Shown: in pieces, positions 1 to 64,000 of the stretch | Layout of the letters: each line of letters opens with the position of its first letter | Numbering within the stretch: position 1 is the first letter of the stretch | Origin: Bacteroidales bacterium | GTDB taxonomy: Bacteria > Bacteroidota > Bacteroidia > Bacteroidales > UBA932 | Direction: 5' to 3' | DNA: 64,000 bases | NCBI GenBank assembly: GCA_017398125.1 | Contig: JAFQHE010000007.1 | Coordinates: forward strand, 13,186-77,185 | The notes under the pieces: generated by a model | Databases searched by the model: none | Told to the model about the DNA's origin: nothing | What the model saw: the letters and a program-made list of their open reading frames with translations, nothing else | Translations under genes and position numbers: made by a program

Positions 1-77
1 GGAGGATACTCCATTCTATGAGGATATTGAGAATGTTGAAAATTACTTAAGAAACTATATAGTCAAGTATTAAGGAT

Positions 78-806
78 ATGAAATATGCACTAGTAACAGG
101 CGGATCAAGAGGCTTGGGAAGAGCTGTCTGCCTCCAACTGGCAGCCGAAGGTGTTCCAGTAATCATAAATTATCAGTCAAACAGGAGTGCGGCGGAAGAG
201 GTGCTTGCACAGATTACAGAGAGGGGTGGTAAGGCTGAGTTGTTGCAGTTTGATGTGGCTGACATCAATTCGGTAGACAGTGCCCTTGTGGATTGGGAGA
301 GCAAACATCCTGATGATTATATTGCAATTTTGGTGAACAATGCCGGAATCAGAGAGGATAATCTGATGATTTTCATGCAGAACGAGCAGTGGGATAGAGT
401 CATTAATGTTACAGTAAACGGCTTTTTCTATGTTACAAGAAGGTTGCTTAAGAGCATGATGACTAAGAGATTCGGAAGAATTATCAATATGGCGTCGCTG
501 TCGGGATTGAAAGGTATGCCCGGACAGACAAACTACTCTGCGGCAAAGGCTGCGCTTATTGGTGCAACAAAGGCTTTGGCACAGGAGGTCGCTCCGAGAA
601 AAGTTACAGTAAACGCTGTTGCTCCAGGTTTTATTGAGACCGATATGACAAAGGATCTTGATATGGATTCCCTTAAGAAACTTGTTCCTGTGGGCAGATT
701 CGGAAAACCTGAAGAGGTGGCGGAGCTTGTATGTTTTCTTGCATCTGAAAAATCATCTTACATTACAGGTGAGGTGATCTCAATTAATGGTGGTTTGTAT
801 ACATAA
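78..806 (+). CDS. fabG: 3-oxoacyl-ACP reductase (classical SDR; cluster ketoreductase, FabG-like)
   Basis: 242-aa ORF with TGGSRGLG Rossmann motif, NNAG and YSAAK (YxxxK) catalytic motif. First gene of the co-directional block. Confidence 0.9.
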   Translation: MKYALVTGGSRGLGRAVCLQLAAEGVPVIINYQSNRSAAEEVLAQITERGGKAELLQFDVADINSVDSALVDWESKHPDDYIAILVNNAGIREDNLMIFMQNEQWDRVINVTVNGFFYVTRRLLKSMMTKRFGRIINMASLSGLKGMPGQTNYSAAKAALIGATKALAQEVAPRKVTVNAVAPGFIETDMTKDLDMDSLKKLVPVGRFGKPEEVAELVCFLASEKSSYITGEVISINGGLYT

Positions 807-813
807 TCTTCTT

Positions 814-2037
814 ATGGGTAGACGCGTAGTTATAACAGGTATGGGAATTTGGTCCTGTCTTGGAACTGATGTAGAGCAAGTCAAGGACTCTTTGTATAAC
901 GGAAAGTCAGGTATCGGACTTCAGAAAGAGAGACTTGACTATGGTTACAGGTCCGGTTTGACAGGTGTTGTGGAGAGACCAAAACTTAAAGGATTGATTG
1001 ATAGGCATATCAGGTCTGGAATGTCTGAAGAGTCGGAGTATGCGTACATGGCCAGCCGACAGGCATTTGAGCAGGCTGGAATTGATGAAGCATTTTTGTC
1101 GGAGAAGGAGGTAGGGTTGATTTTTGGAAATGATTCTTCGGCACAGGCTGTCATAGAGTCTGCCAAAGTGATGGAGGAGAAGAGGGACTCTGCTCTTATT
1201 GGATATGGCGCCGTATTCAAATCAATGAACTCTACCGTAAATATGAATTTGAGTACCATCTTCAAGACCAAGGGGGTAAATTTTACAGTCAGTGCAGCTT
1301 GTGCAAGCGGATCACACTCTATAGGTCTGGCATACCTCTTCATCAAACAGGGAATGCAGGATGTGGTTCTGTGTGGTGGAGCTCAGGAGACCAATTACTA
1401 TTCAATGGCAACTTTTGATGCATTGTCGGCATTCTCTGTGAGAATGGATGAGCCGGCCAAGGCTTCAAGGCCTTTTGACGCTTCAAGAGATGGACTTATT
1501 CCAAGTGGAGGTGCTGCGGCTCTGGTTCTTGAGGATTATGACCATGCTGTGGCAAGAGGGGCAAATATTCTTGCTGAGGTTGTGGGATATGGTTTTTCAT
1601 CCAATGGAGGAGGCATATCACAGCCGAGTGACGAAGGCTCTTTTGTTGCAATGTCAAGAGCTATCGCAGATGCCGGCATTACAGCAGATGATATAGATTA
1701 TGTAAATGCGCATGCCACCTCCACCAAACAGGGTGATATGTTTGAAGCTATTGCTTTGGATCGTCTTTTCAATGGAAAGAAGGCGTTGATAAGCTCCACA
1801 AAATCAATGACCGGTCATGAGTGCTGGATGGCTGGTGCCAGTGAGATAGTCTATTCCTTGATTATGATGCACAACAGTTTTGTTGCGCCAAACATAAATT
1901 TTGAAGCACCTGATGAGTTTTCAAAGAATCTTAATCTGGCTACAAAAACTATTGATAAAGAGATAGATATTGTGCTTTCAAACTCTTTTGGATTTGGAGG
2001 AACAAACAGTGCTTTAGTTATTAGAAAATTTAAATGA
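814..2037 (+). CDS. beta-ketoacyl-ACP synthase (KAS I/II type, elongating)
   Basis: ORF 787-2037; the ATG at 814 (MGRRVVITGMG) lies 8 nt after the fabG stop. Active-site Cys in SAACASGSH, His in NAHATST and TGHECW, C-terminal NSFGFGGTN. Confidence 0.9.
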   Translation: MGRRVVITGMGIWSCLGTDVEQVKDSLYNGKSGIGLQKERLDYGYRSGLTGVVERPKLKGLIDRHIRSGMSEESEYAYMASRQAFEQAGIDEAFLSEKEVGLIFGNDSSAQAVIESAKVMEEKRDSALIGYGAVFKSMNSTVNMNLSTIFKTKGVNFTVSAACASGSHSIGLAYLFIKQGMQDVVLCGGAQETNYYSMATFDALSAFSVRMDEPAKASRPFDASRDGLIPSGGAAALVLEDYDHAVARGANILAEVVGYGFSSNGGGISQPSDEGSFVAMSRAIADAGITADDIDYVNAHATSTKQGDMFEAIALDRLFNGKKALISSTKSMTGHECWMAGASEIVYSLIMMHNSFVAPNINFEAPDEFSKNLNLATKTIDKEIDIVLSNSFGFGGTNSALVIRKFK

Positions 2038-2043
2038 TACATT

Positions 2044-3405
2044 ATGAAATCTAAGGTTTTAGCTATTCTGTTTGCACTATTGTTGGTTAGTGTTTCATCT
2101 TTTGCCGGTAATATTACAGTGATTTCCGGTGATTTGTCTGTAGTAAGCAACCGTTCGATAACTGCAAAAGTGGTCTTTGATTATACAGATCTTATTCTTG
2201 AAGGCAAGCCCTATATGGAGCATCTGCAGTCAAAAGGTCATGATTTTGTAAGGGATTGGCCTATGGAGTCTGTGGCAAGTGAGACATACTTTATCAAGTG
2301 CTGGAATAAGGACAATAAGGATGGTATGCAGATTTCTTCAACTGAGAATAATGGATACATGATGTATTTTCATGTCAAAAAGATGCACATGGGAAGTGGT
2401 GCCGCCTCAATGCTTGTAGGTTTTGGAGCTGGAGGAGCGAGTATGTCGGGAGTAATGTACATTTTCAAAGATATGAATCCTATACCGGTTCTGACTGTTG
2501 AAATAAATGACCAGACAGGTCGTAGCGGTATGACTGAACTTGTAAGAAGAACCGATCTTTATGGCGAGTTGGCAGAGGATCTTGTGAAGTCAATAATGAA
2601 GACAAACAAATCCAAGGTGAGACCGTCAACCACACCTGTTCAGGTGCCGGCCTTTAATATGGCATCATCTGAAGCTCCGGTACAGACCGTTGCCCCTGTT
2701 GCATCGGCCTCCGCTGCATCAGCTTCGGTTCAACAAAATGGAGCGCAGGAAGTTCCAGTACAACAGACTGTTTACCCTGCTGAGGCACCTGCAGCAAATA
2801 CAACTGTTCAAGCAGTACAGGTTCCACAGAATAGCCAGACATTTGAGACTTTTGAGCAGGCCAAAGGCGTTCCGGCCACACTTATAAATGCAGAATCGCA
2901 TTTGGAATTGGGCAGAAAAGGTGATGCCGGTAATGTTGATGAACTTGCGGGGGAGAAACGCATCAGCCTTTATATTGATTACAGGGATGCAATCTTTGAC
3001 AACAAGGGGCTTGAAGACTTTATTGAATATATGGAGTCAGCCGCAGATGACAGGGATCGTGATCCCAATTTCAGAAACAATTGGGAAAGCAAGCATAAAA
3101 ATACTTTGGCACTTGCATTTATTGAGGAGGCAAACGGCAAGTTGTCAAACAAAGACCTTTATGTTACTCTGACAACAAAACAGGGCTGCAAATATTCTGT
3201 GAAAGTGGTAGTTGCCAAATTTGATGACGACGGCAATAATGTATGCGACTGTCTTGTTGTGAGAACTGAGACCGGTGATGTTATTGCGCATTACCGTCTT
3301 GAGGCGAAAGGTGGCAAATTCGGTGAGTATATAGGACTTTTGGAGCAGGGACTTGCCTCTGCAGGAGAAGCCTTCGGAGAATGGTTGGCAGATGAATTGG
3401 ACTAA
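2044..3405 (+). CDS. uncharacterised secreted protein, two related domains joined by a P/A/Q/V-rich linker
   Basis: 453-aa ORF with N-terminal signal peptide (MKSKVLAILFALLLVSVSSFA). The N-terminal (about res 22-190) and C-terminal (about res 290-453) halves share motifs (VVFDYTDLILEGK vs LYIDYRDAIFDNK). No catalytic motif recognised. Confidence 0.6.
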   Translation: MKSKVLAILFALLLVSVSSFAGNITVISGDLSVVSNRSITAKVVFDYTDLILEGKPYMEHLQSKGHDFVRDWPMESVASETYFIKCWNKDNKDGMQISSTENNGYMMYFHVKKMHMGSGAASMLVGFGAGGASMSGVMYIFKDMNPIPVLTVEINDQTGRSGMTELVRRTDLYGELAEDLVKSIMKTNKSKVRPSTTPVQVPAFNMASSEAPVQTVAPVASASAASASVQQNGAQEVPVQQTVYPAEAPAANTTVQAVQVPQNSQTFETFEQAKGVPATLINAESHLELGRKGDAGNVDELAGEKRISLYIDYRDAIFDNKGLEDFIEYMESAADDRDRDPNFRNNWESKHKNTLALAFIEEANGKLSNKDLYVTLTTKQGCKYSVKVVVAKFDDDGNNVCDCLVVRTETGDVIAHYRLEAKGGKFGEYIGLLEQGLASAGEAFGEWLADELD

Positions 3406-3417
3406 ACTTTAAACTAT

Positions 3418-4512
3418 ATGAAACTATTTCCAGCATTAAACGAAAAATATACTAAGGAGCAGTGTTCTGCCAAAGAGGCACAAAGGCTTGCCCAGTTCAT
3501 AGCTTTTGGCCCTGTGATTTTCCAGGCATCAAGACTGATGGTGAAATTTGGAATATTGCAGATGTTGAGGGAGAGCGACAATGGACTGACTGAGAATGAG
3601 ATTGTATCAAAAACAGGGTTGTCCCGGTATGCCGTGAAGTGTCTGTTGGAGGCCTCTTTGAGTATAGGTACTGTAATTATTGACCCGCTGACCGACAAAT
3701 ACAGCATTACAAAGACCGGTTGGTTTCTTCTTACTGATCCGTCGGTGAAGGTAAACCTTGATTTTAACCATGATGTCAATTATATAGGATGGTTCCACCT
3801 TGAGGAGTCGCTTGTAAATGGCAAACCTGAGGGTTTGAACCATTTCGGTGATTGGCCTACCATATATGAGGGACTCTCTTCCCTCCCTGCGGATGTGCAA
3901 AAAAGCTGGTTTGGATTTGACCATTTCTATTCTGACAACTCTTTCAGACAGGCTTTGGAAATAGTCTTCAGCTATAATGTGAAGGAGCTTATTGATGTAG
4001 GCGGAAATACGGGAAGATGGGCATTGCAGTGTGTCGGTTACAACAAGGATGTGAATGTTACAATACTTGATTTGCCTCAACAGCTGGCAATGATGAAGGA
4101 GCAGACAGCATCGCAGCCCGGAGCAGAGAGAATTTCGGGATTTCCAATCAATCTCCTTGATGACAGCCAAAAATTCCCGAAGGAGCGCATGTATGATGCC
4201 ATTTGGATGAGCCAGTTCCTTGATTGTTTTGGCGAAGATGAGATTGTAAGCATTTTGAGTAGGGCGAAGGAGGCGATGAATCCAAACACAAAACTCTTCA
4301 TTATGGAGACATTATGGGACAGACAGAAATTTGAAACAAGTGCGCTTTGCCTTACATTGACCAGCCTCTATTTTACAGCCCTTGCAAATGGAAACAGCAA
4401 AATGTACAATTCTGAGGATATGGAGCGGCTTGTTGTAAAGGCCGGATTGAAGGTTGAAAATATACATGATAATTTGGGCTGGGGACACAGCATTATGGTT
4501 TGTTCATTATAG
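3418..4512 (+). CDS. class I SAM-dependent O-methyltransferase
   Basis: 364-aa ORF with SAM motif I LIDVGGNTGRWA. The N-terminal region resembles the dimerisation/winged-helix part of family-2 O-methyltransferases. Confidence 0.8.
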   Translation: MKLFPALNEKYTKEQCSAKEAQRLAQFIAFGPVIFQASRLMVKFGILQMLRESDNGLTENEIVSKTGLSRYAVKCLLEASLSIGTVIIDPLTDKYSITKTGWFLLTDPSVKVNLDFNHDVNYIGWFHLEESLVNGKPEGLNHFGDWPTIYEGLSSLPADVQKSWFGFDHFYSDNSFRQALEIVFSYNVKELIDVGGNTGRWALQCVGYNKDVNVTILDLPQQLAMMKEQTASQPGAERISGFPINLLDDSQKFPKERMYDAIWMSQFLDCFGEDEIVSILSRAKEAMNPNTKLFIMETLWDRQKFETSALCLTLTSLYFTALANGNSKMYNSEDMERLVVKAGLKVENIHDNLGWGHSIMVCSL

Positions 4513-4539
4513 TAATCAATTAATACCTGTTTTTAAGTT

Positions 4540-4782
4540 ATGAAAAGAGAAGAGATTAAAGAGATTGTAGTTTCATTTTTGCTCGAGGATCTGGAGATTG
4601 ATGAAGAAAAGATCTTTGATGATTCCCTTCTGAAGGATGATATGGGAATTGATAGCCTTGATTTCCTTGATGTAGTTGTAATTGTGGAGAGAAACTTTGG
4701 ATTCAAGATTCTTCCTGAGGAGATGGCTAATGTTAAGACACTCAAGGAATTCATTGATTATATAGATAGAAAGATCAACTAA
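4540..4782 (+). CDS. acyl carrier protein
   Basis: 80-aa acidic ORF with phosphopantetheine-attachment motif DMGIDSLDFLDVV. Confidence 0.9.
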   Translation: MKREEIKEIVVSFLLEDLEIDEEKIFDDSLLKDDMGIDSLDFLDVVVIVERNFGFKILPEEMANVKTLKEFIDYIDRKIN

Positions 4783-4792
4783 TTTTGCTGTT

Positions 4793-5680
4793 GTGGATAT
4801 AGAAAAGGAGAAAGACTGGTCAGGCAAGACCGACGGCATGCCGTGGATGCAGAGGAGTCTGATTTTTATGTTCAAATATATAAATATCAGAATTCTCTAC
4901 GCAGTTATGGCCGTTGTGGTGATGTTCTATATGGTATTTAACCATAAAGGATATATTGCCATGTACCGTTTCTTCAGGAAAAGGTTCTGTTTTTCCCCTG
5001 TAAAGGCCTTTTTCAATGTCTACATGAACCACTATAAGTTCGGACAGATAATTCTTGACAGATTTGCCTTTTATGCCGGCAAGAGGTTTGATATGACCAC
5101 TGTAGGAAATGACAATTTCTCCAACCTTATGAAAGGTGAAGATGGTTTCATAATGTTGAGCTCGCATGTTGGCAACTATGAGTTGTGCGGCTATCACTTG
5201 AAAGCAGATACAAAAAAGATATATGCTCTTGTTTTTGCCGGTGAAACTGAGACTGTCATGAAGAACAGGTCAAAGATGTTCGAAGGTCACAATATAAACA
5301 TGATTCCTGTGATGAGTGACATGTCGCATCTTTTTGCTGTCAACAACGCTCTAAGTGACGGCAATGTCGTAAGTATGCCGGGTGACAGGGTTTTTGGCTC
5401 GCAGAAATCAATTTCATGCAAATTCTTTGGAGAGAGTGCAAAATTCCCGTATGGCCCCTTTGCAACAGCGGTACAGAGGGAGTTGCCAATGTTACCAGTC
5501 TTTGTAATGAAGGAGAGTTGCAAAAGCTACAGGATATATGTCCATAAGATAGATTACCCTCAAGAGGGAAAAAGAGCGGAGAAAGCGGCCTTTATGGCGC
5601 AGGAGTTTGCTTCCCTGCTTGAAACGACTTTGAAGTCCTATCCTACGCAGTGGTTCAACTATTATGATTTTTGGAGTTAG
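4793..5680 (+). CDS. LpxL/HtrB-family lysophospholipid (lauroyl-type) acyltransferase
   Basis: 295-aa ORF (GTG at 4793; alternative ATG at 4838). N-terminal TM helix and an SSHVGNYE (HX4E) motif typical of the lipid A-type acyltransferase family. Confidence 0.7.
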   Translation: MDIEKEKDWSGKTDGMPWMQRSLIFMFKYINIRILYAVMAVVVMFYMVFNHKGYIAMYRFFRKRFCFSPVKAFFNVYMNHYKFGQIILDRFAFYAGKRFDMTTVGNDNFSNLMKGEDGFIMLSSHVGNYELCGYHLKADTKKIYALVFAGETETVMKNRSKMFEGHNINMIPVMSDMSHLFAVNNALSDGNVVSMPGDRVFGSQKSISCKFFGESAKFPYGPFATAVQRELPMLPVFVMKESCKSYRIYVHKIDYPQEGKRAEKAAFMAQEFASLLETTLKSYPTQWFNYYDFWS

Positions 5681-5684
5681 TGTT

Positions 5685-6119
5685 ATGAATTTTGAGCAGA
5701 TAGACATACTTGAGCTTTTGCCACAGCGTCCTCCATTTGTTATGGTTGATACACTGCTGCATTATGATGATGTAAAGTGCGTTACCTCACTGCTTGTCAA
5801 GGAGGATAATATTTTTGTTGAGAATGGCCATCTTTCATCGTCAGGCCTGATAGAGAATATTGCCCAGACCTGCGCTGCAAGAATGGGATACATCAACCAT
5901 TTTTTGAACAAGGAAACAATAAAGCTCGGTTTTATTGGAGCAATAAAGAATTTGAAGATAGAATCTCTGCCAAAGGTCAATGATACAATCAGAACTTCAA
6001 TAGAGATTGTTGAAGAGGTATTCCAGATGACTCTGGTCAATGCTGTGATCGAGTTGGATAACAAGATAATTGTCAGTGCAGAGATGAAGATTGCATTGAG
6101 TGATATTGATTCAAAATAG
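5685..6119 (+). CDS. hotdog-fold 3-hydroxyacyl-ACP dehydratase (FabZ/ApeI-like)
   Basis: ORF 5664-6119; the ATG at 5685 follows the upstream stop (5680). LLPQRPPFVMVD motif typical of FabA/FabZ-like dehydratases. Confidence 0.75.
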   Translation: MNFEQIDILELLPQRPPFVMVDTLLHYDDVKCVTSLLVKEDNIFVENGHLSSSGLIENIAQTCAARMGYINHFLNKETIKLGFIGAIKNLKIESLPKVNDTIRTSIEIVEEVFQMTLVNAVIELDNKIIVSAEMKIALSDIDSK

Positions 6120-6126
6120 TGAATGT

Positions 6127-6555
6127 ATGTGCAAGGACAAGAAACTGATGGCCTCTGTTGAGTTCACTCCGCGTTTCAGCGAAGTGGATTCCATGAATTT
6201 TGTGTGGCATGGATCATACTCGCTCTATTTTGAAGATGCGCGTGAGGCTTTCGGCAAAAAATATGGAATAGGCTATCTTGATATATTTTCACAAGGCTAT
6301 TATGCTCCGCTCATTGATCTCAATTTTCAGTACAAGCGGCCGCTTGTCTATGGAATGCCTTGCAGAGTGGATATTTATTATAGGCCAACAGAGGCTGCAA
6401 AAATGATATTTGATTACGAGATATATAGTCTCAATGACAATACACTGTGCTCTACAGGACACTCTGTTCAGGTATTCATGAACAGAAATTACGAACTTAT
6501 GTGGATCAATCCTCCATTTTATGAGGAGTGGAAGAGAAAAATGGGATTGCTATGA
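6127..6555 (+). CDS. 4HBT/YbgC-type acyl-(ACP/CoA) thioesterase
   Basis: ORF 6100-6555; ATG at 6127 lies after the upstream stop. RFSEVDSMNFVWHGSYSLYFEDAREAF matches the 4-hydroxybenzoyl-CoA-thioesterase hotdog signature. Confidence 0.75.
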   Translation: MCKDKKLMASVEFTPRFSEVDSMNFVWHGSYSLYFEDAREAFGKKYGIGYLDIFSQGYYAPLIDLNFQYKRPLVYGMPCRVDIYYRPTEAAKMIFDYEIYSLNDNTLCSTGHSVQVFMNRNYELMWINPPFYEEWKRKMGLL

Positions 6556-7697
6556 TTGTAAAGGTAGCCGACAATATATTTTCACCGATTGGGTATACTA
6601 CATCTGAAAATTTCAGGAGGGTGAAGGAGGGACATTCTGCTTTGGCCCTGCATGAGGGGTTGTGGGATATTCCTGAACCCTTTATGGCCTCCCTTTTTCC
6701 CGACAGAAGTGAGATTGATCTCAAATTCAGTGGAATATGTGCTGGCAGAAGAGAAGATTATACCTTCTTTGAAAAAATATCAATATTGTCGGCGTATGAT
6801 GCAATTTCACGCACTGACATTGATCCCTCTTCAGACAAGGTGTTGTTTATCCTCTCAACTACCAAGGGAAATGTAGATCTCCTCAATATTGACTTGAATA
6901 TTGTGGATGAAGTTCTCCCAAGCCATTCGGCAGAGCGCATTGCATCATTCTTTGGCAACAGCAACTCTCCAATAACCGTTTCAAATGCATGTACCTCGGG
7001 TGCGTGTGCCCAACTGACAGCTTACAGGATGTTGGAGGCTGGTCTCTATGACCATGCTGTTGTGGTTGGAGCCGATGTGCAGAGCAAGTTCATTGTTACT
7101 GGCTTCCAATCATTCAAGGCCCTTTCAAAGGAGAGGTGCAGGCCTTTTGATGCGCAGAGAGAGGGTTTGAATTTGGGTGAGGCTGCTGCCACAATAATAT
7201 TTTCAAGGAGGGAGAATCAGAGTGCAGGTGAGAAGGAGTGGGTACTGCAGAGAGGTGCAATCCACAATGATGCCAACCATATATCAGGCCCGTCGCGTAC
7301 AGGTGAGGGGTGTTACCTCTGCCTGAAAGATATTCTCAATGTGGCTGATATGGATAATATAGCCCTGATCAATGCTCATGGAACGGCAACTCCATACAAT
7401 GACGAGATGGAGTCTATTGCAATAGACAGGGCCGGTCTGTCCCATGTGCCGGTAAATGGTTACAAGGGCATATATGGCCATACAATGGGTGCAGCTGGTG
7501 TTCTGGAGACAATAATATCACAGAAATCTATAGAGGAGAATCTGCTTCTTTCTACAGCCGGCTTCGGCGAGAGAGGAGTAAGTAGAGATATAAATATAGT
7601 TAAGGGAAATTCTGTTACTCAGAAGAGCTCTTTTATCAAGATGCTGTCGGGATTTGGCGGATGTAATGTTGCACTGCTTTTTAAAATGGGGGAGTGA
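6552..7697 (+). CDS. beta-ketoacyl-ACP synthase
   Basis: ORF 6528-7697; the ATG at 6552 overlaps the upstream TGA (ATGA). Cys in VSNACTSGA, His in NAHGTATP and YGHTMGAAG. Confidence 0.9.
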   Translation: MIVKVADNIFSPIGYTTSENFRRVKEGHSALALHEGLWDIPEPFMASLFPDRSEIDLKFSGICAGRREDYTFFEKISILSAYDAISRTDIDPSSDKVLFILSTTKGNVDLLNIDLNIVDEVLPSHSAERIASFFGNSNSPITVSNACTSGACAQLTAYRMLEAGLYDHAVVVGADVQSKFIVTGFQSFKALSKERCRPFDAQREGLNLGEAAATIIFSRRENQSAGEKEWVLQRGAIHNDANHISGPSRTGEGCYLCLKDILNVADMDNIALINAHGTATPYNDEMESIAIDRAGLSHVPVNGYKGIYGHTMGAAGVLETIISQKSIEENLLLSTAGFGERGVSRDINIVKGNSVTQKSSFIKMLSGFGGCNVALLFKMGE

Positions 7698-7698
7698 T

Positions 7699-8295
7699 AT
7701 GGAGAATAAGTATATAACAGTATCGCCTGATAAAGTGGTTGTCAGCGGAGTTGCTTTGGAGCATAGGGCAACAGGCAAGCAGCTTTTGTCCGACATCTAC
7801 AGGGAGAAAATCGGCAACTATCCCAAGTTCTTCAAGATGGATCTGCTGTGCAAGTTGGGATTTGTTGCCAGTGAACTTCTTATAAAGGAACTTGATGGAG
7901 TTGACCTTTCCGCTGCTTCCATAGTGATTTTCAACAGAAGCAGTTCATACCATAATGACTGGATGTACCAGCAGACCATAAAGGATAATGATAATTTTTT
8001 CCCGAGTCCGTCAATATTTGTATATACGCTTCCAAATATTGTGACCGGAGAGATTGCAATCAGAAACAGAATATATGGGGAGACATCATTCTATCTGTTG
8101 GAGAATTTTGATCCTGAGCGGATTGCTATGGTGGTATCTGCGACAATGGCGGACAATGGAAACAATGGCGTAATTTGCGGTTGGCTTGACTGCTATAACG
8201 ATAATGATTTCAACGCCTGTCTGGCCTATTTTAGTGATGGAATGATAGGAAAGAAAACAATAGAAGAGACATTTGAAAAAATTAAAAATATTTAA
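7699..8295 (+). CDS. small KS-associated protein (chain-length-factor/ApeC-like partner, no catalytic triad)
   Basis: ORF 7654-8295; ATG at 7699 lies 2 nt after the KS stop. 198 aa with no ACxSG or His motifs. Its position directly after a KS matches KS:CLF-type pairs of aryl-polyene clusters. Confidence 0.55.
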   Translation: MENKYITVSPDKVVVSGVALEHRATGKQLLSDIYREKIGNYPKFFKMDLLCKLGFVASELLIKELDGVDLSAASIVIFNRSSSYHNDWMYQQTIKDNDNFFPSPSIFVYTLPNIVTGEIAIRNRIYGETSFYLLENFDPERIAMVVSATMADNGNNGVICGWLDCYNDNDFNACLAYFSDGMIGKKTIEETFEKIKNI

Positions 8296-8308
8296 ATTAC
8301 TTACAATT

Positions 8309-8566
8309 ATGGAACAACTGATTTTAAACCTTAAGAATGAAATTATTGAAGTATTGAACTTGGTGGATGTTACTCCTGAGGATATTGACAATGATGCTCC
8401 TCTTTTTGGTGAGGGTCTTGCTCTTGATTCAATTGATGCATTGGAACTTATCGTATTGATGGAGAAGAACTATGGTATCAAGTTGAAAGATCCTGCAGCA
8501 GGCAAGGAGATCTTCAAGTCAATTTCAGTAATGGCTGACTATATAGCAAAGAACAGAACGAAATAA
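8309..8566 (+). CDS. acyl carrier protein
   Basis: ORF 8273-8566; probable start MEQLILNL at 8309. LALDSIDALELI phosphopantetheine site. Confidence 0.9.
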   Translation: MEQLILNLKNEIIEVLNLVDVTPEDIDNDAPLFGEGLALDSIDALELIVLMEKNYGIKLKDPAAGKEIFKSISVMADYIAKNRTK

Positions 8567-8576
8567 TCGGATTATA

Positions 8577-9785
8577 ATGACAGAGCCAATTTTGATAACC
8601 GGAGCCGGAATTGTCTGCTCTATTGGCCTCAATAAAGAGGAGGTATGTACTTCGTTGGAAAGGCGTGCTACAGGAATTGAAGCACTGAAATACCTTAAGA
8701 CCCAGCATACGGAGTTCCCTGTGGGTGAGGTGAAATTGTCCAATGAGCAGATGTGTCAATGTTTGGGAATTCCCGACGGAGTTCCTACTACAAGGACATC
8801 CCTTATGGGAATGCTTGCTTTGAAAGAGGCTCTGGAAGAGTCCGGACTGATTGGAACAGACCTTGGTGATGTGGGATTCATCTCCGGCACAACAGTGGGC
8901 GGAATGGACAAGAGCGAACAGTATTATATTGATTTTTTGGAGAATGATTCAAAGAATGAATATATATCAACTCATGACTGTGGCGCATGTTCTGAGATGA
9001 TTGCAGACCATTTTGGAAGTTTCAGTTTTATCACAACACCATCAACAGCATGTTCATCTGCAGCCAATTCTGTTATTCTTGGTGCAAATATCATCAGGAA
9101 TGGGCTCGCAGATATTGTTGTTGTGGGAGGCAGTGAATGTATTACAAAGTTCCATCTGAATGGATTCAACTCTCTGATGATACTTGACCAGCAACCGTGC
9201 AGGCCATTTGATGCCTCAAGGGCAGGATTGAATCTTGGAGAGGGGGCTGCCTACATTGTATTGGAAAAGGCTTCGTCTGCAAGAAAGAGGGGCTGTAAAG
9301 TGCTTGCAGAGCTGTCGGGATATGGAAATGCCTGTGATGCATTTCACCAGACAGCATCCTCGCCTGAAGGAGAGGGTGCCTACAGGGCAATGAAAGAGGC
9401 ACTTGATATGGCTTGTAAAAAGCCTTCTGATGTCAACTACATCAATGCTCATGGTACCGGAACTCCAAATAACGATATAAGTGAGAGTCAGGCGATGATA
9501 AGGCTTTTCGGCGAGGATCTTCCACCTGTGTCATCTACCAAATCCTTCACCGGGCACACTACCAGTGCATCGGGAACAATTGAGCTTGCAATGTGCCTTA
9601 TAGCAATGCAGAAGAGTTTTCTTCCCGTAAATTTGAACTGGGAGAGTAAGCAGGAAAATGTTGTGGAACCTGTTACCGAAGGTGATTACAGGATGCCTCT
9701 TGACAATATTTTATGCAACTCATTTGGCTTTGGAGGCAATGACTCCTCTTTGCTTATTTCTAAATGGACAGAAGAGAATGAATAA
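8577..9785 (+). CDS. beta-ketoacyl-ACP synthase II-like (FabF-like)
   Basis: 402-aa ORF with Cys in PSTACSSAANS, His in NAHGTGTPNND and TGHTTSASG, C-terminal NSFGFGGN. Confidence 0.9.
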   Translation: MTEPILITGAGIVCSIGLNKEEVCTSLERRATGIEALKYLKTQHTEFPVGEVKLSNEQMCQCLGIPDGVPTTRTSLMGMLALKEALEESGLIGTDLGDVGFISGTTVGGMDKSEQYYIDFLENDSKNEYISTHDCGACSEMIADHFGSFSFITTPSTACSSAANSVILGANIIRNGLADIVVVGGSECITKFHLNGFNSLMILDQQPCRPFDASRAGLNLGEGAAYIVLEKASSARKRGCKVLAELSGYGNACDAFHQTASSPEGEGAYRAMKEALDMACKKPSDVNYINAHGTGTPNNDISESQAMIRLFGEDLPPVSSTKSFTGHTTSASGTIELAMCLIAMQKSFLPVNLNWESKQENVVEPVTEGDYRMPLDNILCNSFGFGGNDSSLLISKWTEENE

Positions 9786-10812
9786 CAGGATATATATAAC
9801 AGGTACATCACAAATATCCATTCAAGAACCGTTGTGTGAGCAGTGGATGGATTCTCCAATAAGTTATGATGTAAAATATACACGGGCCATTGATCCTAAT
9901 TTCAAGGAATTTGTCTCTCCGATTGAAGCAAGGAGAATGGGATTGTTGCTTAAAAGGGCTGTTGCAACATCCTATACGGTAATGAAGGAGTCGGGAATAT
10001 CCCAGCCCGATGCCATAATTACAGGAACCGGTCTTGGTTGTATTGAGAATACAGAACTGTTTCTCAATGCACTTTGCTTTGAGGGTGAAAATATGCTCAA
10101 GCCCACATATTTCATGCAGTCAACCCATAATACGATAGGTTCACTGCTCGCAATACGTACCAAATCGCACGGTTACAATGTTACATATGCCCATAAAGGT
10201 ATCTCTTTTGATTCTGCCCTCTATGATGCATATCTGCAGATGAGACTGAACAAGATCTCCAATGCTCTTGTGGGGTCGCATGATGAGATGACACCATCGT
10301 ACTTCAAACTTCTTCAAAAGGTAGGTTATGTAGGTGGAGATATGGAGGGTGTATGTGGAGAGGTTTCAATGGCCGCCATGCTTGAAAATGACTCTTCAAA
10401 GGCATTGTGTACTCTCCATTCGATGAGAGTGCTCTACAGACCGTCACTCCAGAAGCTTGAAAAGGCTGTTGAGCAGGTGTTGCAGGAGGCAGGTATAACA
10501 ATGGATGATGTGGATGGCGTAATTACCGGCATCAACGGAAACAGAAAGAATGATGAGGAGTATTCACGTTATACAGAGGAACTTTTCCCTGTAACTGCAA
10601 AATTGAGGTACAAACATCTGTTTGGAGAGTGCTACTCATCCTCTTCTCTTGCATTTTACAGTGCGGTACAATGTTTGAGACATGAAAGGATACCTCTGGG
10701 TATGGTTTACGGCAATGTGCAACTTAAGGATAGAAAGCCGGAGTATCTGCTGATTTTCAACCAGCAGGAGGAGAAGAATTTCTCAATCATTTTATTGGGT
10801 AAGCAGATATAA
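9778..10812 (+). CDS. KS-like protein lacking the active-site cysteine (chain-length-factor-like)
   Basis: ORF 9658-10812; the ATG at 9778 (MNNRIYITGT) overlaps the upstream stop by 8 nt. Thiolase-fold-like length (344 aa) but no ACxSG motif at the expected position (TYAHKGISFDSA). Confidence 0.7.
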   Translation: MNNRIYITGTSQISIQEPLCEQWMDSPISYDVKYTRAIDPNFKEFVSPIEARRMGLLLKRAVATSYTVMKESGISQPDAIITGTGLGCIENTELFLNALCFEGENMLKPTYFMQSTHNTIGSLLAIRTKSHGYNVTYAHKGISFDSALYDAYLQMRLNKISNALVGSHDEMTPSYFKLLQKVGYVGGDMEGVCGEVSMAAMLENDSSKALCTLHSMRVLYRPSLQKLEKAVEQVLQEAGITMDDVDGVITGINGNRKNDEEYSRYTEELFPVTAKLRYKHLFGECYSSSSLAFYSAVQCLRHERIPLGMVYGNVQLKDRKPEYLLIFNQQEEKNFSIILLGKQI

Positions 10813-10824
10813 TACAATTGCGAA

Positions 10825-11178
10825 GTGATACGGTTAATAATATACTCCATAATCCAGAGCATGCTTCTGTCGGGCGGACAGGTGCTTTTGAAACTTGCCC
10901 TCAACAGGATGGAGCCGTTTGGCTGGAACTGGAAGTGGTTCCATGACCTTTTTACCAACTGGTACTTTATGGGTTGTGGAATATGTTATGGACTCGGATC
11001 TGTGTTGTGGATGTATATCATAAAACACTTTCCATTCAGTATGGCTTACCCTATGATAAGCTTGAGTTATGTATTTGGAATGTTTGCCGCAATGATATTT
11101 TTCAATGAGCAGATTCCGCTTACAAGGTGGATAGGTGTTTTTCTCATTATCAGCGGCTGTTGTCTGATTGCAAAATAG
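10825..11178 (+). CDS. small 4-TM membrane protein (EamA/SMR-like)
   Basis: 117-aa ORF with GTG start and four hydrophobic segments; sits between the KS genes and the LolA-like gene. Confidence 0.6.
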   Translation: MIRLIIYSIIQSMLLSGGQVLLKLALNRMEPFGWNWKWFHDLFTNWYFMGCGICYGLGSVLWMYIIKHFPFSMAYPMISLSYVFGMFAAMIFFNEQIPLTRWIGVFLIISGCCLIAK

Positions 11179-11185
11179 TATTGGT

Positions 11186-11827
11186 ATGAAACGTATTCTT
11201 TTTTTGGCAATTTCACTATTTATAGGCAGTGCCGTTATGGCGCAGGATTATACTGCACTGAATCCCGATGAAAAAAACAGGGTAATGGAGACCATAAATT
11301 CTGCGGCTGCAAATATCGGTACCATGACATGTGATTTCTCACAGATCAAGGAGCTGTCGCTTATGGATGATAATATAACATCCTACGGCAAGATGTATTT
11401 CAACGGGGGAAACCGCTTGAGGTGGGAGTATATAAAGCCTTATCACTATACTTTTATACTCAATGGAAACAGTGTACTGCTCATAAGTGACGACAAGCAA
11501 GATAAGATTGATATAGGCACAAACAGAATTTTCAGCAATATCGCCTCAATCATGATGGGGAGCATCACTGGAAAATGTGTGCAGGATGGCAAGGAGTTCA
11601 GGGTGTCAATATACTCGTCAGACAAGGCATACAAGATAGAGCTTACTCCTGTCAGGAAGGAGTTGAGACAAATCTTCTCAAAGATTAACCTCTTCTTTGA
11701 CAGGGCGAATTCAATTGTGAACAGGGTTGAACTGTTGGAAAATACCGGAGACAGGACTGTTATTCTCCTTGAAAATATCACTCAAAACAAGCCAATTGAT
11801 GAAGCGGTTTTTAATACTGGCAATTAG
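11186..11827 (+). CDS. LolA-like outer-membrane lipoprotein carrier-fold protein
   Basis: ORF 11168-11827; ATG at 11186 gives signal peptide MKRILFLAISLFIGSAVMAQ. FSQIKE...GKMYFNGGNRLRWEY...ILNGNSVLL pattern typical of the LolA family. Confidence 0.75.
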   Translation: MKRILFLAISLFIGSAVMAQDYTALNPDEKNRVMETINSAAANIGTMTCDFSQIKELSLMDDNITSYGKMYFNGGNRLRWEYIKPYHYTFILNGNSVLLISDDKQDKIDIGTNRIFSNIASIMMGSITGKCVQDGKEFRVSIYSSDKAYKIELTPVRKELRQIFSKINLFFDRANSIVNRVELLENTGDRTVILLENITQNKPIDEAVFNTGN

Positions 11828-12215
11828 TCTCTTTGCAAATGTCTGCCTTCTTCATTCCCAGGAAAACTTTTTCCCAAAACATGATGGAGAGAAGAAGAGT
11901 TATTCCATTACCGTAAAATATAAGGCAATGGAGCTTCAGGGGATATTGGTCGTAAAGCAGGTGGAGCAGTGTCTCAGATGCACGCTTGTGAACCAGTTTG
12001 GAATAAAGGCATTTGATTTTGAGTACAATATTGACAAGAAGAGGGGAAAAGTGAGTAATGCTATCAGTTTTCTTGACAAATGGTACATAAGGCGTACTAT
12101 AAAAAGGGATCTGAAGAAGATTTTCAAGAATATGGATTCGCTTCCTGTCAGGGATTCGGCAGTGGATCTTTCAAACCTCAGACTTACTATAGACTATACG
12201 ATAAAACCTTTATAG
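11799..12215 (+). CDS. small secreted/lipoprotein of unknown function (DUF3261/ApeN-like position)
   Basis: ORF 11727-12215; ATG at 11799 gives MKRFLILAISLFANVCLL (signal peptide with possible lipobox Cys). Overlaps the LolA-like gene by 29 nt. Confidence 0.5.
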   Translation: MKRFLILAISLFANVCLLHSQENFFPKHDGEKKSYSITVKYKAMELQGILVVKQVEQCLRCTLVNQFGIKAFDFEYNIDKKRGKVSNAISFLDKWYIRRTIKRDLKKIFKNMDSLPVRDSAVDLSNLRLTIDYTIKPL

Positions 12216-12227
12216 AAAACTACAGCT

Positions 12228-12599
12228 ATGAAACTTCTAAACAGCTTTTTTTCAATTAAAGAAGAGACAAATGGTGCCGGCGGCATCATTTTCAAGGTTG
12301 AGCTTGATAAAGAGCATTTCATATACAAGGCCCATTTCCCCGAAAATCCAATTACTCCGGGCGTCTGTATAATACAGATAGCACAGGAGCTGATGGAACT
12401 GGTAACAGGTAAGGAGCTGGTGCTGGATACGGTTGCAAATGTAAAGTACATTCAGGTTATCTCTCCAGTTGAAGATCCTGTTGTCTTCTATGAGTTCGGG
12501 GCACCATCATTGGCAGATGGGGTTTGCAAATGTAAAGTTACCGTAAAAGGGGAGGGCAAACTCTTTACAAAGCTTTCACTAATATATAATGTCATCTGA
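12228..12599 (+). CDS. hotdog-fold dehydratase (FabZ-like, second copy)
   Basis: 123-aa ORF with AHFPENPITPGV catalytic-His motif of FabA/FabZ dehydratases. Confidence 0.8.
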   Translation: MKLLNSFFSIKEETNGAGGIIFKVELDKEHFIYKAHFPENPITPGVCIIQIAQELMELVTGKELVLDTVANVKYIQVISPVEDPVVFYEFGAPSLADGVCKCKVTVKGEGKLFTKLSLIYNVI

Positions 12600-14091
12600 T
12601 ATGGAGCATAAGAAGAGGGATCTTGCAGATGCTCCATCGATATTGGACAGATTGTGTGTAATCATTCCAACATACAATAATGAGAAGACATTGTTGGATG
12701 TAGTTGCCCGTACATACAATTATTCAAAAAATATAATAGTGGTAAATGACGGTTCCACAGACTCTACACTTGAACTTCTCCACACTTGCCAAACCCCTTT
12801 TACACTTGTCAGTTACAATGTAAACAGGGGCAAGGGATATGCACTTATAGAGGGATTCAAAAAGGCAAGGGAGCTTGGATATGATTATGCCATAACAATA
12901 GATTCCGACGGCCAGCACTATCCTGAGGACATCCCGTTGTTTGTGGAGGCTGAAGAGAAGAATCTGGGCAGCTTCATAATAGGAAGCCGTACATTGGAGA
13001 ATAAGGATATTTCAAAAGGAAGTCTCTTTGCCAACAAGTTCTCCAACTTCTGGTTTTTCATCCAGACCGGAATAAGTTTGCCCGATACGCAGACAGGATA
13101 CAGGCTCTACCCTTTGAAAAAATTGAAGTGGACATCACTTGTCACCTCAAGATATGAGTCTGAACTGGAGCTTCTTGTCTTTCCTGCATGGCATGGTGCC
13201 AGAATGGTTCCAATTGATGTGAATGTATTTTACCCCACAAGAGAAGAGAGGGTCTCTCATTTCAGGCCAGGACTCGATTTTTTCAGAATAAGCATTCTCA
13301 ACACAGTACTATGTTTTGGAGCATTGTTATATGCTTTGCCACGCAAGCTGCTGCTCTTTATACGTACAGTATGGTACACGCTCTTCTCATTCTTGTTCTT
13401 CCTTACAGGTGTATCATTATTGACCCTTTTCTGTCTGTTGTATTTCAATATAGGCCCGGATTCGCATAAGAAGAGATATACTCTGCACAAGATTCTATAC
13501 CGCCTTTCGGGATTCATCTCCCGGAATATTCCCGGTGTAAAATTCTCTTTGAGCAATCCCCATAATGTAGATTTCTCAAAACCGAAAGTTCTTATATGTA
13601 ACCATCAGTCACACCTTGATCTGATGTTTACAATGATGCTTACACCAAACCTTGTAATACTTACAAACAATTGGGTTTGGAACAACCCGTTTTACGGTAA
13701 AATAATAAAATATGCAGAGTTCTATCCTGTAACAGAGGGTGTGGAGAGCAGTCTGGAGCATATAGAATCACTTGTCAACAGAGGCTATTCGGTACTTGTA
13801 TTTCCGGAGGGAAGCCGCTCAGCGGATTGCCGCATTCAGCGTTTCCATAAAGGGGCATTCTATATATCTGAACTCCTTAAACTTGATATAGTGCCAATCT
13901 TCCTGTATGGTGCAGGTCTTGTTCTTCCCAAAAAGCTTTTCTATCTCAGAAAAGGAAAAGTGCATGTTGAGGTGCATGCACCAATAAGATGGAACGATAT
14001 GGAGATGGGTGAGAACTTCAAGAAGCGGACACGTGCTTATGAACGTTACTACAAGCGCGAGTTCAAGAGAATATCCATTGAACAGGCATAA
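12589..14091 (+). CDS. glycosyltransferase family 2 / PlsC-type acyltransferase fusion protein
   Basis: 500-aa ORF. N-terminal GT2 signatures are IIPTYNNEKTL, VVNDGSTDST and ITIDSDGQH. A central TM region is followed by C-terminal NHQSHLD (HX4D, nt 13600-13620) and FPEGSRS acyltransferase motifs. Confidence 0.85.
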   Translation: MSSDMEHKKRDLADAPSILDRLCVIIPTYNNEKTLLDVVARTYNYSKNIIVVNDGSTDSTLELLHTCQTPFTLVSYNVNRGKGYALIEGFKKARELGYDYAITIDSDGQHYPEDIPLFVEAEEKNLGSFIIGSRTLENKDISKGSLFANKFSNFWFFIQTGISLPDTQTGYRLYPLKKLKWTSLVTSRYESELELLVFPAWHGARMVPIDVNVFYPTREERVSHFRPGLDFFRISILNTVLCFGALLYALPRKLLLFIRTVWYTLFSFLFFLTGVSLLTLFCLLYFNIGPDSHKKRYTLHKILYRLSGFISRNIPGVKFSLSNPHNVDFSKPKVLICNHQSHLDLMFTMMLTPNLVILTNNWVWNNPFYGKIIKYAEFYPVTEGVESSLEHIESLVNRGYSVLVFPEGSRSADCRIQRFHKGAFYISELLKLDIVPIFLYGAGLVLPKKLFYLRKGKVHVEVHAPIRWNDMEMGENFKKRTRAYERYYKREFKRISIEQA

Positions 14092-14104
14092 TCGGGTTTA
14101 TCTT

Positions 14105-15595
14105 ATGGCCAGGCGTTGTGTAGTTATAGGAAGCGGATTGGGAGGATTGTCATGTGCTTTGGTACTGGCAATGAACGGCTATAAGGTTACTGTGCTGGAG
14201 CAGGGTAATCAGGCTGGAGGGTGTCTGCAGTGTTTTACGCGCAAAGGGGTGAAGTTTGAGACAGGTATGCATTTTGTCGGGAGTGCCGCAGAGGGGGAGG
14301 TGCTATACAAACTTCTGAAATATCTTGGAATTGAGAGTGATATAGAGCTCCAAAGGCTTGATCCCGACGGTTATGAGATCATCTCCATAAATGGTGACAG
14401 ATTCCCCTATGCAAGTGGTGTAGGACCGTTCATTGAACGGATGTCATCATATTTTCCCAGTGAGAAAGATAACCTTGCAAATTATTGGCAGTGTGTAAAA
14501 AAGGTTTCCAAAGCATCATCTTTAAACTCATTCGTCTCTTCGGGATATGCTGTGGATACGGAGTATCAGACACGAAGCATTGATGAGGTGATCTCTTCTA
14601 TAATCAAGGATCCTCTTTTGAGGGATGTATTGGTTGGCTCCCTGCCGTTATATACGGCAGAGAGGGGAAGGACTCCCTTTTCACGACATGCTTTCATAAT
14701 GGATTTTTACAACCGAAGTGCATTCAGAATAGTTGGAGGCAGTGACTGCATTGCCAATGCAATAATCAGAAGAATAGACAGTTTTGGAGGAGAAGTCCTT
14801 ACCAAAAAACGTGCAGTAAAGATAGTATGTGACTCTGCCAAAGCTACGGGTGTATTGGCTGAGGACGGATCGCTCTATGAGGCGGATGTTGTAATATCAG
14901 CAATTCATCCGGTAAGAACACTTGAACTTGTTGAGTCGAAATTGATAAGGCCTGCATTCCGTGAAAGAATATCAAATATAAGGAATACACCGGCAGTCTT
15001 TTCTCTCTATCTCCATTTCAAAAAGGGGAGAATACCCTATATGAACCATAATTTTTACAGTTATAAGAACTGTTCACCATGGGATTGCCATAAATATCAG
15101 CCGGGAGAGTGGCCTGCATCATATCTCTATATGCACTCCTGCCATACAGCTGATCCAAAGTTCGCTGAGTGCGGTACGGTGCTGGCATTCATGTCAATTG
15201 AGGAATTGGCCCGTTGGAGTGACACTACAATAGGCCGAAGGGGAGATGAGTATATGGAGTTCAAGGCCCAAAAAGCAACGGCTCTGCTTCATGCACTTGA
15301 GTCAGATTTTCCGGGAATTACCAGTTGCATAGAGAATTATTATACCTCCACGCCATTGACCTACAGGGATTATACCGGAACTGTAGATGGCTCAATATAT
15401 GGAGTGGTTCAGGACATTACCGCAGGACCGGCAGGCAGGGTGCCGCATAAGACAAAGATACCAAACCTGTTGCTGTCGGGACAAAATATAAATTCACATG
15501 GTATAATGGGAGTGCTGGTAGGAACAATTGTAACTTGTTCAGAACTGCTCTCTCCGGAAAAGATATATAAGCAGATGGAGGAGGCAAGCAGATGA
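14105..15595 (+). CDS. FAD-dependent oxidoreductase, phytoene-desaturase (CrtI) family
   Basis: ORF 14009-15595; ATG at 14105 gives MARRCVVIGSGLGGLSCA (GxGxxG dinucleotide fold). About 497 aa, C-terminal LLSGQNINSHG. Confidence 0.8.
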   Translation: MARRCVVIGSGLGGLSCALVLAMNGYKVTVLEQGNQAGGCLQCFTRKGVKFETGMHFVGSAAEGEVLYKLLKYLGIESDIELQRLDPDGYEIISINGDRFPYASGVGPFIERMSSYFPSEKDNLANYWQCVKKVSKASSLNSFVSSGYAVDTEYQTRSIDEVISSIIKDPLLRDVLVGSLPLYTAERGRTPFSRHAFIMDFYNRSAFRIVGGSDCIANAIIRRIDSFGGEVLTKKRAVKIVCDSAKATGVLAEDGSLYEADVVISAIHPVRTLELVESKLIRPAFRERISNIRNTPAVFSLYLHFKKGRIPYMNHNFYSYKNCSPWDCHKYQPGEWPASYLYMHSCHTADPKFAECGTVLAFMSIEELARWSDTTIGRRGDEYMEFKAQKATALLHALESDFPGITSCIENYYTSTPLTYRDYTGTVDGSIYGVVQDITAGPAGRVPHKTKIPNLLLSGQNINSHGIMGVLVGTIVTCSELLSPEKIYKQMEEASR

Positions 15596-17085
15596 GTGAT
15601 GTAATAATAATAGGAGGTGGCCTTGGAGGACTCTTCTGTGGAGCAATTCTGGCAAAGGAGGGTTATAAGGTTGATGTTTTTGAGAAGAATGCCCGGATAG
15701 GGGGTGGATTGCAGAGTTTTGTACGCAGTGGCGAGAGGTTTGATACAGGAATGCATATGCTGGGCGGCTTTACAGAGAATGGCAGCGTAAGCAAATTGTG
15801 CAGATACCTTGGCATAATGGACAAGCTCAAACTCAAGCGGGTTGACCGTGATTGTATGGATACCATCCACTATTTCAGTGACTCCATGCAGTATAGGATT
15901 GGTGAGGGACGCGAGGGGTTCATCTCTTCTCTTGCAGCATATTTTCCCGAAGAGGAGGAGAATATAAGGAGTTATGTTGATGCCCTTTACAGGATTACAG
16001 ACGGCGTTGATTTTTTTCATCTCAGAAGCGGTAGCGCAGATCTCTATTCATTGGACAAGGAGGCATTTATGCCCGCGGATGAGTTGATAGCCTCTTTTAC
16101 GCAAAACAGGAAGTTGCGTGATATTCTGGCCTACCTTAACTCTACGTATGGCGGTGTTGCCGGACATACTCCGTCATATATCCACGCCTTGATAAATGTC
16201 CTCTACATTGAGGGGACATACCGGTTTGTTGATGACAGCTGCCAGATGGCACAACTGCTTCAGCAGATAATTGAGGGGAGTGGAGGTAATGTATATGCAG
16301 CAAATCCTGTTACCCATATAGCTGTAGAGGAGAGGCAGATTACCCATGTCACAGACAGTTATGGCAAAAAACATTCTGCTGACAGGTATATCTCTACTAT
16401 CCACCCGGTATCATTGTTGGAACTCCTTGACAAGGGTGTTTTTCCAAAGGCATATTGCAACAGGCTCCAGAGTATTCCAAATACCTCTTCGGCCTTTCTG
16501 CTCTACCTTGTACTTAAGGAGAATTCTTTCCCATATATCAACCACACCTGTTATTGTCAGGATGATTATGGAGATGCTTGGGAACTTTACAGATATGATG
16601 ACAGATGGCCAAAGGGACTTATGTATATGACACCGCCAGTCTCCAATCAGGGTGAATATTCAAGAAAGATGATAGTGGTTGCGCCTATGGAGTATGGGGC
16701 GGTGGAGCAGTGGAGTGGTTCAACTTTGGGAATAAGACCCGATTCATATGCAAAATGGAAAGAGGAGTGCGTTGAAAGGTTGTTGTCAAAACTGGAGAGG
16801 GTATGCAAGGGCATAAGGGGGCAGATTGAACATATAACTGCGGCTTCTCCATTAACAATCAGGGATTATTATAATGTTAAGGAGGGTTCACTGTATGGAT
16901 ACAGGAAAGATTGTGAAAACATAATGCTTTCCCAGGTACCCATTTATACAAAATTGAAGAATTTGTTGCTGTCGGGACAAAATATAAATCTGCATGGAGT
17001 ATGTGGAGTGGCATTGACGGCAGTCAATACTGTTGAGGCCCTTTTGGGTTCAGATGTTATTGTAAATAAAATTAATAATATTTAA
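15592..17085 (+). CDS. FAD-dependent oxidoreductase, phytoene-desaturase (CrtI) family (paralog)
   Basis: 497-aa ORF whose start overlaps the upstream stop (ATGA). IIGGGLGGLFCG motif, and the same C-terminal LLSGQNINLHG motif as the preceding gene. Confidence 0.8.
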   Translation: MSDVIIIGGGLGGLFCGAILAKEGYKVDVFEKNARIGGGLQSFVRSGERFDTGMHMLGGFTENGSVSKLCRYLGIMDKLKLKRVDRDCMDTIHYFSDSMQYRIGEGREGFISSLAAYFPEEEENIRSYVDALYRITDGVDFFHLRSGSADLYSLDKEAFMPADELIASFTQNRKLRDILAYLNSTYGGVAGHTPSYIHALINVLYIEGTYRFVDDSCQMAQLLQQIIEGSGGNVYAANPVTHIAVEERQITHVTDSYGKKHSADRYISTIHPVSLLELLDKGVFPKAYCNRLQSIPNTSSAFLLYLVLKENSFPYINHTCYCQDDYGDAWELYRYDDRWPKGLMYMTPPVSNQGEYSRKMIVVAPMEYGAVEQWSGSTLGIRPDSYAKWKEECVERLLSKLERVCKGIRGQIEHITAASPLTIRDYYNVKEGSLYGYRKDCENIMLSQVPIYTKLKNLLLSGQNINLHGVCGVALTAVNTVEALLGSDVIVNKINNI

Positions 17086-17090
17086 ATTTG
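17083..17090 (+). promoter_or_regulatory. candidate Bacteroidota -7 box (TAAATTTG) in the largest intra-cluster gap
   Basis: Exact TAnnTTTG match overlapping the stop codon of the second CrtI-like gene, 54 nt upstream of the radical SAM ATG. Confidence 0.3.
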
Positions 17091-17143
17091 TATCTTTATA
17101 CTTGGATAATAAACTGAAATTTAAACATATAAAAACGAAAGTC

Positions 17144-18427
17144 ATGAACAGAATTAAAATGAAGCTCATATATCCTAAGTGGCAGAAACTTAGAGGTCAA
17201 ACTACATTTAACCTGCCGCCGCACGGACCAGTTGCATTTGCCGCTACTTTGCCCGATTATGTGGATGTCTCATTTACTGACGAGAATGTTGAGGAGATTG
17301 ATTTTAATGAGGAGTGTGATATTGTAGCTCTTTCAATGATGTTGAGTACTCAGGTCAAGAGGGGCTGGGCTATTGCGGAGGAGTTCCATAAGAGAGGCAA
17401 GAAGGTCATTGCCGGAGGTATATCAACAATGCTTCATGCGGAGGATACAGTGAATTATGTGGATTCTGTATTTTTGGGTGAGTCTGAGGGACGTATGGAA
17501 GAGGTTATGCAGGATTTTATGAGGGGAGAGCTTAAAAAAGTGTATAACTATATGGGTAAACAACCGGATATAGAGTTGGTTGGCCCATGTAGAAGAGACT
17601 TGTACAAGCGAGAGTTGTATAACCATAAAGGTGTGCAGATGGTAGATCTGTTCCATGCGAGCCGCGGTTGCCGTTTCAGCTGTTATCCATGTGCAGTGAC
17701 TTATCTTGGAGGAAGATGCTTCAGACCAAGGCCAATTGATAAAGTTGTTGAGGATATGGCTTCAATTGACAACAACCGTCTCTTTATAGTTGACAACTCA
17801 TTGGCTCAGAACAAGGAGTGGGAGAAAGAGCTGTTCAAGGCAATTGCTCCTTTGAAGAAAAAATGGATCAGCCATACAATAGAGGATGATCCTGAGATTC
17901 TTGATCTGGCTGCTAAGGCAGGTGCATGGTATGTATATCAGGCAGTGTATGACACTTCAGACTATATCAAGGAGCGCATCAAGAGATACCATGATTATGG
18001 CATTGGTGTAGAGGGTACTATCCTTTTGGGTCTTGACAACCAGACTGAAGATGACATAAAGAGACTTATTGACTTCTTGGGAGAGATTGACCTTGACCTT
18101 GCGGAGTTCACTGTATTGTCTCCATTCCCTCATACAAAGGCCTACGACGATTTGTTGCGTCAGGGCAGAATCTTTGATTTCGATTGGGATCACTACAATG
18201 CCGGTCAGGTAGTTTACCAGCCTAAGCACATGTCTCCTGAAAAGCTCCAGGAACTTTATGATTATGCGTGGAAGAGCTTCTATGCAAGCGAGAGCCAGGA
18301 GCAGAAGATGTTCCGTCTCTTCTGTAATGTGGCCCTACGTGAGATGGAAGAGGGTACATACCGTCCAAGAGACCGAAAATTGGCTAACAAATCATTTGGA
18401 AAGGATGTGGTCAGAAAGATCAAGTAG
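17144..18427 (+). CDS. B12-binding-domain radical SAM enzyme
   Basis: ORF 17102-18427 (TTG); ATG at 17144. Radical SAM cluster motif CRFSCYPC (CxxxCxxC) is preceded by an N-terminal domain about 150 aa long, resembling a cobalamin-binding fold (VALSMMLSTQ...KKVIAGG). Confidence 0.8.
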   Translation: MNRIKMKLIYPKWQKLRGQTTFNLPPHGPVAFAATLPDYVDVSFTDENVEEIDFNEECDIVALSMMLSTQVKRGWAIAEEFHKRGKKVIAGGISTMLHAEDTVNYVDSVFLGESEGRMEEVMQDFMRGELKKVYNYMGKQPDIELVGPCRRDLYKRELYNHKGVQMVDLFHASRGCRFSCYPCAVTYLGGRCFRPRPIDKVVEDMASIDNNRLFIVDNSLAQNKEWEKELFKAIAPLKKKWISHTIEDDPEILDLAAKAGAWYVYQAVYDTSDYIKERIKRYHDYGIGVEGTILLGLDNQTEDDIKRLIDFLGEIDLDLAEFTVLSPFPHTKAYDDLLRQGRIFDFDWDHYNAGQVVYQPKHMSPEKLQELYDYAWKSFYASESQEQKMFRLFCNVALREMEEGTYRPRDRKLANKSFGKDVVRKIK

Positions 18428-18462
18428 AATAAAAAAATTACTGTCATAGAGGATTTTTAGTT

Positions 18463-18822
18463 ATGAAAGTATCGGAAAAATACTACGATGAGATATTCCC
18501 ATTTAAAGGACAATGGGACATGCACTCCACTTGTGGTTTGAAGATTAAGGTTGTAGAGGGTGTCAATTATGTGATCGTAACAGAATTGTATCAGGATAAT
18601 CCGGGTACATCTGTAACTTATGCGGGCAAATCTTTGGCTGAGCAGATATGCAGTGCAAAAGGGTTGGATATTGAGAATATCAAATATTGGGAGTGTACTC
18701 CAAATACCAACTCCAAGCTCTCTTTCTATGGAGAAGAGTATTTTGAGGTGAACTTCAATGCTCAGCCCAATGAAAGGTACCGTAAGGTTCCGCAGGAGGA
18801 GATAGATAAAGTTTTGTCATAA
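18463..18822 (+). CDS. hypothetical cytoplasmic protein
   Basis: 119-aa ORF with no signal peptide and no recognised motif. Same strand, 35 nt after the radical SAM gene. Confidence 0.55.
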   Translation: MKVSEKYYDEIFPFKGQWDMHSTCGLKIKVVEGVNYVIVTELYQDNPGTSVTYAGKSLAEQICSAKGLDIENIKYWECTPNTNSKLSFYGEEYFEVNFNAQPNERYRKVPQEEIDKVLS

Positions 18823-18844
18823 ACAGACCGTCAATTTTAGAGTG

Positions 18845-19762
18845 ATGTCAAGGATCTTTTTAAGGTATTTCCTGGCCATACTTTTTATATGTGCAGGCAG
18901 ATCTCTCCTCTTTGCTTCGGGGTGGAATGACTGCTCTTCGGATAAAGGCGGCAATGATTTGCCGCTTGTTCCATATTTGTGCGATAATCCCAGCGGGGTT
19001 TCTGTGATTGTGTGTCCGGGTGGAAGCTACTGTTGGCATGATTATGAAACTGAAGGAATTTCGGTTGCGAAGTGGCTTAACAGTATAGGCATATCTGCAT
19101 TTATATTGAAGTACCAGGTTATAGGCTTTTGGTCATTCCTTACTCATGACAGGTACCTCTTTCCACGCAATGATCATCCTGACATGATCTCCGATCTTCA
19201 GAGGGCAATAAAGTATGTAAGGAAGAATAGTAAAGAGTTCAATATTGATCCTCAGAAACTTGGTGTTATGGGATTCTCTGCAGGAGGCCATTTGGTAATG
19301 TCATCTGCAATGTTCTGCAATGAGGATTTTACCGGCTCCAGCGGTGGCGATGATATTGATCTGAAACCGAATTTCATTGCATCAATCTATCCGGTTGTGA
19401 CATTTGTTGATGAAAAATATGTGCACAAGCGTTCCCGACGGGCACTTTTGGGTGAAGGCAGAAGAAGAATCAACAGACTGAAGGATTCACTCTCGTTAGA
19501 GTTGAATGTGCCGGATGATTCTCCTCCGGTCTTCCTTATGAACTGCAAGGATGATCCGATAGTCAAGTACCAGAACTCGATTTTGTTGGATTCTGCACTG
19601 ACTGCAAAGGGAATATCACATAAATATATTTTATATAATACCGGCGGCCACGGTTTTGGTGCAGATTCTACCAAGACATCATCTGAGGCGATACAGTGGT
19701 TGTCGGAGTTCAAGCTTTGGCTTGACTCAACCCTACACGCTGAGAGCTATGAAAGAAAATGA
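18845..19762 (+). CDS. secreted alpha/beta hydrolase (esterase/lipase-like)
   Basis: ORF 18842-19762 (GTG, then ATG at 18845). Signal peptide, nucleophile elbow GFSAGGH, C-terminal GGHGF. Confidence 0.75.
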   Translation: MSRIFLRYFLAILFICAGRSLLFASGWNDCSSDKGGNDLPLVPYLCDNPSGVSVIVCPGGSYCWHDYETEGISVAKWLNSIGISAFILKYQVIGFWSFLTHDRYLFPRNDHPDMISDLQRAIKYVRKNSKEFNIDPQKLGVMGFSAGGHLVMSSAMFCNEDFTGSSGGDDIDLKPNFIASIYPVVTFVDEKYVHKRSRRALLGEGRRRINRLKDSLSLELNVPDDSPPVFLMNCKDDPIVKYQNSILLDSALTAKGISHKYILYNTGGHGFGADSTKTSSEAIQWLSEFKLWLDSTLHAESYERK

Positions 19763-21044
19763 CATTGAATTTTTACCGGCAAGTGAGATAAAACAGATTC
19801 AGGAATCTCTGTTGAAAGATGCTCTGCAATATCTGAATGCAAATTCACGTTATTATCAGAGGGTCTTCTCAAAATATGAGATTGACATTGACAAGATAAC
19901 CACACTTGAGGATCTTGTGAAGATCCCTTTTACTGAGAAAAAGGATCTGCAGCTCTATAATGAGGATTTTCTATGTTGTCCAAAGTCCAAGATAGTTGAT
20001 TATATAACAACATCCGGAACATTGGGTGATCCTGTAACATTTGGCTGTACAGACAAGGATCTCGACAGACTTGCATTCAATGAGCAGAAATCATTTGCTT
20101 GTGCTGGAGTAAAGCCTGGTGATATTGTCCAGCTTATGACAACATTGGACAAACGTTTTATGGCAGGTCTTGCCTACTTTTTGGGTATCAGAAAATTGGG
20201 GGCCAGTGTCATTAGAGTCGGCAACGGTATTCCTGAACTTCAGTGGGATACCATAAAGAGGATCAAGCCTGATACCATAATGTGTGTGCCATCTTTCATA
20301 TTGAGACTTATCCAATATGCCGAGGATAACGGAATAGACTACAAAAACAGCTCTATAAGAAGAATTATCGGTATAGGAGAGGGGTTGAGGGAGCAGAACT
20401 TTGAACTCAACCTGCTCGGACGAAAGATTAAGGAGAAGTGGGATGTAGATCTTTTTGCAACATATTCATCTACTGAGATGGGGGCAACTTTTTCGGAATG
20501 TGAGTATGGATGCGGCGGACATGTCCATCCGGAGCTAATTATTGTAGAAATTATTGGTGATGACAATCTTCCTGTTCCCGACGGAGAGTATGGTGAAGTT
20601 GTGATAACTTCGTTGGGTGTTGAGGGTATGCCCCTGTTGAGATTCCGTACAGGAGATATTGCTGCCAAAAAGGTGGAGCAGTGCAGGTGTGGCAGAAATT
20701 CATACAGGCTTACACCACTTGTGGGCAGAAAGAACAACATGATCAAGCTTAAAGGAACAACTCTATATCCTCCGGCAATTAATGATGTGCTTGACAATGC
20801 CGAGTATGTGGCCAACTATGTCATTTATGTGAAGAACAGTGATTCCGGCACAGATGAGGTGGTAGTGAAGATTGGTCTCAAATACAAGACAGAGTTTGAT
20901 GCAATCAAGGATCTCAAGGACCGTTTCAGATCAAGGATAAGGGTAGCTCCAATAATTGAGACAGAGAGTGTGGAGGAGATACAGAAGATAAACTTCCCTG
21001 CAAAGAGCAGAAAGCCTGTAAAATTCATTGACCTAAGAAGATAA
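19749..21044 (+). CDS. adenylate-forming ligase, phenylacetate-CoA ligase (PaaK)/F390-synthetase family
   Basis: ORF 19656-21044; ATG at 19749 (MKENDIEFL) overlaps the upstream gene by 14 nt. TTSGTLGDP, YSSTEMG, FRTGDI and GRKNNMIKLKGTTLYP adenylation motifs. Confidence 0.8.
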   Translation: MKENDIEFLPASEIKQIQESLLKDALQYLNANSRYYQRVFSKYEIDIDKITTLEDLVKIPFTEKKDLQLYNEDFLCCPKSKIVDYITTSGTLGDPVTFGCTDKDLDRLAFNEQKSFACAGVKPGDIVQLMTTLDKRFMAGLAYFLGIRKLGASVIRVGNGIPELQWDTIKRIKPDTIMCVPSFILRLIQYAEDNGIDYKNSSIRRIIGIGEGLREQNFELNLLGRKIKEKWDVDLFATYSSTEMGATFSECEYGCGGHVHPELIIVEIIGDDNLPVPDGEYGEVVITSLGVEGMPLLRFRTGDIAAKKVEQCRCGRNSYRLTPLVGRKNNMIKLKGTTLYPPAINDVLDNAEYVANYVIYVKNSDSGTDEVVVKIGLKYKTEFDAIKDLKDRFRSRIRVAPIIETESVEEIQKINFPAKSRKPVKFIDLRR

Positions 21045-21056
21045 ACTATACAAACT

Positions 21057-22193
21057 ATGAGAAACGGCAAATTTGATGATATACGTCCATATTATGACGA
21101 GGAAATACCCTCTGCAATGAGCAGAATTCTTCAGAGTGAGCACTTCCCGCTTCTGGCATCTTACGTTTACCCCGGAAAGAATATCGATGAGTTAAAAGCA
21201 CTTATCGGAACTTTCAAAACTATTGCTGATTTTCAGTTGGAGGTTATGAGGTGTGTGAATGAGCAGGTTATAGCAAGAAGTTCAACATCATTCACATACA
21301 GCGGAATAGACAAACTTGATCCTGATAAAAAATATCTTTTTATATCAAATCACAGGGATATAATGCTTGACTCGTCGCTTTTGCAATACATTTTGTACAA
21401 GAACGGCCACGATACTTCTGAGATTACATTTGGAGCCAATCTTATGAGCGGCCAGCTCGTAATAGACATAGGCAGGTCAAACAAGATGTTCAGGGTAGAA
21501 AGGGGTGGAAACATGAAGGAGTTCTATAAGGCATCCCTCCATTTGAGTGAGTACATCAGGTATGTAATTACAGAAAAGGGCCAATCTGTATGGATTGCCC
21601 AGAGAAACGGACGTACTAAAGATGGTAATGATCTGACTGACCAGGGTATTATAAAGATGTTCTGCATGAGCGGTTCGGGAGACAAGGTGAAGGATCTGGT
21701 AGATTTGAATATAGTGCCGGTTTCTGTATCATACGAGTGGGAGCCATGTGATATTCTCAAGGCCGTTGAATTATATTCGTCAAGAAAGGAGAAGTATGTG
21801 AAGAGGCCTGGTGAGGATCTCAACAGTATTCTTACTGGTATCCTTCAGCCTAAGGGGGCAATCCATTTTTCATTCGGAACACCTATAACTGAAGAGCAGC
21901 TTGCTGCATATTCTGACTCTCCAAGCAGCGAATATCACAAGAGTGTTGCAAAACTGTTTGATGATCAGATTATAAGTAACTTCAGGCTCTCTTCAAACAA
22001 TTACATTGCCTATGATATGCTTACAGGTGCTGATGAGTTTGCCGCAAAATATACTCCTCAGCAGAAAGCTATGTTTGAGAAAAATATGTCAAAACTTGGT
22101 GAGTATAATGTTGATGAGCCAGATGTGCTTAAAGAGATATTCCTTGGCATTTATGCCAATCCGGTAGAGAATGCAAAGAAGCTAAACAGATAG
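21057..22193 (+). CDS. PlsC/GPAT-family glycerolipid acyltransferase
   Basis: 378-aa ORF with ISNHRDIMLD (HX4D) and IAQRNGRTKDG motifs. Confidence 0.75.
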   Translation: MRNGKFDDIRPYYDEEIPSAMSRILQSEHFPLLASYVYPGKNIDELKALIGTFKTIADFQLEVMRCVNEQVIARSSTSFTYSGIDKLDPDKKYLFISNHRDIMLDSSLLQYILYKNGHDTSEITFGANLMSGQLVIDIGRSNKMFRVERGGNMKEFYKASLHLSEYIRYVITEKGQSVWIAQRNGRTKDGNDLTDQGIIKMFCMSGSGDKVKDLVDLNIVPVSVSYEWEPCDILKAVELYSSRKEKYVKRPGEDLNSILTGILQPKGAIHFSFGTPITEEQLAAYSDSPSSEYHKSVAKLFDDQIISNFRLSSNNYIAYDMLTGADEFAAKYTPQQKAMFEKNMSKLGEYNVDEPDVLKEIFLGIYANPVENAKKLNR

Positions 22194-22196
22194 CGG

Positions 22197-25100
22197 ATGA
22201 GTGGTCTGTTCATTAAAATATATGAAAAGTTTACCTGTAACAGGAGACTCTATTTCGCCATATTGGCAATGGTCTTCGCAATCCTTGTATTGCGCACACT
22301 GACATTGCAATACAGCGAGGATATATATGATTTTCTGCCACTTGACAAGAACCATCAGAAGTCACTTTCGGTATATCAGAATATCACATCATCAGACAAG
22401 GTAGTTGTAATTTTTGAGCAGAAAGGGGAGGAGACAGACCCAGATTATATTGTCGGGGCAATGGAGGAGTTCAATGGAATTCTCCTTGCAAAAGATTCTT
22501 TGGGCTATTTTGATGAGCCACTCAAGCGTTTTGACTACTCAACAATAAATGCTACAACTGATGTCATTTATGACAACATACCATTTTGTCTCTCGGAGGA
22601 GGATTATGACAGATTGGATACTCTCATTACCAGGGAGTTTATAAGAGACCGGATTGCGCAGGCAAAGAAATTCCTTATGATGCCTACAAGTACCTTTTTG
22701 AGTTCAAGCCTCAAGAGGGATCCATTGTCAATTTTTCTTCCGGCTGTGCAGCAGCTCCAGAAATTTGGTGGAGATACCGAGTTCGAAATCTATGATGGGT
22801 ATATCTTTTCTCCCGACAAAAGAATCTCCATTGGAATGGTTACATCTCCCTTTGGAGGCAGTGAAACGAGCAACAACACAGCTCTTGTGGCCTTCCTCAA
22901 TGAAGTGGTAGAGGATGTGCAGAAGGAGTATGATGAGATCTCTGTGCACATAACGGGCGCTCCTGTAATTGCTGTGGGTAATGCTTCACAGATCAAGCGA
23001 GACAGCTTTATTGCTGTGCTTATGTCCATTATTCTGATACTTGCGCTTCTGCTCTACTCGTTCCGAAGATGGAGGACACTTTTTTTCATATCAATCTCAA
23101 TATTTTTCGGATGGCTCTTTGCCATGGCTGGCCTGTCGCTATTTGGCGGTAATGTATCGATGATCGTTCTTGGAATAGCATCGGTCATTATAGGAATAGC
23201 AGTAAACTATCCGCTCCATCTGATTGCACATCTCAACCATACGCCATCAATTAAGGAATCATTGAAGGAGATTGTTTCGCCCTTGCTGATAGGAAACATA
23301 ACAACAGTAGGAGCCTTTCTCTCGCTGGTTCCGATGAACTCAATAGCACTCAGGGATTTGGGTATTTTCAGCTCATTTATGCTGATTGGCTCGATAATCT
23401 TTGTGCTGATATTTCTTCCTCCTTTGCTCAAGGAGAACAAAGCTGTGAAAGAACGGTACATTTTGCCCTCAGTGAGCAAATTCCAGTTCGATTCAAGAGG
23501 GTGGATCATAATTCCTGTGCTGGCAATTACATTGGTTTTAGGATACTTTGGCAGATATACCAGGTTCAATGTAGAAATGCAGAGTATCAACTACATGACT
23601 CCAGAGCAGAGGGCCGATTTCAAAAAATTGAATCTTCTCAAAAATCCGGGTGAGTATACCCAGCTTTATGTGGTTTCTGAGGGTCACACCCTTGATGAGG
23701 CACTTAAGGCCAAGGAAGAGGGGCAGGGATATATAAATCAGATTGCCGGACTATGTGATTCAATTGCTGTAAAAAGCATTTCCGGGGTAGTTCCTTCTCT
23801 TGCGCTGCAGGCCAAAAGAGTTGAGCGGTGGAACAGGTTGATGAGTGAAAAAGGGGAGCTTTTGGGTGGCTGCCTTAAGGAGGAACTTATTTCAAATGGA
23901 TTTAAAATCAAGGCATTTGCTCCGTTTTTTGCAACTATTGAAAAGAATTACAAGTGTGGGGCTTTGCACGAACTTTATAATCTGGAACTCTTCAACGGCC
24001 ATATAAGCAGAGATTCTGTCTCTGTGGCAGTAGTTGATATATTGTCGGTGCCGGACTCTTTGACACATATCGCCAAGGAGATTCTCAAATCTGATACCTC
24101 ATCCTTCCACTTTGATGAGAAGAGCCTCAGCAGCAAGATTGCCCAAACACTTTCAGATGAATTTGACTATATATGTCTTGCATGCGGTATAATAGTATTC
24201 ATCTTCCTCTGGCTCTCTTTCGGCCGTCTTGAATTGAGTATAATGGCATTCCTTCCAATGGCAATAAGCTGGGTCTGGATCCTCGGCATAATGGGTATTC
24301 TGGGGATAGAGTTCAACATAGTCAACATTATTCTTGCCACATTTATATTCGGACAGGGAGATGACTATACAATCTTTATAACCGAGGGTATCATTTATGA
24401 ATACACTTATAGGAAAAAGATACTTGCATCCTATAAAAACAGCATAATTCTCTCAGCCCTGATAATGTTTGCCGGAATTGGGACGCTCATATTTGCAAAA
24501 CATCCGGCCTTGAGATCTCTCGCTGAGGTTACAATAGTGGGAATGATTACAGTTGTTGTAATATCGTATATTGTTCCACCAATAATCTTCCGTTTCCTTA
24601 CTCATAAGGATGGAGAGCCGAGACTGGTACCATTGACTATTGCCCATTTCATAAGAGTTGCCATAGTCTATCCGCTTATGCCACTTGCCTTCTTATTTGA
24701 GGGTAGGTCTGGCTTACGTGTGGCAAGGTTGCTATGCAGGATGATTCCAGGTGTAAAGTTCAGCTTTCCTGACCGTAGTAAAAATGCAGGATGTGTTGTT
24801 CTATACAGGAAGAGCTCTTCTTTAGACAAACTACTCCTTAAGGCAACATATACAGATCCGCTGCTTGTTGGAATTGATAGTTCCACAACAGTAGCTCAGG
24901 CCTTGGAAAATGTTGCAGATATGGCAGTAAGATATTCTGCTGCAGTTGAGTTTGTCTCTCTGAATGGTGCTGAATTTGTGTCACCGTCAGGCTCATTCTT
25001 TATAAACGGGGGAGAGGTGAGGATTATACGCAGGGAGGTTCATGTTGGCGCGGATGATTTTTCGGCTGAATCTGCAGAGAGACTCTTGCATGAGATGGAA

Positions 25101-25463
25101 GAGTGTCAGGCAACGCCTGAGGTATATAAGGATTATATAGCTACAAGGTATCTTTATAAAGGGCATAATTTCTGTGCGAGTGTAGGAAGAAATCTTAGAA
25201 AAAGCGGATGCTATAGTGAATTTTTGGCAAGCTGTTCTGCGTCAGGTGACATTCTGGCCCGAAGTTCAGGTCTGGGAGAGGCGGCCATTTTGCTGGCAAA
25301 AGTTTACAGAGACAGAAAGATATACCTTTTTGTTGAAGATGAGGATTTGAGGAACCTCACTTTCAATTTGTCACACCTTCCAATGAATTTATTCCTTGTA
25401 AGATCATTTGAAGAGTTTGATACTCTTCTCTCTTCCGGAGAGTTTACCCAATTGTCGGTTTAA
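22197..25463 (+). CDS. MMPL/RND-type lipid exporter with C-terminal pseudo-acyltransferase and methyltransferase-like extension
   Basis: 1088-aa ORF with two multi-helix TM bundles separated by large soluble loops, and an IFGQGDDYTIF motif. The roughly 290-aa C-terminal tail is paralogous to the acyltransferase half of 12589-14091 but has YRKSSSLD in place of NHQSHLD. It ends with a G-x-G (SGLGEAAILLA) Rossmann-like segment. Confidence 0.8.
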   Translation: MSGLFIKIYEKFTCNRRLYFAILAMVFAILVLRTLTLQYSEDIYDFLPLDKNHQKSLSVYQNITSSDKVVVIFEQKGEETDPDYIVGAMEEFNGILLAKDSLGYFDEPLKRFDYSTINATTDVIYDNIPFCLSEEDYDRLDTLITREFIRDRIAQAKKFLMMPTSTFLSSSLKRDPLSIFLPAVQQLQKFGGDTEFEIYDGYIFSPDKRISIGMVTSPFGGSETSNNTALVAFLNEVVEDVQKEYDEISVHITGAPVIAVGNASQIKRDSFIAVLMSIILILALLLYSFRRWRTLFFISISIFFGWLFAMAGLSLFGGNVSMIVLGIASVIIGIAVNYPLHLIAHLNHTPSIKESLKEIVSPLLIGNITTVGAFLSLVPMNSIALRDLGIFSSFMLIGSIIFVLIFLPPLLKENKAVKERYILPSVSKFQFDSRGWIIIPVLAITLVLGYFGRYTRFNVEMQSINYMTPEQRADFKKLNLLKNPGEYTQLYVVSEGHTLDEALKAKEEGQGYINQIAGLCDSIAVKSISGVVPSLALQAKRVERWNRLMSEKGELLGGCLKEELISNGFKIKAFAPFFATIEKNYKCGALHELYNLELFNGHISRDSVSVAVVDILSVPDSLTHIAKEILKSDTSSFHFDEKSLSSKIAQTLSDEFDYICLACGIIVFIFLWLSFGRLELSIMAFLPMAISWVWILGIMGILGIEFNIVNIILATFIFGQGDDYTIFITEGIIYEYTYRKKILASYKNSIILSALIMFAGIGTLIFAKHPALRSLAEVTIVGMITVVVISYIVPPIIFRFLTHKDGEPRLVPLTIAHFIRVAIVYPLMPLAFLFEGRSGLRVARLLCRMIPGVKFSFPDRSKNAGCVVLYRKSSSLDKLLLKATYTDPLLVGIDSSTTVAQALENVADMAVRYSAAVEFVSLNGAEFVSPSGSFFINGGEVRIIRREVHVGADDFSAESAERLLHEMEECQATPEVYKDYIATRYLYKGHNFCASVGRNLRKSGCYSEFLASCSASGDILARSSGLGEAAILLAKVYRDRKIYLFVEDEDLRNLTFNLSHLPMNLFLVRSFEEFDTLLSSGEFTQLSV

Positions 25464-25474
25464 CTGAATAAGAT

Positions 25475-26245
25475 ATGAAAAAGACAGTTTTATTTATGCT
25501 TTCTCTCATTGCTACAGTCTTGCTGTATGGCCGTGATGAATTTAAGAGAGGCGCTTTTGTCTCCGGAACAACTGGAGATACTCTATTGTACCGGTATCTT
25601 GAGCCACAGGAGTTAAAAAAGGGCAAAAAGTATCCGCTTGTAATATTTCTCCACGGATCGGGGGAGAGGGGATCAGATAATCAGGCACAGTTGTTTCATG
25701 GCAGCGGACAATTCATAAATCCTGTAAACAGGGAAGAGTTTCCTGCATACGTGCTCTTTCCACAATGTCCCGAAGGCGTGCCTGGTGCATATATGCCACG
25801 TCTTGAGACATTGGTTCCTGCTGATATGCCATTGAATCCGCCTGTAGCTCCTATTGTACTCACCTTGATGGATCTGATAAACTCCTATATTGCCATGCCT
25901 GAGGTAGATGACAGACGGGTTTATATAATGGGAATATCAATGGGTGGAATAGCAACTTACGATATAGTTTCGAGGTATCCGGAACTATTTGCTGCAGCTG
26001 TGCCTATATGCGGTTCTGTCAATCCGCAGAGGCTGAAAAGCACCAAGGGGGTGGCTTGGCGAATTTTTCACGGGGATTCGGATGCCGCTGTTACAGTGGA
26101 GGGTTCGCGCGAAGCTTACAAAGCTTTGAGAAGTTTTGGATATGATGTAGAGTATATTGAGTTTGCAGGATGCACACACAACAGCTGGAATCCTGCCTTC
26201 AACTATCCTGACTTTATGAAGTGGTTATTCAAGCAGAAGAGATAA
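25475..26245 (+). CDS. secreted alpha/beta hydrolase (carboxylesterase/phospholipase-like)
   Basis: 256-aa ORF with signal peptide, FLHGSGERG, nucleophile elbow GISMGG and HGDSD. Lies 11 nt after the MMPL gene and before the first terminator. Confidence 0.75.
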   Translation: MKKTVLFMLSLIATVLLYGRDEFKRGAFVSGTTGDTLLYRYLEPQELKKGKKYPLVIFLHGSGERGSDNQAQLFHGSGQFINPVNREEFPAYVLFPQCPEGVPGAYMPRLETLVPADMPLNPPVAPIVLTLMDLINSYIAMPEVDDRRVYIMGISMGGIATYDIVSRYPELFAAAVPICGSVNPQRLKSTKGVAWRIFHGDSDAAVTVEGSREAYKALRSFGYDVEYIEFAGCTHNSWNPAFNYPDFMKWLFKQKR

Positions 26246-26313
26246 TCTGCAAACCTCTTTGCATTCATAAAGCAATCTCAAAGGCCTGCAAATGAGGCCG
26301 GTTATAAATAGCA

Positions 26314-26345
26314 AATCCCTATCAGAAAGCGCTCTGACAGGGATT
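26314..26345. terminator. hairpin between convergent genes (bidirectional terminator candidate)
   Basis: aatccctatcaga / tctgacagggatt forms a 13-bp stem (one mismatch) with a 6-nt loop. Lies between the stop of 25475-26245 (+) and the stop of 26368-27816 (-). Confidence 0.6.
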
Positions 26346-26367
26346 CGTTGTCTGATGTCGGCAGGCA

Positions 26368-27816
26368 TTACAGGCTGTCGCCAAAATCCTGTCTGAATTT
26401 GTGAACAATCTTGGAAGGCCAGTCTGATGTAGGCACAAGCTCTCCCATGAAGAAGCGCAATACACTTGGCTCATATGAGAATTTGAGACCACCTATAAGG
26501 TCTCTGTTCTCATATAGCCATGCAAGACGGTCCACAACATATTTTGTCTGTGACAACGTGAATACTCTTCTCGGGAATGCAAGTCTCATCAACTCTACAT
26601 CTGCAAGAATCTCATTGCCGTTCTCATCCCTTACACTTGACATTGTTCCACGTTCCATTCCCCTGACGCCCGAACATAGATAGAATGCTGCAGTCAAGGC
26701 TCCAGCAGGGTACTCATGTTGAGGAATGTGGCTACAGAAAGTGCCGGCATCAACGTGTGCTCCAAGTACACCTGGAGGTGTTACCATAGGTATACCGGCC
26801 TTAACGGCACTCTCAACACAATATTTGATAAAGTTTACACTTTGGCTGATCATTGTCTCATCAATTGTCTCATAGATACCTACAGCCATTGCTTCTATCT
26901 CCCTTATAGACATACCTCCGTATGTAAGGAATCCCTCAAATAGAGGAATAAGCGGTTCCATCTTCTTGTAGTAATCCTGACGGTTGGTACAGATACCACC
27001 ACCTCTTGATGAGGTGAGTTTTCTTGCAGAGAAATATACGAGGTCTGCAAGACCGGTCATCATTTTGATGATGTCGGCCATTGTATTCTCTTTCCACTCC
27101 TCTTCTCTCTGTTTTACAAGGTAGGCATTCTCTCCAAGCAAACTTGCGTCAAGAACAAGCATGATGCCGTATTTGTCGGCAACCTGTCTTACATCCATCA
27201 TGTTCCTGATTGAGAAAGGCTGTCCGCCGATGAGGTTGGTTGATGCCTCCATACGGATGAATGCAATATTCTCAGCACCCTCTGTTTCAATGGTCTGAAC
27301 TAGTTTGTCAATATCAAAATTGCCTTTGAACGGATTGTCTGAGCGTAAAATAAGAGCTTCATCCTTTACAAGTTCTATAACTTTTCCACCAACTTCGTTG
27401 ATATGTGCAAGAGTTGTTGTAAAGTGGTAATTTGTAAGTACTGTCTGACCAGGTTTGATGAAAGTGCGGGCTATGATGTTTTCGGCTGCACGTCCTTGGT
27501 GTGCAGGAAGGAAATATTTTTTGCCAAGGACTTCGTTTATACCCTTGACCAATCTTTCGAAAGATTGTGATCCTGCATATGCATCATCCGCGCGCATCAT
27601 TGCTGAGAGCTGGTTGTCGCTCATCGCATTTGTACCACTGTCGGTAAGCATATCAAGGAATACATCATTTGTACTCAATTTGAATGTATTGTAACCTGCC
27701 TCCTTTATGGCATCCCTTCTTCTTTCAATAGGAACAAGGTGCAGCTTTTGGACGATTCTTACTTTGTGCAGTTCGAGTGGAATATCCTCTCCCTGGAAAA
27801 ACTTAATGTGGGACAT
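26368..27816 (-). CDS. PLP-dependent beta-eliminating lyase (tryptophanase / tyrosine phenol-lyase family)
   Basis: 482-aa ORF colinear with the TnaA/TPL family: EAGYNTF, TDSGTNAMSD, HQGRAAEN, PLP-lysine region FSARK, YEPSVLRFF near the C-terminus. Confidence 0.85.
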   Translation of the reverse strand: MSHIKFFQGEDIPLELHKVRIVQKLHLVPIERRRDAIKEAGYNTFKLSTNDVFLDMLTDSGTNAMSDNQLSAMMRADDAYAGSQSFERLVKGINEVLGKKYFLPAHQGRAAENIIARTFIKPGQTVLTNYHFTTTLAHINEVGGKVIELVKDEALILRSDNPFKGNFDIDKLVQTIETEGAENIAFIRMEASTNLIGGQPFSIRNMMDVRQVADKYGIMLVLDASLLGENAYLVKQREEEWKENTMADIIKMMTGLADLVYFSARKLTSSRGGGICTNRQDYYKKMEPLIPLFEGFLTYGGMSIREIEAMAVGIYETIDETMISQSVNFIKYCVESAVKAGIPMVTPPGVLGAHVDAGTFCSHIPQHEYPAGALTAAFYLCSGVRGMERGTMSSVRDENGNEILADVELMRLAFPRRVFTLSQTKYVVDRLAWLYENRDLIGGLKFSYEPSVLRFFMGELVPTSDWPSKIVHKFRQDFGDSL

Positions 27817-27880
27817 AATATTAAGGAATTATAGTTAGTACTTATACCCTTGCGGGTAGTTCATTTTTTACAAAACTTCG

Positions 27881-27888
27881 CAAAAGTA
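27881..27888 (-). promoter_or_regulatory. candidate -7 box (TACTTTTG) for the lyase gene
   Basis: Exact TAnnTTTG on the minus strand, about 65 nt upstream of the ATG at 27816. Confidence 0.35.
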
Positions 27889-28092
27889 ATAAAAAAATGT
27901 AATTCCTCTGCATAATGTCATGATTAGGTCGTGATTGTCTTAACTGTTTAATAATTAAGTGTATGCAATATGGCTACATTCGCTATATTTACACCTTCGG
28001 GGAGAGTGTATAGAAGTTGTTTACATCATTTTGGCCTATTATATTTATCGGAAATGACCTTGAATGAACTAAATTTATTTATTCGTATTCAC

Positions 28093-28100
28093 TACATTTG
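28093..28100 (+). promoter_or_regulatory. candidate distal -7 box (TACATTTG) upstream of the pilus-operon leader
   Basis: Exact TAnnTTTG on the plus strand, 64 nt upstream of the first 17-bp palindrome. No clear -33 TTTG seen. Confidence 0.25.
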
Positions 28101-28163
28101 AGCGGGGAAAGCAATATTGGGTATCAACATTGCATGCAAGAATAGATTAATCTGTAATTTACG

Positions 28164-28180
28164 ATCTCTTTTTAAGAGAT
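28164..28180. repeat. 17-bp palindrome ATCTCTT-TTT-AAGAGAT (copy 1)
   Basis: Read directly: 7-bp arms around a TTT centre. The reverse complement is found at 28344-28360. Confidence 0.9.
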
Positions 28181-28343
28181 TGTAAGTAGCGTAAGATTCA
28201 TATTATCAGTATAATAATGTGAAATATAAAAAGTGTTTTGAAACATATGTGACCAACAAAAAATTATTTCTATACCTTTATCATATTGCCTATGCTTAAA
28301 CTTCTCAGAATAAGTCATATCAAAATCTGAATGGTCGGAATCC

Positions 28344-28360
28344 ATCTCTTAAAAAGAGAT
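28344..28360. repeat. 17-bp palindrome ATCTCTT-AAA-AAGAGAT (copy 2, inverted relative to copy 1)
   Basis: Read directly: the exact reverse complement of 28164-28180. Centre-to-centre spacing is 180 bp. Confidence 0.9.
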
Positions 28361-28440
28361 TTGATCGCGGGTTCGGAAATTTTTATAATTACACTAATAA
28401 AAATTATTGGTTTATTATTGAATTTTTAATGATTATTAGT

Positions 28441-28448
28441 TATCTTTG
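28441..28448 (+). promoter_or_regulatory. candidate proximal -7 box (TATCTTTG) for the pilus operon
   Basis: Exact TAnnTTTG, 52 nt upstream of the ATG at 28500. Confidence 0.4.
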
Positions 28449-28499
28449 GAACATGGATATATGATATCTCGTTCGTGAAATGCTAAAAAAATATTGATT

Positions 28500-29084
28500 A
28501 TGAGAATAAAAATTTATCTTCTGTTGCTTGTGTTGCCGTTTTTCGCAATAGGGGCCAAGGCACAGGATGTTGCAGTAAAGACCAATCTGCTTTATAATGC
28601 GACAGCTACTGTAAATGCAGGTGTTGAGTTCGGACTTGCACCAAAGTGGACTTTGGATTTGAGCGGTAACTTTAACGCGTGGGAAATCAGTGATGGAAAA
28701 AAATGGAAACATTGGATGGCTCAACCCGAGGCTCGCTATTGGTTCTGTGACCGTTTCTCAAGGCATTTTCTTGGAATACATGCTCATGGCGGACAATATA
28801 ACATAGGAGGTGTCAATGCTGATTTCTCAATCTTTGGAACTGACTTTTCAAAATTGAAGGATAGCAGATACCAGGGTTGGTTCGTAGGTGGCGGCATTGC
28901 ATACGGTTATGCACTTATACTTGGCAAGCATTGGAATATGGAGTTTGAAATAGGTATTGGATACTCATACACCAGATATGATCTGTTCGAGTGTGCCGGT
29001 TGTGGTAAAAAGGTAGGCTCTGACCTTGAGCACCACTACTATGGACCTACTAAAGGAGCTATAAATCTTGTATATGTATTTTAA
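28500..29084 (+). CDS. small outer-membrane beta-barrel protein (DUF3575-like)
   Basis: ORF 28494-29084 (TTG); ATG at 28500. Signal peptide; VAVKTNLLYNATAT...WTLDLSGNFNAW...QPEARYWFC pattern recalled as the DUF3575 family. C-terminal aromatic residue (VYVF). Confidence 0.75.
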   Translation: MRIKIYLLLLVLPFFAIGAKAQDVAVKTNLLYNATATVNAGVEFGLAPKWTLDLSGNFNAWEISDGKKWKHWMAQPEARYWFCDRFSRHFLGIHAHGGQYNIGGVNADFSIFGTDFSKLKDSRYQGWFVGGGIAYGYALILGKHWNMEFEIGIGYSYTRYDLFECAGCGKKVGSDLEHHYYGPTKGAINLVYVF

Positions 29085-29096
29085 AAGCGAAGAGAG

Positions 29097-30521
29097 ATGA
29101 AAAGGATTATATTGATTGCATTGGTTTGTTTGACTATGGTCAGTAGTGCAATTGCACAGACAGTTGTTCCTGGTGCCGGTGTCAGGGATCTCAATATGCA
29201 GCGTAATGGTAAATATATGACAGTCCAGATGGTATTTGATCTTAAGGATCTTGACGTCAAGTTCAATAGGGCGGTAATACTTACCCCGGTGATTAAGAAT
29301 GGTTCGGATTCTATAGAACTGTCATCTGTAGGAGTATATGGCAGAAACAGATACTACCACTACCAGCGTATCGGTATTGGCCAGATTACTGGTGAAGATG
29401 AATTGAGTTTCAGAGCATCAAAGATGCCTGATACTGTTTCTTACAGCTCAATATCCAATTATGCTGAGTGGATGGAAGGTGCAACTCTCTTGCTTAACCG
29501 CAAAGATTTTGGCTGTTGTTCAGATATTCTTGCAGATAATGATGGCGTTTTGTTGGATAAATACCGCACACCTGTAACTGACTATATCCCATTGTTGGTG
29601 TATGTACGTCCAGTTGCTGAGGAGCAGAAGGCCCGTTCATTGAGTGGAACAGCATATATTGACTTCCCTGTAAATATAACCCAGATCCGTCCGGATTACA
29701 GAAATAATAAAGTGGAACTTTCAAAGATTTCCGGCACTATTGATTCTGTTAATGATGATGAGGATATTACAATCAAAAATGTTGATATAAAAGGTTATGC
29801 CTCACCTGAGGGATCATGGGCCCTTAACGAAAGGCTGGCAAAGGGACGTACAGAATCTTTGAAAAAGTATGTTCAGGAGCTTTATAAATTTGCGCCTGAC
29901 ATGATAACAACATCTTATGAGCCTGAGGATTGGAGCGGATTGCGCAGATATGTTGAGGATTCAAAACTTGAAAGCAAGAAGGCTATTCTTGATATTATTG
30001 ATTCAAAACTCAATCCTGATGCCAAGGAGAGTCAGATCAAGAGCAAGTACCCTGAGGATTACAAATATCTTCTTGCTAGTTGTTATCCTGCTTTAAGGCA
30101 CTCTGACTATAGGATTGACTATGTCATCAGAGACTTTACCACCATTGATGAGATCAAGAAGATAATGGCTACAGCACCCCACAAGTTGAGCCTTCAGGAA
30201 CTTTACCGCCTGGCTCAGGAGTATGAAGTTGGAAGCGAGGAGTTCAACAATATCTTTGAAACAGCTGTAAAAATGTATCCGGCAGATGTTGTTGCCAATC
30301 TTAATGCTGCCAATGCTGCAATGGAGCGTAAGGATCTTGTAAGTGCCGAGAAGTATCTTGCTAAGGCTGGAAAATCTCCTGAAGCGACTTATGCCCGTGC
30401 AAATCTTGCAGCGATGCAAAAGAATTTTGATATGGCTGAAAAACTGTTTAATGAGGCAAAAGATGCTGGAGTAAAGGAGGCTGATGCATCAATTGCCAGA
30501 ATTATAGAGCTAAAAAAATAA
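29097..30521 (+). CDS. OmpA-like-domain protein with C-terminal TPR-like region (DUF3868-type position)
   Basis: 474-aa ORF with signal peptide. KGYASPEGSWALNERLAKGRTESLKKYV matches the OmpA C-terminal peptidoglycan-binding signature. Helical A/K/E-rich C-terminus. Confidence 0.65.
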   Translation: MKRIILIALVCLTMVSSAIAQTVVPGAGVRDLNMQRNGKYMTVQMVFDLKDLDVKFNRAVILTPVIKNGSDSIELSSVGVYGRNRYYHYQRIGIGQITGEDELSFRASKMPDTVSYSSISNYAEWMEGATLLLNRKDFGCCSDILADNDGVLLDKYRTPVTDYIPLLVYVRPVAEEQKARSLSGTAYIDFPVNITQIRPDYRNNKVELSKISGTIDSVNDDEDITIKNVDIKGYASPEGSWALNERLAKGRTESLKKYVQELYKFAPDMITTSYEPEDWSGLRRYVEDSKLESKKAILDIIDSKLNPDAKESQIKSKYPEDYKYLLASCYPALRHSDYRIDYVIRDFTTIDEIKKIMATAPHKLSLQELYRLAQEYEVGSEEFNNIFETAVKMYPADVVANLNAANAAMERKDLVSAEKYLAKAGKSPEATYARANLAAMQKNFDMAEKLFNEAKDAGVKEADASIARIIELKK

Positions 30522-30574
30522 TATTCCTTAATAGTAAATTTAGTAGTAAAATAACAATGTTAAATTAAATTATT

Positions 30575-32293
30575 ATGAAAAAACTATTATTTGCCCTTTT
30601 TGCAATGGCCGTAGTTATAGGCTGTTCAAAAAATGACAATGCTCCTTCTCCACAGGAGGCGAATGGTCAAGCTTCATTTTTGACTGTGAATTTCAAGTCT
30701 GCCGGTTCAATAACAAAGGCTCCGGAAGAAATGTTTGAGTATGGCTCAACTGATGAGAATGCTGTCAATAATGTAGTTTTCTATTTCTTTGATGAGAATG
30801 GAAACAAATATCCAGTTCAGGATATGCAGAACTTTATTGCTGGTAATGTGGAGGATTGGACAGCAAGTACAGATGAACCTGCAGTTTCAATTGAGAAGGT
30901 TTCAGGCTTGGTATTGGTTATCAAACAGGTTCAGGATGGTCAGATTCCAGCCAAAATGGTAGCTGTGCTTAATGCTCCTGCATCGTTGCAAAAATCAATG
31001 TCTTTGGCAGAGTTGCAGGATGAGGTCCTTACTGCTTTGACTATTCAGGATGATCAGAAAAATGATTACTTCATAATGTCAAATTCTGTGTATGTTGACG
31101 GTTCTGAAGTTGTCTATGCAACTGAAATTGATGAGACCAATCTCTTCTCTGCTAACGTAGAGCCAGGTGAGCCTGGTTATAATAAGCCTGGTACAATTCT
31201 TAAACCTGGTGAGGCTGGTGTTCCTGCAAATATAACACCAGTTGAAATTTATGTTGAGCGTGTTGCTGCAAAAGTAAGAGTTGCAGGTGCTGCAAATGTA
31301 ACATTGGATAAAATTCCTGTTCTTGATGAGCAAGGAAATCAATTGACTGTACCTGTAGAGGGTAGTGATGATGAGGTTAATGCTTATGTAAAAGTTTTGG
31401 GTTGGGATGTTACAAACAATACCTCTGAGGCTTATGCTATTAAAAAATTGAGTGCTACATATGATGATCTTGGTTTTACTCCTTGGAACTCTACTGATTT
31501 CCACAGATCATATTGGGCTGAGACAGATGCAGAGCCTATGCATAATCTCAAATTTGAGGATTTGATTGGTAGAAATTTGACACCTGGTTTCGCATATTAT
31601 TTTGAGAACACTAAGCCTGCTGCTGAGAATAACGGTGTAAACATCAATCCAAACGACACTTTTGAACCTTCAGCTGATGGTGTAAACAAGGCTTCACAAC
31701 TTTTGGTTGCAACCCAGTTGGTTGATGAGCAGGGTAATGTTTTGGCAATTGGAAGATGGTATGGCCAAAACTACACAGTACCGGCTCTTAAGGCTGCTAT
31801 GGTTGGAACTGTAGATCACAGATTGTATGTAAAGGATCCTGCTGATGCTACCAAATTCTTGGCTATCACTGCAGATTATGTTGAATTTGTACAGAGACCA
31901 CAAACAGATGCAGATTCAAGATACCTTGTATATATGACTGCAAAAGAGGGTGTTACCTACTATGATGCAACAGGTGCAGAAATTACAGCCACATCTTCTG
32001 AAGATGAGACCAGTGCTGCCTATATCCTTGAGCATGTTGATCCTGCACAGATTTGGGCTGACGGTTATGCGTACTATTATACAACAATCCAGCACTTTGG
32101 AGAGGCGACAGGTATTGTACGTAACCATTTGTATGATATCAAGATTGAGAAAGTAACAGGTTTCGGTACTCCTGTATTTGAGGACGGCTTTGTAATTACA
32201 CCTGAGAAACCTGAGGATATTGTAGCGGTTAACCTTTCAGCAAAGATCAATATCCTTTCATGGCATGTTGTTGAGCAGAGTGTGATTCTATAG
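30575..32293 (+). CDS. type V pilus major subunit candidate (Mfa1/FimA-superfamily lipoprotein)
   Basis: 572-aa ORF with lipoprotein signal MKKLLFALFAMAVVIGC. Size and position immediately upstream of an Mfa2-like anchor gene; followed by an intrinsic terminator. Confidence 0.65.
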   Translation: MKKLLFALFAMAVVIGCSKNDNAPSPQEANGQASFLTVNFKSAGSITKAPEEMFEYGSTDENAVNNVVFYFFDENGNKYPVQDMQNFIAGNVEDWTASTDEPAVSIEKVSGLVLVIKQVQDGQIPAKMVAVLNAPASLQKSMSLAELQDEVLTALTIQDDQKNDYFIMSNSVYVDGSEVVYATEIDETNLFSANVEPGEPGYNKPGTILKPGEAGVPANITPVEIYVERVAAKVRVAGAANVTLDKIPVLDEQGNQLTVPVEGSDDEVNAYVKVLGWDVTNNTSEAYAIKKLSATYDDLGFTPWNSTDFHRSYWAETDAEPMHNLKFEDLIGRNLTPGFAYYFENTKPAAENNGVNINPNDTFEPSADGVNKASQLLVATQLVDEQGNVLAIGRWYGQNYTVPALKAAMVGTVDHRLYVKDPADATKFLAITADYVEFVQRPQTDADSRYLVYMTAKEGVTYYDATGAEITATSSEDETSAAYILEHVDPAQIWADGYAYYYTTIQHFGEATGIVRNHLYDIKIEKVTGFGTPVFEDGFVITPEKPEDIVAVNLSAKINILSWHVVEQSVIL

Positions 32294-32369
32294 TAAATAT
32301 TTTTAGGGAACTATTTGCGAATGTGCGATTCAGTGGATAGTTCAAATAATATATGATATAAGAATGAAC

Positions 32370-32393
32370 GGCGGGGAGTACCCGCTCCCCGTC
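32370..32393 (+). terminator. intrinsic terminator after the major pilin gene
   Basis: ggcggggag-tacccg-ctccccgtc GC-rich hairpin followed by ttcttta, 77 nt after the stop at 32293. Confidence 0.65.
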
Positions 32394-32463
32394 TTCTTTA
32401 AATTTAAACGGGAATAGTGAAGTTGGCAGGAGGGGAATATTGTGCTGGGTGATAAGTGGGATA

Positions 32464-32471
32464 TATTTTTG
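32464..32471 (+). promoter_or_regulatory. candidate internal -7 box (TATTTTTG) before the anchor gene
   Basis: Exact TAnnTTTG, 80 nt upstream of the ATG at 32552. Confidence 0.3.
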
Positions 32472-32551
32472 CTTTTGAGCAGACATTTGGATTTGAAAAT
32501 TATACTGCATTGCAGTTCCATATATAGATAATACTAAAAAAAGATAACGAA

Positions 32552-33568
32552 ATGAAAAAATTATTATTTCTTGTCATTGCTCTTGCCGGGCTAATGTTCA
32601 CTTCTTGCGAGAATGTAATTTTTGATGATGAGGGCGATTGTTCTGTCAACTACAGAATAAAGTTCAGGTATGACATGAATATGAAATTTGCAGATGCTTT
32701 CAGCAATTCTGTATCTTCTGTGCATCTGTTTGCATTTGACCCGAGCGGAATACTTGTATATCATAAGACCGAAGCCGGTGATATTCTAAAGGATGAAAAT
32801 TATGCAATGGATGTGGATCTTGAACCTGGCAACTATACGCTTCTTGCCTGGTGCGGTCTTCAGGGCGGTGACTCATTCAGCCTGACCAACCAGATAACTG
32901 TCGGTTCTACAACTATTGAAGAGTTGCAGTGCGAAATGAAAAAGGAGTATGATGACAACAATAATGCATACTCTGATGATGATCTCAACTCTTTGTTCCA
33001 CGGTATTCAGGAGGTAGATCTTCCTAATGAGCCTGGAACACATACACGTACAGTATATCTCATTAAAAATACCAATACCGTAAGAGTCGTTTTACAGCAT
33101 TTGAGTGGTGTTGACATCTATCCTGAGGATTTTATATATGAGATTACAGATGACAATACCTATATGGCCCATGACAACAAAATAATTCCTGATGAGGAGG
33201 TAGACTATTATCCTTGGATTATATCTTCCGGTAGTGCCGGTATTTATGCCGATATATACGGAGTCAAGGCTACTCAAGTTAATGTTGCTGTTGCTGAATT
33301 TACTATCAACAGACTTGTAGTTGAAAACAATCCTGTACTTACAATTTATAATGCCAAAGACAACTCCAGGGTCCTTGCCATTCCTCTAAAAGATTATGCA
33401 CTATTGGTAAAGGGTAACTATAACAAGAAGATGGATGATCAGGAGTACCTTGACCGTCAGGATGAGTACAACCTTACATTCTTCCTTGATGAACATGGGT
33501 TGTGGTCTACCAGCAGAATTATAATCAATTCATGGCATATAGTTTTACAGAATCCGGATTTGCAATAA
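32552..33568 (+). CDS. FimB/Mfa2-family pilus anchor/terminator subunit
   Basis: 338-aa lipoprotein (LMFTSC). SCENVIFDDEGDC, FAFDPSGILV, YTLLAWCG and C-terminal IINSWHIV parallel the recalled P. gingivalis Mfa2 sequence pattern. Confidence 0.8.
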   Translation: MKKLLFLVIALAGLMFTSCENVIFDDEGDCSVNYRIKFRYDMNMKFADAFSNSVSSVHLFAFDPSGILVYHKTEAGDILKDENYAMDVDLEPGNYTLLAWCGLQGGDSFSLTNQITVGSTTIEELQCEMKKEYDDNNNAYSDDDLNSLFHGIQEVDLPNEPGTHTRTVYLIKNTNTVRVVLQHLSGVDIYPEDFIYEITDDNTYMAHDNKIIPDEEVDYYPWIISSGSAGIYADIYGVKATQVNVAVAEFTINRLVVENNPVLTIYNAKDNSRVLAIPLKDYALLVKGNYNKKMDDQEYLDRQDEYNLTFFLDEHGLWSTSRIIINSWHIVLQNPDLQ

Positions 33569-33577
33569 ATTTAATCA

Positions 33578-34687
33578 ATGAAAATGAGAATATCATATTG
33601 GGTTACAGCAGTAGTTCTTCTTGTGCAACTATCAACCTCCTGCATTTATGATAAGGAGCTTACAGATGTGCAAGAGAATGTCATTACCTCCAAATACATA
33701 TCCTTCTCTGTTAATGTAGCACAACAAGCAGCAGCAACAAGGGGAGATGACTATACTTGGGGTGATGATTATCCAAGTACGTTGGGAACTGCCTTTGAAA
33801 ATAGGATTCTTACAGGTTCATTGAATGTGTACGCGTATGACAATAATGGAAACTACGTTGCTACCGTTCAGAATATATCCTACGGTGGAACCCAGCAGGA
33901 TGAGGGTATATATGAATTTTTTGGTGTCTTGCAGAGCGAGACAGTCAATTCTGACATTACATTGAATAATGGGGCGACACTTATGCTGGTTGTAGCAGCC
34001 AATTGTGGAAGTGTTACAATCAGTAATGGTATTCCTGATCTTGATGGTCTCACCTTCTTGAATGCTTGGGATGCTTTTCTTTCTCAGAACAGTTCAATAC
34101 CAATGTGGGGTGCTAAAAGAGTAACCATAAGTGGTGATCCTATTCAGGATGTCGGTCAGATTGATCTTTTAAGGGCTTTGGCAAAGGTTGAAATATTGTT
34201 GGATGATGCGATTAAAGACAAGTATGAGATCACCTCAGCCAAATTGACCAAATCATATACTACAGGCTACTCTTTTCCAGGCAACTGGAATTTGACAGAG
34301 ACTCCTACTCTCCTTCATAAAAATTCATTCAGAGAGTATGGAGAGGCAGATGCATTAGTGAAAGATGTCAATATGTATCCAGTCAATTCAAGTTATATGA
34401 TTTATATGCCTGAGATTGACAATACAAATGATGATGTGAGAATTAACCTTACAATTAAGGACAAAACAACTGATAATGTCTCTTATGAATTTGAGGGGGA
34501 AACAGCTTTAAGGTTTGTAACCTATGAAAGCACTGGATTCCTTCCGGATTCTCCGGTACCTTTCAATATTGTCCGTAACCATTATTACAGATACATAATA
34601 AAAGGTGTCGGATCTGCTGATCTGCAAGTAATATGTGATGTGCGTCCTTATGCTGAGGTTAACCTCAGACCTGGATTCGGACTATAA
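33578..34687 (+). CDS. type V pilus accessory subunit lipoprotein
   Basis: 369-aa ORF with lipobox LSTSC; beta-rich composition; position after the anchor gene. Confidence 0.55.
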   Translation: MKMRISYWVTAVVLLVQLSTSCIYDKELTDVQENVITSKYISFSVNVAQQAAATRGDDYTWGDDYPSTLGTAFENRILTGSLNVYAYDNNGNYVATVQNISYGGTQQDEGIYEFFGVLQSETVNSDITLNNGATLMLVVAANCGSVTISNGIPDLDGLTFLNAWDAFLSQNSSIPMWGAKRVTISGDPIQDVGQIDLLRALAKVEILLDDAIKDKYEITSAKLTKSYTTGYSFPGNWNLTETPTLLHKNSFREYGEADALVKDVNMYPVNSSYMIYMPEIDNTNDDVRINLTIKDKTTDNVSYEFEGETALRFVTYESTGFLPDSPVPFNIVRNHYYRYIIKGVGSADLQVICDVRPYAEVNLRPGFGL

Positions 34688-34704
34688 ATTAAATTGTCGG
34701 AAAG

Positions 34705-37700
34705 ATGAAAAGAGTCTATTTTTTTACAATATTGTTCATGATATCGCTTCTTATGGGCATTGTCTCTTGTGAGCCGTACGAAGTTGAACAATTGGGTGAC
34801 AAGAATATACCGGAGGGTGAAACAACTCTCTCTGCAAAAGTTACTTTCAACTCTTTTAAAGATGCCTTGATTGGCTCCACCAAAAGTGCCGGTGATGCAA
34901 TCAGGCAGATTGAGGGTTTGGCGCTGATTGTGTACGATAAAGAGGGAAAGTTCTTCCAGTCGCAGTACTTCTCAGCCAGCCAACTTACAATAGAGGATGT
35001 TGAACGCAATCCGTCAGATACAGATGAGAAACAGGATGATGGTACAACAGACAGGAATAATGCTGAGTCCACAACTCCTCAGGCAAAATTCGATTTTACC
35101 ATTCCGTATGGCATTTACAGCATATATGTGGTTGCCAATATGGGTGATATTGCTAATGACAATACTTACAAGAGTCAGATTCAGACTATAGAGGGATTGA
35201 AGAATATCTCTTTCAACTGGGTTCAGGACAATACTGAGAATCCTACCAATATCTCGGAGAATAATCAGATGTTCGGATATTTTACCGCCGGCAGTTCCAA
35301 TACAAATGGGGAGCAGGTTACCATAAACAAGGCCGGACTGGAGTTACATGCCTGGTTGAAGAGAGCTGTTTCAAAGGTAACAGTAGCCTTTAATGGAGAG
35401 GGATTGAATGAAAATATACGCGTTACAGTAAAATCGGTGCAGATAAAGGATATTCCTGTATCATGCCTTCTTGATGCCGATAACATTCCTGATGCCGACA
35501 ATGAAATTCTGGCTGATGGAGAGATTATCTCTTATGCCGATGCACAGGGTGAATTCCCTGTAATTACCAAAGGTGGTGTAATGTTTGGTTCAACTAACTA
35601 TCAGGGTTGGAGGGAGTCTGATGGTACAACTTTCAAGGATTTTGATCCTAAAGGAGAGAATGGCGCTTCTCACCTTGAGAGTTCTCCTGCACTCTATTTT
35701 TATGAGAATCTGCAGGGTAATGTGGAGTCCGGTTCGAGTGCAGACAAGAGTTTGAATAAACTTGAGTATACACAAAAAGGTAAGAAATACGGAACATACA
35801 TTGAGGTAAAGGGATATTATGAAAACCAGAATATGGGTTCTGTATCCTCAGGAGAGATTACCTACCGCTTCATGTTGGGCAAGAATGTAACAACCAATTA
35901 TGATGCTGAGAGAAACCACCACTACAAGGTTACCCTTTGCTTTAAGAACAATGCAAATGATGTTGACTGGAGGATTGACTATAATGAGAATATTGGTATG
36001 TATGTACCACCTGTATACTATATTTCCTATTTGTATAACCAGTCTACACGTCTTCCTTTGAAGCTTGTTCTTGAGGAGGGGGATAAAATAAGCTCAGTAA
36101 AGGTAAAAATAATTGAAAACAACTGGGAACCAAGTGGCGACGTTTCTGTTTTCGGGGAGACATATTATGGACATCCTGGCAAAAATCCAGATTTTTACCA
36201 ATATTATGTTGCTCCTGGAGAGGGTGGTGCTGATGTTGTCGGTTATACAGGACAGGGAAATATAGCTGCGGAGTGGGTTGGATTTCTTTCGCTGGTTGAT
36301 GAGTTTGCTGTCCTTAATGGTGGTAGTCACTATAATAATAATATATCGGTTGATCATGGAATAACAAGTCTTAATAGTTACGTAGGCAGTGAGTTGCCTT
36401 ATAAGCATTGGATTGGTGAATGTGATTGCCCGATGCCTGCAAATTTAGGAGAGAAGGATGATTATTTTGACAATCCGTATCAGTATGGTTTTAATGGTTA
36501 TGGAGACGCAGGATCAAATACGGTTTCAGCATCATTTCACATTCCGTTGTATACAAGAGCAAAACAGTTGTTCAGAGTTACCGGATTTGTGGGAAATAAC
36601 CCATACTATACTCACGACAGGGAGGCAAAGATTAATATAACTGTTACTACGGAAAAGGCTCAATATTCTAAAGATGTGAAAATAATTCAAGTGCGACGAC
36701 TTATCAACCCTAAAGGAATATGGCGTGCATATAATAATGATGACGCATTTAATGTTACACTGATGAACATGACTTTGGAGTCTATGCAGTTAGGATTGTT
36801 TTCTCCTATTGTTTCTGATGGCCCTTGGACTGCAAAGGTAATCAGTGGTCAGGATTGGGTATGCCTGAATGGAGTGCCTGGTAATGTAGTGACCGGAAGC
36901 ACAGGTTCCTATGTTAATTTTTCATATAAGCCTGTAAGCAAACTTACAGATCCAAACCAGTCAAGACATGGAATTATTGAGGTTACCTATCACGACAATT
37001 CTTGTGTCCACAGAATCTTCGTTAGGCAGGGATATGCTCCTACGGCTCTTCAGAATGGCGAGGCCGAGTGGTACTCCTATAATATGAATACCCAAACATC
37101 AATGACATCTTCACCATTGGATGAAGGATCATTGTTCCGATATGGTAAACCTCAGTATCCGATTTCTGAAGCCAATAATCTTAATCCGCTCTTTGATTTT
37201 GCGGAAAACCCAGGCAGCAACAAGTTTGCCATTGAGGGGAGTACGACTTCTATGGCGTGGTCTGAAATTGGAAGTTTGACACGTACATCAGCATTTGAAT
37301 TTTCTGTGAACAATGCAAGATTGCCATATAGAACGGAATACGAGCAGTTGCTTAAGTATGATAATGGATATGGTGTATTATATGGAGACGGTGCTACAGA
37401 AGTGGCAGCAACTTCTACAGACGCATTTGCTTACCGTAAGCATGCTCCTATCGAAGAAGCTGAACTCAAGAAAAGAGGAATGAGAGGAGTTTTTGTGTAC
37501 AATATCGATAACGGAAAAAATATCTTCTTCCCTATAGGCGCTGTAGGTTATGGCCATAGGAAGCATCAGTTTGCAAATGAGGCTTATGGCATCTTAAGGT
37601 ATTCTACTACCAATAGTCCGATTTTGAGTCCGTACAGACCTCTCCTATTTAATCTTGATACGCAATATGGAGCAATTTACTGGACTGCCGGAACTACAGA

Positions 37701-37860
37701 TGGGTATACAGGAGATGGATGGGACATCAACTTCAACCAGTTGGACTTTAATGTATATACTTACAATAATGCATTTGCCAAGGGTGATGATGATATAAAT
37801 GGAAGTGAAGAAGGTTTGGGTGATGCCTGCTACGTCCGTTGCGTTGTAGGAACAAGATAG
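34705..37860 (+). CDS. large pilus-associated tip/adhesin-like lipoprotein
   Basis: 1051-aa ORF with lipobox GIVSC. Last gene of the operon, followed by a strong terminator. Confidence 0.55.
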   Translation: MKRVYFFTILFMISLLMGIVSCEPYEVEQLGDKNIPEGETTLSAKVTFNSFKDALIGSTKSAGDAIRQIEGLALIVYDKEGKFFQSQYFSASQLTIEDVERNPSDTDEKQDDGTTDRNNAESTTPQAKFDFTIPYGIYSIYVVANMGDIANDNTYKSQIQTIEGLKNISFNWVQDNTENPTNISENNQMFGYFTAGSSNTNGEQVTINKAGLELHAWLKRAVSKVTVAFNGEGLNENIRVTVKSVQIKDIPVSCLLDADNIPDADNEILADGEIISYADAQGEFPVITKGGVMFGSTNYQGWRESDGTTFKDFDPKGENGASHLESSPALYFYENLQGNVESGSSADKSLNKLEYTQKGKKYGTYIEVKGYYENQNMGSVSSGEITYRFMLGKNVTTNYDAERNHHYKVTLCFKNNANDVDWRIDYNENIGMYVPPVYYISYLYNQSTRLPLKLVLEEGDKISSVKVKIIENNWEPSGDVSVFGETYYGHPGKNPDFYQYYVAPGEGGADVVGYTGQGNIAAEWVGFLSLVDEFAVLNGGSHYNNNISVDHGITSLNSYVGSELPYKHWIGECDCPMPANLGEKDDYFDNPYQYGFNGYGDAGSNTVSASFHIPLYTRAKQLFRVTGFVGNNPYYTHDREAKINITVTTEKAQYSKDVKIIQVRRLINPKGIWRAYNNDDAFNVTLMNMTLESMQLGLFSPIVSDGPWTAKVISGQDWVCLNGVPGNVVTGSTGSYVNFSYKPVSKLTDPNQSRHGIIEVTYHDNSCVHRIFVRQGYAPTALQNGEAEWYSYNMNTQTSMTSSPLDEGSLFRYGKPQYPISEANNLNPLFDFAENPGSNKFAIEGSTTSMAWSEIGSLTRTSAFEFSVNNARLPYRTEYEQLLKYDNGYGVLYGDGATEVAATSTDAFAYRKHAPIEEAELKKRGMRGVFVYNIDNGKNIFFPIGAVGYGHRKHQFANEAYGILRYSTTNSPILSPYRPLLFNLDTQYGAIYWTAGTTDGYTGDGWDINFNQLDFNVYTYNNAFAKGDDDINGSEEGLGDACYVRCVVGTR

Positions 37861-37894
37861 AGCAAGTCAATAGTGATGCTCTTGACTTTAGGGT

Positions 37895-37928
37895 GTTCCA
37901 GGTGAGGCAGTCTCCTCTTACCTGGAAC
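37895..37928 (+). terminator. intrinsic terminator of the pilus operon
   Basis: gttccaggt...acctggaac long hairpin (inner gagg/cctc pairing) followed by atttctttt. Confidence 0.7.
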
Positions 37929-38078
37929 ATTTCTTTTGGCAATATCATTTTTCTTCTATATACGGCGGCATATAGGTTATAGCTCTGTAATGTCTTTGAA
38001 ATATTACTGGAGACTTACTGGTTTTTACTCAAATCTGTTGTGTGTGGTTGAGTGCAGGTTCTTTCTCAGACTTGCCGA

Positions 38079-38591
38079 TTATTTTAGTGAATTTATTGCA
38101 TTGTTTATGCCGGCTGCTGTCGGTGCTGGGGTGTCGGAGAATGTTGCAGTAACAACACCATCTTTGCAGATGTAGATTCTTGGAATTATGGAACTGGCAA
38201 AGAGTGAGTATATTTCTCTGTCGTTTTGGGCCGAATATGGCATTGTATAGCCATTTTCCTGCCAATAGGCAGATATGCTTTGGGCACTCTCTTCCCTGCT
38301 TATAAAGGCAAATTTCACCCCTTCTCCTGATTGCGAGTCAAAGACCTGCTGCATCTGTGCAAGGGCATTCCTGCAATCCTGACAAGTGGTAGTGAAAAAC
38401 ATGATGCAGGCAATTCCTTTTTCAAGTTCTATCGAGTTGAGTGTGCTGCCGTCATCAATCTCTATTGTGAAAACCGGGATGTGGTCTCCAATCGTTATTT
38501 TGGCATTTTCATCTCCAGTATCATCGTTTATACATCCAAAAAATATGCAGGCTAATGAAAGTATGCAAAGTAACTTTTTCATAAAAGGCAT
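38079..38591 (-). CDS. TlpA/redoxin-like thiol-disulfide oxidoreductase lipoprotein
   Basis: 170-aa ORF with lipobox IFFGC and thioredoxin-fold CxxC motif (TTTCQDC). Confidence 0.75.
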   Translation of the reverse strand: MPFMKKLLCILSLACIFFGCINDDTGDENAKITIGDHIPVFTIEIDDGSTLNSIELEKGIACIMFFTTTCQDCRNALAQMQQVFDSQSGEGVKFAFISREESAQSISAYWQENGYTMPYSAQNDREIYSLFASSIIPRIYICKDGVVTATFSDTPAPTAAGINNAINSLK

Positions 38592-38609
38592 TCTGATACA
38601 GATTTGTTA

Positions 38610-38617
38610 CAAAATTA
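38610..38617 (-). promoter_or_regulatory. candidate -7 box (TAATTTTG) for the redoxin gene
   Basis: Exact TAnnTTTG on the minus strand, about 19 nt upstream of the ATG at 38591. Confidence 0.3.
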
Positions 38618-38701
38618 GCATTTAATGCCCATTCAATGAAAATGGAGTTACTTTTTTTTCATAAATTTACATTCTGAAGTTAATCAAGCTACAGCTGCTT
38701 T

Positions 38702-41200
38702 ATGGACAGAATTACCAAAATTTTTCTTCTTTTCATATCATTATTCTCATGCAGCGCACTTTTTGCAGATGATGATAATGGTATAAGGGTAGACAGTACT
38801 GTCCTCTCTTTCAAAGCAGAGAATTATCTGCAGGATTACAATGCCACTTTGGGTGAACTCTTTGAGTCTTTGCCTGGTTTTGATCTCCAGAATAATGGTA
38901 CGCTATATGTGTCGGGCCAGCCGGTCACAAAAATCACTATAGGTGGTCAAGATTTTTTCTTCAATGACATATCAAAGGCAATCATGAATTTTCCAGCGAA
39001 GGCGGTCAGGAGTATTATGGTTTTTGACCGTCTTTCGTCACGTGAAACTGATCTGCATATCCCGGATATGGACAAACCAGAAAAGAAGATAAACATTTCC
39101 CTTGCCGATGATTCAAAAGGGGGAGACTGGGGGTTGTTGAGACTTGATGGTGGTGGCGTACTCGCAGACGGTAATAAATTTGACAAGGAGTTTGATATTC
39201 CGGAGGGCAAATCCATTGGTATGGGCAGAGGATTTTTGTACAATGGTGGAATATTGTTGTCGGGAGGAAAAAATATGGATCATGTGGCTGTTGTGGCAGA
39301 TGCTTCAAATGATATTTTGGATGAAGAGGGCATACGCAAGGAGTATAACGGTGGCCTCAATTTTCACACATATGCAATCAGAAACCACATGCTCAAATTG
39401 AGCGGAAGCTATAACTCTTCCATCCTTGAAGCAGATCGGATAGCCTCCCGACAGACCTTTACCGGCACCTCCCAATTCCTCTCATCATCATTTGATGAAG
39501 GTCTTGAAGAAAATGGTCTGTTTGAAGTTAAGGCAGAGTTCTCAAAGGCGGTAACAGGCAAATTCTACTATGAAATGACTCCATATTTTTCATACTGCAA
39601 TGAGGAGTCACAGACCAGTTCATTTTCTGAAACTTTCTCCGGATCGCAGCAGTTGAATGCTTCTCAAAACAATACTTTCTTCAAGAACAGACGTGCATAT
39701 CACACAACTAATTTTTACCTGACATACAGCAATTTCGGAAAATTGGGCAGGGTGGTGCTGCTTGATGTGAACTACTATATTCAGAAAGATAATTGGAACA
39801 GCGTAGAGTCTTCAAATCTTCAAATGTACAATAAATCTGCCGGTGACCTTTATTCCAGCATTGAATATGATGGAAGAGGAAGCAGTAACGGTTTTGATGC
39901 CTATCTTACATACGTTGAACCGCTCAATGAAAATTGGAGTGTAAATGCAAAACTTGCTGCAGAGTATATTGTATCGAGCGACGATGAGCTGGCATATGAA
40001 TTTGCTCAATATAATCCGGCATATTCGTCAAATGTCAAAAATGTCAATTTTGTAACCCAGGCAAGGGCGCTAGCCCAATACCGCCTCAATTCAATGATAC
40101 TGCAGTTTGGCGGTCAGGTTCAGGCTGCAAAAAGTGAGGTCTTCAGTGAAATGTCAGGTATCAGAAGTGAAGTGGGTGCCGATGACTATCTTTGGGATTG
40201 GTCTCCCTTTTTAAATTTTAAGATGACGGGGGCTAAAGGCCGTTCAATAATGGTAAATTATTCGGGCGAAAGATCATCTTTGCACTCTTCGTTGCTTGCA
40301 ACGGCTCCAGATTTGTCTGACCCTTTGCATGTAAGATTCGGCAATGTCTATCTGAGACCTGGTTTCAGCAATAACATCAATTTTTACTACAATTTTTACA
40401 GCAAGAAGAAATTCAATCTTATGTATCTGAATTTCAATATAGAACGTAAGCGGCGTGCAGTTGTGGATGCTACATGGTTTGATACTGGAGGTCTCCAGTA
40501 TTCTGTGCCGGTAAATTCAAAGAAGGTTGCACGGAAATTCTCCTTGGAATACAGCTTCAACAATATTCCTTTGGACCGCGGTCGTAATCTTGTGCTTAAC
40601 CTTTCATTGGCAGCTTCTCATGGGGTAAATTACGGCTATCAGGCAAATGGGAGAAGTATGGAGATAGATCTTGAAAATTTTGATTATGCCTCATTCATGA
40701 AGAGTTTCTGGGGAGATAATGCCAGTGGCAGGGATTTCTACAATGGAACTACCGGTTTTTCTGAAAGCAAATCAAGGGTGTTGTCGGTAGAGTGGGATAT
40801 AAATTGTGAATACACATTGGGAAGATTTGACTTTACACTCGGTACCGGGGCCCAAAGGTATCTCACTAAATATACACTTGATCCTGATGCAAATATAAAT
40901 ACATGGGATTATGGTGCATATATAAATTGGGAGTATCAGAGTATGAGCGGGTACAAATTTGAAACAGATCTTGACTATAAATTATATGAAGGATACCCGA
41001 CAGGCTTTGGCAAAAACTCTTTTGTATGGAACGTGAAGGCTATGAAGAGAGTAGGCAAGTTTATATTGAAAGCCACAATTTATGATCTTCTTGATGAATC
41101 AAGGGCAATGCACCGCACAATTACTGAGAGTTATGTTGAGGACAGCTACTCATCTTCACTTGGCCGGCGTTTCATTTTAGGTGTAGCCTACAACTTTTAA
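38702..41200 (+). CDS. large outer-membrane beta-barrel protein (TonB-dependent-receptor-like family)
   Basis: 832-aa ORF with signal peptide. Alternating beta-strand pattern rich in Y/N/S/G; C-terminal GVAYNF with terminal Phe. Confidence 0.6.
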   Translation: MDRITKIFLLFISLFSCSALFADDDNGIRVDSTVLSFKAENYLQDYNATLGELFESLPGFDLQNNGTLYVSGQPVTKITIGGQDFFFNDISKAIMNFPAKAVRSIMVFDRLSSRETDLHIPDMDKPEKKINISLADDSKGGDWGLLRLDGGGVLADGNKFDKEFDIPEGKSIGMGRGFLYNGGILLSGGKNMDHVAVVADASNDILDEEGIRKEYNGGLNFHTYAIRNHMLKLSGSYNSSILEADRIASRQTFTGTSQFLSSSFDEGLEENGLFEVKAEFSKAVTGKFYYEMTPYFSYCNEESQTSSFSETFSGSQQLNASQNNTFFKNRRAYHTTNFYLTYSNFGKLGRVVLLDVNYYIQKDNWNSVESSNLQMYNKSAGDLYSSIEYDGRGSSNGFDAYLTYVEPLNENWSVNAKLAAEYIVSSDDELAYEFAQYNPAYSSNVKNVNFVTQARALAQYRLNSMILQFGGQVQAAKSEVFSEMSGIRSEVGADDYLWDWSPFLNFKMTGAKGRSIMVNYSGERSSLHSSLLATAPDLSDPLHVRFGNVYLRPGFSNNINFYYNFYSKKKFNLMYLNFNIERKRRAVVDATWFDTGGLQYSVPVNSKKVARKFSLEYSFNNIPLDRGRNLVLNLSLAASHGVNYGYQANGRSMEIDLENFDYASFMKSFWGDNASGRDFYNGTTGFSESKSRVLSVEWDINCEYTLGRFDFTLGTGAQRYLTKYTLDPDANINTWDYGAYINWEYQSMSGYKFETDLDYKLYEGYPTGFGKNSFVWNVKAMKRVGKFILKATIYDLLDESRAMHRTITESYVEDSYSSSLGRRFILGVAYNF

Positions 41201-41274
41201 CCGAACAAATTTACCTGTTGATTGTTTTAGTTTTAGTCGGACACGCGGAGTAATGGAGGTTTTGGAAAAGAAAA

Positions 41275-41300
41275 AGTCCTTCTGTTTCAGCAGAAGGACT
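41275..41300 (-). terminator. intrinsic terminator downstream of tRNA-Leu (may also serve the plus-strand OM gene)
   Basis: agtccttctg-tttcag-cagaaggact forms a perfect 10-bp stem. On the minus strand it is followed by ctttttctttt. Confidence 0.7.
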
Positions 41301-41304
41301 CACG

Positions 41305-41388
41305 TGCCCAGAACAAGACTCGAACTTGCACACCGATACCGGCACCACCCCCTCAAAGTGGCGTGTCTACCAATTTCACCATCTGGGC
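41305..41388 (-). tRNA. tRNA-Leu (anticodon GAG)
   Basis: The reverse complement reads GCCCAGATGGTGAAATTGGTAGACACG-CCACT-TTGAGGG-GGTGG-long variable arm-GCAAGTTCGAGTCTTGT-TCTGGGCA. The 7-bp acceptor stem pairs perfectly, a TTCGAGT T-loop is present, the length is 84 nt, and CCA is not encoded. Confidence 0.9.
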
Positions 41389-41395
41389 GGGAGTG

Positions 41396-41403
41396 CAAAT
41401 ATA
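41396..41403 (-). promoter_or_regulatory. candidate -7 box (TATATTTG) for tRNA-Leu
   Basis: Exact TAnnTTTG on the minus strand, ending 7 nt upstream of the tRNA 5' end. Confidence 0.45.
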
Positions 41404-41489
41404 GTAGTTTTTTATTAATCGCAAGCATATTTTTTTGTATCTTCGTAAATTATTTGAAGTAAATTATACAAAATACATTATTCAGGCTT

Positions 41490-42248
41490 ATGGTTGAGAT
41501 ATATGGACAACAGATTGCAGAACTTGATGACCTTGTTGACATCAGTGATGTTCTTGCTAAAGACAGCAATTTTCAGAAAGGTTTGAAAAAATATGTAGCT
41601 AATCCTTATGATGCAGATATTGAGCGTGTTGCAAAAGGTGTCTTTACAGTTGCAGTGAGCAAATCTGAGTCGCCTTCGCTTGATAAGTATGATGAAACTG
41701 TAGCAGTTACAAGAGCCAACAATGAAGTTGTAATCAAATTGGCATGTGTAGGTGCAAGGTATCTGACCATAAAGAATTCAGATGACAGGAGAATAAATGC
41801 ACTGGGCCTTATAAAGTCCAAGAAAAATATTACTCCAATGGCTTTCGATTGTAAAGGCGATACAATCTATCTTGTGGGTAGTATGGAATCCGGCGAAAAT
41901 TTCAATGCCAACCATTTGAATACTTTGGTGAGAGCTATTGAGGATGAACTTGTCACAAGTGCCCATTATATCTCTTCAAACGGACTCTTCCTCTCTTTGT
42001 TGGAGTGCTGTACACCTAACGAATTGGGCTTTGACATAACTGGTGATGCTGAGATTGAAGATAAGGAGTTCCTCTTTGGTGAGAGCAGATATATGGCAAT
42101 AGTCACTGTAAATGATTCGCAGGAGAATGATTTTGTAGATCATCTCTTCAATAATGATGTTCCTGTTACGCTTTTGGGCCATGTGACAAAGGGTGAGATG
42201 AGGCTTGATGAACTCTCATTCGGAAGTGTCTCTGATTATGTTCTGTAG
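41490..42248 (+). CDS. stand-alone AIR-synthase-related C-terminal-domain-like protein (PurL/PurM-like)
   Basis: 252-aa ORF. GDTIYLVGS, VTSAHYISSNGLFLSLLEC, LFGESRYMAIVTV and VPVTLLGHVTKG resemble the AIRS_C domain of FGAM synthase. No N-terminal ATP-binding domain seen. Confidence 0.45.
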   Translation: MVEIYGQQIAELDDLVDISDVLAKDSNFQKGLKKYVANPYDADIERVAKGVFTVAVSKSESPSLDKYDETVAVTRANNEVVIKLACVGARYLTIKNSDDRRINALGLIKSKKNITPMAFDCKGDTIYLVGSMESGENFNANHLNTLVRAIEDELVTSAHYISSNGLFLSLLECCTPNELGFDITGDAEIEDKEFLFGESRYMAIVTVNDSQENDFVDHLFNNDVPVTLLGHVTKGEMRLDELSFGSVSDYVL

Positions 42249-42285
42249 TTTCTTCCTATAAGGCTCCTCTATAATTTTTAATATC

Positions 42286-43770
42286 ATGTGGCAAGGCACC
42301 TTCTGGCAGATATTATCAGCAGTACTGTATCTTATGAATATGGTACTTGCTGTTTTTATATCTACCAATCTGATACTCAGAAAGCAAGATCCTGTCAAGA
42401 CACTTGCGTGGGTTATGGTGGTCATGCTTCTGCCATATTTTGGTGTTATATGTTACCTGCTTTTCGGCCAAAATTACAGAAAACAGAAAATTTTCAGCAG
42501 AAAAGGAATTGCTGACTATAAGCTCAGACGAGACGCGAGTATAAACCAGCTCCAACTTATAAAGAAGAATCCACAGCTGTTGGGAAGTGAGTTGCTTCCT
42601 TTCAGAAAACTCATATACCAGAATCTCAAGAACAGTTATACCCTTATAGAGGATAACGAGCAGATGGAGTTCTATTTTACTGGAAAAGAGGCATTGGATG
42701 CAATGTATCACTCAATAGAGGAGGCTGCCCATCATATCCATTTGCAATCATACATCTTTGAAGAAGACCGCACAGGAGAGTATTTTAAGGATCTTCTCAT
42801 AAAAAAGGCAACTCAAGGTGTAGAGGTTAAGGTAATGGTTGACGGCGTCGGCAGTTTTTTCCTCAAGGACCCGATAATAAATGAAATGAGGAGTGCCGGT
42901 GTCGAGGTTATAATCTTCTCTCCATTGAGACTTATCATGCCATTTTCTAAAATCAACTACAGAAACCACCGCAAGATCCTTATTGTTGATGGCAAAAGGG
43001 CATTTATAGGGGGTGTGAATATTGCAGACCGCTACTATTACGGAACAGCTGCAGGTGAGTGGCACGATACCCATATACAGGTTAAGGGCGAGTCTGTCTT
43101 CTCTTTGCAGGCCTGTTTCCTTATGGACAGAATATTTGCTCTCAACCGAAGAAAATTAAGATTCAAGAGAAAGTATTATCCGCCTATAGAGATAAATAAT
43201 GAGAGACTCATAAAGGGGCAGCATCTCTATTCTCAAATCATATCAAGCGGTCCCGACAGTGACTGGTCAAGCATCATGCAGTGCTATTTCAGTGCAATAA
43301 CCGCTGCAACTGACCATATCTATATTGTAACCCCATACTTCACTCCATGTGAAACAATTCTCAATGCAATAAAGATTGCAGCTCTGGCAGATGTAGATGT
43401 GAGGATAATGCTTCCAGAAAAATCTGATACAAAAATTGCACATTGGAGTACAATGTCCTATATTGCGGAACTTTTGGAGGCAGGTGTAAAAATCTATCTC
43501 TTCAAGAAGGGGTTCAACCACTCGAAAGTTATAAGCATAGATGGCAAAATGAGCATCGTAGGATCTGCCAATATGGATGTAAGGAGTTTTGAGCATAATT
43601 TTGAAGTTATGGCTGTAATATACAATAGTGACTGTGCAGGAATAATTGAGGGGCAGTTTATGGAGAATATAAAATCATGTCGGGAGGTCTATCAAGGTAA
43701 TTGGGCCAGAAGGAGTGTTGCCGACAAGATAAAGGAGAGCTTTGCCCGTCTGTGGAGTCCGCTGTTGTGA
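42286..43770 (+). CDS. cls: cardiolipin synthase (phospholipase D superfamily)
   Basis: 494-aa ORF with two N-terminal TM helices and two HKD motifs (NHRKILIVDG and NHSKVISIDG). Confidence 0.9.
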   Translation: MWQGTFWQILSAVLYLMNMVLAVFISTNLILRKQDPVKTLAWVMVVMLLPYFGVICYLLFGQNYRKQKIFSRKGIADYKLRRDASINQLQLIKKNPQLLGSELLPFRKLIYQNLKNSYTLIEDNEQMEFYFTGKEALDAMYHSIEEAAHHIHLQSYIFEEDRTGEYFKDLLIKKATQGVEVKVMVDGVGSFFLKDPIINEMRSAGVEVIIFSPLRLIMPFSKINYRNHRKILIVDGKRAFIGGVNIADRYYYGTAAGEWHDTHIQVKGESVFSLQACFLMDRIFALNRRKLRFKRKYYPPIEINNERLIKGQHLYSQIISSGPDSDWSSIMQCYFSAITAATDHIYIVTPYFTPCETILNAIKIAALADVDVRIMLPEKSDTKIAHWSTMSYIAELLEAGVKIYLFKKGFNHSKVISIDGKMSIVGSANMDVRSFEHNFEVMAVIYNSDCAGIIEGQFMENIKSCREVYQGNWARRSVADKIKESFARLWSPLL

Positions 43771-43842
43771 TCTCCCCGGCGCAGGTTGCAGCTATCTCTT
43801 TTTTGAAAACGAATAATATCTAAATATAAAAACTAATGTACT

Positions 43843-45129
43843 ATGGAAAGTAAAAAAAGTTATGCATTGCCAATCGCAATGATGTTCGCTCTCTTTTTTA
43901 TGATTGCGTTTGTTACAGGATTGCAGAATCCGATGGGTGTTATTATCAAGTCTCAGTTTGGAGCCAGCAACGTGGTTTCACAATTGGGTAATTTTGCCAA
44001 TTTCATCGCTTATGCCTTCATGGGTATTCCTGCTGGTATGCTTTTGAGCAAGATCGGTTACAAAAAGACTGCACTTACTGCAATTACAGTGGGATTTATA
44101 GGTGTTGGAGTAACTTATTTGTCGGGATTGATGGGTAATTCAGGTGCCGGAAATAATGCAATATTCTCCGTTTATCTTTTGGGTGCGCTTGTTTCAGGCT
44201 TCTCAATGTGTATGTTGAATACCGTTGTAAACCCTATGTTGAATACACTTGGTGGTGGTGGCAATAAGGGTAACCAGCTTATCCAGTTAGGCGGTTCTTG
44301 CAACTCGATTGGTGCAACAATAGTGCCTGTTCTTGTGGGTTATCTTATGGGTGATGTTTCACAAGCAACCATTTCTGATGCAGCTCCTGCTATGTGGATA
44401 GCAATGGGAATCTTTGCTTTGGCATTCCTTGTGCTTTCATCAATGTCAATTCCTGAGCCTTATATTGAGAAGGAGCAGAAAGTTGAAAAGGGCAAATACA
44501 GCGCATGGAGTTTCCGCCACTTTGTTTTGGGTGTTGTTGCAATTTTTATCTATGTTGGTGTAGAGGTTGGTATTCCCAATATTGCCAATCTGTTTATGAC
44601 CAATGAGTTGGGAATTGCCCCTTCAGAGGCAGGTACAATTGTTGGAACATATTGGTTCCTTATGCTTATTGGCCGTCTTATTGGTGGTGCTGTCGGTGCA
44701 AAAGTATCGAGCCGTGCAATGCTTTCTGCTGTATCTGTAATCGGACTTGTATTTGTTCTTGTGGGAATGTTTGCGCCTCTTTCAACAAAAATCATGATGC
44801 CGGTATTCCAGAGCGATATATCATTCGGAATGGTTGAGGTTCCAATTTCTATCACATTCTTCATCCTTTGCGGATTGTGTACATCAGTAATGTGGGGTGG
44901 TATATTCAACCTTGCAGTTGAGGGTCTTGGAAAATATACTGCTGCAGCATCTGGTATCTTTATGATGATGGTTTGCGGTGGCGGTATCCTTCCTGTAATC
45001 CAGGGTTGGATTGCCGATATGACAAGCTTCATGTCAAGTTATTGGGTAATCTTTGGCGGTATGCTTTATTTCTTGTTCTACGCTTTGGTGGGTTCAAGAA
45101 ATGTCAACAAAGATATTCCTACAGAGTAA
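43843..45129 (+). CDS. MFS sugar transporter (glucose/galactose-fucose permease type)
   Basis: 428-aa ORF with about 12 hydrophobic helices. Directly upstream of a ROK sugar kinase. Confidence 0.7.
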   Translation: MESKKSYALPIAMMFALFFMIAFVTGLQNPMGVIIKSQFGASNVVSQLGNFANFIAYAFMGIPAGMLLSKIGYKKTALTAITVGFIGVGVTYLSGLMGNSGAGNNAIFSVYLLGALVSGFSMCMLNTVVNPMLNTLGGGGNKGNQLIQLGGSCNSIGATIVPVLVGYLMGDVSQATISDAAPAMWIAMGIFALAFLVLSSMSIPEPYIEKEQKVEKGKYSAWSFRHFVLGVVAIFIYVGVEVGIPNIANLFMTNELGIAPSEAGTIVGTYWFLMLIGRLIGGAVGAKVSSRAMLSAVSVIGLVFVLVGMFAPLSTKIMMPVFQSDISFGMVEVPISITFFILCGLCTSVMWGGIFNLAVEGLGKYTAAASGIFMMMVCGGGILPVIQGWIADMTSFMSSYWVIFGGMLYFLFYALVGSRNVNKDIPTE

Positions 45130-45149
45130 TTTTAAAAGAACCTTAGAAT

Positions 45150-45208
45150 AATCGGCAGTTACGCCTGGAGTGGTCTGATATATCTTCAAGCAGAAACAAC
45201 TGCCGATT
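45150..45208. repeat. 11-bp perfect inverted repeat (aatcggcagtt / aactgccgatt) with 37-nt spacer
   Basis: Read directly in the transporter-kinase intergenic region. Confidence 0.85.
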
Positions 45209-45244
45209 GTCTATATTATAGTAAATTCTTAAATATACGTCAAT

Positions 45245-46198
45245 ATGATTAAAGAGTATGTAGTTGGTGTGGATATTGGAGGCCAGACCACAAAAATAGG
45301 TGTTGTAAACAGAATGGGCAACATTGTAGCGCAGACTGTAATCAATTCAAAATATGGTCGCAATGAGGAGAATATCTTTATGGACTCTGTGTGCGAGACC
45401 ATCAAGGAGCTTGTAAAAGAAGTTGGTCTTGAAAACGTGAATGGTGTTGGTATTGGCGCACCAAACGGAAACTTCTATACAGGAGAGGTGGTTGATGCTG
45501 CCAACCTTGAGTGGGCAAAAGGCAAGGCAATTCCATTGGCAAAGACCATTTCGGAAAAATTGGGAGGCATCCCTGTTACCCTTACAAATGATGCAAATGC
45601 TGCAGCGGTGGGAGAGATGCATTATGGTGCTGCAAAAGGAATGAAGAACTTCATCATGATTACTTTGGGTACAGGTGTAGGCAGCGGAATCATTATTAAT
45701 GGAGAACTTGTTTATGGTCACGACGGCTTTGCTGGAGAACTTGGACACGTTTGCGCTGTACGTGAGAACGGCCGTTCTTGCGGATGTGGCAAGAGTGGTT
45801 GTCTTGAGGCCTATGCATCTGCAATCGGTGTCGCACGTACTGCAAAGGAGAGACTTGCGCAGAGTGATGAGCCAAGCCTTTTGAGAGGCAAGGAGGATAT
45901 AACTTCAAAGGATGTGTATGATGCGGCAGTACAAGGTGATAAACTGGCTCTTGACATCTTTGACTACACAGGAAGGATGTTGGGCCGTTCATTCGCAGAT
46001 TTTGTGGCCTTCAGCGCACCACAGGCAATTGTCCTTTTCGGAGGCCTTGCACGTGCAGGCGAGTTTATCTTCAAACCTATCAGGGAGGAGATGGAGGCAA
46101 ACCTTATCTCAATATGGAAAGGTAAAGTTGAACTATTGCCTTCTGCATTGAAGGAGAGCGATGCTGCAATTCTTGGCGCATCAGCCCTTGCGTGGTAG
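45245..46198 (+). CDS. ROK-family sugar kinase (glucokinase-like)
   Basis: 317-aa ORF with N-terminal GVDIGGQTTK ATPase motif and ROK zinc motif CGCGKSGCLEAY. Confidence 0.85.
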   Translation: MIKEYVVGVDIGGQTTKIGVVNRMGNIVAQTVINSKYGRNEENIFMDSVCETIKELVKEVGLENVNGVGIGAPNGNFYTGEVVDAANLEWAKGKAIPLAKTISEKLGGIPVTLTNDANAAAVGEMHYGAAKGMKNFIMITLGTGVGSGIIINGELVYGHDGFAGELGHVCAVRENGRSCGCGKSGCLEAYASAIGVARTAKERLAQSDEPSLLRGKEDITSKDVYDAAVQGDKLALDIFDYTGRMLGRSFADFVAFSAPQAIVLFGGLARAGEFIFKPIREEMEANLISIWKGKVELLPSALKESDAAILGASALAW

Positions 46199-46221
46199 TT
46201 TTTTGTTAAAGATATAATTAA

Positions 46222-46262
46222 AAGAAGGGTCTCCATCTGCAATTTGTATGGACACCCTTCTT
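46222..46262. terminator. hairpin between convergent genes (bidirectional terminator candidate)
   Basis: aagaagggt...acccttctt outer stem with imperfect inner pairing, flanked by T/A runs. Confidence 0.55.
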
Positions 46263-46282
46263 TGCTATTTGTCGGGAACCAA

Positions 46283-47215
46283 CTACGAGTTGTTCCTGAT
46301 GTTTTCTGCGATTTTTTCTACAAGGCATGTGCGGGCCTCCTGGCTTGCCCAGCCGATGTGAGGGGTGAGGATTACCTTGCTCATATCCTTGATGTTGAAG
46401 TATGGAGAGTCCTTTGGTAGAGGCTCTTTTGTGAATACGTCAACTCCGGCACCTGCAATGAGATTCTCATTGAGGGCCTGTACAAGGTCAGCCTCATTGA
46501 TGATTCCGCCACGGCCAAGATTGATGATGTAGGCACTTTTCTTCATCTGTTTCAAGTGCTCATATTTTATAAGGTCATTGGTGCGCTCGTTAAGTGGGGC
46601 ATGGATTGAGACTATATCGCACTCCTGCATAAGTTCATCAAGTGAAACTGCCTTGAATTCATCTGAATGGGCAACACCGCTTGTAGGGTAGTAGACAACA
46701 TCCATCTCAAATGCCTGGGCAATTTTTGCTACGCGTGAGCCAATGTTGCCAAGGCCTACAACGCCATACTTTTTGCCTTTAAGCTGCCAGAAGATCTTTG
46801 ATACATCTGTAAAGAGGCGTCCGTTTGAATATTTGCCGGATTTTACAGCATCATCAAAGTAGGCAACCTGGTTTACAAGTGCCATTACAAGTGAGAATGT
46901 GATCTGCACTACACTGTCGGTTGAGTAGCCTATTGCATTCTTTACAATTACGCCCTTGCTGTTTGCGTATGGAATGTCTATATTGTTTGTTCCGGTTGCG
47001 GCAACGCAAATGAGTTTGAGGTTAGGAGCAGCATCAATCTGCTCTTTGCCCATAATGACTTTGTTTACAATAAGTACGTCACAATCCTGTATTCTCTCAA
47101 AAACCTCTTCTGGCTTTGTGAAGGGGTAACTTGTATATTCACCGAGTGATGAGATTGGCGACATGTCAATGTCTGCACCAATTGTATCTGCATCAAGAAA
47201 TACTATTTTTCTCAT
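46283..47215 (-). CDS. D-isomer-specific 2-hydroxyacid dehydrogenase (glycerate/hydroxypyruvate reductase-like)
   Basis: 310-aa ORF with NAD motif VGLGNIGSRVA, RGGIINE, and a catalytic His near PHIGWAS. Confidence 0.85.
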   Translation of the reverse strand: MRKIVFLDADTIGADIDMSPISSLGEYTSYPFTKPEEVFERIQDCDVLIVNKVIMGKEQIDAAPNLKLICVAATGTNNIDIPYANSKGVIVKNAIGYSTDSVVQITFSLVMALVNQVAYFDDAVKSGKYSNGRLFTDVSKIFWQLKGKKYGVVGLGNIGSRVAKIAQAFEMDVVYYPTSGVAHSDEFKAVSLDELMQECDIVSIHAPLNERTNDLIKYEHLKQMKKSAYIINLGRGGIINEADLVQALNENLIAGAGVDVFTKEPLPKDSPYFNIKDMSKVILTPHIGWASQEARTCLVEKIAENIRNNS

Positions 47216-47283
47216 ATATCTTCTTCTTTTGAAATCTCTTCTTCTAAGTCTATTGGATATGATCTTATATGCCGGTTTTGATC

Positions 47284-48111
47284 CTATTTCAGCGGCGAAT
47301 TAGGCTCCTTCTTCATATAGTTGTATTCAAGCTTGTCAACAAGACGCGGGAAGAACTTGTTGAGCCATACTGTAAGGTTGCCGATAGGGGTAAGCACTAT
47401 CTGTGATTTTCTTTTGATAATGCCTTTTGCCATTCTTGATGCAACCTCCTCTGCACTCATCATCTTATCCTCGTCCCTAGGAGTTTCGCCCTGCTGGCTG
47501 CCGTCGGCAGTTAGCGCTACGTTCCTGATGTTTGAAGTTGTAAAGCCTGGTGCAAATACCATAACATGCAAGCCGTCGTGAAGGTGCTCAATTCTCAATG
47601 TGTCAAGGAAGCCGTAGATGGCAAATTTTGAAGATGAATATCCTGTACGTGCAGGAAGGCCTTTGAAGCCTGCAATTGAAATTACACCAACAACGGAGCC
47701 TTTTGCCTCAAGCAGATATGGCAATGCGTATTTGGTACAATATACCGTTCCCCAGAAGTTTACATCCATGAGGTTTCTGATTACACTCAAGTCAAGATCC
47801 TTGAACATGGCACGCATTGATATTCCGGCGTTGTTTACAAGAATGTCAATCCTGCCAAAATGTTCCACACTCTTTGCTACAAGGTTTTTGCAATCCTCCT
47901 CTTTGCTTACATCAGCTGTAACGGCAATGAATCTGCTCTTGCCGTTTACATCTTTGCCATATTGGGAGTTGAGTTCCTGAACTGTAGATTCAAGTTTTGA
48001 GGTGTTTCTGGCTGCCAGTACAACACTCGCACCCCTCGATGCAAACTCCTTTACGGTTGCCAGGCCAATACCTGAACTGGCACCTGTAACTATTGCTACT
48101 TTTCCTTTCAT
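47284..48111 (-). CDS. classical SDR oxidoreductase (candidate 3-keto-sphingoid/3-keto-capnoid base reductase)
   Basis: 275-aa ORF with TGASSGIG, NNAG and YSSSK (YxxxK). Immediately downstream of an alpha-oxoamine synthase gene. Confidence 0.8.
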   Translation of the reverse strand: MKGKVAIVTGASSGIGLATVKEFASRGASVVLAARNTSKLESTVQELNSQYGKDVNGKSRFIAVTADVSKEEDCKNLVAKSVEHFGRIDILVNNAGISMRAMFKDLDLSVIRNLMDVNFWGTVYCTKYALPYLLEAKGSVVGVISIAGFKGLPARTGYSSSKFAIYGFLDTLRIEHLHDGLHVMVFAPGFTTSNIRNVALTADGSQQGETPRDEDKMMSAEEVASRMAKGIIKRKSQIVLTPIGNLTVWLNKFFPRLVDKLEYNYMKKEPNSPLK

Positions 48112-48155
48112 AGTTCTGTTCCTGTTTTAGAGTAACTCTAAAAGATATAATAAAA

Positions 48156-48183
48156 AAGAGGGGAGACCTCTGCCACCCCTCTT
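48156..48183 (-). terminator. intrinsic terminator between the alpha-oxoamine synthase and SDR genes
   Basis: aagagggg...cccctctt GC-rich stem. On the minus strand it is followed by tttttt (plus-strand A-run 48152-48157). Confidence 0.6.
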
Positions 48184-48198
48184 TTAATATGTTGATTT

Positions 48199-49455
48199 CT
48201 AGTAAATGGCCATATCTTGAATCTCTGTAGAACCTTTGTATTCTCCAGCCTCAAGTTTTTTCTTGACAGCCTCAAATGCTTTAAGAGTATACTCCACATG
48301 CTCCATCTCGTGCATTGCTGTAGGGATAAGACGGTACATGATAACACCCTTAGGTACAACTGGGTATACTACGCATGAGCAGAAGATGCCATAGTTCTCT
48401 CTAAGGTCAACAAGCATATTTGTAGCCTCAGGAACATCTCCTTTCATAAATACAGGAGTGATACAAGCCTCTGCAACTCCAATATCAAAGCCTCTCTCTC
48501 TCAAACCGTCTTGTAGAGCGCGGGTAATCTTGAAAAGTTTCTCACGTTTGTCGTGACCTTTTCTAATGATGTCCAATCTCTTCAAACAGCCCTCAACGAT
48601 TGGCATAGGAAGCGATTTTGCATAGATCTGTGAACGTAGGTTGTATCTCAAGTAGTTGATGATCTCTTTGTCACCTGCTACGAAACCTCCGATACAAGCC
48701 ATTGATTTTGCATATGCACCAAAGTAAAGGTCTACCTGATCCATAACACCATAGTGCTCAGATGTACCTCTACCGTTAGGGCCCATACAGCCAAAGCCGT
48801 GAGCATCATCAATAAGTATTCTGAAGTTATATTTCTCTTTAAGTTTGCAGATAAGGTCAAGTCTGCCAAGACCACCTGTCATACCATATACGCCCTCAGT
48901 AATCAAAAGGATTCCGCCACCAGTTTTCTCTGTAAGTTTGGTAGCTCTCTGTAGGGCCTTCTCGCATCTTTCCATATCATTGTGAGGATAGACGATTCTC
49001 TGACCCATGTGAAGACGTACACCGTCCATAATGCAAGCATGAGCCTCAGAGTCATAAACAATAACGTCATGTCTTGTAACAAGAGCGTCAATTGTAGAAA
49101 TCATACCCTGATAACCGAAGTTGAAAAGATAAGCATCCTCCTTGCACTCGAACTCTGCCAACTCTCTCTCCAACTGCTCGTGAAGTGAAGTGTGGCCACT
49201 CATCATTCTGGCACCCATAGGGTATGCAAGACCCCATTTTGCAGCTGCCTCAGCATCAATTTTTCTAACCTCAGGATCGTTTGCAAGACCAAGGTAGTTA
49301 TTGAATGTCCAAGCAAGGACCTTTTTGCCGTTGAAAGTCATGTAAGGGCCAATCTCTCCCTCAAGTTTAGGGAACATGAAATAGCCATGTGCTCTTTTTC
49401 TGTACTGTCCTAATGGACCGCCTTCGTCTTTTTTAATTCTTTCAAAAATATCCAT
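48199..49455 (-). CDS. alpha-oxoamine synthase family acyltransferase (serine palmitoyltransferase / cysteate-fatty-acyl transferase-like)
   Basis: 418-aa ORF with NNYLGLANDPEV, DSEAHACIMDG and IDDAHGFG. PLP-lysine region GAYAKSMACIGGF, and YPVVPKG near the C-terminus. Confidence 0.8.
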   Translation of the reverse strand: MDIFERIKKDEGGPLGQYRKRAHGYFMFPKLEGEIGPYMTFNGKKVLAWTFNNYLGLANDPEVRKIDAEAAAKWGLAYPMGARMMSGHTSLHEQLERELAEFECKEDAYLFNFGYQGMISTIDALVTRHDVIVYDSEAHACIMDGVRLHMGQRIVYPHNDMERCEKALQRATKLTEKTGGGILLITEGVYGMTGGLGRLDLICKLKEKYNFRILIDDAHGFGCMGPNGRGTSEHYGVMDQVDLYFGAYAKSMACIGGFVAGDKEIINYLRYNLRSQIYAKSLPMPIVEGCLKRLDIIRKGHDKREKLFKITRALQDGLRERGFDIGVAEACITPVFMKGDVPEATNMLVDLRENYGIFCSCVVYPVVPKGVIMYRLIPTAMHEMEHVEYTLKAFEAVKKKLEAGEYKGSTEIQDMAIY

Positions 49456-49538
49456 TGTAATTGGTATTAGGTTATTATTATTTCAGTTAATCTTCTTCTT
49501 TTGTCCCGACAGCAACTGCCATCATTATTCCTGTCCAA

Positions 49539-52497
<2,959 letters not shown>

Positions 52498-52522
52498 TTA
52501 AACGTGCGAAGATACTAAAAAA

Positions 52523-54268
52523 TCACAATTTTACCAATACTCCGGCGGTAAAACTTACCCCTTTTTCAAGATATAGCGGTATATGCTGAATTTGAGCATT
52601 CAAGAGATTGTCACCACGTAAAAAGAGTGCAAAATTCCTGTTGAAAAGGTAGCTTGCGTCAATACCAAGGTTACAGTATCCTTTAGCCTCGTAACCATCT
52701 GAAATTGGTGCAGTTGAATTGATGTCAGCTGTAATGCCTAAGAATATTCTCTCCCTTAGATTGTATCTTCCGTATACAATCAGATTGAATGGTGCATATC
52801 CGTATGGTTTGAGTCCGTCGGCAAAAGTGCTCTTTTTGCCATCGGAATAGATTGAGTACCTGAAACTTGTCCCGGCATCAAGATTCCTGCTTTTCCAGCT
52901 TATTGAGGCACCTGCGGAGAACTCTTTGTGGTTTGAGTATATTGCCTCAATTGTAGCATGTTTGCCGGTAGTATCAGATGGTTGGCCGATGAACTGCAAC
53001 AGCCCTTTATGGACTGCATATTTCACATAAACATCGTAATGCAGTTTACCCCAAGCCTCTCCTTTGAATCCTCCGCGTGTCAAGAATGGCGTAGAACCTG
53101 CCTTCAAGTCAGACAGCGGTGAGATCCATTTGTTCTGCTGCAATAGGTGAGAGTAGCTGTTGATGTTGTTGCCTCCGTCTATAAGCGCGTAAACCCAAAG
53201 ATTATCCTTTATCAGATTGAACAGAAGTTCAGCCTTGGCAAAGATGTACCTGTGATTGTTGTCTGTAGAATCCTTGCTTTTGTATCTTCCCGACAGTTTT
53301 ATTCCGGCCTTCAGCGAAAATCTGCCTTTGAAGAATTCGTATTGGGGAGTAATTTCATAGATGCCGTATTTGTAATCCTGCAGACCGGAATAGATTACAT
53401 TTTCGGAGTTCAATCCAATTGACAATCTGTTGTATCTGCCATTCAATGGCGATATTTCACCGGTGCCCTTTATATAGTTTTCACCAAGTTTGCCGCTTTG
53501 CAGATTCATTGCGCCAATCATCTCCGATGAGAGTTTGTCTGACGTGTTCCTGTACTCGATGTCAAACCTGTAATTGAACTTAGCGTAGCCTCTTCTTCCG
53601 TGGGTCGAAAAAATGTTGAACATGAGACCAAACTGGTCATATTTGTGAGACATATCATCTTCTCCGTAGCCGTATAAAGTATAAAAATTGTTGCTGTAGC
53701 CAACACCAATATTTAGCTCACCGGTTTTCCATCTGTAGTCATAATCAGCCTGGGCTCCAATTACAGAGTTTGAGGCATCCCTCTTTTCTCCGTTTACCCT
53801 TTCAATTTTACCATTCTGACCCTCAAAGGCAATGTGGTTCTTTCCATAATACCCATCGTATGAGCCTTTTAGTGACAGATAACTGCCACCTTTCAGTTTA
53901 GGCTCAAAAGTGATTGCAGCAAACGGACTGATAGGGTATCCCAGTCCCGCCTTTGCCAGAAAAACAGGATGTCTCTCTTGTGCTGCACCCTGTATTCTTG
54001 CAGAAGGTAGAGGGGTGAATTCATAGAGATCCCTGTAGGGTTTGTCAAATATCGTGTAGTTGAAGTCGAGATTGAATGATGTTAGACTATCGGGAATGGA
54101 ACTGTTTAAGGCCCCCTTTACAATGTTGGTCATTTTCCCATCAAAATCCTTCTCAACCTCTACAGTCGGATCTATTTTCTGCTGTGCGAAAGAGGTGCTT
54201 GCCATAAGCATAAAAGCTACAGCTATGAACAATTTGCTGAATATCTCGTGTATACTATATCTTTTCAT
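52523..54268 (-). CDS. outer-membrane beta-barrel (porin-like) protein
   Basis: ORF 52523-54271 (GTG); ATG at 54268. Signal peptide ending SFAQQ; Y/G/N-rich alternating strands. Starts 3-4 nt from the stop of the TPR gene. Confidence 0.5.
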   Translation of the reverse strand: MKRYSIHEIFSKLFIAVAFMLMASTSFAQQKIDPTVEVEKDFDGKMTNIVKGALNSSIPDSLTSFNLDFNYTIFDKPYRDLYEFTPLPSARIQGAAQERHPVFLAKAGLGYPISPFAAITFEPKLKGGSYLSLKGSYDGYYGKNHIAFEGQNGKIERVNGEKRDASNSVIGAQADYDYRWKTGELNIGVGYSNNFYTLYGYGEDDMSHKYDQFGLMFNIFSTHGRRGYAKFNYRFDIEYRNTSDKLSSEMIGAMNLQSGKLGENYIKGTGEISPLNGRYNRLSIGLNSENVIYSGLQDYKYGIYEITPQYEFFKGRFSLKAGIKLSGRYKSKDSTDNNHRYIFAKAELLFNLIKDNLWVYALIDGGNNINSYSHLLQQNKWISPLSDLKAGSTPFLTRGGFKGEAWGKLHYDVYVKYAVHKGLLQFIGQPSDTTGKHATIEAIYSNHKEFSAGASISWKSRNLDAGTSFRYSIYSDGKKSTFADGLKPYGYAPFNLIVYGRYNLRERIFLGITADINSTAPISDGYEAKGYCNLGIDASYLFNRNFALFLRGDNLLNAQIQHIPLYLEKGVSFTAGVLVKL

Positions 54269-54270
54269 CA

Positions 54271-57200
54271 CTATTTTTCCAATTTTGATAGTTTTTCAAA
54301 TCTTGTTTTGAGGAGTCCTGCAATATCATCGTTATCGTCGGCAGGCTCATAATTCTCTCTTATACTGTTGAATGTGGCCAATGCCTGTTCAATATTCCCC
54401 TGTTCAACGTAGGAGTCACCGAGGACTATGAAACTTCTTGCAAGCCAGTAGGATTCTCCTGATTTAGAGTCAGAGAATGCGAAAGTGAGGTTCTCAACAG
54501 ATTGGAAATTTCCGGTGTCGTATGCATCTTCAATCAGCAGATAAGCAGATTCTGCCCCTATGGCATCTCCTTTCTCCTTAGAGAGAAGTTTAAGAAGAGA
54601 TACAGCCTCTTCCCTGTTGTCGGTAGCAAGGTGGCTCTTGGCAAGGTGATAATTGCCAAGGCGTCTGGTTGCAGCATCAATCTTTGTATTGGCAAGCAGT
54701 TCATTGGCCTCAACTATTGTCTGTTCATAATTCCTGCACATAAAATATGACCTCATTTTTCCGACCTGCGCTTCAAGCTTGTTGTTTTCAAGTTGTGCAA
54801 TCTTGTCCAATGTCTCGTATGCGTTTACTGCCTCTTCGTACTTTTCAAGTTCAAAAGACAAGCGGCCGTAGTTGAGTGTTGAGATCTCAGAAAAGGCGCC
54901 GTCTTGAGTCTCCATCACCTTGTAGTAATATTGGGCTGCCATCTCTTTCTTTCCCTCCTTATTATAGCACTCTGCAATGTAGAAATTGGCATTTGCAACC
55001 TTTGCTGCCTGGGGGTATTGCTCCAGGAATGAGTTAAGTGCCGCAAGAGCTTCTGTATAGTTGCCGCTCAAGAATATCTGCTCGGCGGAGTTGAAAATCA
55101 TATTTTCCCGTTCGTCCGGACTTTTGACTGATGAGAGTCCCACACTGTCGAGATATGCAAGAAACAGATCAGGTCTGTTGATGCTCTGGTAGATATTCTC
55201 AATGCCGGCAAGTGCACTTTGTCCCTCTTCTGTTACAGGAGCTTGTTCAACAACCTTTTTATAGTATTCAAGGGCCTTGTCATAATCTTTCCTATTGGCA
55301 TTTATCATACCCATTTCGTTGAGGGCTTTATAGTAATATAGGCTCTCATTGGGGTTCTGTAACAGTTTATTGAGCACCACTTCAGCTTTATCATCCTCAA
55401 CATTCTGTATCCTTGTTCTTGCAAGTTCATACAGAGCCTGACTGTAGAGAGGTGAATTTCTATGTGTAGGTTTGTTGTCTGCAATCTCCTCAAGAAGGGC
55501 GCACTTTTTTATATAGTTCTCCATAAGTCCGTAAGATATGGCGGCTTGGAGCGGGGCATACAAGTCTGAATACTCCCGTTCAATGGAGAGTTTCTCATAA
55601 AGCTCGGCTGCATCCTTGTAGTTGCGCTCCATAAACATGCAGTCTGCAACTCTCAGCCTCGCCTCATAGTCATACTCCTTTGTCTGTGGCCCATGTTCAA
55701 GGTAGGTGTTGAACACTTCACGTGCCTGGGAGAACTCCCCCTTCTTGAAGAGGTTGTATCCCATATTGTAATATGATGAAGGGAACTCACTGCTGTTTCT
55801 GAACTGGTTGTTCTTTTGAAGCTGTGAGAGTATCTCCATTGATTTGTCAAAATTGTCTCTTCTGTAGTGGCACTCTGCAAGCCAGTAGTTACAGAGATTC
55901 TTCAGGCTGAAGTTGCCTGTAGGGGCCGATGCCGCCTCTTCAAAGTATGGGATTGCGTTGCCGAACGAACCGCTCCTTACAAGTTGCATTCCACGTAGAA
56001 ATGAGGCTTTCTGTAGAATCTGTCGTGAAGCAAAGGTGTGGTTCCTCATATTTTTGAGAGCCTTTATTGCGTCGGCATAGTTTCCGTTCATTATGAACTC
56101 TGTTGCAATGTAACTGTGTATTTCATCCCACTTGGCATCGGTGTGGGGATAGAATCTCAGATACTGCCCGATAGGGGTCATGTTGCGGTTGATGTCAAAT
56201 GAGAGTTTTGCATAATTGAAGAAGGCATCTTCCTTTATTGTAGGATCAAAATCGCTTTGGGCTGCCAGTTTGAAGGCCTTTTGAGCGGCTACCTTGTTTT
56301 TTAACTGTATATAGCTCTGTCCCAAATGGTAAGCTGCATTCTGCCCGATAGAATCATTTGTTCCGGCCACCTTTGAAAATGCATCAGTGGCTGCAAGATG
56401 GTTATTGAGAGTATATGCAATCATGCCGGCGTAGAAATTGTCGCTTCTGCTCAAATTTGTTCCCGACAGACTGTACAGTTCAAAATAGTACCTTGCCTTT
56501 TCTGTTTGATTCAAAGCATAATAGGCCTCTGATACTATCCTTGCGACCTTTGGCTTTGATGTCTCATCTGCTTCATTGTAAAGTGTCGGCCCTTCAGATA
56601 TAACATAGTTGTAATCCTTTAGCATAAACTTGCTCTCAGCCATGTGGAGTCTGCTTAGAAGTGCGAACCTTGAATCATTCCTCGATTTTTCAAAATGGGG
56701 AATGGCTTTGTCGAACTCCTCAGAAGCATATAGCAGATAGCCACAATAGTAGTGGGAAGGAATAAGATATGGTGTATTGCCTTCTGATATTACCCCATTG
56801 AAAATGTTTATGGCAGATGCGGTGTTGCCTGTTCTCATTTTGCAATATGCTCTTCTGAAATTGTAGCCTGGACGCTCATTTTTTGGAAGAGATCTCTTGT
56901 CTGTTGTGTCAAAAAGTTCACAGGCCTGGGCATATTTGCCCTCATCAAAATAGGATAAGGCCCTTTGGTATCTTATGCTGCTGCACAAATGTGAATATGG
57001 AAATCTCTTCTCAAATTCCTGTGCGGCCTTGTGGGCATTCGGGCTCTTGGCCATTATCAGGCAGAGTGTACGGTATCCCTCTATTTCAGCCATCAAGCCA
57101 ATATCTGCATCTTTATTTGCCACTACTATACGGCCAATCTCGTCAAATGCATTCAATGCGCTGCTGTAGAGTTTGTTGTCATATAGCTCCTTTGCCTGAT

Positions 57201-57348
57201 CAATTCCCTGAAGTATTGCTTTTGACGATATTTCCGGCAAAGTATTCTCTTGCTGTGCTATGGCCTGTTGCTGTGAAATGAATATAAAGACGGCAATTAT
57301 ATACAATGCCCTTTTGGTCTCCCTTAAAAAGTGTTTTGACAATTCCAT
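54271..57348 (-). CDS. large tetratricopeptide-repeat protein
   Basis: ORF 54271-57384; the ATG at 57348 gives a hydrophobic N-terminus (ALYIIAVFIFISQQQAIAQ). Many A/Y/L-patterned 34-residue-type repeats throughout. Confidence 0.7.
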   Translation of the reverse strand: MELSKHFLRETKRALYIIAVFIFISQQQAIAQQENTLPEISSKAILQGIDQAKELYDNKLYSSALNAFDEIGRIVVANKDADIGLMAEIEGYRTLCLIMAKSPNAHKAAQEFEKRFPYSHLCSSIRYQRALSYFDEGKYAQACELFDTTDKRSLPKNERPGYNFRRAYCKMRTGNTASAINIFNGVISEGNTPYLIPSHYYCGYLLYASEEFDKAIPHFEKSRNDSRFALLSRLHMAESKFMLKDYNYVISEGPTLYNEADETSKPKVARIVSEAYYALNQTEKARYYFELYSLSGTNLSRSDNFYAGMIAYTLNNHLAATDAFSKVAGTNDSIGQNAAYHLGQSYIQLKNKVAAQKAFKLAAQSDFDPTIKEDAFFNYAKLSFDINRNMTPIGQYLRFYPHTDAKWDEIHSYIATEFIMNGNYADAIKALKNMRNHTFASRQILQKASFLRGMQLVRSGSFGNAIPYFEEAASAPTGNFSLKNLCNYWLAECHYRRDNFDKSMEILSQLQKNNQFRNSSEFPSSYYNMGYNLFKKGEFSQAREVFNTYLEHGPQTKEYDYEARLRVADCMFMERNYKDAAELYEKLSIEREYSDLYAPLQAAISYGLMENYIKKCALLEEIADNKPTHRNSPLYSQALYELARTRIQNVEDDKAEVVLNKLLQNPNESLYYYKALNEMGMINANRKDYDKALEYYKKVVEQAPVTEEGQSALAGIENIYQSINRPDLFLAYLDSVGLSSVKSPDERENMIFNSAEQIFLSGNYTEALAALNSFLEQYPQAAKVANANFYIAECYNKEGKKEMAAQYYYKVMETQDGAFSEISTLNYGRLSFELEKYEEAVNAYETLDKIAQLENNKLEAQVGKMRSYFMCRNYEQTIVEANELLANTKIDAATRRLGNYHLAKSHLATDNREEAVSLLKLLSKEKGDAIGAESAYLLIEDAYDTGNFQSVENLTFAFSDSKSGESYWLARSFIVLGDSYVEQGNIEQALATFNSIRENYEPADDNDDIAGLLKTRFEKLSKLEK

Positions 57349-57435
57349 TCCGACTTCTGTTAATGTATGTTGTACAGTTTGCAAATGTATAAATTAATAG
57401 CCAAATTTGTATGTTTAATTTCAATTGCAAAAATT

Positions 57436-58194
57436 ATGCAGGAAAAGTTGGAAATGTCGCAGGCTCAGGCCTCTCTGCCCCTTATTGAACTTGATAATGT
57501 AGATATAGTGAATGACGGTAACCTGATTCTTTCTGATGTCTCATTGAAGGTGAACAAGGGCGATTTCCTCTATTTGGTCGGAAAGGTAGGAAGCGGCAAA
57601 AGTTCAATAATAAAGTCCATTATAGCAGAGATTCCACTGAAAAAGGGTATAGCCAGAGTCGGTCATTATAACCTGATTAAGATCAGGAGAAAACAGATTC
57701 CATACCTGCGTAGGGGAATTGGAGTTGTCTTTCAGGATTTCCAGCTGCTTATGGACAGAAGTGTGGAGGATAACCTGCTTTTTGTGCTTGAAGCTACGGG
57801 ATGGAAAAAGCGTGCAGATATGGTCAGGCGTGTCGCTGAGGTGCTTGATATGGTTGGAATGGGAACAAAGGCCCACAAGATGCCGCACCAGCTGTCGGGA
57901 GGAGAGCAGCAGCGTGTTGTGATAGCGAGGGCACTCCTTAACAATCCCCCTATCATTTTGGCAGATGAGCCTACAGGAAACCTTGACCCGGATACAACAA
58001 TAGAGATAATGGATCTCTTTATGAAGATCCATAGGGAACAATCTCCGGCACTGATAATTGTGACCCACAACAGAGATCTTGTCAAGAAATATCCTGGAAC
58101 TTTGATGATGTGTGAGAACGGCACTCTGAACAAGAAGGAGACAGAGGTTGAGATCAATTTTGAGGATGACATCTTGGGCGGATTGGCGGAGTAG
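57436..58194 (+). CDS. ftsE: cell-division ABC ATPase FtsE-like
   Basis: ORF 57367-58194; ATG at 57436. Walker A GKVGSGKSS, signature LSGGEQQR, Walker B ILADEPTG. Confidence 0.8.
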   Translation: MQEKLEMSQAQASLPLIELDNVDIVNDGNLILSDVSLKVNKGDFLYLVGKVGSGKSSIIKSIIAEIPLKKGIARVGHYNLIKIRRKQIPYLRRGIGVVFQDFQLLMDRSVEDNLLFVLEATGWKKRADMVRRVAEVLDMVGMGTKAHKMPHQLSGGEQQRVVIARALLNNPPIILADEPTGNLDPDTTIEIMDLFMKIHREQSPALIIVTHNRDLVKKYPGTLMMCENGTLNKKETEVEINFEDDILGGLAE

Positions 58195-58210
58195 TTCAGA
58201 TTTTCAGGTT

Positions 58211-58843
58211 ATGAAAAAGTGTACCAACAGCAACAGTAAGAGGATTTTGGCGTGGTTCAAGGAGAACATGAAGTCGGCCAGGAGCGAATTGGATTTTCAG
58301 AATCCTTTCCAGCTTGTTATTGCAGTAGTTCTTTCTGCCCAGTGTACCGACAAGCGGGTGAATATTGTTACTCCGGCTCTCTTTGAGCGATTCCCGACAC
58401 CGGTTTCACTTGCCAATGCCTCATTTGACGAGGTGTTTGAGTATATAAAGTCAATATCTTTTCCCAATAACAAGGCCCGACATTTGATTGGAATGGCAAG
58501 GATGTTGACAGAAGAGTTTGATTCAATAGTGCCCTCTACTGTAGAGCAGCTTGAGAAACTGCCCGGCGTGGGACGAAAGACTGCCAATGTGGTGGCTTCG
58601 ATAATTTACGGCGCACCTGTAATTGCTGTTGATACCCATGTCTTCAGAGTTTCACACAGGCTGGGCTTTTCAAACGGCAAAACTCCACTGGAAGTTGAAA
58701 GGGATCTTAATGCGCTTATTCCTGAAGATGACAGGGCTGAGGCCCATCACTGGCTTATTCTTCACGGACGTTATGTCTGCACAGCCCGCAAACCCAACTG
58801 TTCCGGGTGTGGTGTTGCCCAATGGTGCCCGAGTGCGGTTTGA
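58211..58843 (+). CDS. nth: endonuclease III
   Basis: ORF 58148-58843; ATG at 58211. HhH motif LPGVGRKTANVV and [4Fe-4S] ligand pattern C-x6-C-x2-C-x5-C (CTARKPNCSGCGVAQWC). Confidence 0.9.
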   Translation: MKKCTNSNSKRILAWFKENMKSARSELDFQNPFQLVIAVVLSAQCTDKRVNIVTPALFERFPTPVSLANASFDEVFEYIKSISFPNNKARHLIGMARMLTEEFDSIVPSTVEQLEKLPGVGRKTANVVASIIYGAPVIAVDTHVFRVSHRLGFSNGKTPLEVERDLNALIPEDDRAEAHHWLILHGRYVCTARKPNCSGCGVAQWCPSAV

Positions 58844-58905
58844 TGCTTTGGGATTTATACTCCTTCTGAGTGCCGCCGAGTTTTGTGGATGAGGTTGATT
58901 GGTCT

Positions 58906-60003
58906 ATGCTGAATGATACTTTTAAAATAAAGGTTGATGAGTTTTGCGACTTTATGAGGTTGGAGCGTTCGCTCTCGCCCAATACCATTGCTGCGTACAG
59001 ACGTGATGTCAAGGGGTTTTTGGAGTTTGTTTCTGCCCCTGGTCCTTTCGGAGGAGCAGCCCAATGCAATTCTGATCTTGCTTCAGCAACTGCTCCCGGT
59101 CGGGCAGGAGACGATGACCTTGAGCCTGTCGGGAGACTTGAGGATATAGATGAAAGGTATCTTGGATACTATTTAAGCGCAAGATATGCAAATGGATTGA
59201 ATGAGAGGAGTCAGGCAAGAATGATAAGTGCGATAAATGCTTTTTTCAAGTTTCTGGAGAATGGTATAAATCCATGTGAAAAGATTGATGCTCCAAAACA
59301 GTCGCGCCATTTGCCGGATGTGCTCTCTGTGGAGGAGGTTGTGGCCATTATTGAATCTGTTAAGACCCTGGATTTTGAAGGCAAGCGGAACAGGGCTATC
59401 CTTGAGATGCTCTATTCGTGCGGTTTGCGTGTCTCTGAACTTGTAGATTTGCGTCTTGAGGATCTCTTTTTTAAAGATGGGTTCATCCGGGTTATAGGAA
59501 AGGGAAACAGACAGAGACTGGTTCCAGTGGGGGAGGTGGCCATAGAGGCTGTGGAGAGCTATATTTCATCAAGATGGGCATTGATACAGAGTGTAAAGCA
59601 GGGTAGGGGAAAAAGCAGAGGAAAGCATCTCGCAGGTACTGAGGCAGATTCAAAAGGACTTGTTACATCAGGTGAGCCGAAAAGAAGGAGAAGTATTGTA
59701 AAAATAGTACAGGAGGCTGATGGAACACTCTTTCTGAACAGAAGAGGTGGCAAGCTTACACGTGAAATGGTTTTTACTGTCGTCAAGCGACAGGTTGAGG
59801 CGGCAGGAATACAAAAGAAGGTCTCGCCACATACATTCCGCCACTCTTTTGCAACGCATCTTGTTGAAAATGGCGCAGATTTGAGGGTCGTTCAGGATAT
59901 GTTGGGCCACTCCAGCATACTTACCACTGAAATCTATACTCATGTGAGCAGCAAGCAATGGATGAAAGATATTCTTGACCACCATCCTATAAAAAGAAAG
60001 TAA
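58906..60003 (+). CDS. xerD: tyrosine site-specific recombinase XerD-like
   Basis: ORF 58870-60003 (GTG); ATG at 58906. LERSLSPNTIAAYRRD core-binding motif. Catalytic residues lie in GLRVSEL, HTFRHSFATH and LGHSSILTTEIYTHV. Confidence 0.85.
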   Translation: MLNDTFKIKVDEFCDFMRLERSLSPNTIAAYRRDVKGFLEFVSAPGPFGGAAQCNSDLASATAPGRAGDDDLEPVGRLEDIDERYLGYYLSARYANGLNERSQARMISAINAFFKFLENGINPCEKIDAPKQSRHLPDVLSVEEVVAIIESVKTLDFEGKRNRAILEMLYSCGLRVSELVDLRLEDLFFKDGFIRVIGKGNRQRLVPVGEVAIEAVESYISSRWALIQSVKQGRGKSRGKHLAGTEADSKGLVTSGEPKRRRSIVKIVQEADGTLFLNRRGGKLTREMVFTVVKRQVEAAGIQKKVSPHTFRHSFATHLVENGADLRVVQDMLGHSSILTTEIYTHVSSKQWMKDILDHHPIKRK

Positions 60004-60004
60004 A

Positions 60005-60036
60005 AAGCAGCCGGCACTTTTATGTGATGGCTGCTT
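60005..60036. terminator. hairpin between convergent xerD and guaA-like genes
   Basis: aagcagcc-16 nt-ggctgctt followed by cttattattt. Confidence 0.6.
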
Positions 60037-60083
60037 CTTATTATTTATTCCATATTGGAAACTTCAGTTCCCCGTGGATACTA

Positions 60084-61391
60084 TTACTCCCACTCGATTG
60101 TTGCGCTTGGTTTTGGAGACATGTCGTAACATACGCGGTTTACACCATCAACCTCCTTGAGAATTCTGTCTGTAATCTTCATAAGGATTGGCCAGTCTAA
60201 CTGCTCGATTGATGCGGTCATTGCATCGATGGTATTTACGGCGCGGATAATTACAGGCCAGTCGTATGAACGGGCATTATTCTTCACTCCAACTGACTTG
60301 AAGTCTGGAACGATAGTAAAGTATTGCCAAACCTTTTTGTCAAGGCCTGCTTTTGCAAACTCTTCGCGAAGGATTGCGTCTGATTCCCTTACGGCCTGAA
60401 GACGGTCGCGGGTAATTGCACCAAGACATCTTACACCAAGACCCGGGCCAGGGAACGGCTGGCGGAAGACCATTTCGTATGGAAGACCAAGTTCAAGACC
60501 GCAGGCACGTACCTCATCTTTGAATAGCTGTTTGATAGGCTCTACAAGCTCAAACTGCATATCCTCAGGAAGTCCTCCCACATTGTGGTGTGATTTTACC
60601 ATTTTTGCAGTCTTTGTACCGCTCTCCACAATGTCTGGGTAGATTGTTCCCTGTCCAAGGAAATCTATACCGTCAAGTTTGCGTGCCTCCTCTTCAAAAA
60701 CTCTGATGAACTCGCCACCGATGATTTTACGTTTCTGTTCAGGATCCCCAACGCCTGCAAGTTTGTCAAGGAAACGGTCGGTTGCATCCACATATACAAG
60801 GTTTGCACTCAACTGGTTTCTGAATACCTCAATAACATTCTCAGACTCACCTTTACGCATAAGTCCATGGTTTACATGCACACATACAAGGTTGTTTCCG
60901 ATAGCTTTCAACAATAGAGCGGCAACTACAGAGCTGTCAACTCCACCTGAAAGGGCAAGAAGAACTTTTCTGTCTCCAACCTGATTCCTTATAAGTTCAA
61001 TCTGGTCATTTACGAAATTAGCCATATTCCAGTTGGCCTCTGCCTTGCACGTGTCAAATACAAATGATTTTACAGCCTCTTTAACTGCATTTTCGTCATT
61101 AGTGAACTGCGCAAGTTTTGTTTGGCAAAGAGCCTTGTCATGGCCTGCTGCCATTACAGGGAATCCTGCGTTATATATATCTGGATTGACATCAATTGCA
61201 ACACCGTCTATAACATTGTTTGGACCTCCGTTTATAATGATACCTTTTACGTTAGGCAGGGATTTCAGCTCATCAACCGTAATGTCATGCGGATAAATTT
61301 CGCTGTATACACCCAATGCGCGGATAGCTCTGGCAACTACAGTGTTTTCATGGCTACCCAAGTCCAAAATTACAATCATGTCCTGTTTCAT
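60084..61391 (-). CDS. guaA: GMP synthase ATP-pyrophosphatase/dimerisation domains with truncated, Cys-less N-terminal glutaminase remnant
   Basis: 435-aa ORF with PP-loop SGGVDSSV, KSHHNVGGLP, and C-terminal PSATIEWE as in GuaA. The N-terminal ~120 aa align to the start and end of the class I GATase domain but lack the nucleophile Cys and the HPE motif. Confidence 0.85.
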   Translation of the reverse strand: MKQDMIVILDLGSHENTVVARAIRALGVYSEIYPHDITVDELKSLPNVKGIIINGGPNNVIDGVAIDVNPDIYNAGFPVMAAGHDKALCQTKLAQFTNDENAVKEAVKSFVFDTCKAEANWNMANFVNDQIELIRNQVGDRKVLLALSGGVDSSVVAALLLKAIGNNLVCVHVNHGLMRKGESENVIEVFRNQLSANLVYVDATDRFLDKLAGVGDPEQKRKIIGGEFIRVFEEEARKLDGIDFLGQGTIYPDIVESGTKTAKMVKSHHNVGGLPEDMQFELVEPIKQLFKDEVRACGLELGLPYEMVFRQPFPGPGLGVRCLGAITRDRLQAVRESDAILREEFAKAGLDKKVWQYFTIVPDFKSVGVKNNARSYDWPVIIRAVNTIDAMTASIEQLDWPILMKITDRILKEVDGVNRVCYDMSPKPSATIEWE

Positions 61392-61477
61392 CTTTCTAAT
61401 ATTTAATTGTTATCAGTTCTTCCAGATGGATTTAAAAAAAATACCGCGCAAAAATACTATAAAAAAATAATTATTTA

Positions 61478-61485
61478 TACTTTTG
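61478..61485 (+). promoter_or_regulatory. candidate -7 box (TACTTTTG) for typA
   Basis: Exact TAnnTTTG ending 13 nt before the ATG at 61499. Confidence 0.4.
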
Positions 61486-61498
61486 CAACCGATTAATT

Positions 61499-63301
61499 AT
61501 GCAAAATATTAGAAATATAGCAATCATAGCCCACGTCGACCATGGAAAAACCACATTGGTTGACAAAATGATCCAGTATGCCCTGCTTACGAGGAATGCT
61601 GAGAAGATGGGCGAGCTCATTCTGGACAATAATGATCTGGAAAGGGAGAGAGGTATCACTATCCTCGCAAAGAATGTAAGTGTGCCCTACAAGAACTACA
61701 AAATCAACATAATAGATACCCCGGGCCACGCCGACTTTGGTGGCGAGGTTGAGAGGGTTTTGAATATGGCGGATGGTGTACTTCTTCTTGTTGACGCTTT
61801 TGAAGGTACAATGCCACAGACAAGGTTTGTGCTTCAGAAGGCAATAGAGATGGGCAAGAAACCTGTAGTGGTGGTAAATAAGGTTGATAAGCTGAACTGT
61901 CGTCCCGACGAGGTGAATGAGCAGGTGTTTGACCTTATGTTTACTCTTAATGCATCTGAAGACCAGCTTGACTTCAAGACAATGTATGGAAGTGCAAAGC
62001 AGGGTTGGATGTCGGCGGACTGGAAGAATCCTTCAAAAGACATTTCACCGCTTCTTGACCTCATCCTTGAGGAGATTCCTGCTCCTGCACAGGAGGAGGG
62101 TACATGCCAGATGCTCATTTCATCATTGGAGTATTCTCCATACGTTGGCCGTATTGCAATCGGCCGAGTAAAGAGAGGAGTGCTCAAGGCAAACCAGAAT
62201 GTGACTTTGTGCAAACGAGACGGCTCTATGGAGAAGTCAAGAATCAAGGAACTTATGGTTTTTGACGGTCTTGGAAAGAAAAAGGTTGATTCTGTTGTGA
62301 GCGGTGACATTTGCGCTGTGGTTGGAATAGATGGCTTTGAAATTGGTGATACAATAGCGGATTATGAGAATCCGGAGGCTTTGCCTCCAATCTCGATTGA
62401 TGAACCTACAATGAGCATGCTCTTCTGTATCAATGATTCTCCATTCTTTGGAAAGGAGGGTAAGTTTGTTACCTCAAGACACCTTAAGGAGAGATTGGAG
62501 AAGGAGCTTGAGAAGAATCTGGCACTAAGGGTGAAAGATGGTGTAACCTCAGATTCGTTTGTGGTTTCAGGTAGAGGAGTGCTCCATTTGTCGGTACTTA
62601 TTGAGACTATGCGAAGGGAGGGCTTTGAACTTCAGGTAGGACAGCCAAAGGTTATTGACAAAAATATAAATGGTGTAAGGTGTGAACCTATTGAACATCT
62701 TACCATCGATGTCCCTGAGGATATGGTTGGAAGGGTTATTGAGATGACCACCCGCAGAAAGGGATCACTCCTGCATATGGATCATAGGGAGGATAGGGTT
62801 CACCTTGATTTTGACATTCCTGCCCGGGGAATCATCGGATTGAGAAGCAATCTGCTTACAGCTACCCAGGGTGAGGCCATAGTTGCACACCGATTTAAAG
62901 GGTATGAGCCTTATAAAGGTGAAATTGAGATGCGTACAAACGGCTCTTTGATTGCACTTGAAACTGGAACAGCAGTTGCCTACGCAATGGACAAATTGCA
63001 GGACAGAGGCAAGTTCCTGATATTCCCTGGTGAGGAGATTTATGGTGGTCAGGTAATAGGAGAGCATACCAGGATAGGAGATTTGACAATCAACGTATGC
63101 AAGACCAAGAAACTTACAAATGTGCGTGCCTCCGGAACTGATGAGAAGGCTGTTCTTCCGCCACCTTTGCAGTTCTCTTTGGAGGAGATGTTGGAGTATA
63201 TTCAGGAAGATGAACTTGTGGAAGTTACTCCAAAATCAATGCGTATAAGAAAAATTTATTTGGACGAAACAGAGCGTAAGCGCAGGCAGAAGAATTTGTA
63301 G
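61499..63301 (+). CDS. typA: translational GTPase TypA/BipA
   Basis: 600-aa ORF with [20 protein letters not shown]1 motif, DTPGHADF and NKVD. EF-G-like domain order without domain IV. Confidence 0.95.
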
Positions 63302-63306
63302 CAATT

Positions 63307-63341
63307 TTTGTTGCCTTTTTGCTTAATATTGACTATCTTTG
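63307..63341 (+). promoter_or_regulatory. candidate Bacteroidota promoter (-33 TTTG, -7 TATCTTTG) for yceD-rpmF
   Basis: TTTG at 63307-63310 and TATCTTTG at 63334-63341, separated by 23 nt. Lies 29 nt upstream of the ATG at 63370. Confidence 0.45.
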
Positions 63342-63369
63342 CACGCTCTTTATGGATTTTTGAACGGTT

Positions 63370-63918
63370 ATGAGGGAGCAACAAGTTGAAAATAAGAACT
63401 TTATAATACAAATTAAAGGTCTTAAAATAGGAAAGTACGAGTATGATTTTCCTGTTGATGGTGCTTTCTTCAGAGAGTTTGAGAATACACAGATACTGGA
63501 TGCATCGCTTGATGTGAAGATTGTTTTGGAGAGGGGCGGTGGTTGGATGAATCTGGTAAGTTCTATCAAAGGTACAGTTACGGTTGAGTGTGACAGATGC
63601 CTTGATGATCTCAATTTGCCGGTTGACTTTTCGGCAAATTTGGCTGTGAAGTTTGCAAAGAGCGATGAAGATCCGCAAAGTGATGAGTTCCTTGTGGTTG
63701 ACCCTTCTGACGGGGAGTTGGATTTGAGTCAGTTCATATATGATTATGTATGTGTGAACTTGCCATTGCAGAAGGTACATGAGGAGGGAGAGTGCAATCC
63801 GCAGATGATTGCAAAGTTGAGTGGGATGGATGCGGAAAACAATATTGGGCAGGAAAGCGGCAATGAGACCAATTCACCGTTTGGTGCTTTGGGTGAGTTG
63901 CTTAAAAATATGAAATAA
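63370..63918 (+). CDS. yceD: YceD-family (DUF177) protein
   Basis: 182-aa acidic ORF with ECDRCLDDLNLPV motif. Conserved position directly upstream of rpmF. Confidence 0.8.
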   Translation: MREQQVENKNFIIQIKGLKIGKYEYDFPVDGAFFREFENTQILDASLDVKIVLERGGGWMNLVSSIKGTVTVECDRCLDDLNLPVDFSANLAVKFAKSDEDPQSDEFLVVDPSDGELDLSQFIYDYVCVNLPLQKVHEEGECNPQMIAKLSGMDAENNIGQESGNETNSPFGALGELLKNMK

Positions 63919-63938
63919 CAATTAAAAAATAAGTAGAG

Positions 63939-64000
63939 ATGGCACATCCTAAACACAAAATTTCGAAACAGCGCAGAAACAAACGTAGAACTCACGATAA
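63939..64000 (+). CDS. rpmF: 50S ribosomal protein L32 (5' partial, runs off window)
   Basis: ATG at 63939 translates to MAHPKHKISKQRRNKRRTHD, the conserved L32 N-terminus. Truncated by the window end. Confidence 0.85.
   Translation, partial: MAHPKHKISKQRRNKRRTHD

Follow-up and report, generated by a model that had tools for sequence, protein, structure and literature searches.

The 64,000-nucleotide stretch of Bacteroidales DNA analysed here (the window) carries, from 78 to 26245, 27 open reading frames, all on the + strand and tiled end to end. With start codons taken as those called on identical metagenome contigs, the distances between neighbors span -53 to +58 nt, and the 58-nt maximum falls between the second of two CrtI-like genes and a radical-SAM gene. 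The co-directional block of an initial annotation, with its maximal gap of 58 nt, is borne out in this way, as is its account of the gene content by Pfam and NCBIfam profile matches. The overlaps it described are present at seven junctions, two of them being of the ATGA type (4 nt). The cluster does not start at 78, as had been thought: positions 2–73 (+ strand) already encode the last 23 codons and the stop of an upstream lyase gene, flxA, which is cut by the window edge and whose stop is 4 nt upstream of the first gene of the block. Once flxA, just outside the window, is counted, the cluster is one of 28 genes. At the other end a hairpin had been placed at 26314–26345 as the cluster's terminator. 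The hairpin is real (26312–26347, - strand, 16-bp stem, between convergent genes), but the T-run lies on its - strand side, which makes it the terminator of the tryptophanase-like (tnaA-like) gene that converges on the cluster (26368–27816, - strand), or at best a bidirectional one.

The supposed lack of a tyrosine ammonia-lyase was an artefact of that same window edge. Positions 1–806 are identical (100%, 806 nt) to 9924–10729 of metagenome contig L004, on which the full flxA (L004:8479–9996), of which the window itself holds the 3′ end alone, could be read. Its 505-aa product matches PF00221 and, at 857.7 bits, clears the NCBIfam equivalog FlxA_rubin_TAL (cutoff 700). Well downstream, a PaaK-like 4-coumarate-CoA ligase (19749–21044) clears FlxY_rubin (699.8 bits, cutoff 520); it is present in 73 of 80 related loci with a median identity of 74.8%, and the Chitinophaga pinensis FlxY enzyme has been characterised (PMC3992019), as has FlxA from that species. 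On these equivalog matches, FlxA would deaminate tyrosine to 4-coumarate, which FlxY would then activate. Starter supply is pertinent to whether the locus might be a strict aryl-polyene (APE) cluster of the E. coli/Xenorhabdus type, with 4-hydroxybenzoate as its primer and only a surface likeness to flexirubin loci. The core is indeed common to both (KS/CLF, two ACPs, KR, ApeI/ApeP-like pair, thioesterase and methyltransferase, together with LolA, MMPL and GT/AT genes), but with a lyase gene immediately upstream in the same operon, a ligase that clears the FlxY equivalog, and flexirubin models at the top of the NCBIfam matches with generic ones lower, this reading is very improbable.

For building the chain there are, after the SDR ketoreductase FlxB (78–806; FlxB_rubin_SDR 410.9 bits, cutoff 340), three ketosynthases with Pfam ketosynthase domains. 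They occupy the FlxC (814–2037; ketoacyl-synt N and C domains; ACASG, HATST and GH), FlxI (6552–7697; NACTSG, HGTAT and GH) and FlxN (8577–9785; TACSS, HGTGT and GH) positions, and the Cys, HxTxT and GH motifs in all three confirm their assignment as Cys-His-His enzymes. Two Cys-less ketosynthase-like partners had also been proposed, and the motifs are indeed absent from both. The one at the FlxO position (9739–10812), lacking the active-site Cys, is chain-length-factor-like and matches PF13723 (Ketoacyl-synt_2), with its homologue being fused to the preceding ketosynthase in the related loci L090, L092 and L093. The other, a 198-aa protein at the FlxL position (7699–8295), has no Pfam family and no ketosynthase catalytic motifs, so that its likeness to a ketosynthase is one of position only; it is conserved in 36 related loci, and FlxL is annotated ‘condensing enzyme’ in the published C. 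pinensis flxA-flxY table. Two ACPs (PF00550) are at the FlxD (4540–4782) and FlxM (8309–8566) positions, the latter very conserved (median identity 83.7% in 40 loci). Of the two hotdog dehydratases, one is ApeP-like (FlxF position, 5685–6119; a precomputed PF22817 match and weak FabZ matches) and one ApeI-like (FlxS position, 12228–12599; PF07977 and PF22818), matches which tie them to APE systems. A 4HBT thioesterase (FlxH position, 6127–6555; PF13279 and PF03061) and a FlxJ-family SAM methyltransferase of the Methyltransf_2 fold (3418–4512; FlxJ_fam_MTase 600.8 bits, cutoff 560) complete the set. The methyltransferase is a probable ring methylase; the ring methyl of flexirubin derives from methionine (PMC3992019).

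Neither Pfam nor NCBIfam models detected an enoyl reductase, FabD or FabH among the cluster proteins. Given that absence and the families present, the three ketosynthases, their two non-catalytic partners, the two ACPs, FlxB and the ApeP/ApeI-like pair would lengthen the starter in repeated rounds that omit enoyl reduction, yielding an ACP-bound aryl polyene, possibly along with a second conjugated acyl chain, and FlxJ would methylate the ring. A locus for housekeeping or alternative FAS II, or for carotenoids, that makes no specialised polyene would fit the CrtI-family genes and the fact that FlxB also scores above the cutoff of one FabG model (297.9 versus 273 bits). It is scarcely credible, however, with all three ketosynthases far below the FabF/FabB cutoffs, with FabI and FabK missing as well as FabD and FabH, with no CrtB, CrtE or cyclase, and with flexirubin-specific equivalogs outscoring the generic models. 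The original designation of the cluster as type II PKS-like, for a lipid of the aryl-polyene/flexirubin type, thus holds, including against the housekeeping FAS II origin of which it had itself been wary.

Attachment to a lipid and export are also provided for. There is an LpxL-like lipid acyltransferase at the FlxE position (4793–5680; PF03279), a FlxT-like fusion of a GT2 glycosyltransferase to a PlsC-type acyltransferase (12589–14091; PF00535 and PF01553) whose GT2 domain resembles polyprenyl-phosphate sugar synthases/transferases (PpgS, ArnC), and a PlsC-like acyltransferase (21057–22193; PF01553) that corresponds to the N-terminal portion of FlxU, and which is in 64 of the 80 related loci and in L090 is fused to the MMPL protein. 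The exporter part of FlxU has its equivalent in that MMPL/RND-type protein (22197–25463; PF03176, HpnN-like matches), with a median identity of 34.2% across related loci. A small EamA/ArnE-ArnF-like membrane protein (10861–11178; PF00892; NCBIfam ArnF and ArnE matches at 1e-14, sub-cutoff), whose gene is in 53 related loci, is a candidate lipid-linked sugar flippase. The periplasmic carrier LolA2 (11186–11827; LolA2_flexi 220.1 bits, cutoff 125; median identity 29.7% across related loci) is followed by a LolB2-like protein with a signal peptide (11799–12215), which at 39.1 bits falls short of the LolB2_flexi cutoff (60). A weakly DUF4410-like secreted protein of 453 aa (2044–3405), with a clear signal peptide, has homologues in only 59 clusters, PF14366 occurring in some of them, and is found at the same position in L092 and L093; the duplicated domain formerly seen in it lacks statistical support (BLASTP between the halves, E = 5.8). 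The solved APE lipid is APE-GalNAc-phosphate-glycerol (10.1101/2020.12.19.423268) and, by analogy with Xenorhabdus APE lipids, the three acyltransferase proteins and the ArnE/F-like flippase may place the polyene on a sugar-phosphate-glycerolipid anchor, with LolA2, LolB2 and MMPL presumably conveying the product to the outer membrane.

How close is this to flexirubin? Five flexirubin equivalogs (FlxA, FlxB, FlxJ, LolA2_flexi and FlxY) are above their curated cutoffs, and the order, FlxA-B-C-(x)-J-D-E-F-H-I-L-M-N-O-(x)-Q-R-S-T-V-V-(rSAM, orphan, esterase)-Y-U, follows that of flxA-flxY as published for C. pinensis, FlxJ alone being placed differently. The two CrtI/CrtISO-family flavoproteins (14039–15595, PF01593, with NCBIfam CrtD, CrtI and carotenoid isomerase matches all sub-cutoff; and 15592–17085, with CrtI-family matches) are FlxV-like, and by family and position would be FlxV orthologues; 38 related loci have two such genes and 39 have one. 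They had been considered foreign to any characterised core, and the lack of DarA/DarB to betoken a non-textbook flexirubin locus. However, a CrtI/RetSat-like FlxV is canonical in flexirubin loci, and in C. pinensis the dar genes (Cpin_6843-6852) have a locus of their own, so neither feature argues against a flexirubin-type cluster. That split, the five equivalogs and the DarH-like BtrH_N/DUF4872 protein at the cluster end in eight related loci lend something to the idea of a textbook flexirubin, whose polyene would be joined by an ester bond to a dialkylresorcinol made by darA/darB at another genomic location, the extra genes having only a side role. Against this, FlxW, the C45 acyltransferase proposed to ligate polyene and dialkylresorcinol, which both characterised clusters have, is absent from this one (as are a halogenase, deacetylase and PPTase), and Pfam found no C45 peptidase domain in the 27 proteins or the rest of the window, which also has no DarA or DarB. 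Among the unassigned ORFs that recur in the 80 related loci, most families were judged by eye and resembled flanking housekeeping genes, and the few cluster-adjacent families scanned with Pfam included no KAS III, DarA or C45 protein. In addition, the anaerobic Bacteroidales are not known to be flexirubin-positive. While DarA/DarB and FlxW could be elsewhere in the genome, like the C. pinensis dar genes, the textbook version is unlikely.

With FlxW and DarA/DarB missing here, the gene content makes an APE-glycophospholipid the more likely end product than a dialkylresorcinol ester (true flexirubin). We are rather confident that the locus belongs to the flexirubin (flx) branch of the APE lipid pathway, as its version in gut Bacteroidales, operating broadly as proposed above and below; the ArnC/PpgS-like GT2 domain, accompanied by the ArnE/F-like flippase, is among the features that support this reading.

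What is truly non-canonical and conserved, in comparison with flexirubin loci, is the radical-SAM enzyme, a 119-aa orphan, an esterase (Est1), the ArnE/F-like flippase, the DUF4410-like protein and the lack of FlxW. The radical-SAM enzyme (17144–18427; PF04055; CxxxCxxC, as GCRFSCYPC) had been described as a B12-radical SAM enzyme: its radical-SAM identity is secure, but the match of its N-terminal domain to the B12-binding family PF02310 is weak and sub-threshold (24.6 versus 32.1 bits), so that cobalamin dependence is suggested by architecture. Present in all 80 related loci at 85–96% identity (median 87.9%), it is the best-conserved protein of the cluster. Its model has a Rossmann-like N-terminal domain, with low confidence (pLDDT 65), and its Foldseek neighbors are AprD4 (the nearest), MgmA, TsrM and CysS; AprD4 is not known to depend on cobalamin. 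With such a model any proposed chemistry is a guess, our best but tentative one being that it C-methylates an unactivated carbon of an intermediate carried as a thioester or on a lipid, with radical C-C coupling, cyclisation or dehydration as alternatives. Always paired with it (80/80 loci) is the cytosolic 119-aa orphan (18463–18822), which has three invariant Cys, 1344 homologue clusters, in none of which is there a Pfam family or a name, and a confident AF2 model with no fold match in the PDB. Est1, an exported alpha/beta esterase (18845–19762; PF20434; signal peptide; BD-FAE/carbohydrate-esterase-like, with AxeA1 and PaeX matches), is in 70 of the 80 loci. The earlier pairing of two hydrolases as non-core tailoring enzymes survives for Est1 but not for the exported alpha/beta hydrolase Est2 (25475–26245; Pfam hydrolase families), which, found in none of the 80 related loci, is lineage-specific rather than a core tailoring enzyme and a doubtful member of the cluster.

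One or two CrtI/RetSat-like flavoproteins, the class-B-type radical-SAM enzyme, its 119-aa partner and the exported esterase may together form a lineage-specific module for O2-independent modification of the polyene lipid, in the place otherwise occupied by FlxW and FlxX. Its CrtI, radical-SAM and orphan part is conserved in all 80 related Bacteroidales loci. L090, L092 and L093, from related lineages, are without FlxA and FlxY and have retained the radical-SAM module, which is thus independent of the coumarate starter.

A B. xylanisolvens cluster shares synteny with the flexirubin BGC of C. pinensis (PMC12940132) and rumen genomes have 2,800 aryl-polyene BGCs (PMC8241843); this Bacteroidales class has already been flagged by antiSMASH-based surveys and what is new here is the variant gene set. 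The literature searched yielded no characterisation of the product of the Bacteroidales version, and to that extent the initial view of an undefined product stands, even if its arguments from the lyase, dar and CrtI genes have fallen. Within this pigment-lipid cluster, the radical-SAM module is at once very conserved and unstudied.

The cluster is a run of 27 successive + strand ORFs (78-26245), as the initial annotation had it and as the ORF map bears out. With start codons taken from metagenome contigs encoding identical proteins, its genes overlap at seven junctions, by 53 nt at most, and are otherwise no more than 58 nt apart; that 58-nt gap, indeed the largest, lies directly before the radical-SAM gene (17144-18427). 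Every functional class earlier listed for the block is supported by Pfam and NCBIfam scans. Three ketosynthases have the Cys, HxTxT and GH catalytic motifs, and the proteins of 9739-10812 and 7699-8295 are without them. The internal duplication claimed for the 453-aa secreted protein (2044-3405) has no statistical support (BLASTP E = 5.8). The hairpin at 26312-26347, once taken as the terminator of the operon, is real, with a 16-bp stem; because its T-run is on the - strand side, it is foremost the terminator of a tryptophanase-like gene (26368-27816, -) that converges on the cluster, the hairpin being common to both.

A tyrosine ammonia-lyase had been reported as absent only because the window happens to be cut behind it, flxA being directly upstream. 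Public-assembly look-up of the first protein (78-806) yielded contigs reaching further upstream, on one of which (L004) positions 9924-10729 are identical to window 1-806. Window 2-73 encodes the C-terminal 23 residues of an aromatic ammonia-lyase (PF00221, 505 aa), the gene for which stops 4 nt before the first window gene. This lyase has the ASG MIO motif and scores 857.7 bits with the NCBIfam equivalog FlxA_rubin_TAL (cutoff 700). Its selectivity sites, read off the sequence without alignment to FlxA, are RSHA for the first and NQD for the second, and appear to match the combination in FlxA of Chitinophaga pinensis, where the first site is HAL-like and the second has a Gln of the TAL/PAL type (Schoner et al. 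2014, PMC3992019). Upstream of flxA (L004 5574-8299) are a 172-aa ORF without family match and a divergent histidine kinase/response regulator pair, both candidates for regulators of the operon.

With flxA restored, the kinship of the locus is plain. The flexirubin references are flxA-flxY of C. pinensis DSM 2588 (MIBiG BGC0000839) and Fjoh_1074-1110 of Flavobacterium johnsoniae (BGC0000838) (PMC3992019). Flexirubin equivalog cutoffs of NCBIfam are passed by the FlxB SDR (410.9 bits, cutoff 340) and the FlxJ methyltransferase (600.8, cutoff 560), and the LolA2_flexi model (220.1, cutoff 125) and FlxY_rubin, a 4-coumarate-CoA ligase (699.8, cutoff 520), are likewise above theirs; LolB2_flexi is matched below cutoff (39 against 60 bits). 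Common to the window and the flexirubin clusters are the FlxA TAL, FlxB, the FlxC/I/N ketosynthases with their FlxL/O partners, two ACPs, the FlxE LpxL-like acyltransferase, the FlxF/S dehydratases, the FlxH thioesterase, the FlxJ methyltransferase, LolA2/LolB2, the FlxT GT2, the FlxU acyltransferase and exporter, the FlxY ligase and a CrtI-like flavoprotein putatively of FlxV type. Gene order is almost identical: with letters for the positions of flxA-flxY it reads A-B-C-(453-aa)-J-D-E-F-H-I-L-M-N-O-(ArnE/F-like)-Q-R-S-T-V-V-(rSAM)-(119-aa)-(esterase)-Y-U(AT)-U(MMPL)-(esterase), and the two are essentially the same operon. FlxU is split here into a PlsC-like acyltransferase and an MMPL protein, which are fused in the related locus L090.

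Two arguments that had been used to set the locus apart from flexirubin clusters lose their force. The CrtI-like flavoenzymes had been placed outside the core; one such gene, FlxV, is canonical in flexirubin loci, that of F. johnsoniae included, and the two CrtI/CrtISO-family genes here are at a position equivalent to that of FlxV, the neighbour of FlxU and FlxY, a likeness of family and position. The absence of DarA and DarB, neither of which occurs within the 64-kb window, is not diagnostic, because the dar genes of C. pinensis are at a distant locus, Cpin_6843-6852. Might the genes instead belong to housekeeping FAS II? That reading is excluded: the FabF/FabB models are far under their cutoffs, and FabD, FabH and an enoyl reductase are absent; the cluster has the type II KS/CLF set with two ACPs and a hotdog dehydratase pair. 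A carotenoid locus is rejected as well, CrtB, CrtE and cyclases being absent.

What is missing and what is added are more informative. FlxW, the FlxK halogenase, the FlxP (CE4) deacetylase, the FlxX PPTase and FlxG of flexirubin clusters are not in the window cluster, the first four being in both characterised clusters. Flexirubin itself is a yellow-orange pigment with a reversible KOH colour shift, in which an aryl-octaene is esterified to a dialkylresorcinol, and FlxW is a C45-type acyltransferase to which the joining of these two parts has been ascribed as a proposal. The window has no C45 domain, whether in the cluster proteins or outside them, nor was a C45 protein found among that part of the recurrent unassigned ORFs of 80 related loci which was scanned with Pfam. 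The additions are the radical-SAM enzyme, a 119-aa cytosolic protein (18463-18822), an exported BD-FAE-type esterase (Est1, 18845-19762), the second CrtI-like gene, a small ArnE/F-like membrane protein, the secreted, weakly DUF4410-like 453-aa protein and an exported hydrolase (Est2, 25475-26245), and the host, unlike those of the reference clusters, is an anaerobic gut member of the Bacteroidales. The radical-SAM gene, the 119-aa gene and Est1 sit at the FlxW and FlxX slot of the C. pinensis order. Defined by sequence, then, the locus is a flexirubin-type cluster lacking one defining feature, FlxW. It would therefore work like a flexirubin/APE-lipid pathway but should not be filed as a flexirubin producer, FlxW being absent and the search for dar genes covering the 64-kb window. 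The Bacteroidales form of the cluster is flexirubin-derived and, in this lineage, predicted to be coumarate-primed.

The second relevant comparison is with the APE-lipid (APEL) cluster apeA-R of Xenorhabdus doucetiae and Escherichia coli CFT073 (10.1101/2020.12.19.423268; PMC8253772). On the core gene list from the first of these studies, all classes are present: apeO/R (KS), apeC (CLF), apeE/F (ACP), apeI/P (DH), apeQ (KR) and apeM (transporter), with the dehydratases matching PF22817 (ApeP-like) and PF22818 (ApeI-like). The likeness extends to the type II PKS-like KS/CLF architecture, tandem ACPs, a thioesterase, a ring methyltransferase, GT/AT lipid-assembly enzymes, a LolA-like carrier and an MMPL exporter, and the product, as in APEL, is probably a polyene esterified to a sugar-phosphate-glycerolipid. 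Unlike the window cluster, APE systems have no TAL and use a 4-hydroxyphenyl carboxylate starter via ApeH. We know of no CrtI-like enzyme, radical-SAM enzyme or ArnE/F-like flippase in them.

A scan for the radical-SAM enzyme with one genome per species gave 249 relatives, of which the 80 best come, save for a few plainly mislabelled bins, from Bacteroidales MAGs of human, rodent, horse, deer and ruminant guts. Onto these 80 loci all window proteins were mapped by tblastn. The nearest, a 'Ca. Egerieisoma sp.' MAG (L010, JAZNEW010000030.1), has 96% identity in the radical-SAM enzyme and 45-93% in the other proteins; with no match at species level, the source counts as an uncultured relative. 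NCBI places Ca. Egerieisoma under Clostridiaceae, which conflicts with the Bacteroidales gene content, and two further loci (L064 and L066) are labelled Bulleidia sp. and Clostridiales bacterium; since all three carry a typical Bacteroidales flx cluster, their bins are probably misclassified or contaminated.

All 80 loci have both the radical-SAM gene and the 119-aa gene. Upstream of the pair is one CrtI-like gene in 39 loci and two in 38; downstream are Est1 (70/80), FlxY (73/80) and the PlsC-like acyltransferase (64/80). Median identity to the window protein is 87.9% for the radical-SAM enzyme (range 85-96), followed by 83.7% for ACP2, 74.8% for FlxY, 68.6% for the 119-aa protein, 66.9% for the ketosynthase KS3 (8577-9785), 56.7% for the PlsC-like acyltransferase, 50.1% for Est1, 47.3% and 43.2% for the two CrtI-like proteins, 34.2% for MMPL and 29.7% for LolA2. 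The radical-SAM enzyme thus holds 85-96% identity across Bacteroidales families, against 25-48% for transport proteins of the same operon, and by these sequence comparisons with the system's own proteins would be its most constrained member. Such constraint is unusual for a 'tailoring' enzyme. Beyond the 80 loci, the protein database has more than 6,000 relatives of it at E < 1e-5, the best 120 all being at least 82% identical; named relatives among those listed come from Prevotellaceae, Bacteroidaceae, Parabacteroides, Mediterranea and 'Lentimicrobiaceae' MAGs, and cultured carriers are Caecibacteroides pullorum (WP_246593221.1) and Bacteroides caecigallinarum (WP_235340838.1).

Two genes at or just past the end of the cluster fare differently. 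Est2 as a core tailoring enzyme, and the tryptophanase/tyrosine-phenol-lyase-like gene as supplier of an aromatic precursor, were both considered; neither occurs in any of the 80 loci and so neither is core, the latter being convergent besides. The tryptophanase-like protein belongs to the tryptophanase/tyrosine-phenol-lyase family (PF01212) and scores 571 bits with the NCBIfam 'tryptophanase' subfamily (cutoff 285). Because it is beside the cluster in none of the 80 related loci, its adjacency to a tyrosine-derived pathway looks coincidental. Further along the window is a Bacteroidales Mfa-type fimbrial operon (28494-37860, +), with genes for a DUF3575 beta-barrel-like protein, a DUF3868/TPR protein, a Fimbrillin_C protein (572 aa), an Mfa2 anchor, a 369-aa ORF without family and a 1051-aa DUF4906 protein. 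At E <= 1e-4 Pfam gives nothing for two large ORFs (38702-41200, +, 832 aa; 52523-54271, -, 582 aa), of which the latter is directly downstream of a 1037-aa TPR-repeat protein (54271-57384, -). A tyrosine recombinase (58870-60003, +; Phage_integrase and N-terminal SAM-like domain) has the housekeeping genes gyrB, a GMP synthase fragment and bipA as neighbours; it probably resembles XerC/D and does not belong to a mobile element.

What kind of radical-SAM enzyme is it? It had been called a B12-radical SAM protein, and of that description the radical-SAM half stands: the canonical CxxxCxxC motif is there (GCRFSCYPC), and the generic superfamily model PF04055 (Radical_SAM) is passed marginally (29.9 bits, cutoff 29.5). 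The B12 half is left in doubt, the B12-binding PF02310 being sub-threshold (24.6 against 32.1 bits). Apart from PF04055 no NCBIfam or Pfam model reaches its cutoff; the best NCBIfam matches (TIGR04013, HpnJ, the ladderane-associated TIGR04072 and BchE) are all far under theirs, and the best PDB sequence match has E = 0.007. The AlphaFold2 model has a confident N-terminal Rossmann-like domain and a poor core (mean pLDDT 65); with that low-confidence core, Foldseek retrieves AprD4 (top), MgmA, MiaB, TsrM and CysS at E from 4e-9 to about 2e-5. For AprD4, MgmA, TsrM and CysS the E-values are 4e-9 to 4e-6 and sequence identity is 14-16%. An N-terminal Rossmann-like domain with a CxxxCxxC radical-SAM core is common to MgmA, TsrM, CysS and AprD4, and on the predicted model the enzyme would have class B (B12-binding-domain) architecture. 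Class B architecture includes methylases and at least one dehydratase not known to need cobalamin, and AprD4, with the same architecture, is not known to use or bind cobalamin. As a route to function, homology and structure (PDB match, low-pLDDT core, Foldseek) deliver the architecture class and nothing narrower.

For its 119-aa partner there are 1,344 homologue clusters, of which none is named or has a Pfam domain, and a profile search of 1.84 billion representative proteins found 270 relatives, nearly all stand-alone and of 100-145 aa, with the few longer ones adding only DUF6166. Three of its Cys never vary (C24, C63, C78), and two long motifs, TELYQDNPGTSVTY and ECxPxTNSKLSFY, hardly do. 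The AlphaFold2 model is confident (pLDDT 84, pTM 0.81), and Foldseek against the PDB found no fold match for it (best E = 0.13, TM <= 0.35). Pfam and NCBIfam gave no match and a PDB sequence search nothing even at E = 10; remote homology, pursued through these and the profile search, was set aside as a lead to function. One idea was that the protein binds coumarate in the manner of photoactive yellow protein (PYP), prompted by the adjacent coumarate ligase, the invariant Cys and a 'CT...FY' stretch recalling PYP; it was dropped, Foldseek against the PDB having returned no PAS/PYP match.

Clusters of the C. pullorum type and of a pig-gut lineage (L090 1-16392; L092 4416-18486; L093 7248-21308) begin with an NusG/UpxY-like antiterminator gene, not flxA, and have a KS3-partner fusion (about 599 aa) and an AT-MMPL fusion (1164 aa). 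Their tail, as seen in L090 and L091, has two acyltransferases, an ACP and a PF00501/PF13193 AMP-binding ligase in place of FlxY. The radical-SAM module and the DUF4410-like protein are kept. Because flxA and FlxY are replaced while the module stays, the gene content implies a starter unit that would vary by lineage with the same radical-SAM module. In eight related loci, though not in the window, a BtrH_N plus DUF4872 protein is at the cluster end (e.g. L079 17430-18479), of the same kind as DarH, the 'BtrH-like peptidase' encoded among the dar genes of C. pinensis. ACP-dependent acyl transfer being the activity known for BtrH-type enzymes, this protein could be the polyene-transfer enzyme in those eight loci.

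A pathway can be sketched by analogy. Curated models identify the flexirubin-type TAL, coumarate ligase, KR, methyltransferase and LolA2, and the sequence itself shows a tight operon without an enoyl reductase, in which three catalytic KSs stand with two non-catalytic partners, a pair of ACPs and a pair of hotdog dehydratases. The sketch draws on enzymes characterised from C. pinensis and on APE studies in Xenorhabdus and E. coli (PMC3992019; 10.1101/2020.12.19.423268). Tyrosine would be converted to 4-coumarate and on to an activated coumaroyl unit, iterative KS/KR/DH cycles would yield an ACP-bound aryl polyene, FlxJ would methylate the ring and the polyene would pass to a lipid anchor. The likeness of the GT2 domain to polyprenyl-phosphate sugar synthases (PpgS, ArnC) and of the small membrane protein to ArnE/ArnF, together with the CE4 deacetylase that the canonical flexirubin cluster has where Arn has ArnD, suggests an Arn-like logic of sugar-phosphate-lipid synthesis, de-acylation and flipping; such logic fits the solved APE lipid, APE-GalNAc-phosphate-glycerol (10.1101/2020.12.19.423268). 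Est1 has a signal peptide and therefore acts after export; speculatively, it may stand in for the missing deacetylase. LolA2, LolB2 and MMPL would then bring the lipid to the outer membrane.

The CrtI-like enzymes and the radical-SAM enzyme with its partner would modify the polyene or its carrier. CysS is a class B enzyme that acts on a carrier-bound aryl thioester. Because of that precedent and the class B architecture, C-methylation is our best guess for the radical-SAM chemistry, a guess falling somewhat short of an even chance, and radical coupling, cyclisation or dehydration may be the answer instead. More broadly, and with rather more doubt than confidence, we entertain the possibility that the radical-SAM enzyme, the 119-aa partner and the CrtI-like flavoproteins modify the conjugated polyene chain by radical chemistry that needs no O2, be it C-methylation, cross-linking or cyclisation. 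If so, the product would be an outer-membrane polyene lipid of a structurally new kind, restricted to anaerobic Bacteroidales of gut and rumen, abundant but unseen, and the enzyme would stand for a radical-SAM subfamily, itself new, that acts together with a likewise new family of accessory proteins.

The class as such is already flagged by genome mining. Bacteroides xylanisolvens pBGC-12, an antiSMASH arylpolyene BGC syntenic to the C. pinensis flexirubin BGC, is a BGC of a persistent coloniser (PMC12940132); in rumen genomes aryl-polyene clusters make up 2,800 of 14,814 BGCs, with the Prevotella ones expressed (PMC8241843); and five classes of Bacteroidetes are covered by what has been named a 'flexirubin gene cluster cloud' (PMC9248904). 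The window cluster probably belongs to the same family as these antiSMASH-predicted gut and rumen Bacteroidales arylpolyene BGCs, which are abundant and expressed in gut and rumen, the reports being genome-mining calls only (PMC12940132, PMC8241843). Open-access papers and preprints contained no mention that we found of the radical-SAM module or of a product from anaerobic Bacteroidales, and nothing specific on a characterised Bacteroidales product or on radical-SAM enzymes in flexirubin or APE clusters.

Of the new points, the one that lends itself best to testing is how extremely the radical-SAM enzyme and its orphan partner are conserved, and it is this enzyme with its invariant 119-aa companion that is most worth taking to the bench. 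Few BGCs of gut and rumen Bacteroidales are as common as aryl-polyene clusters, and solving the chemistry of the module would identify a potentially abundant host-facing membrane lipid together with a new radical-SAM activity.
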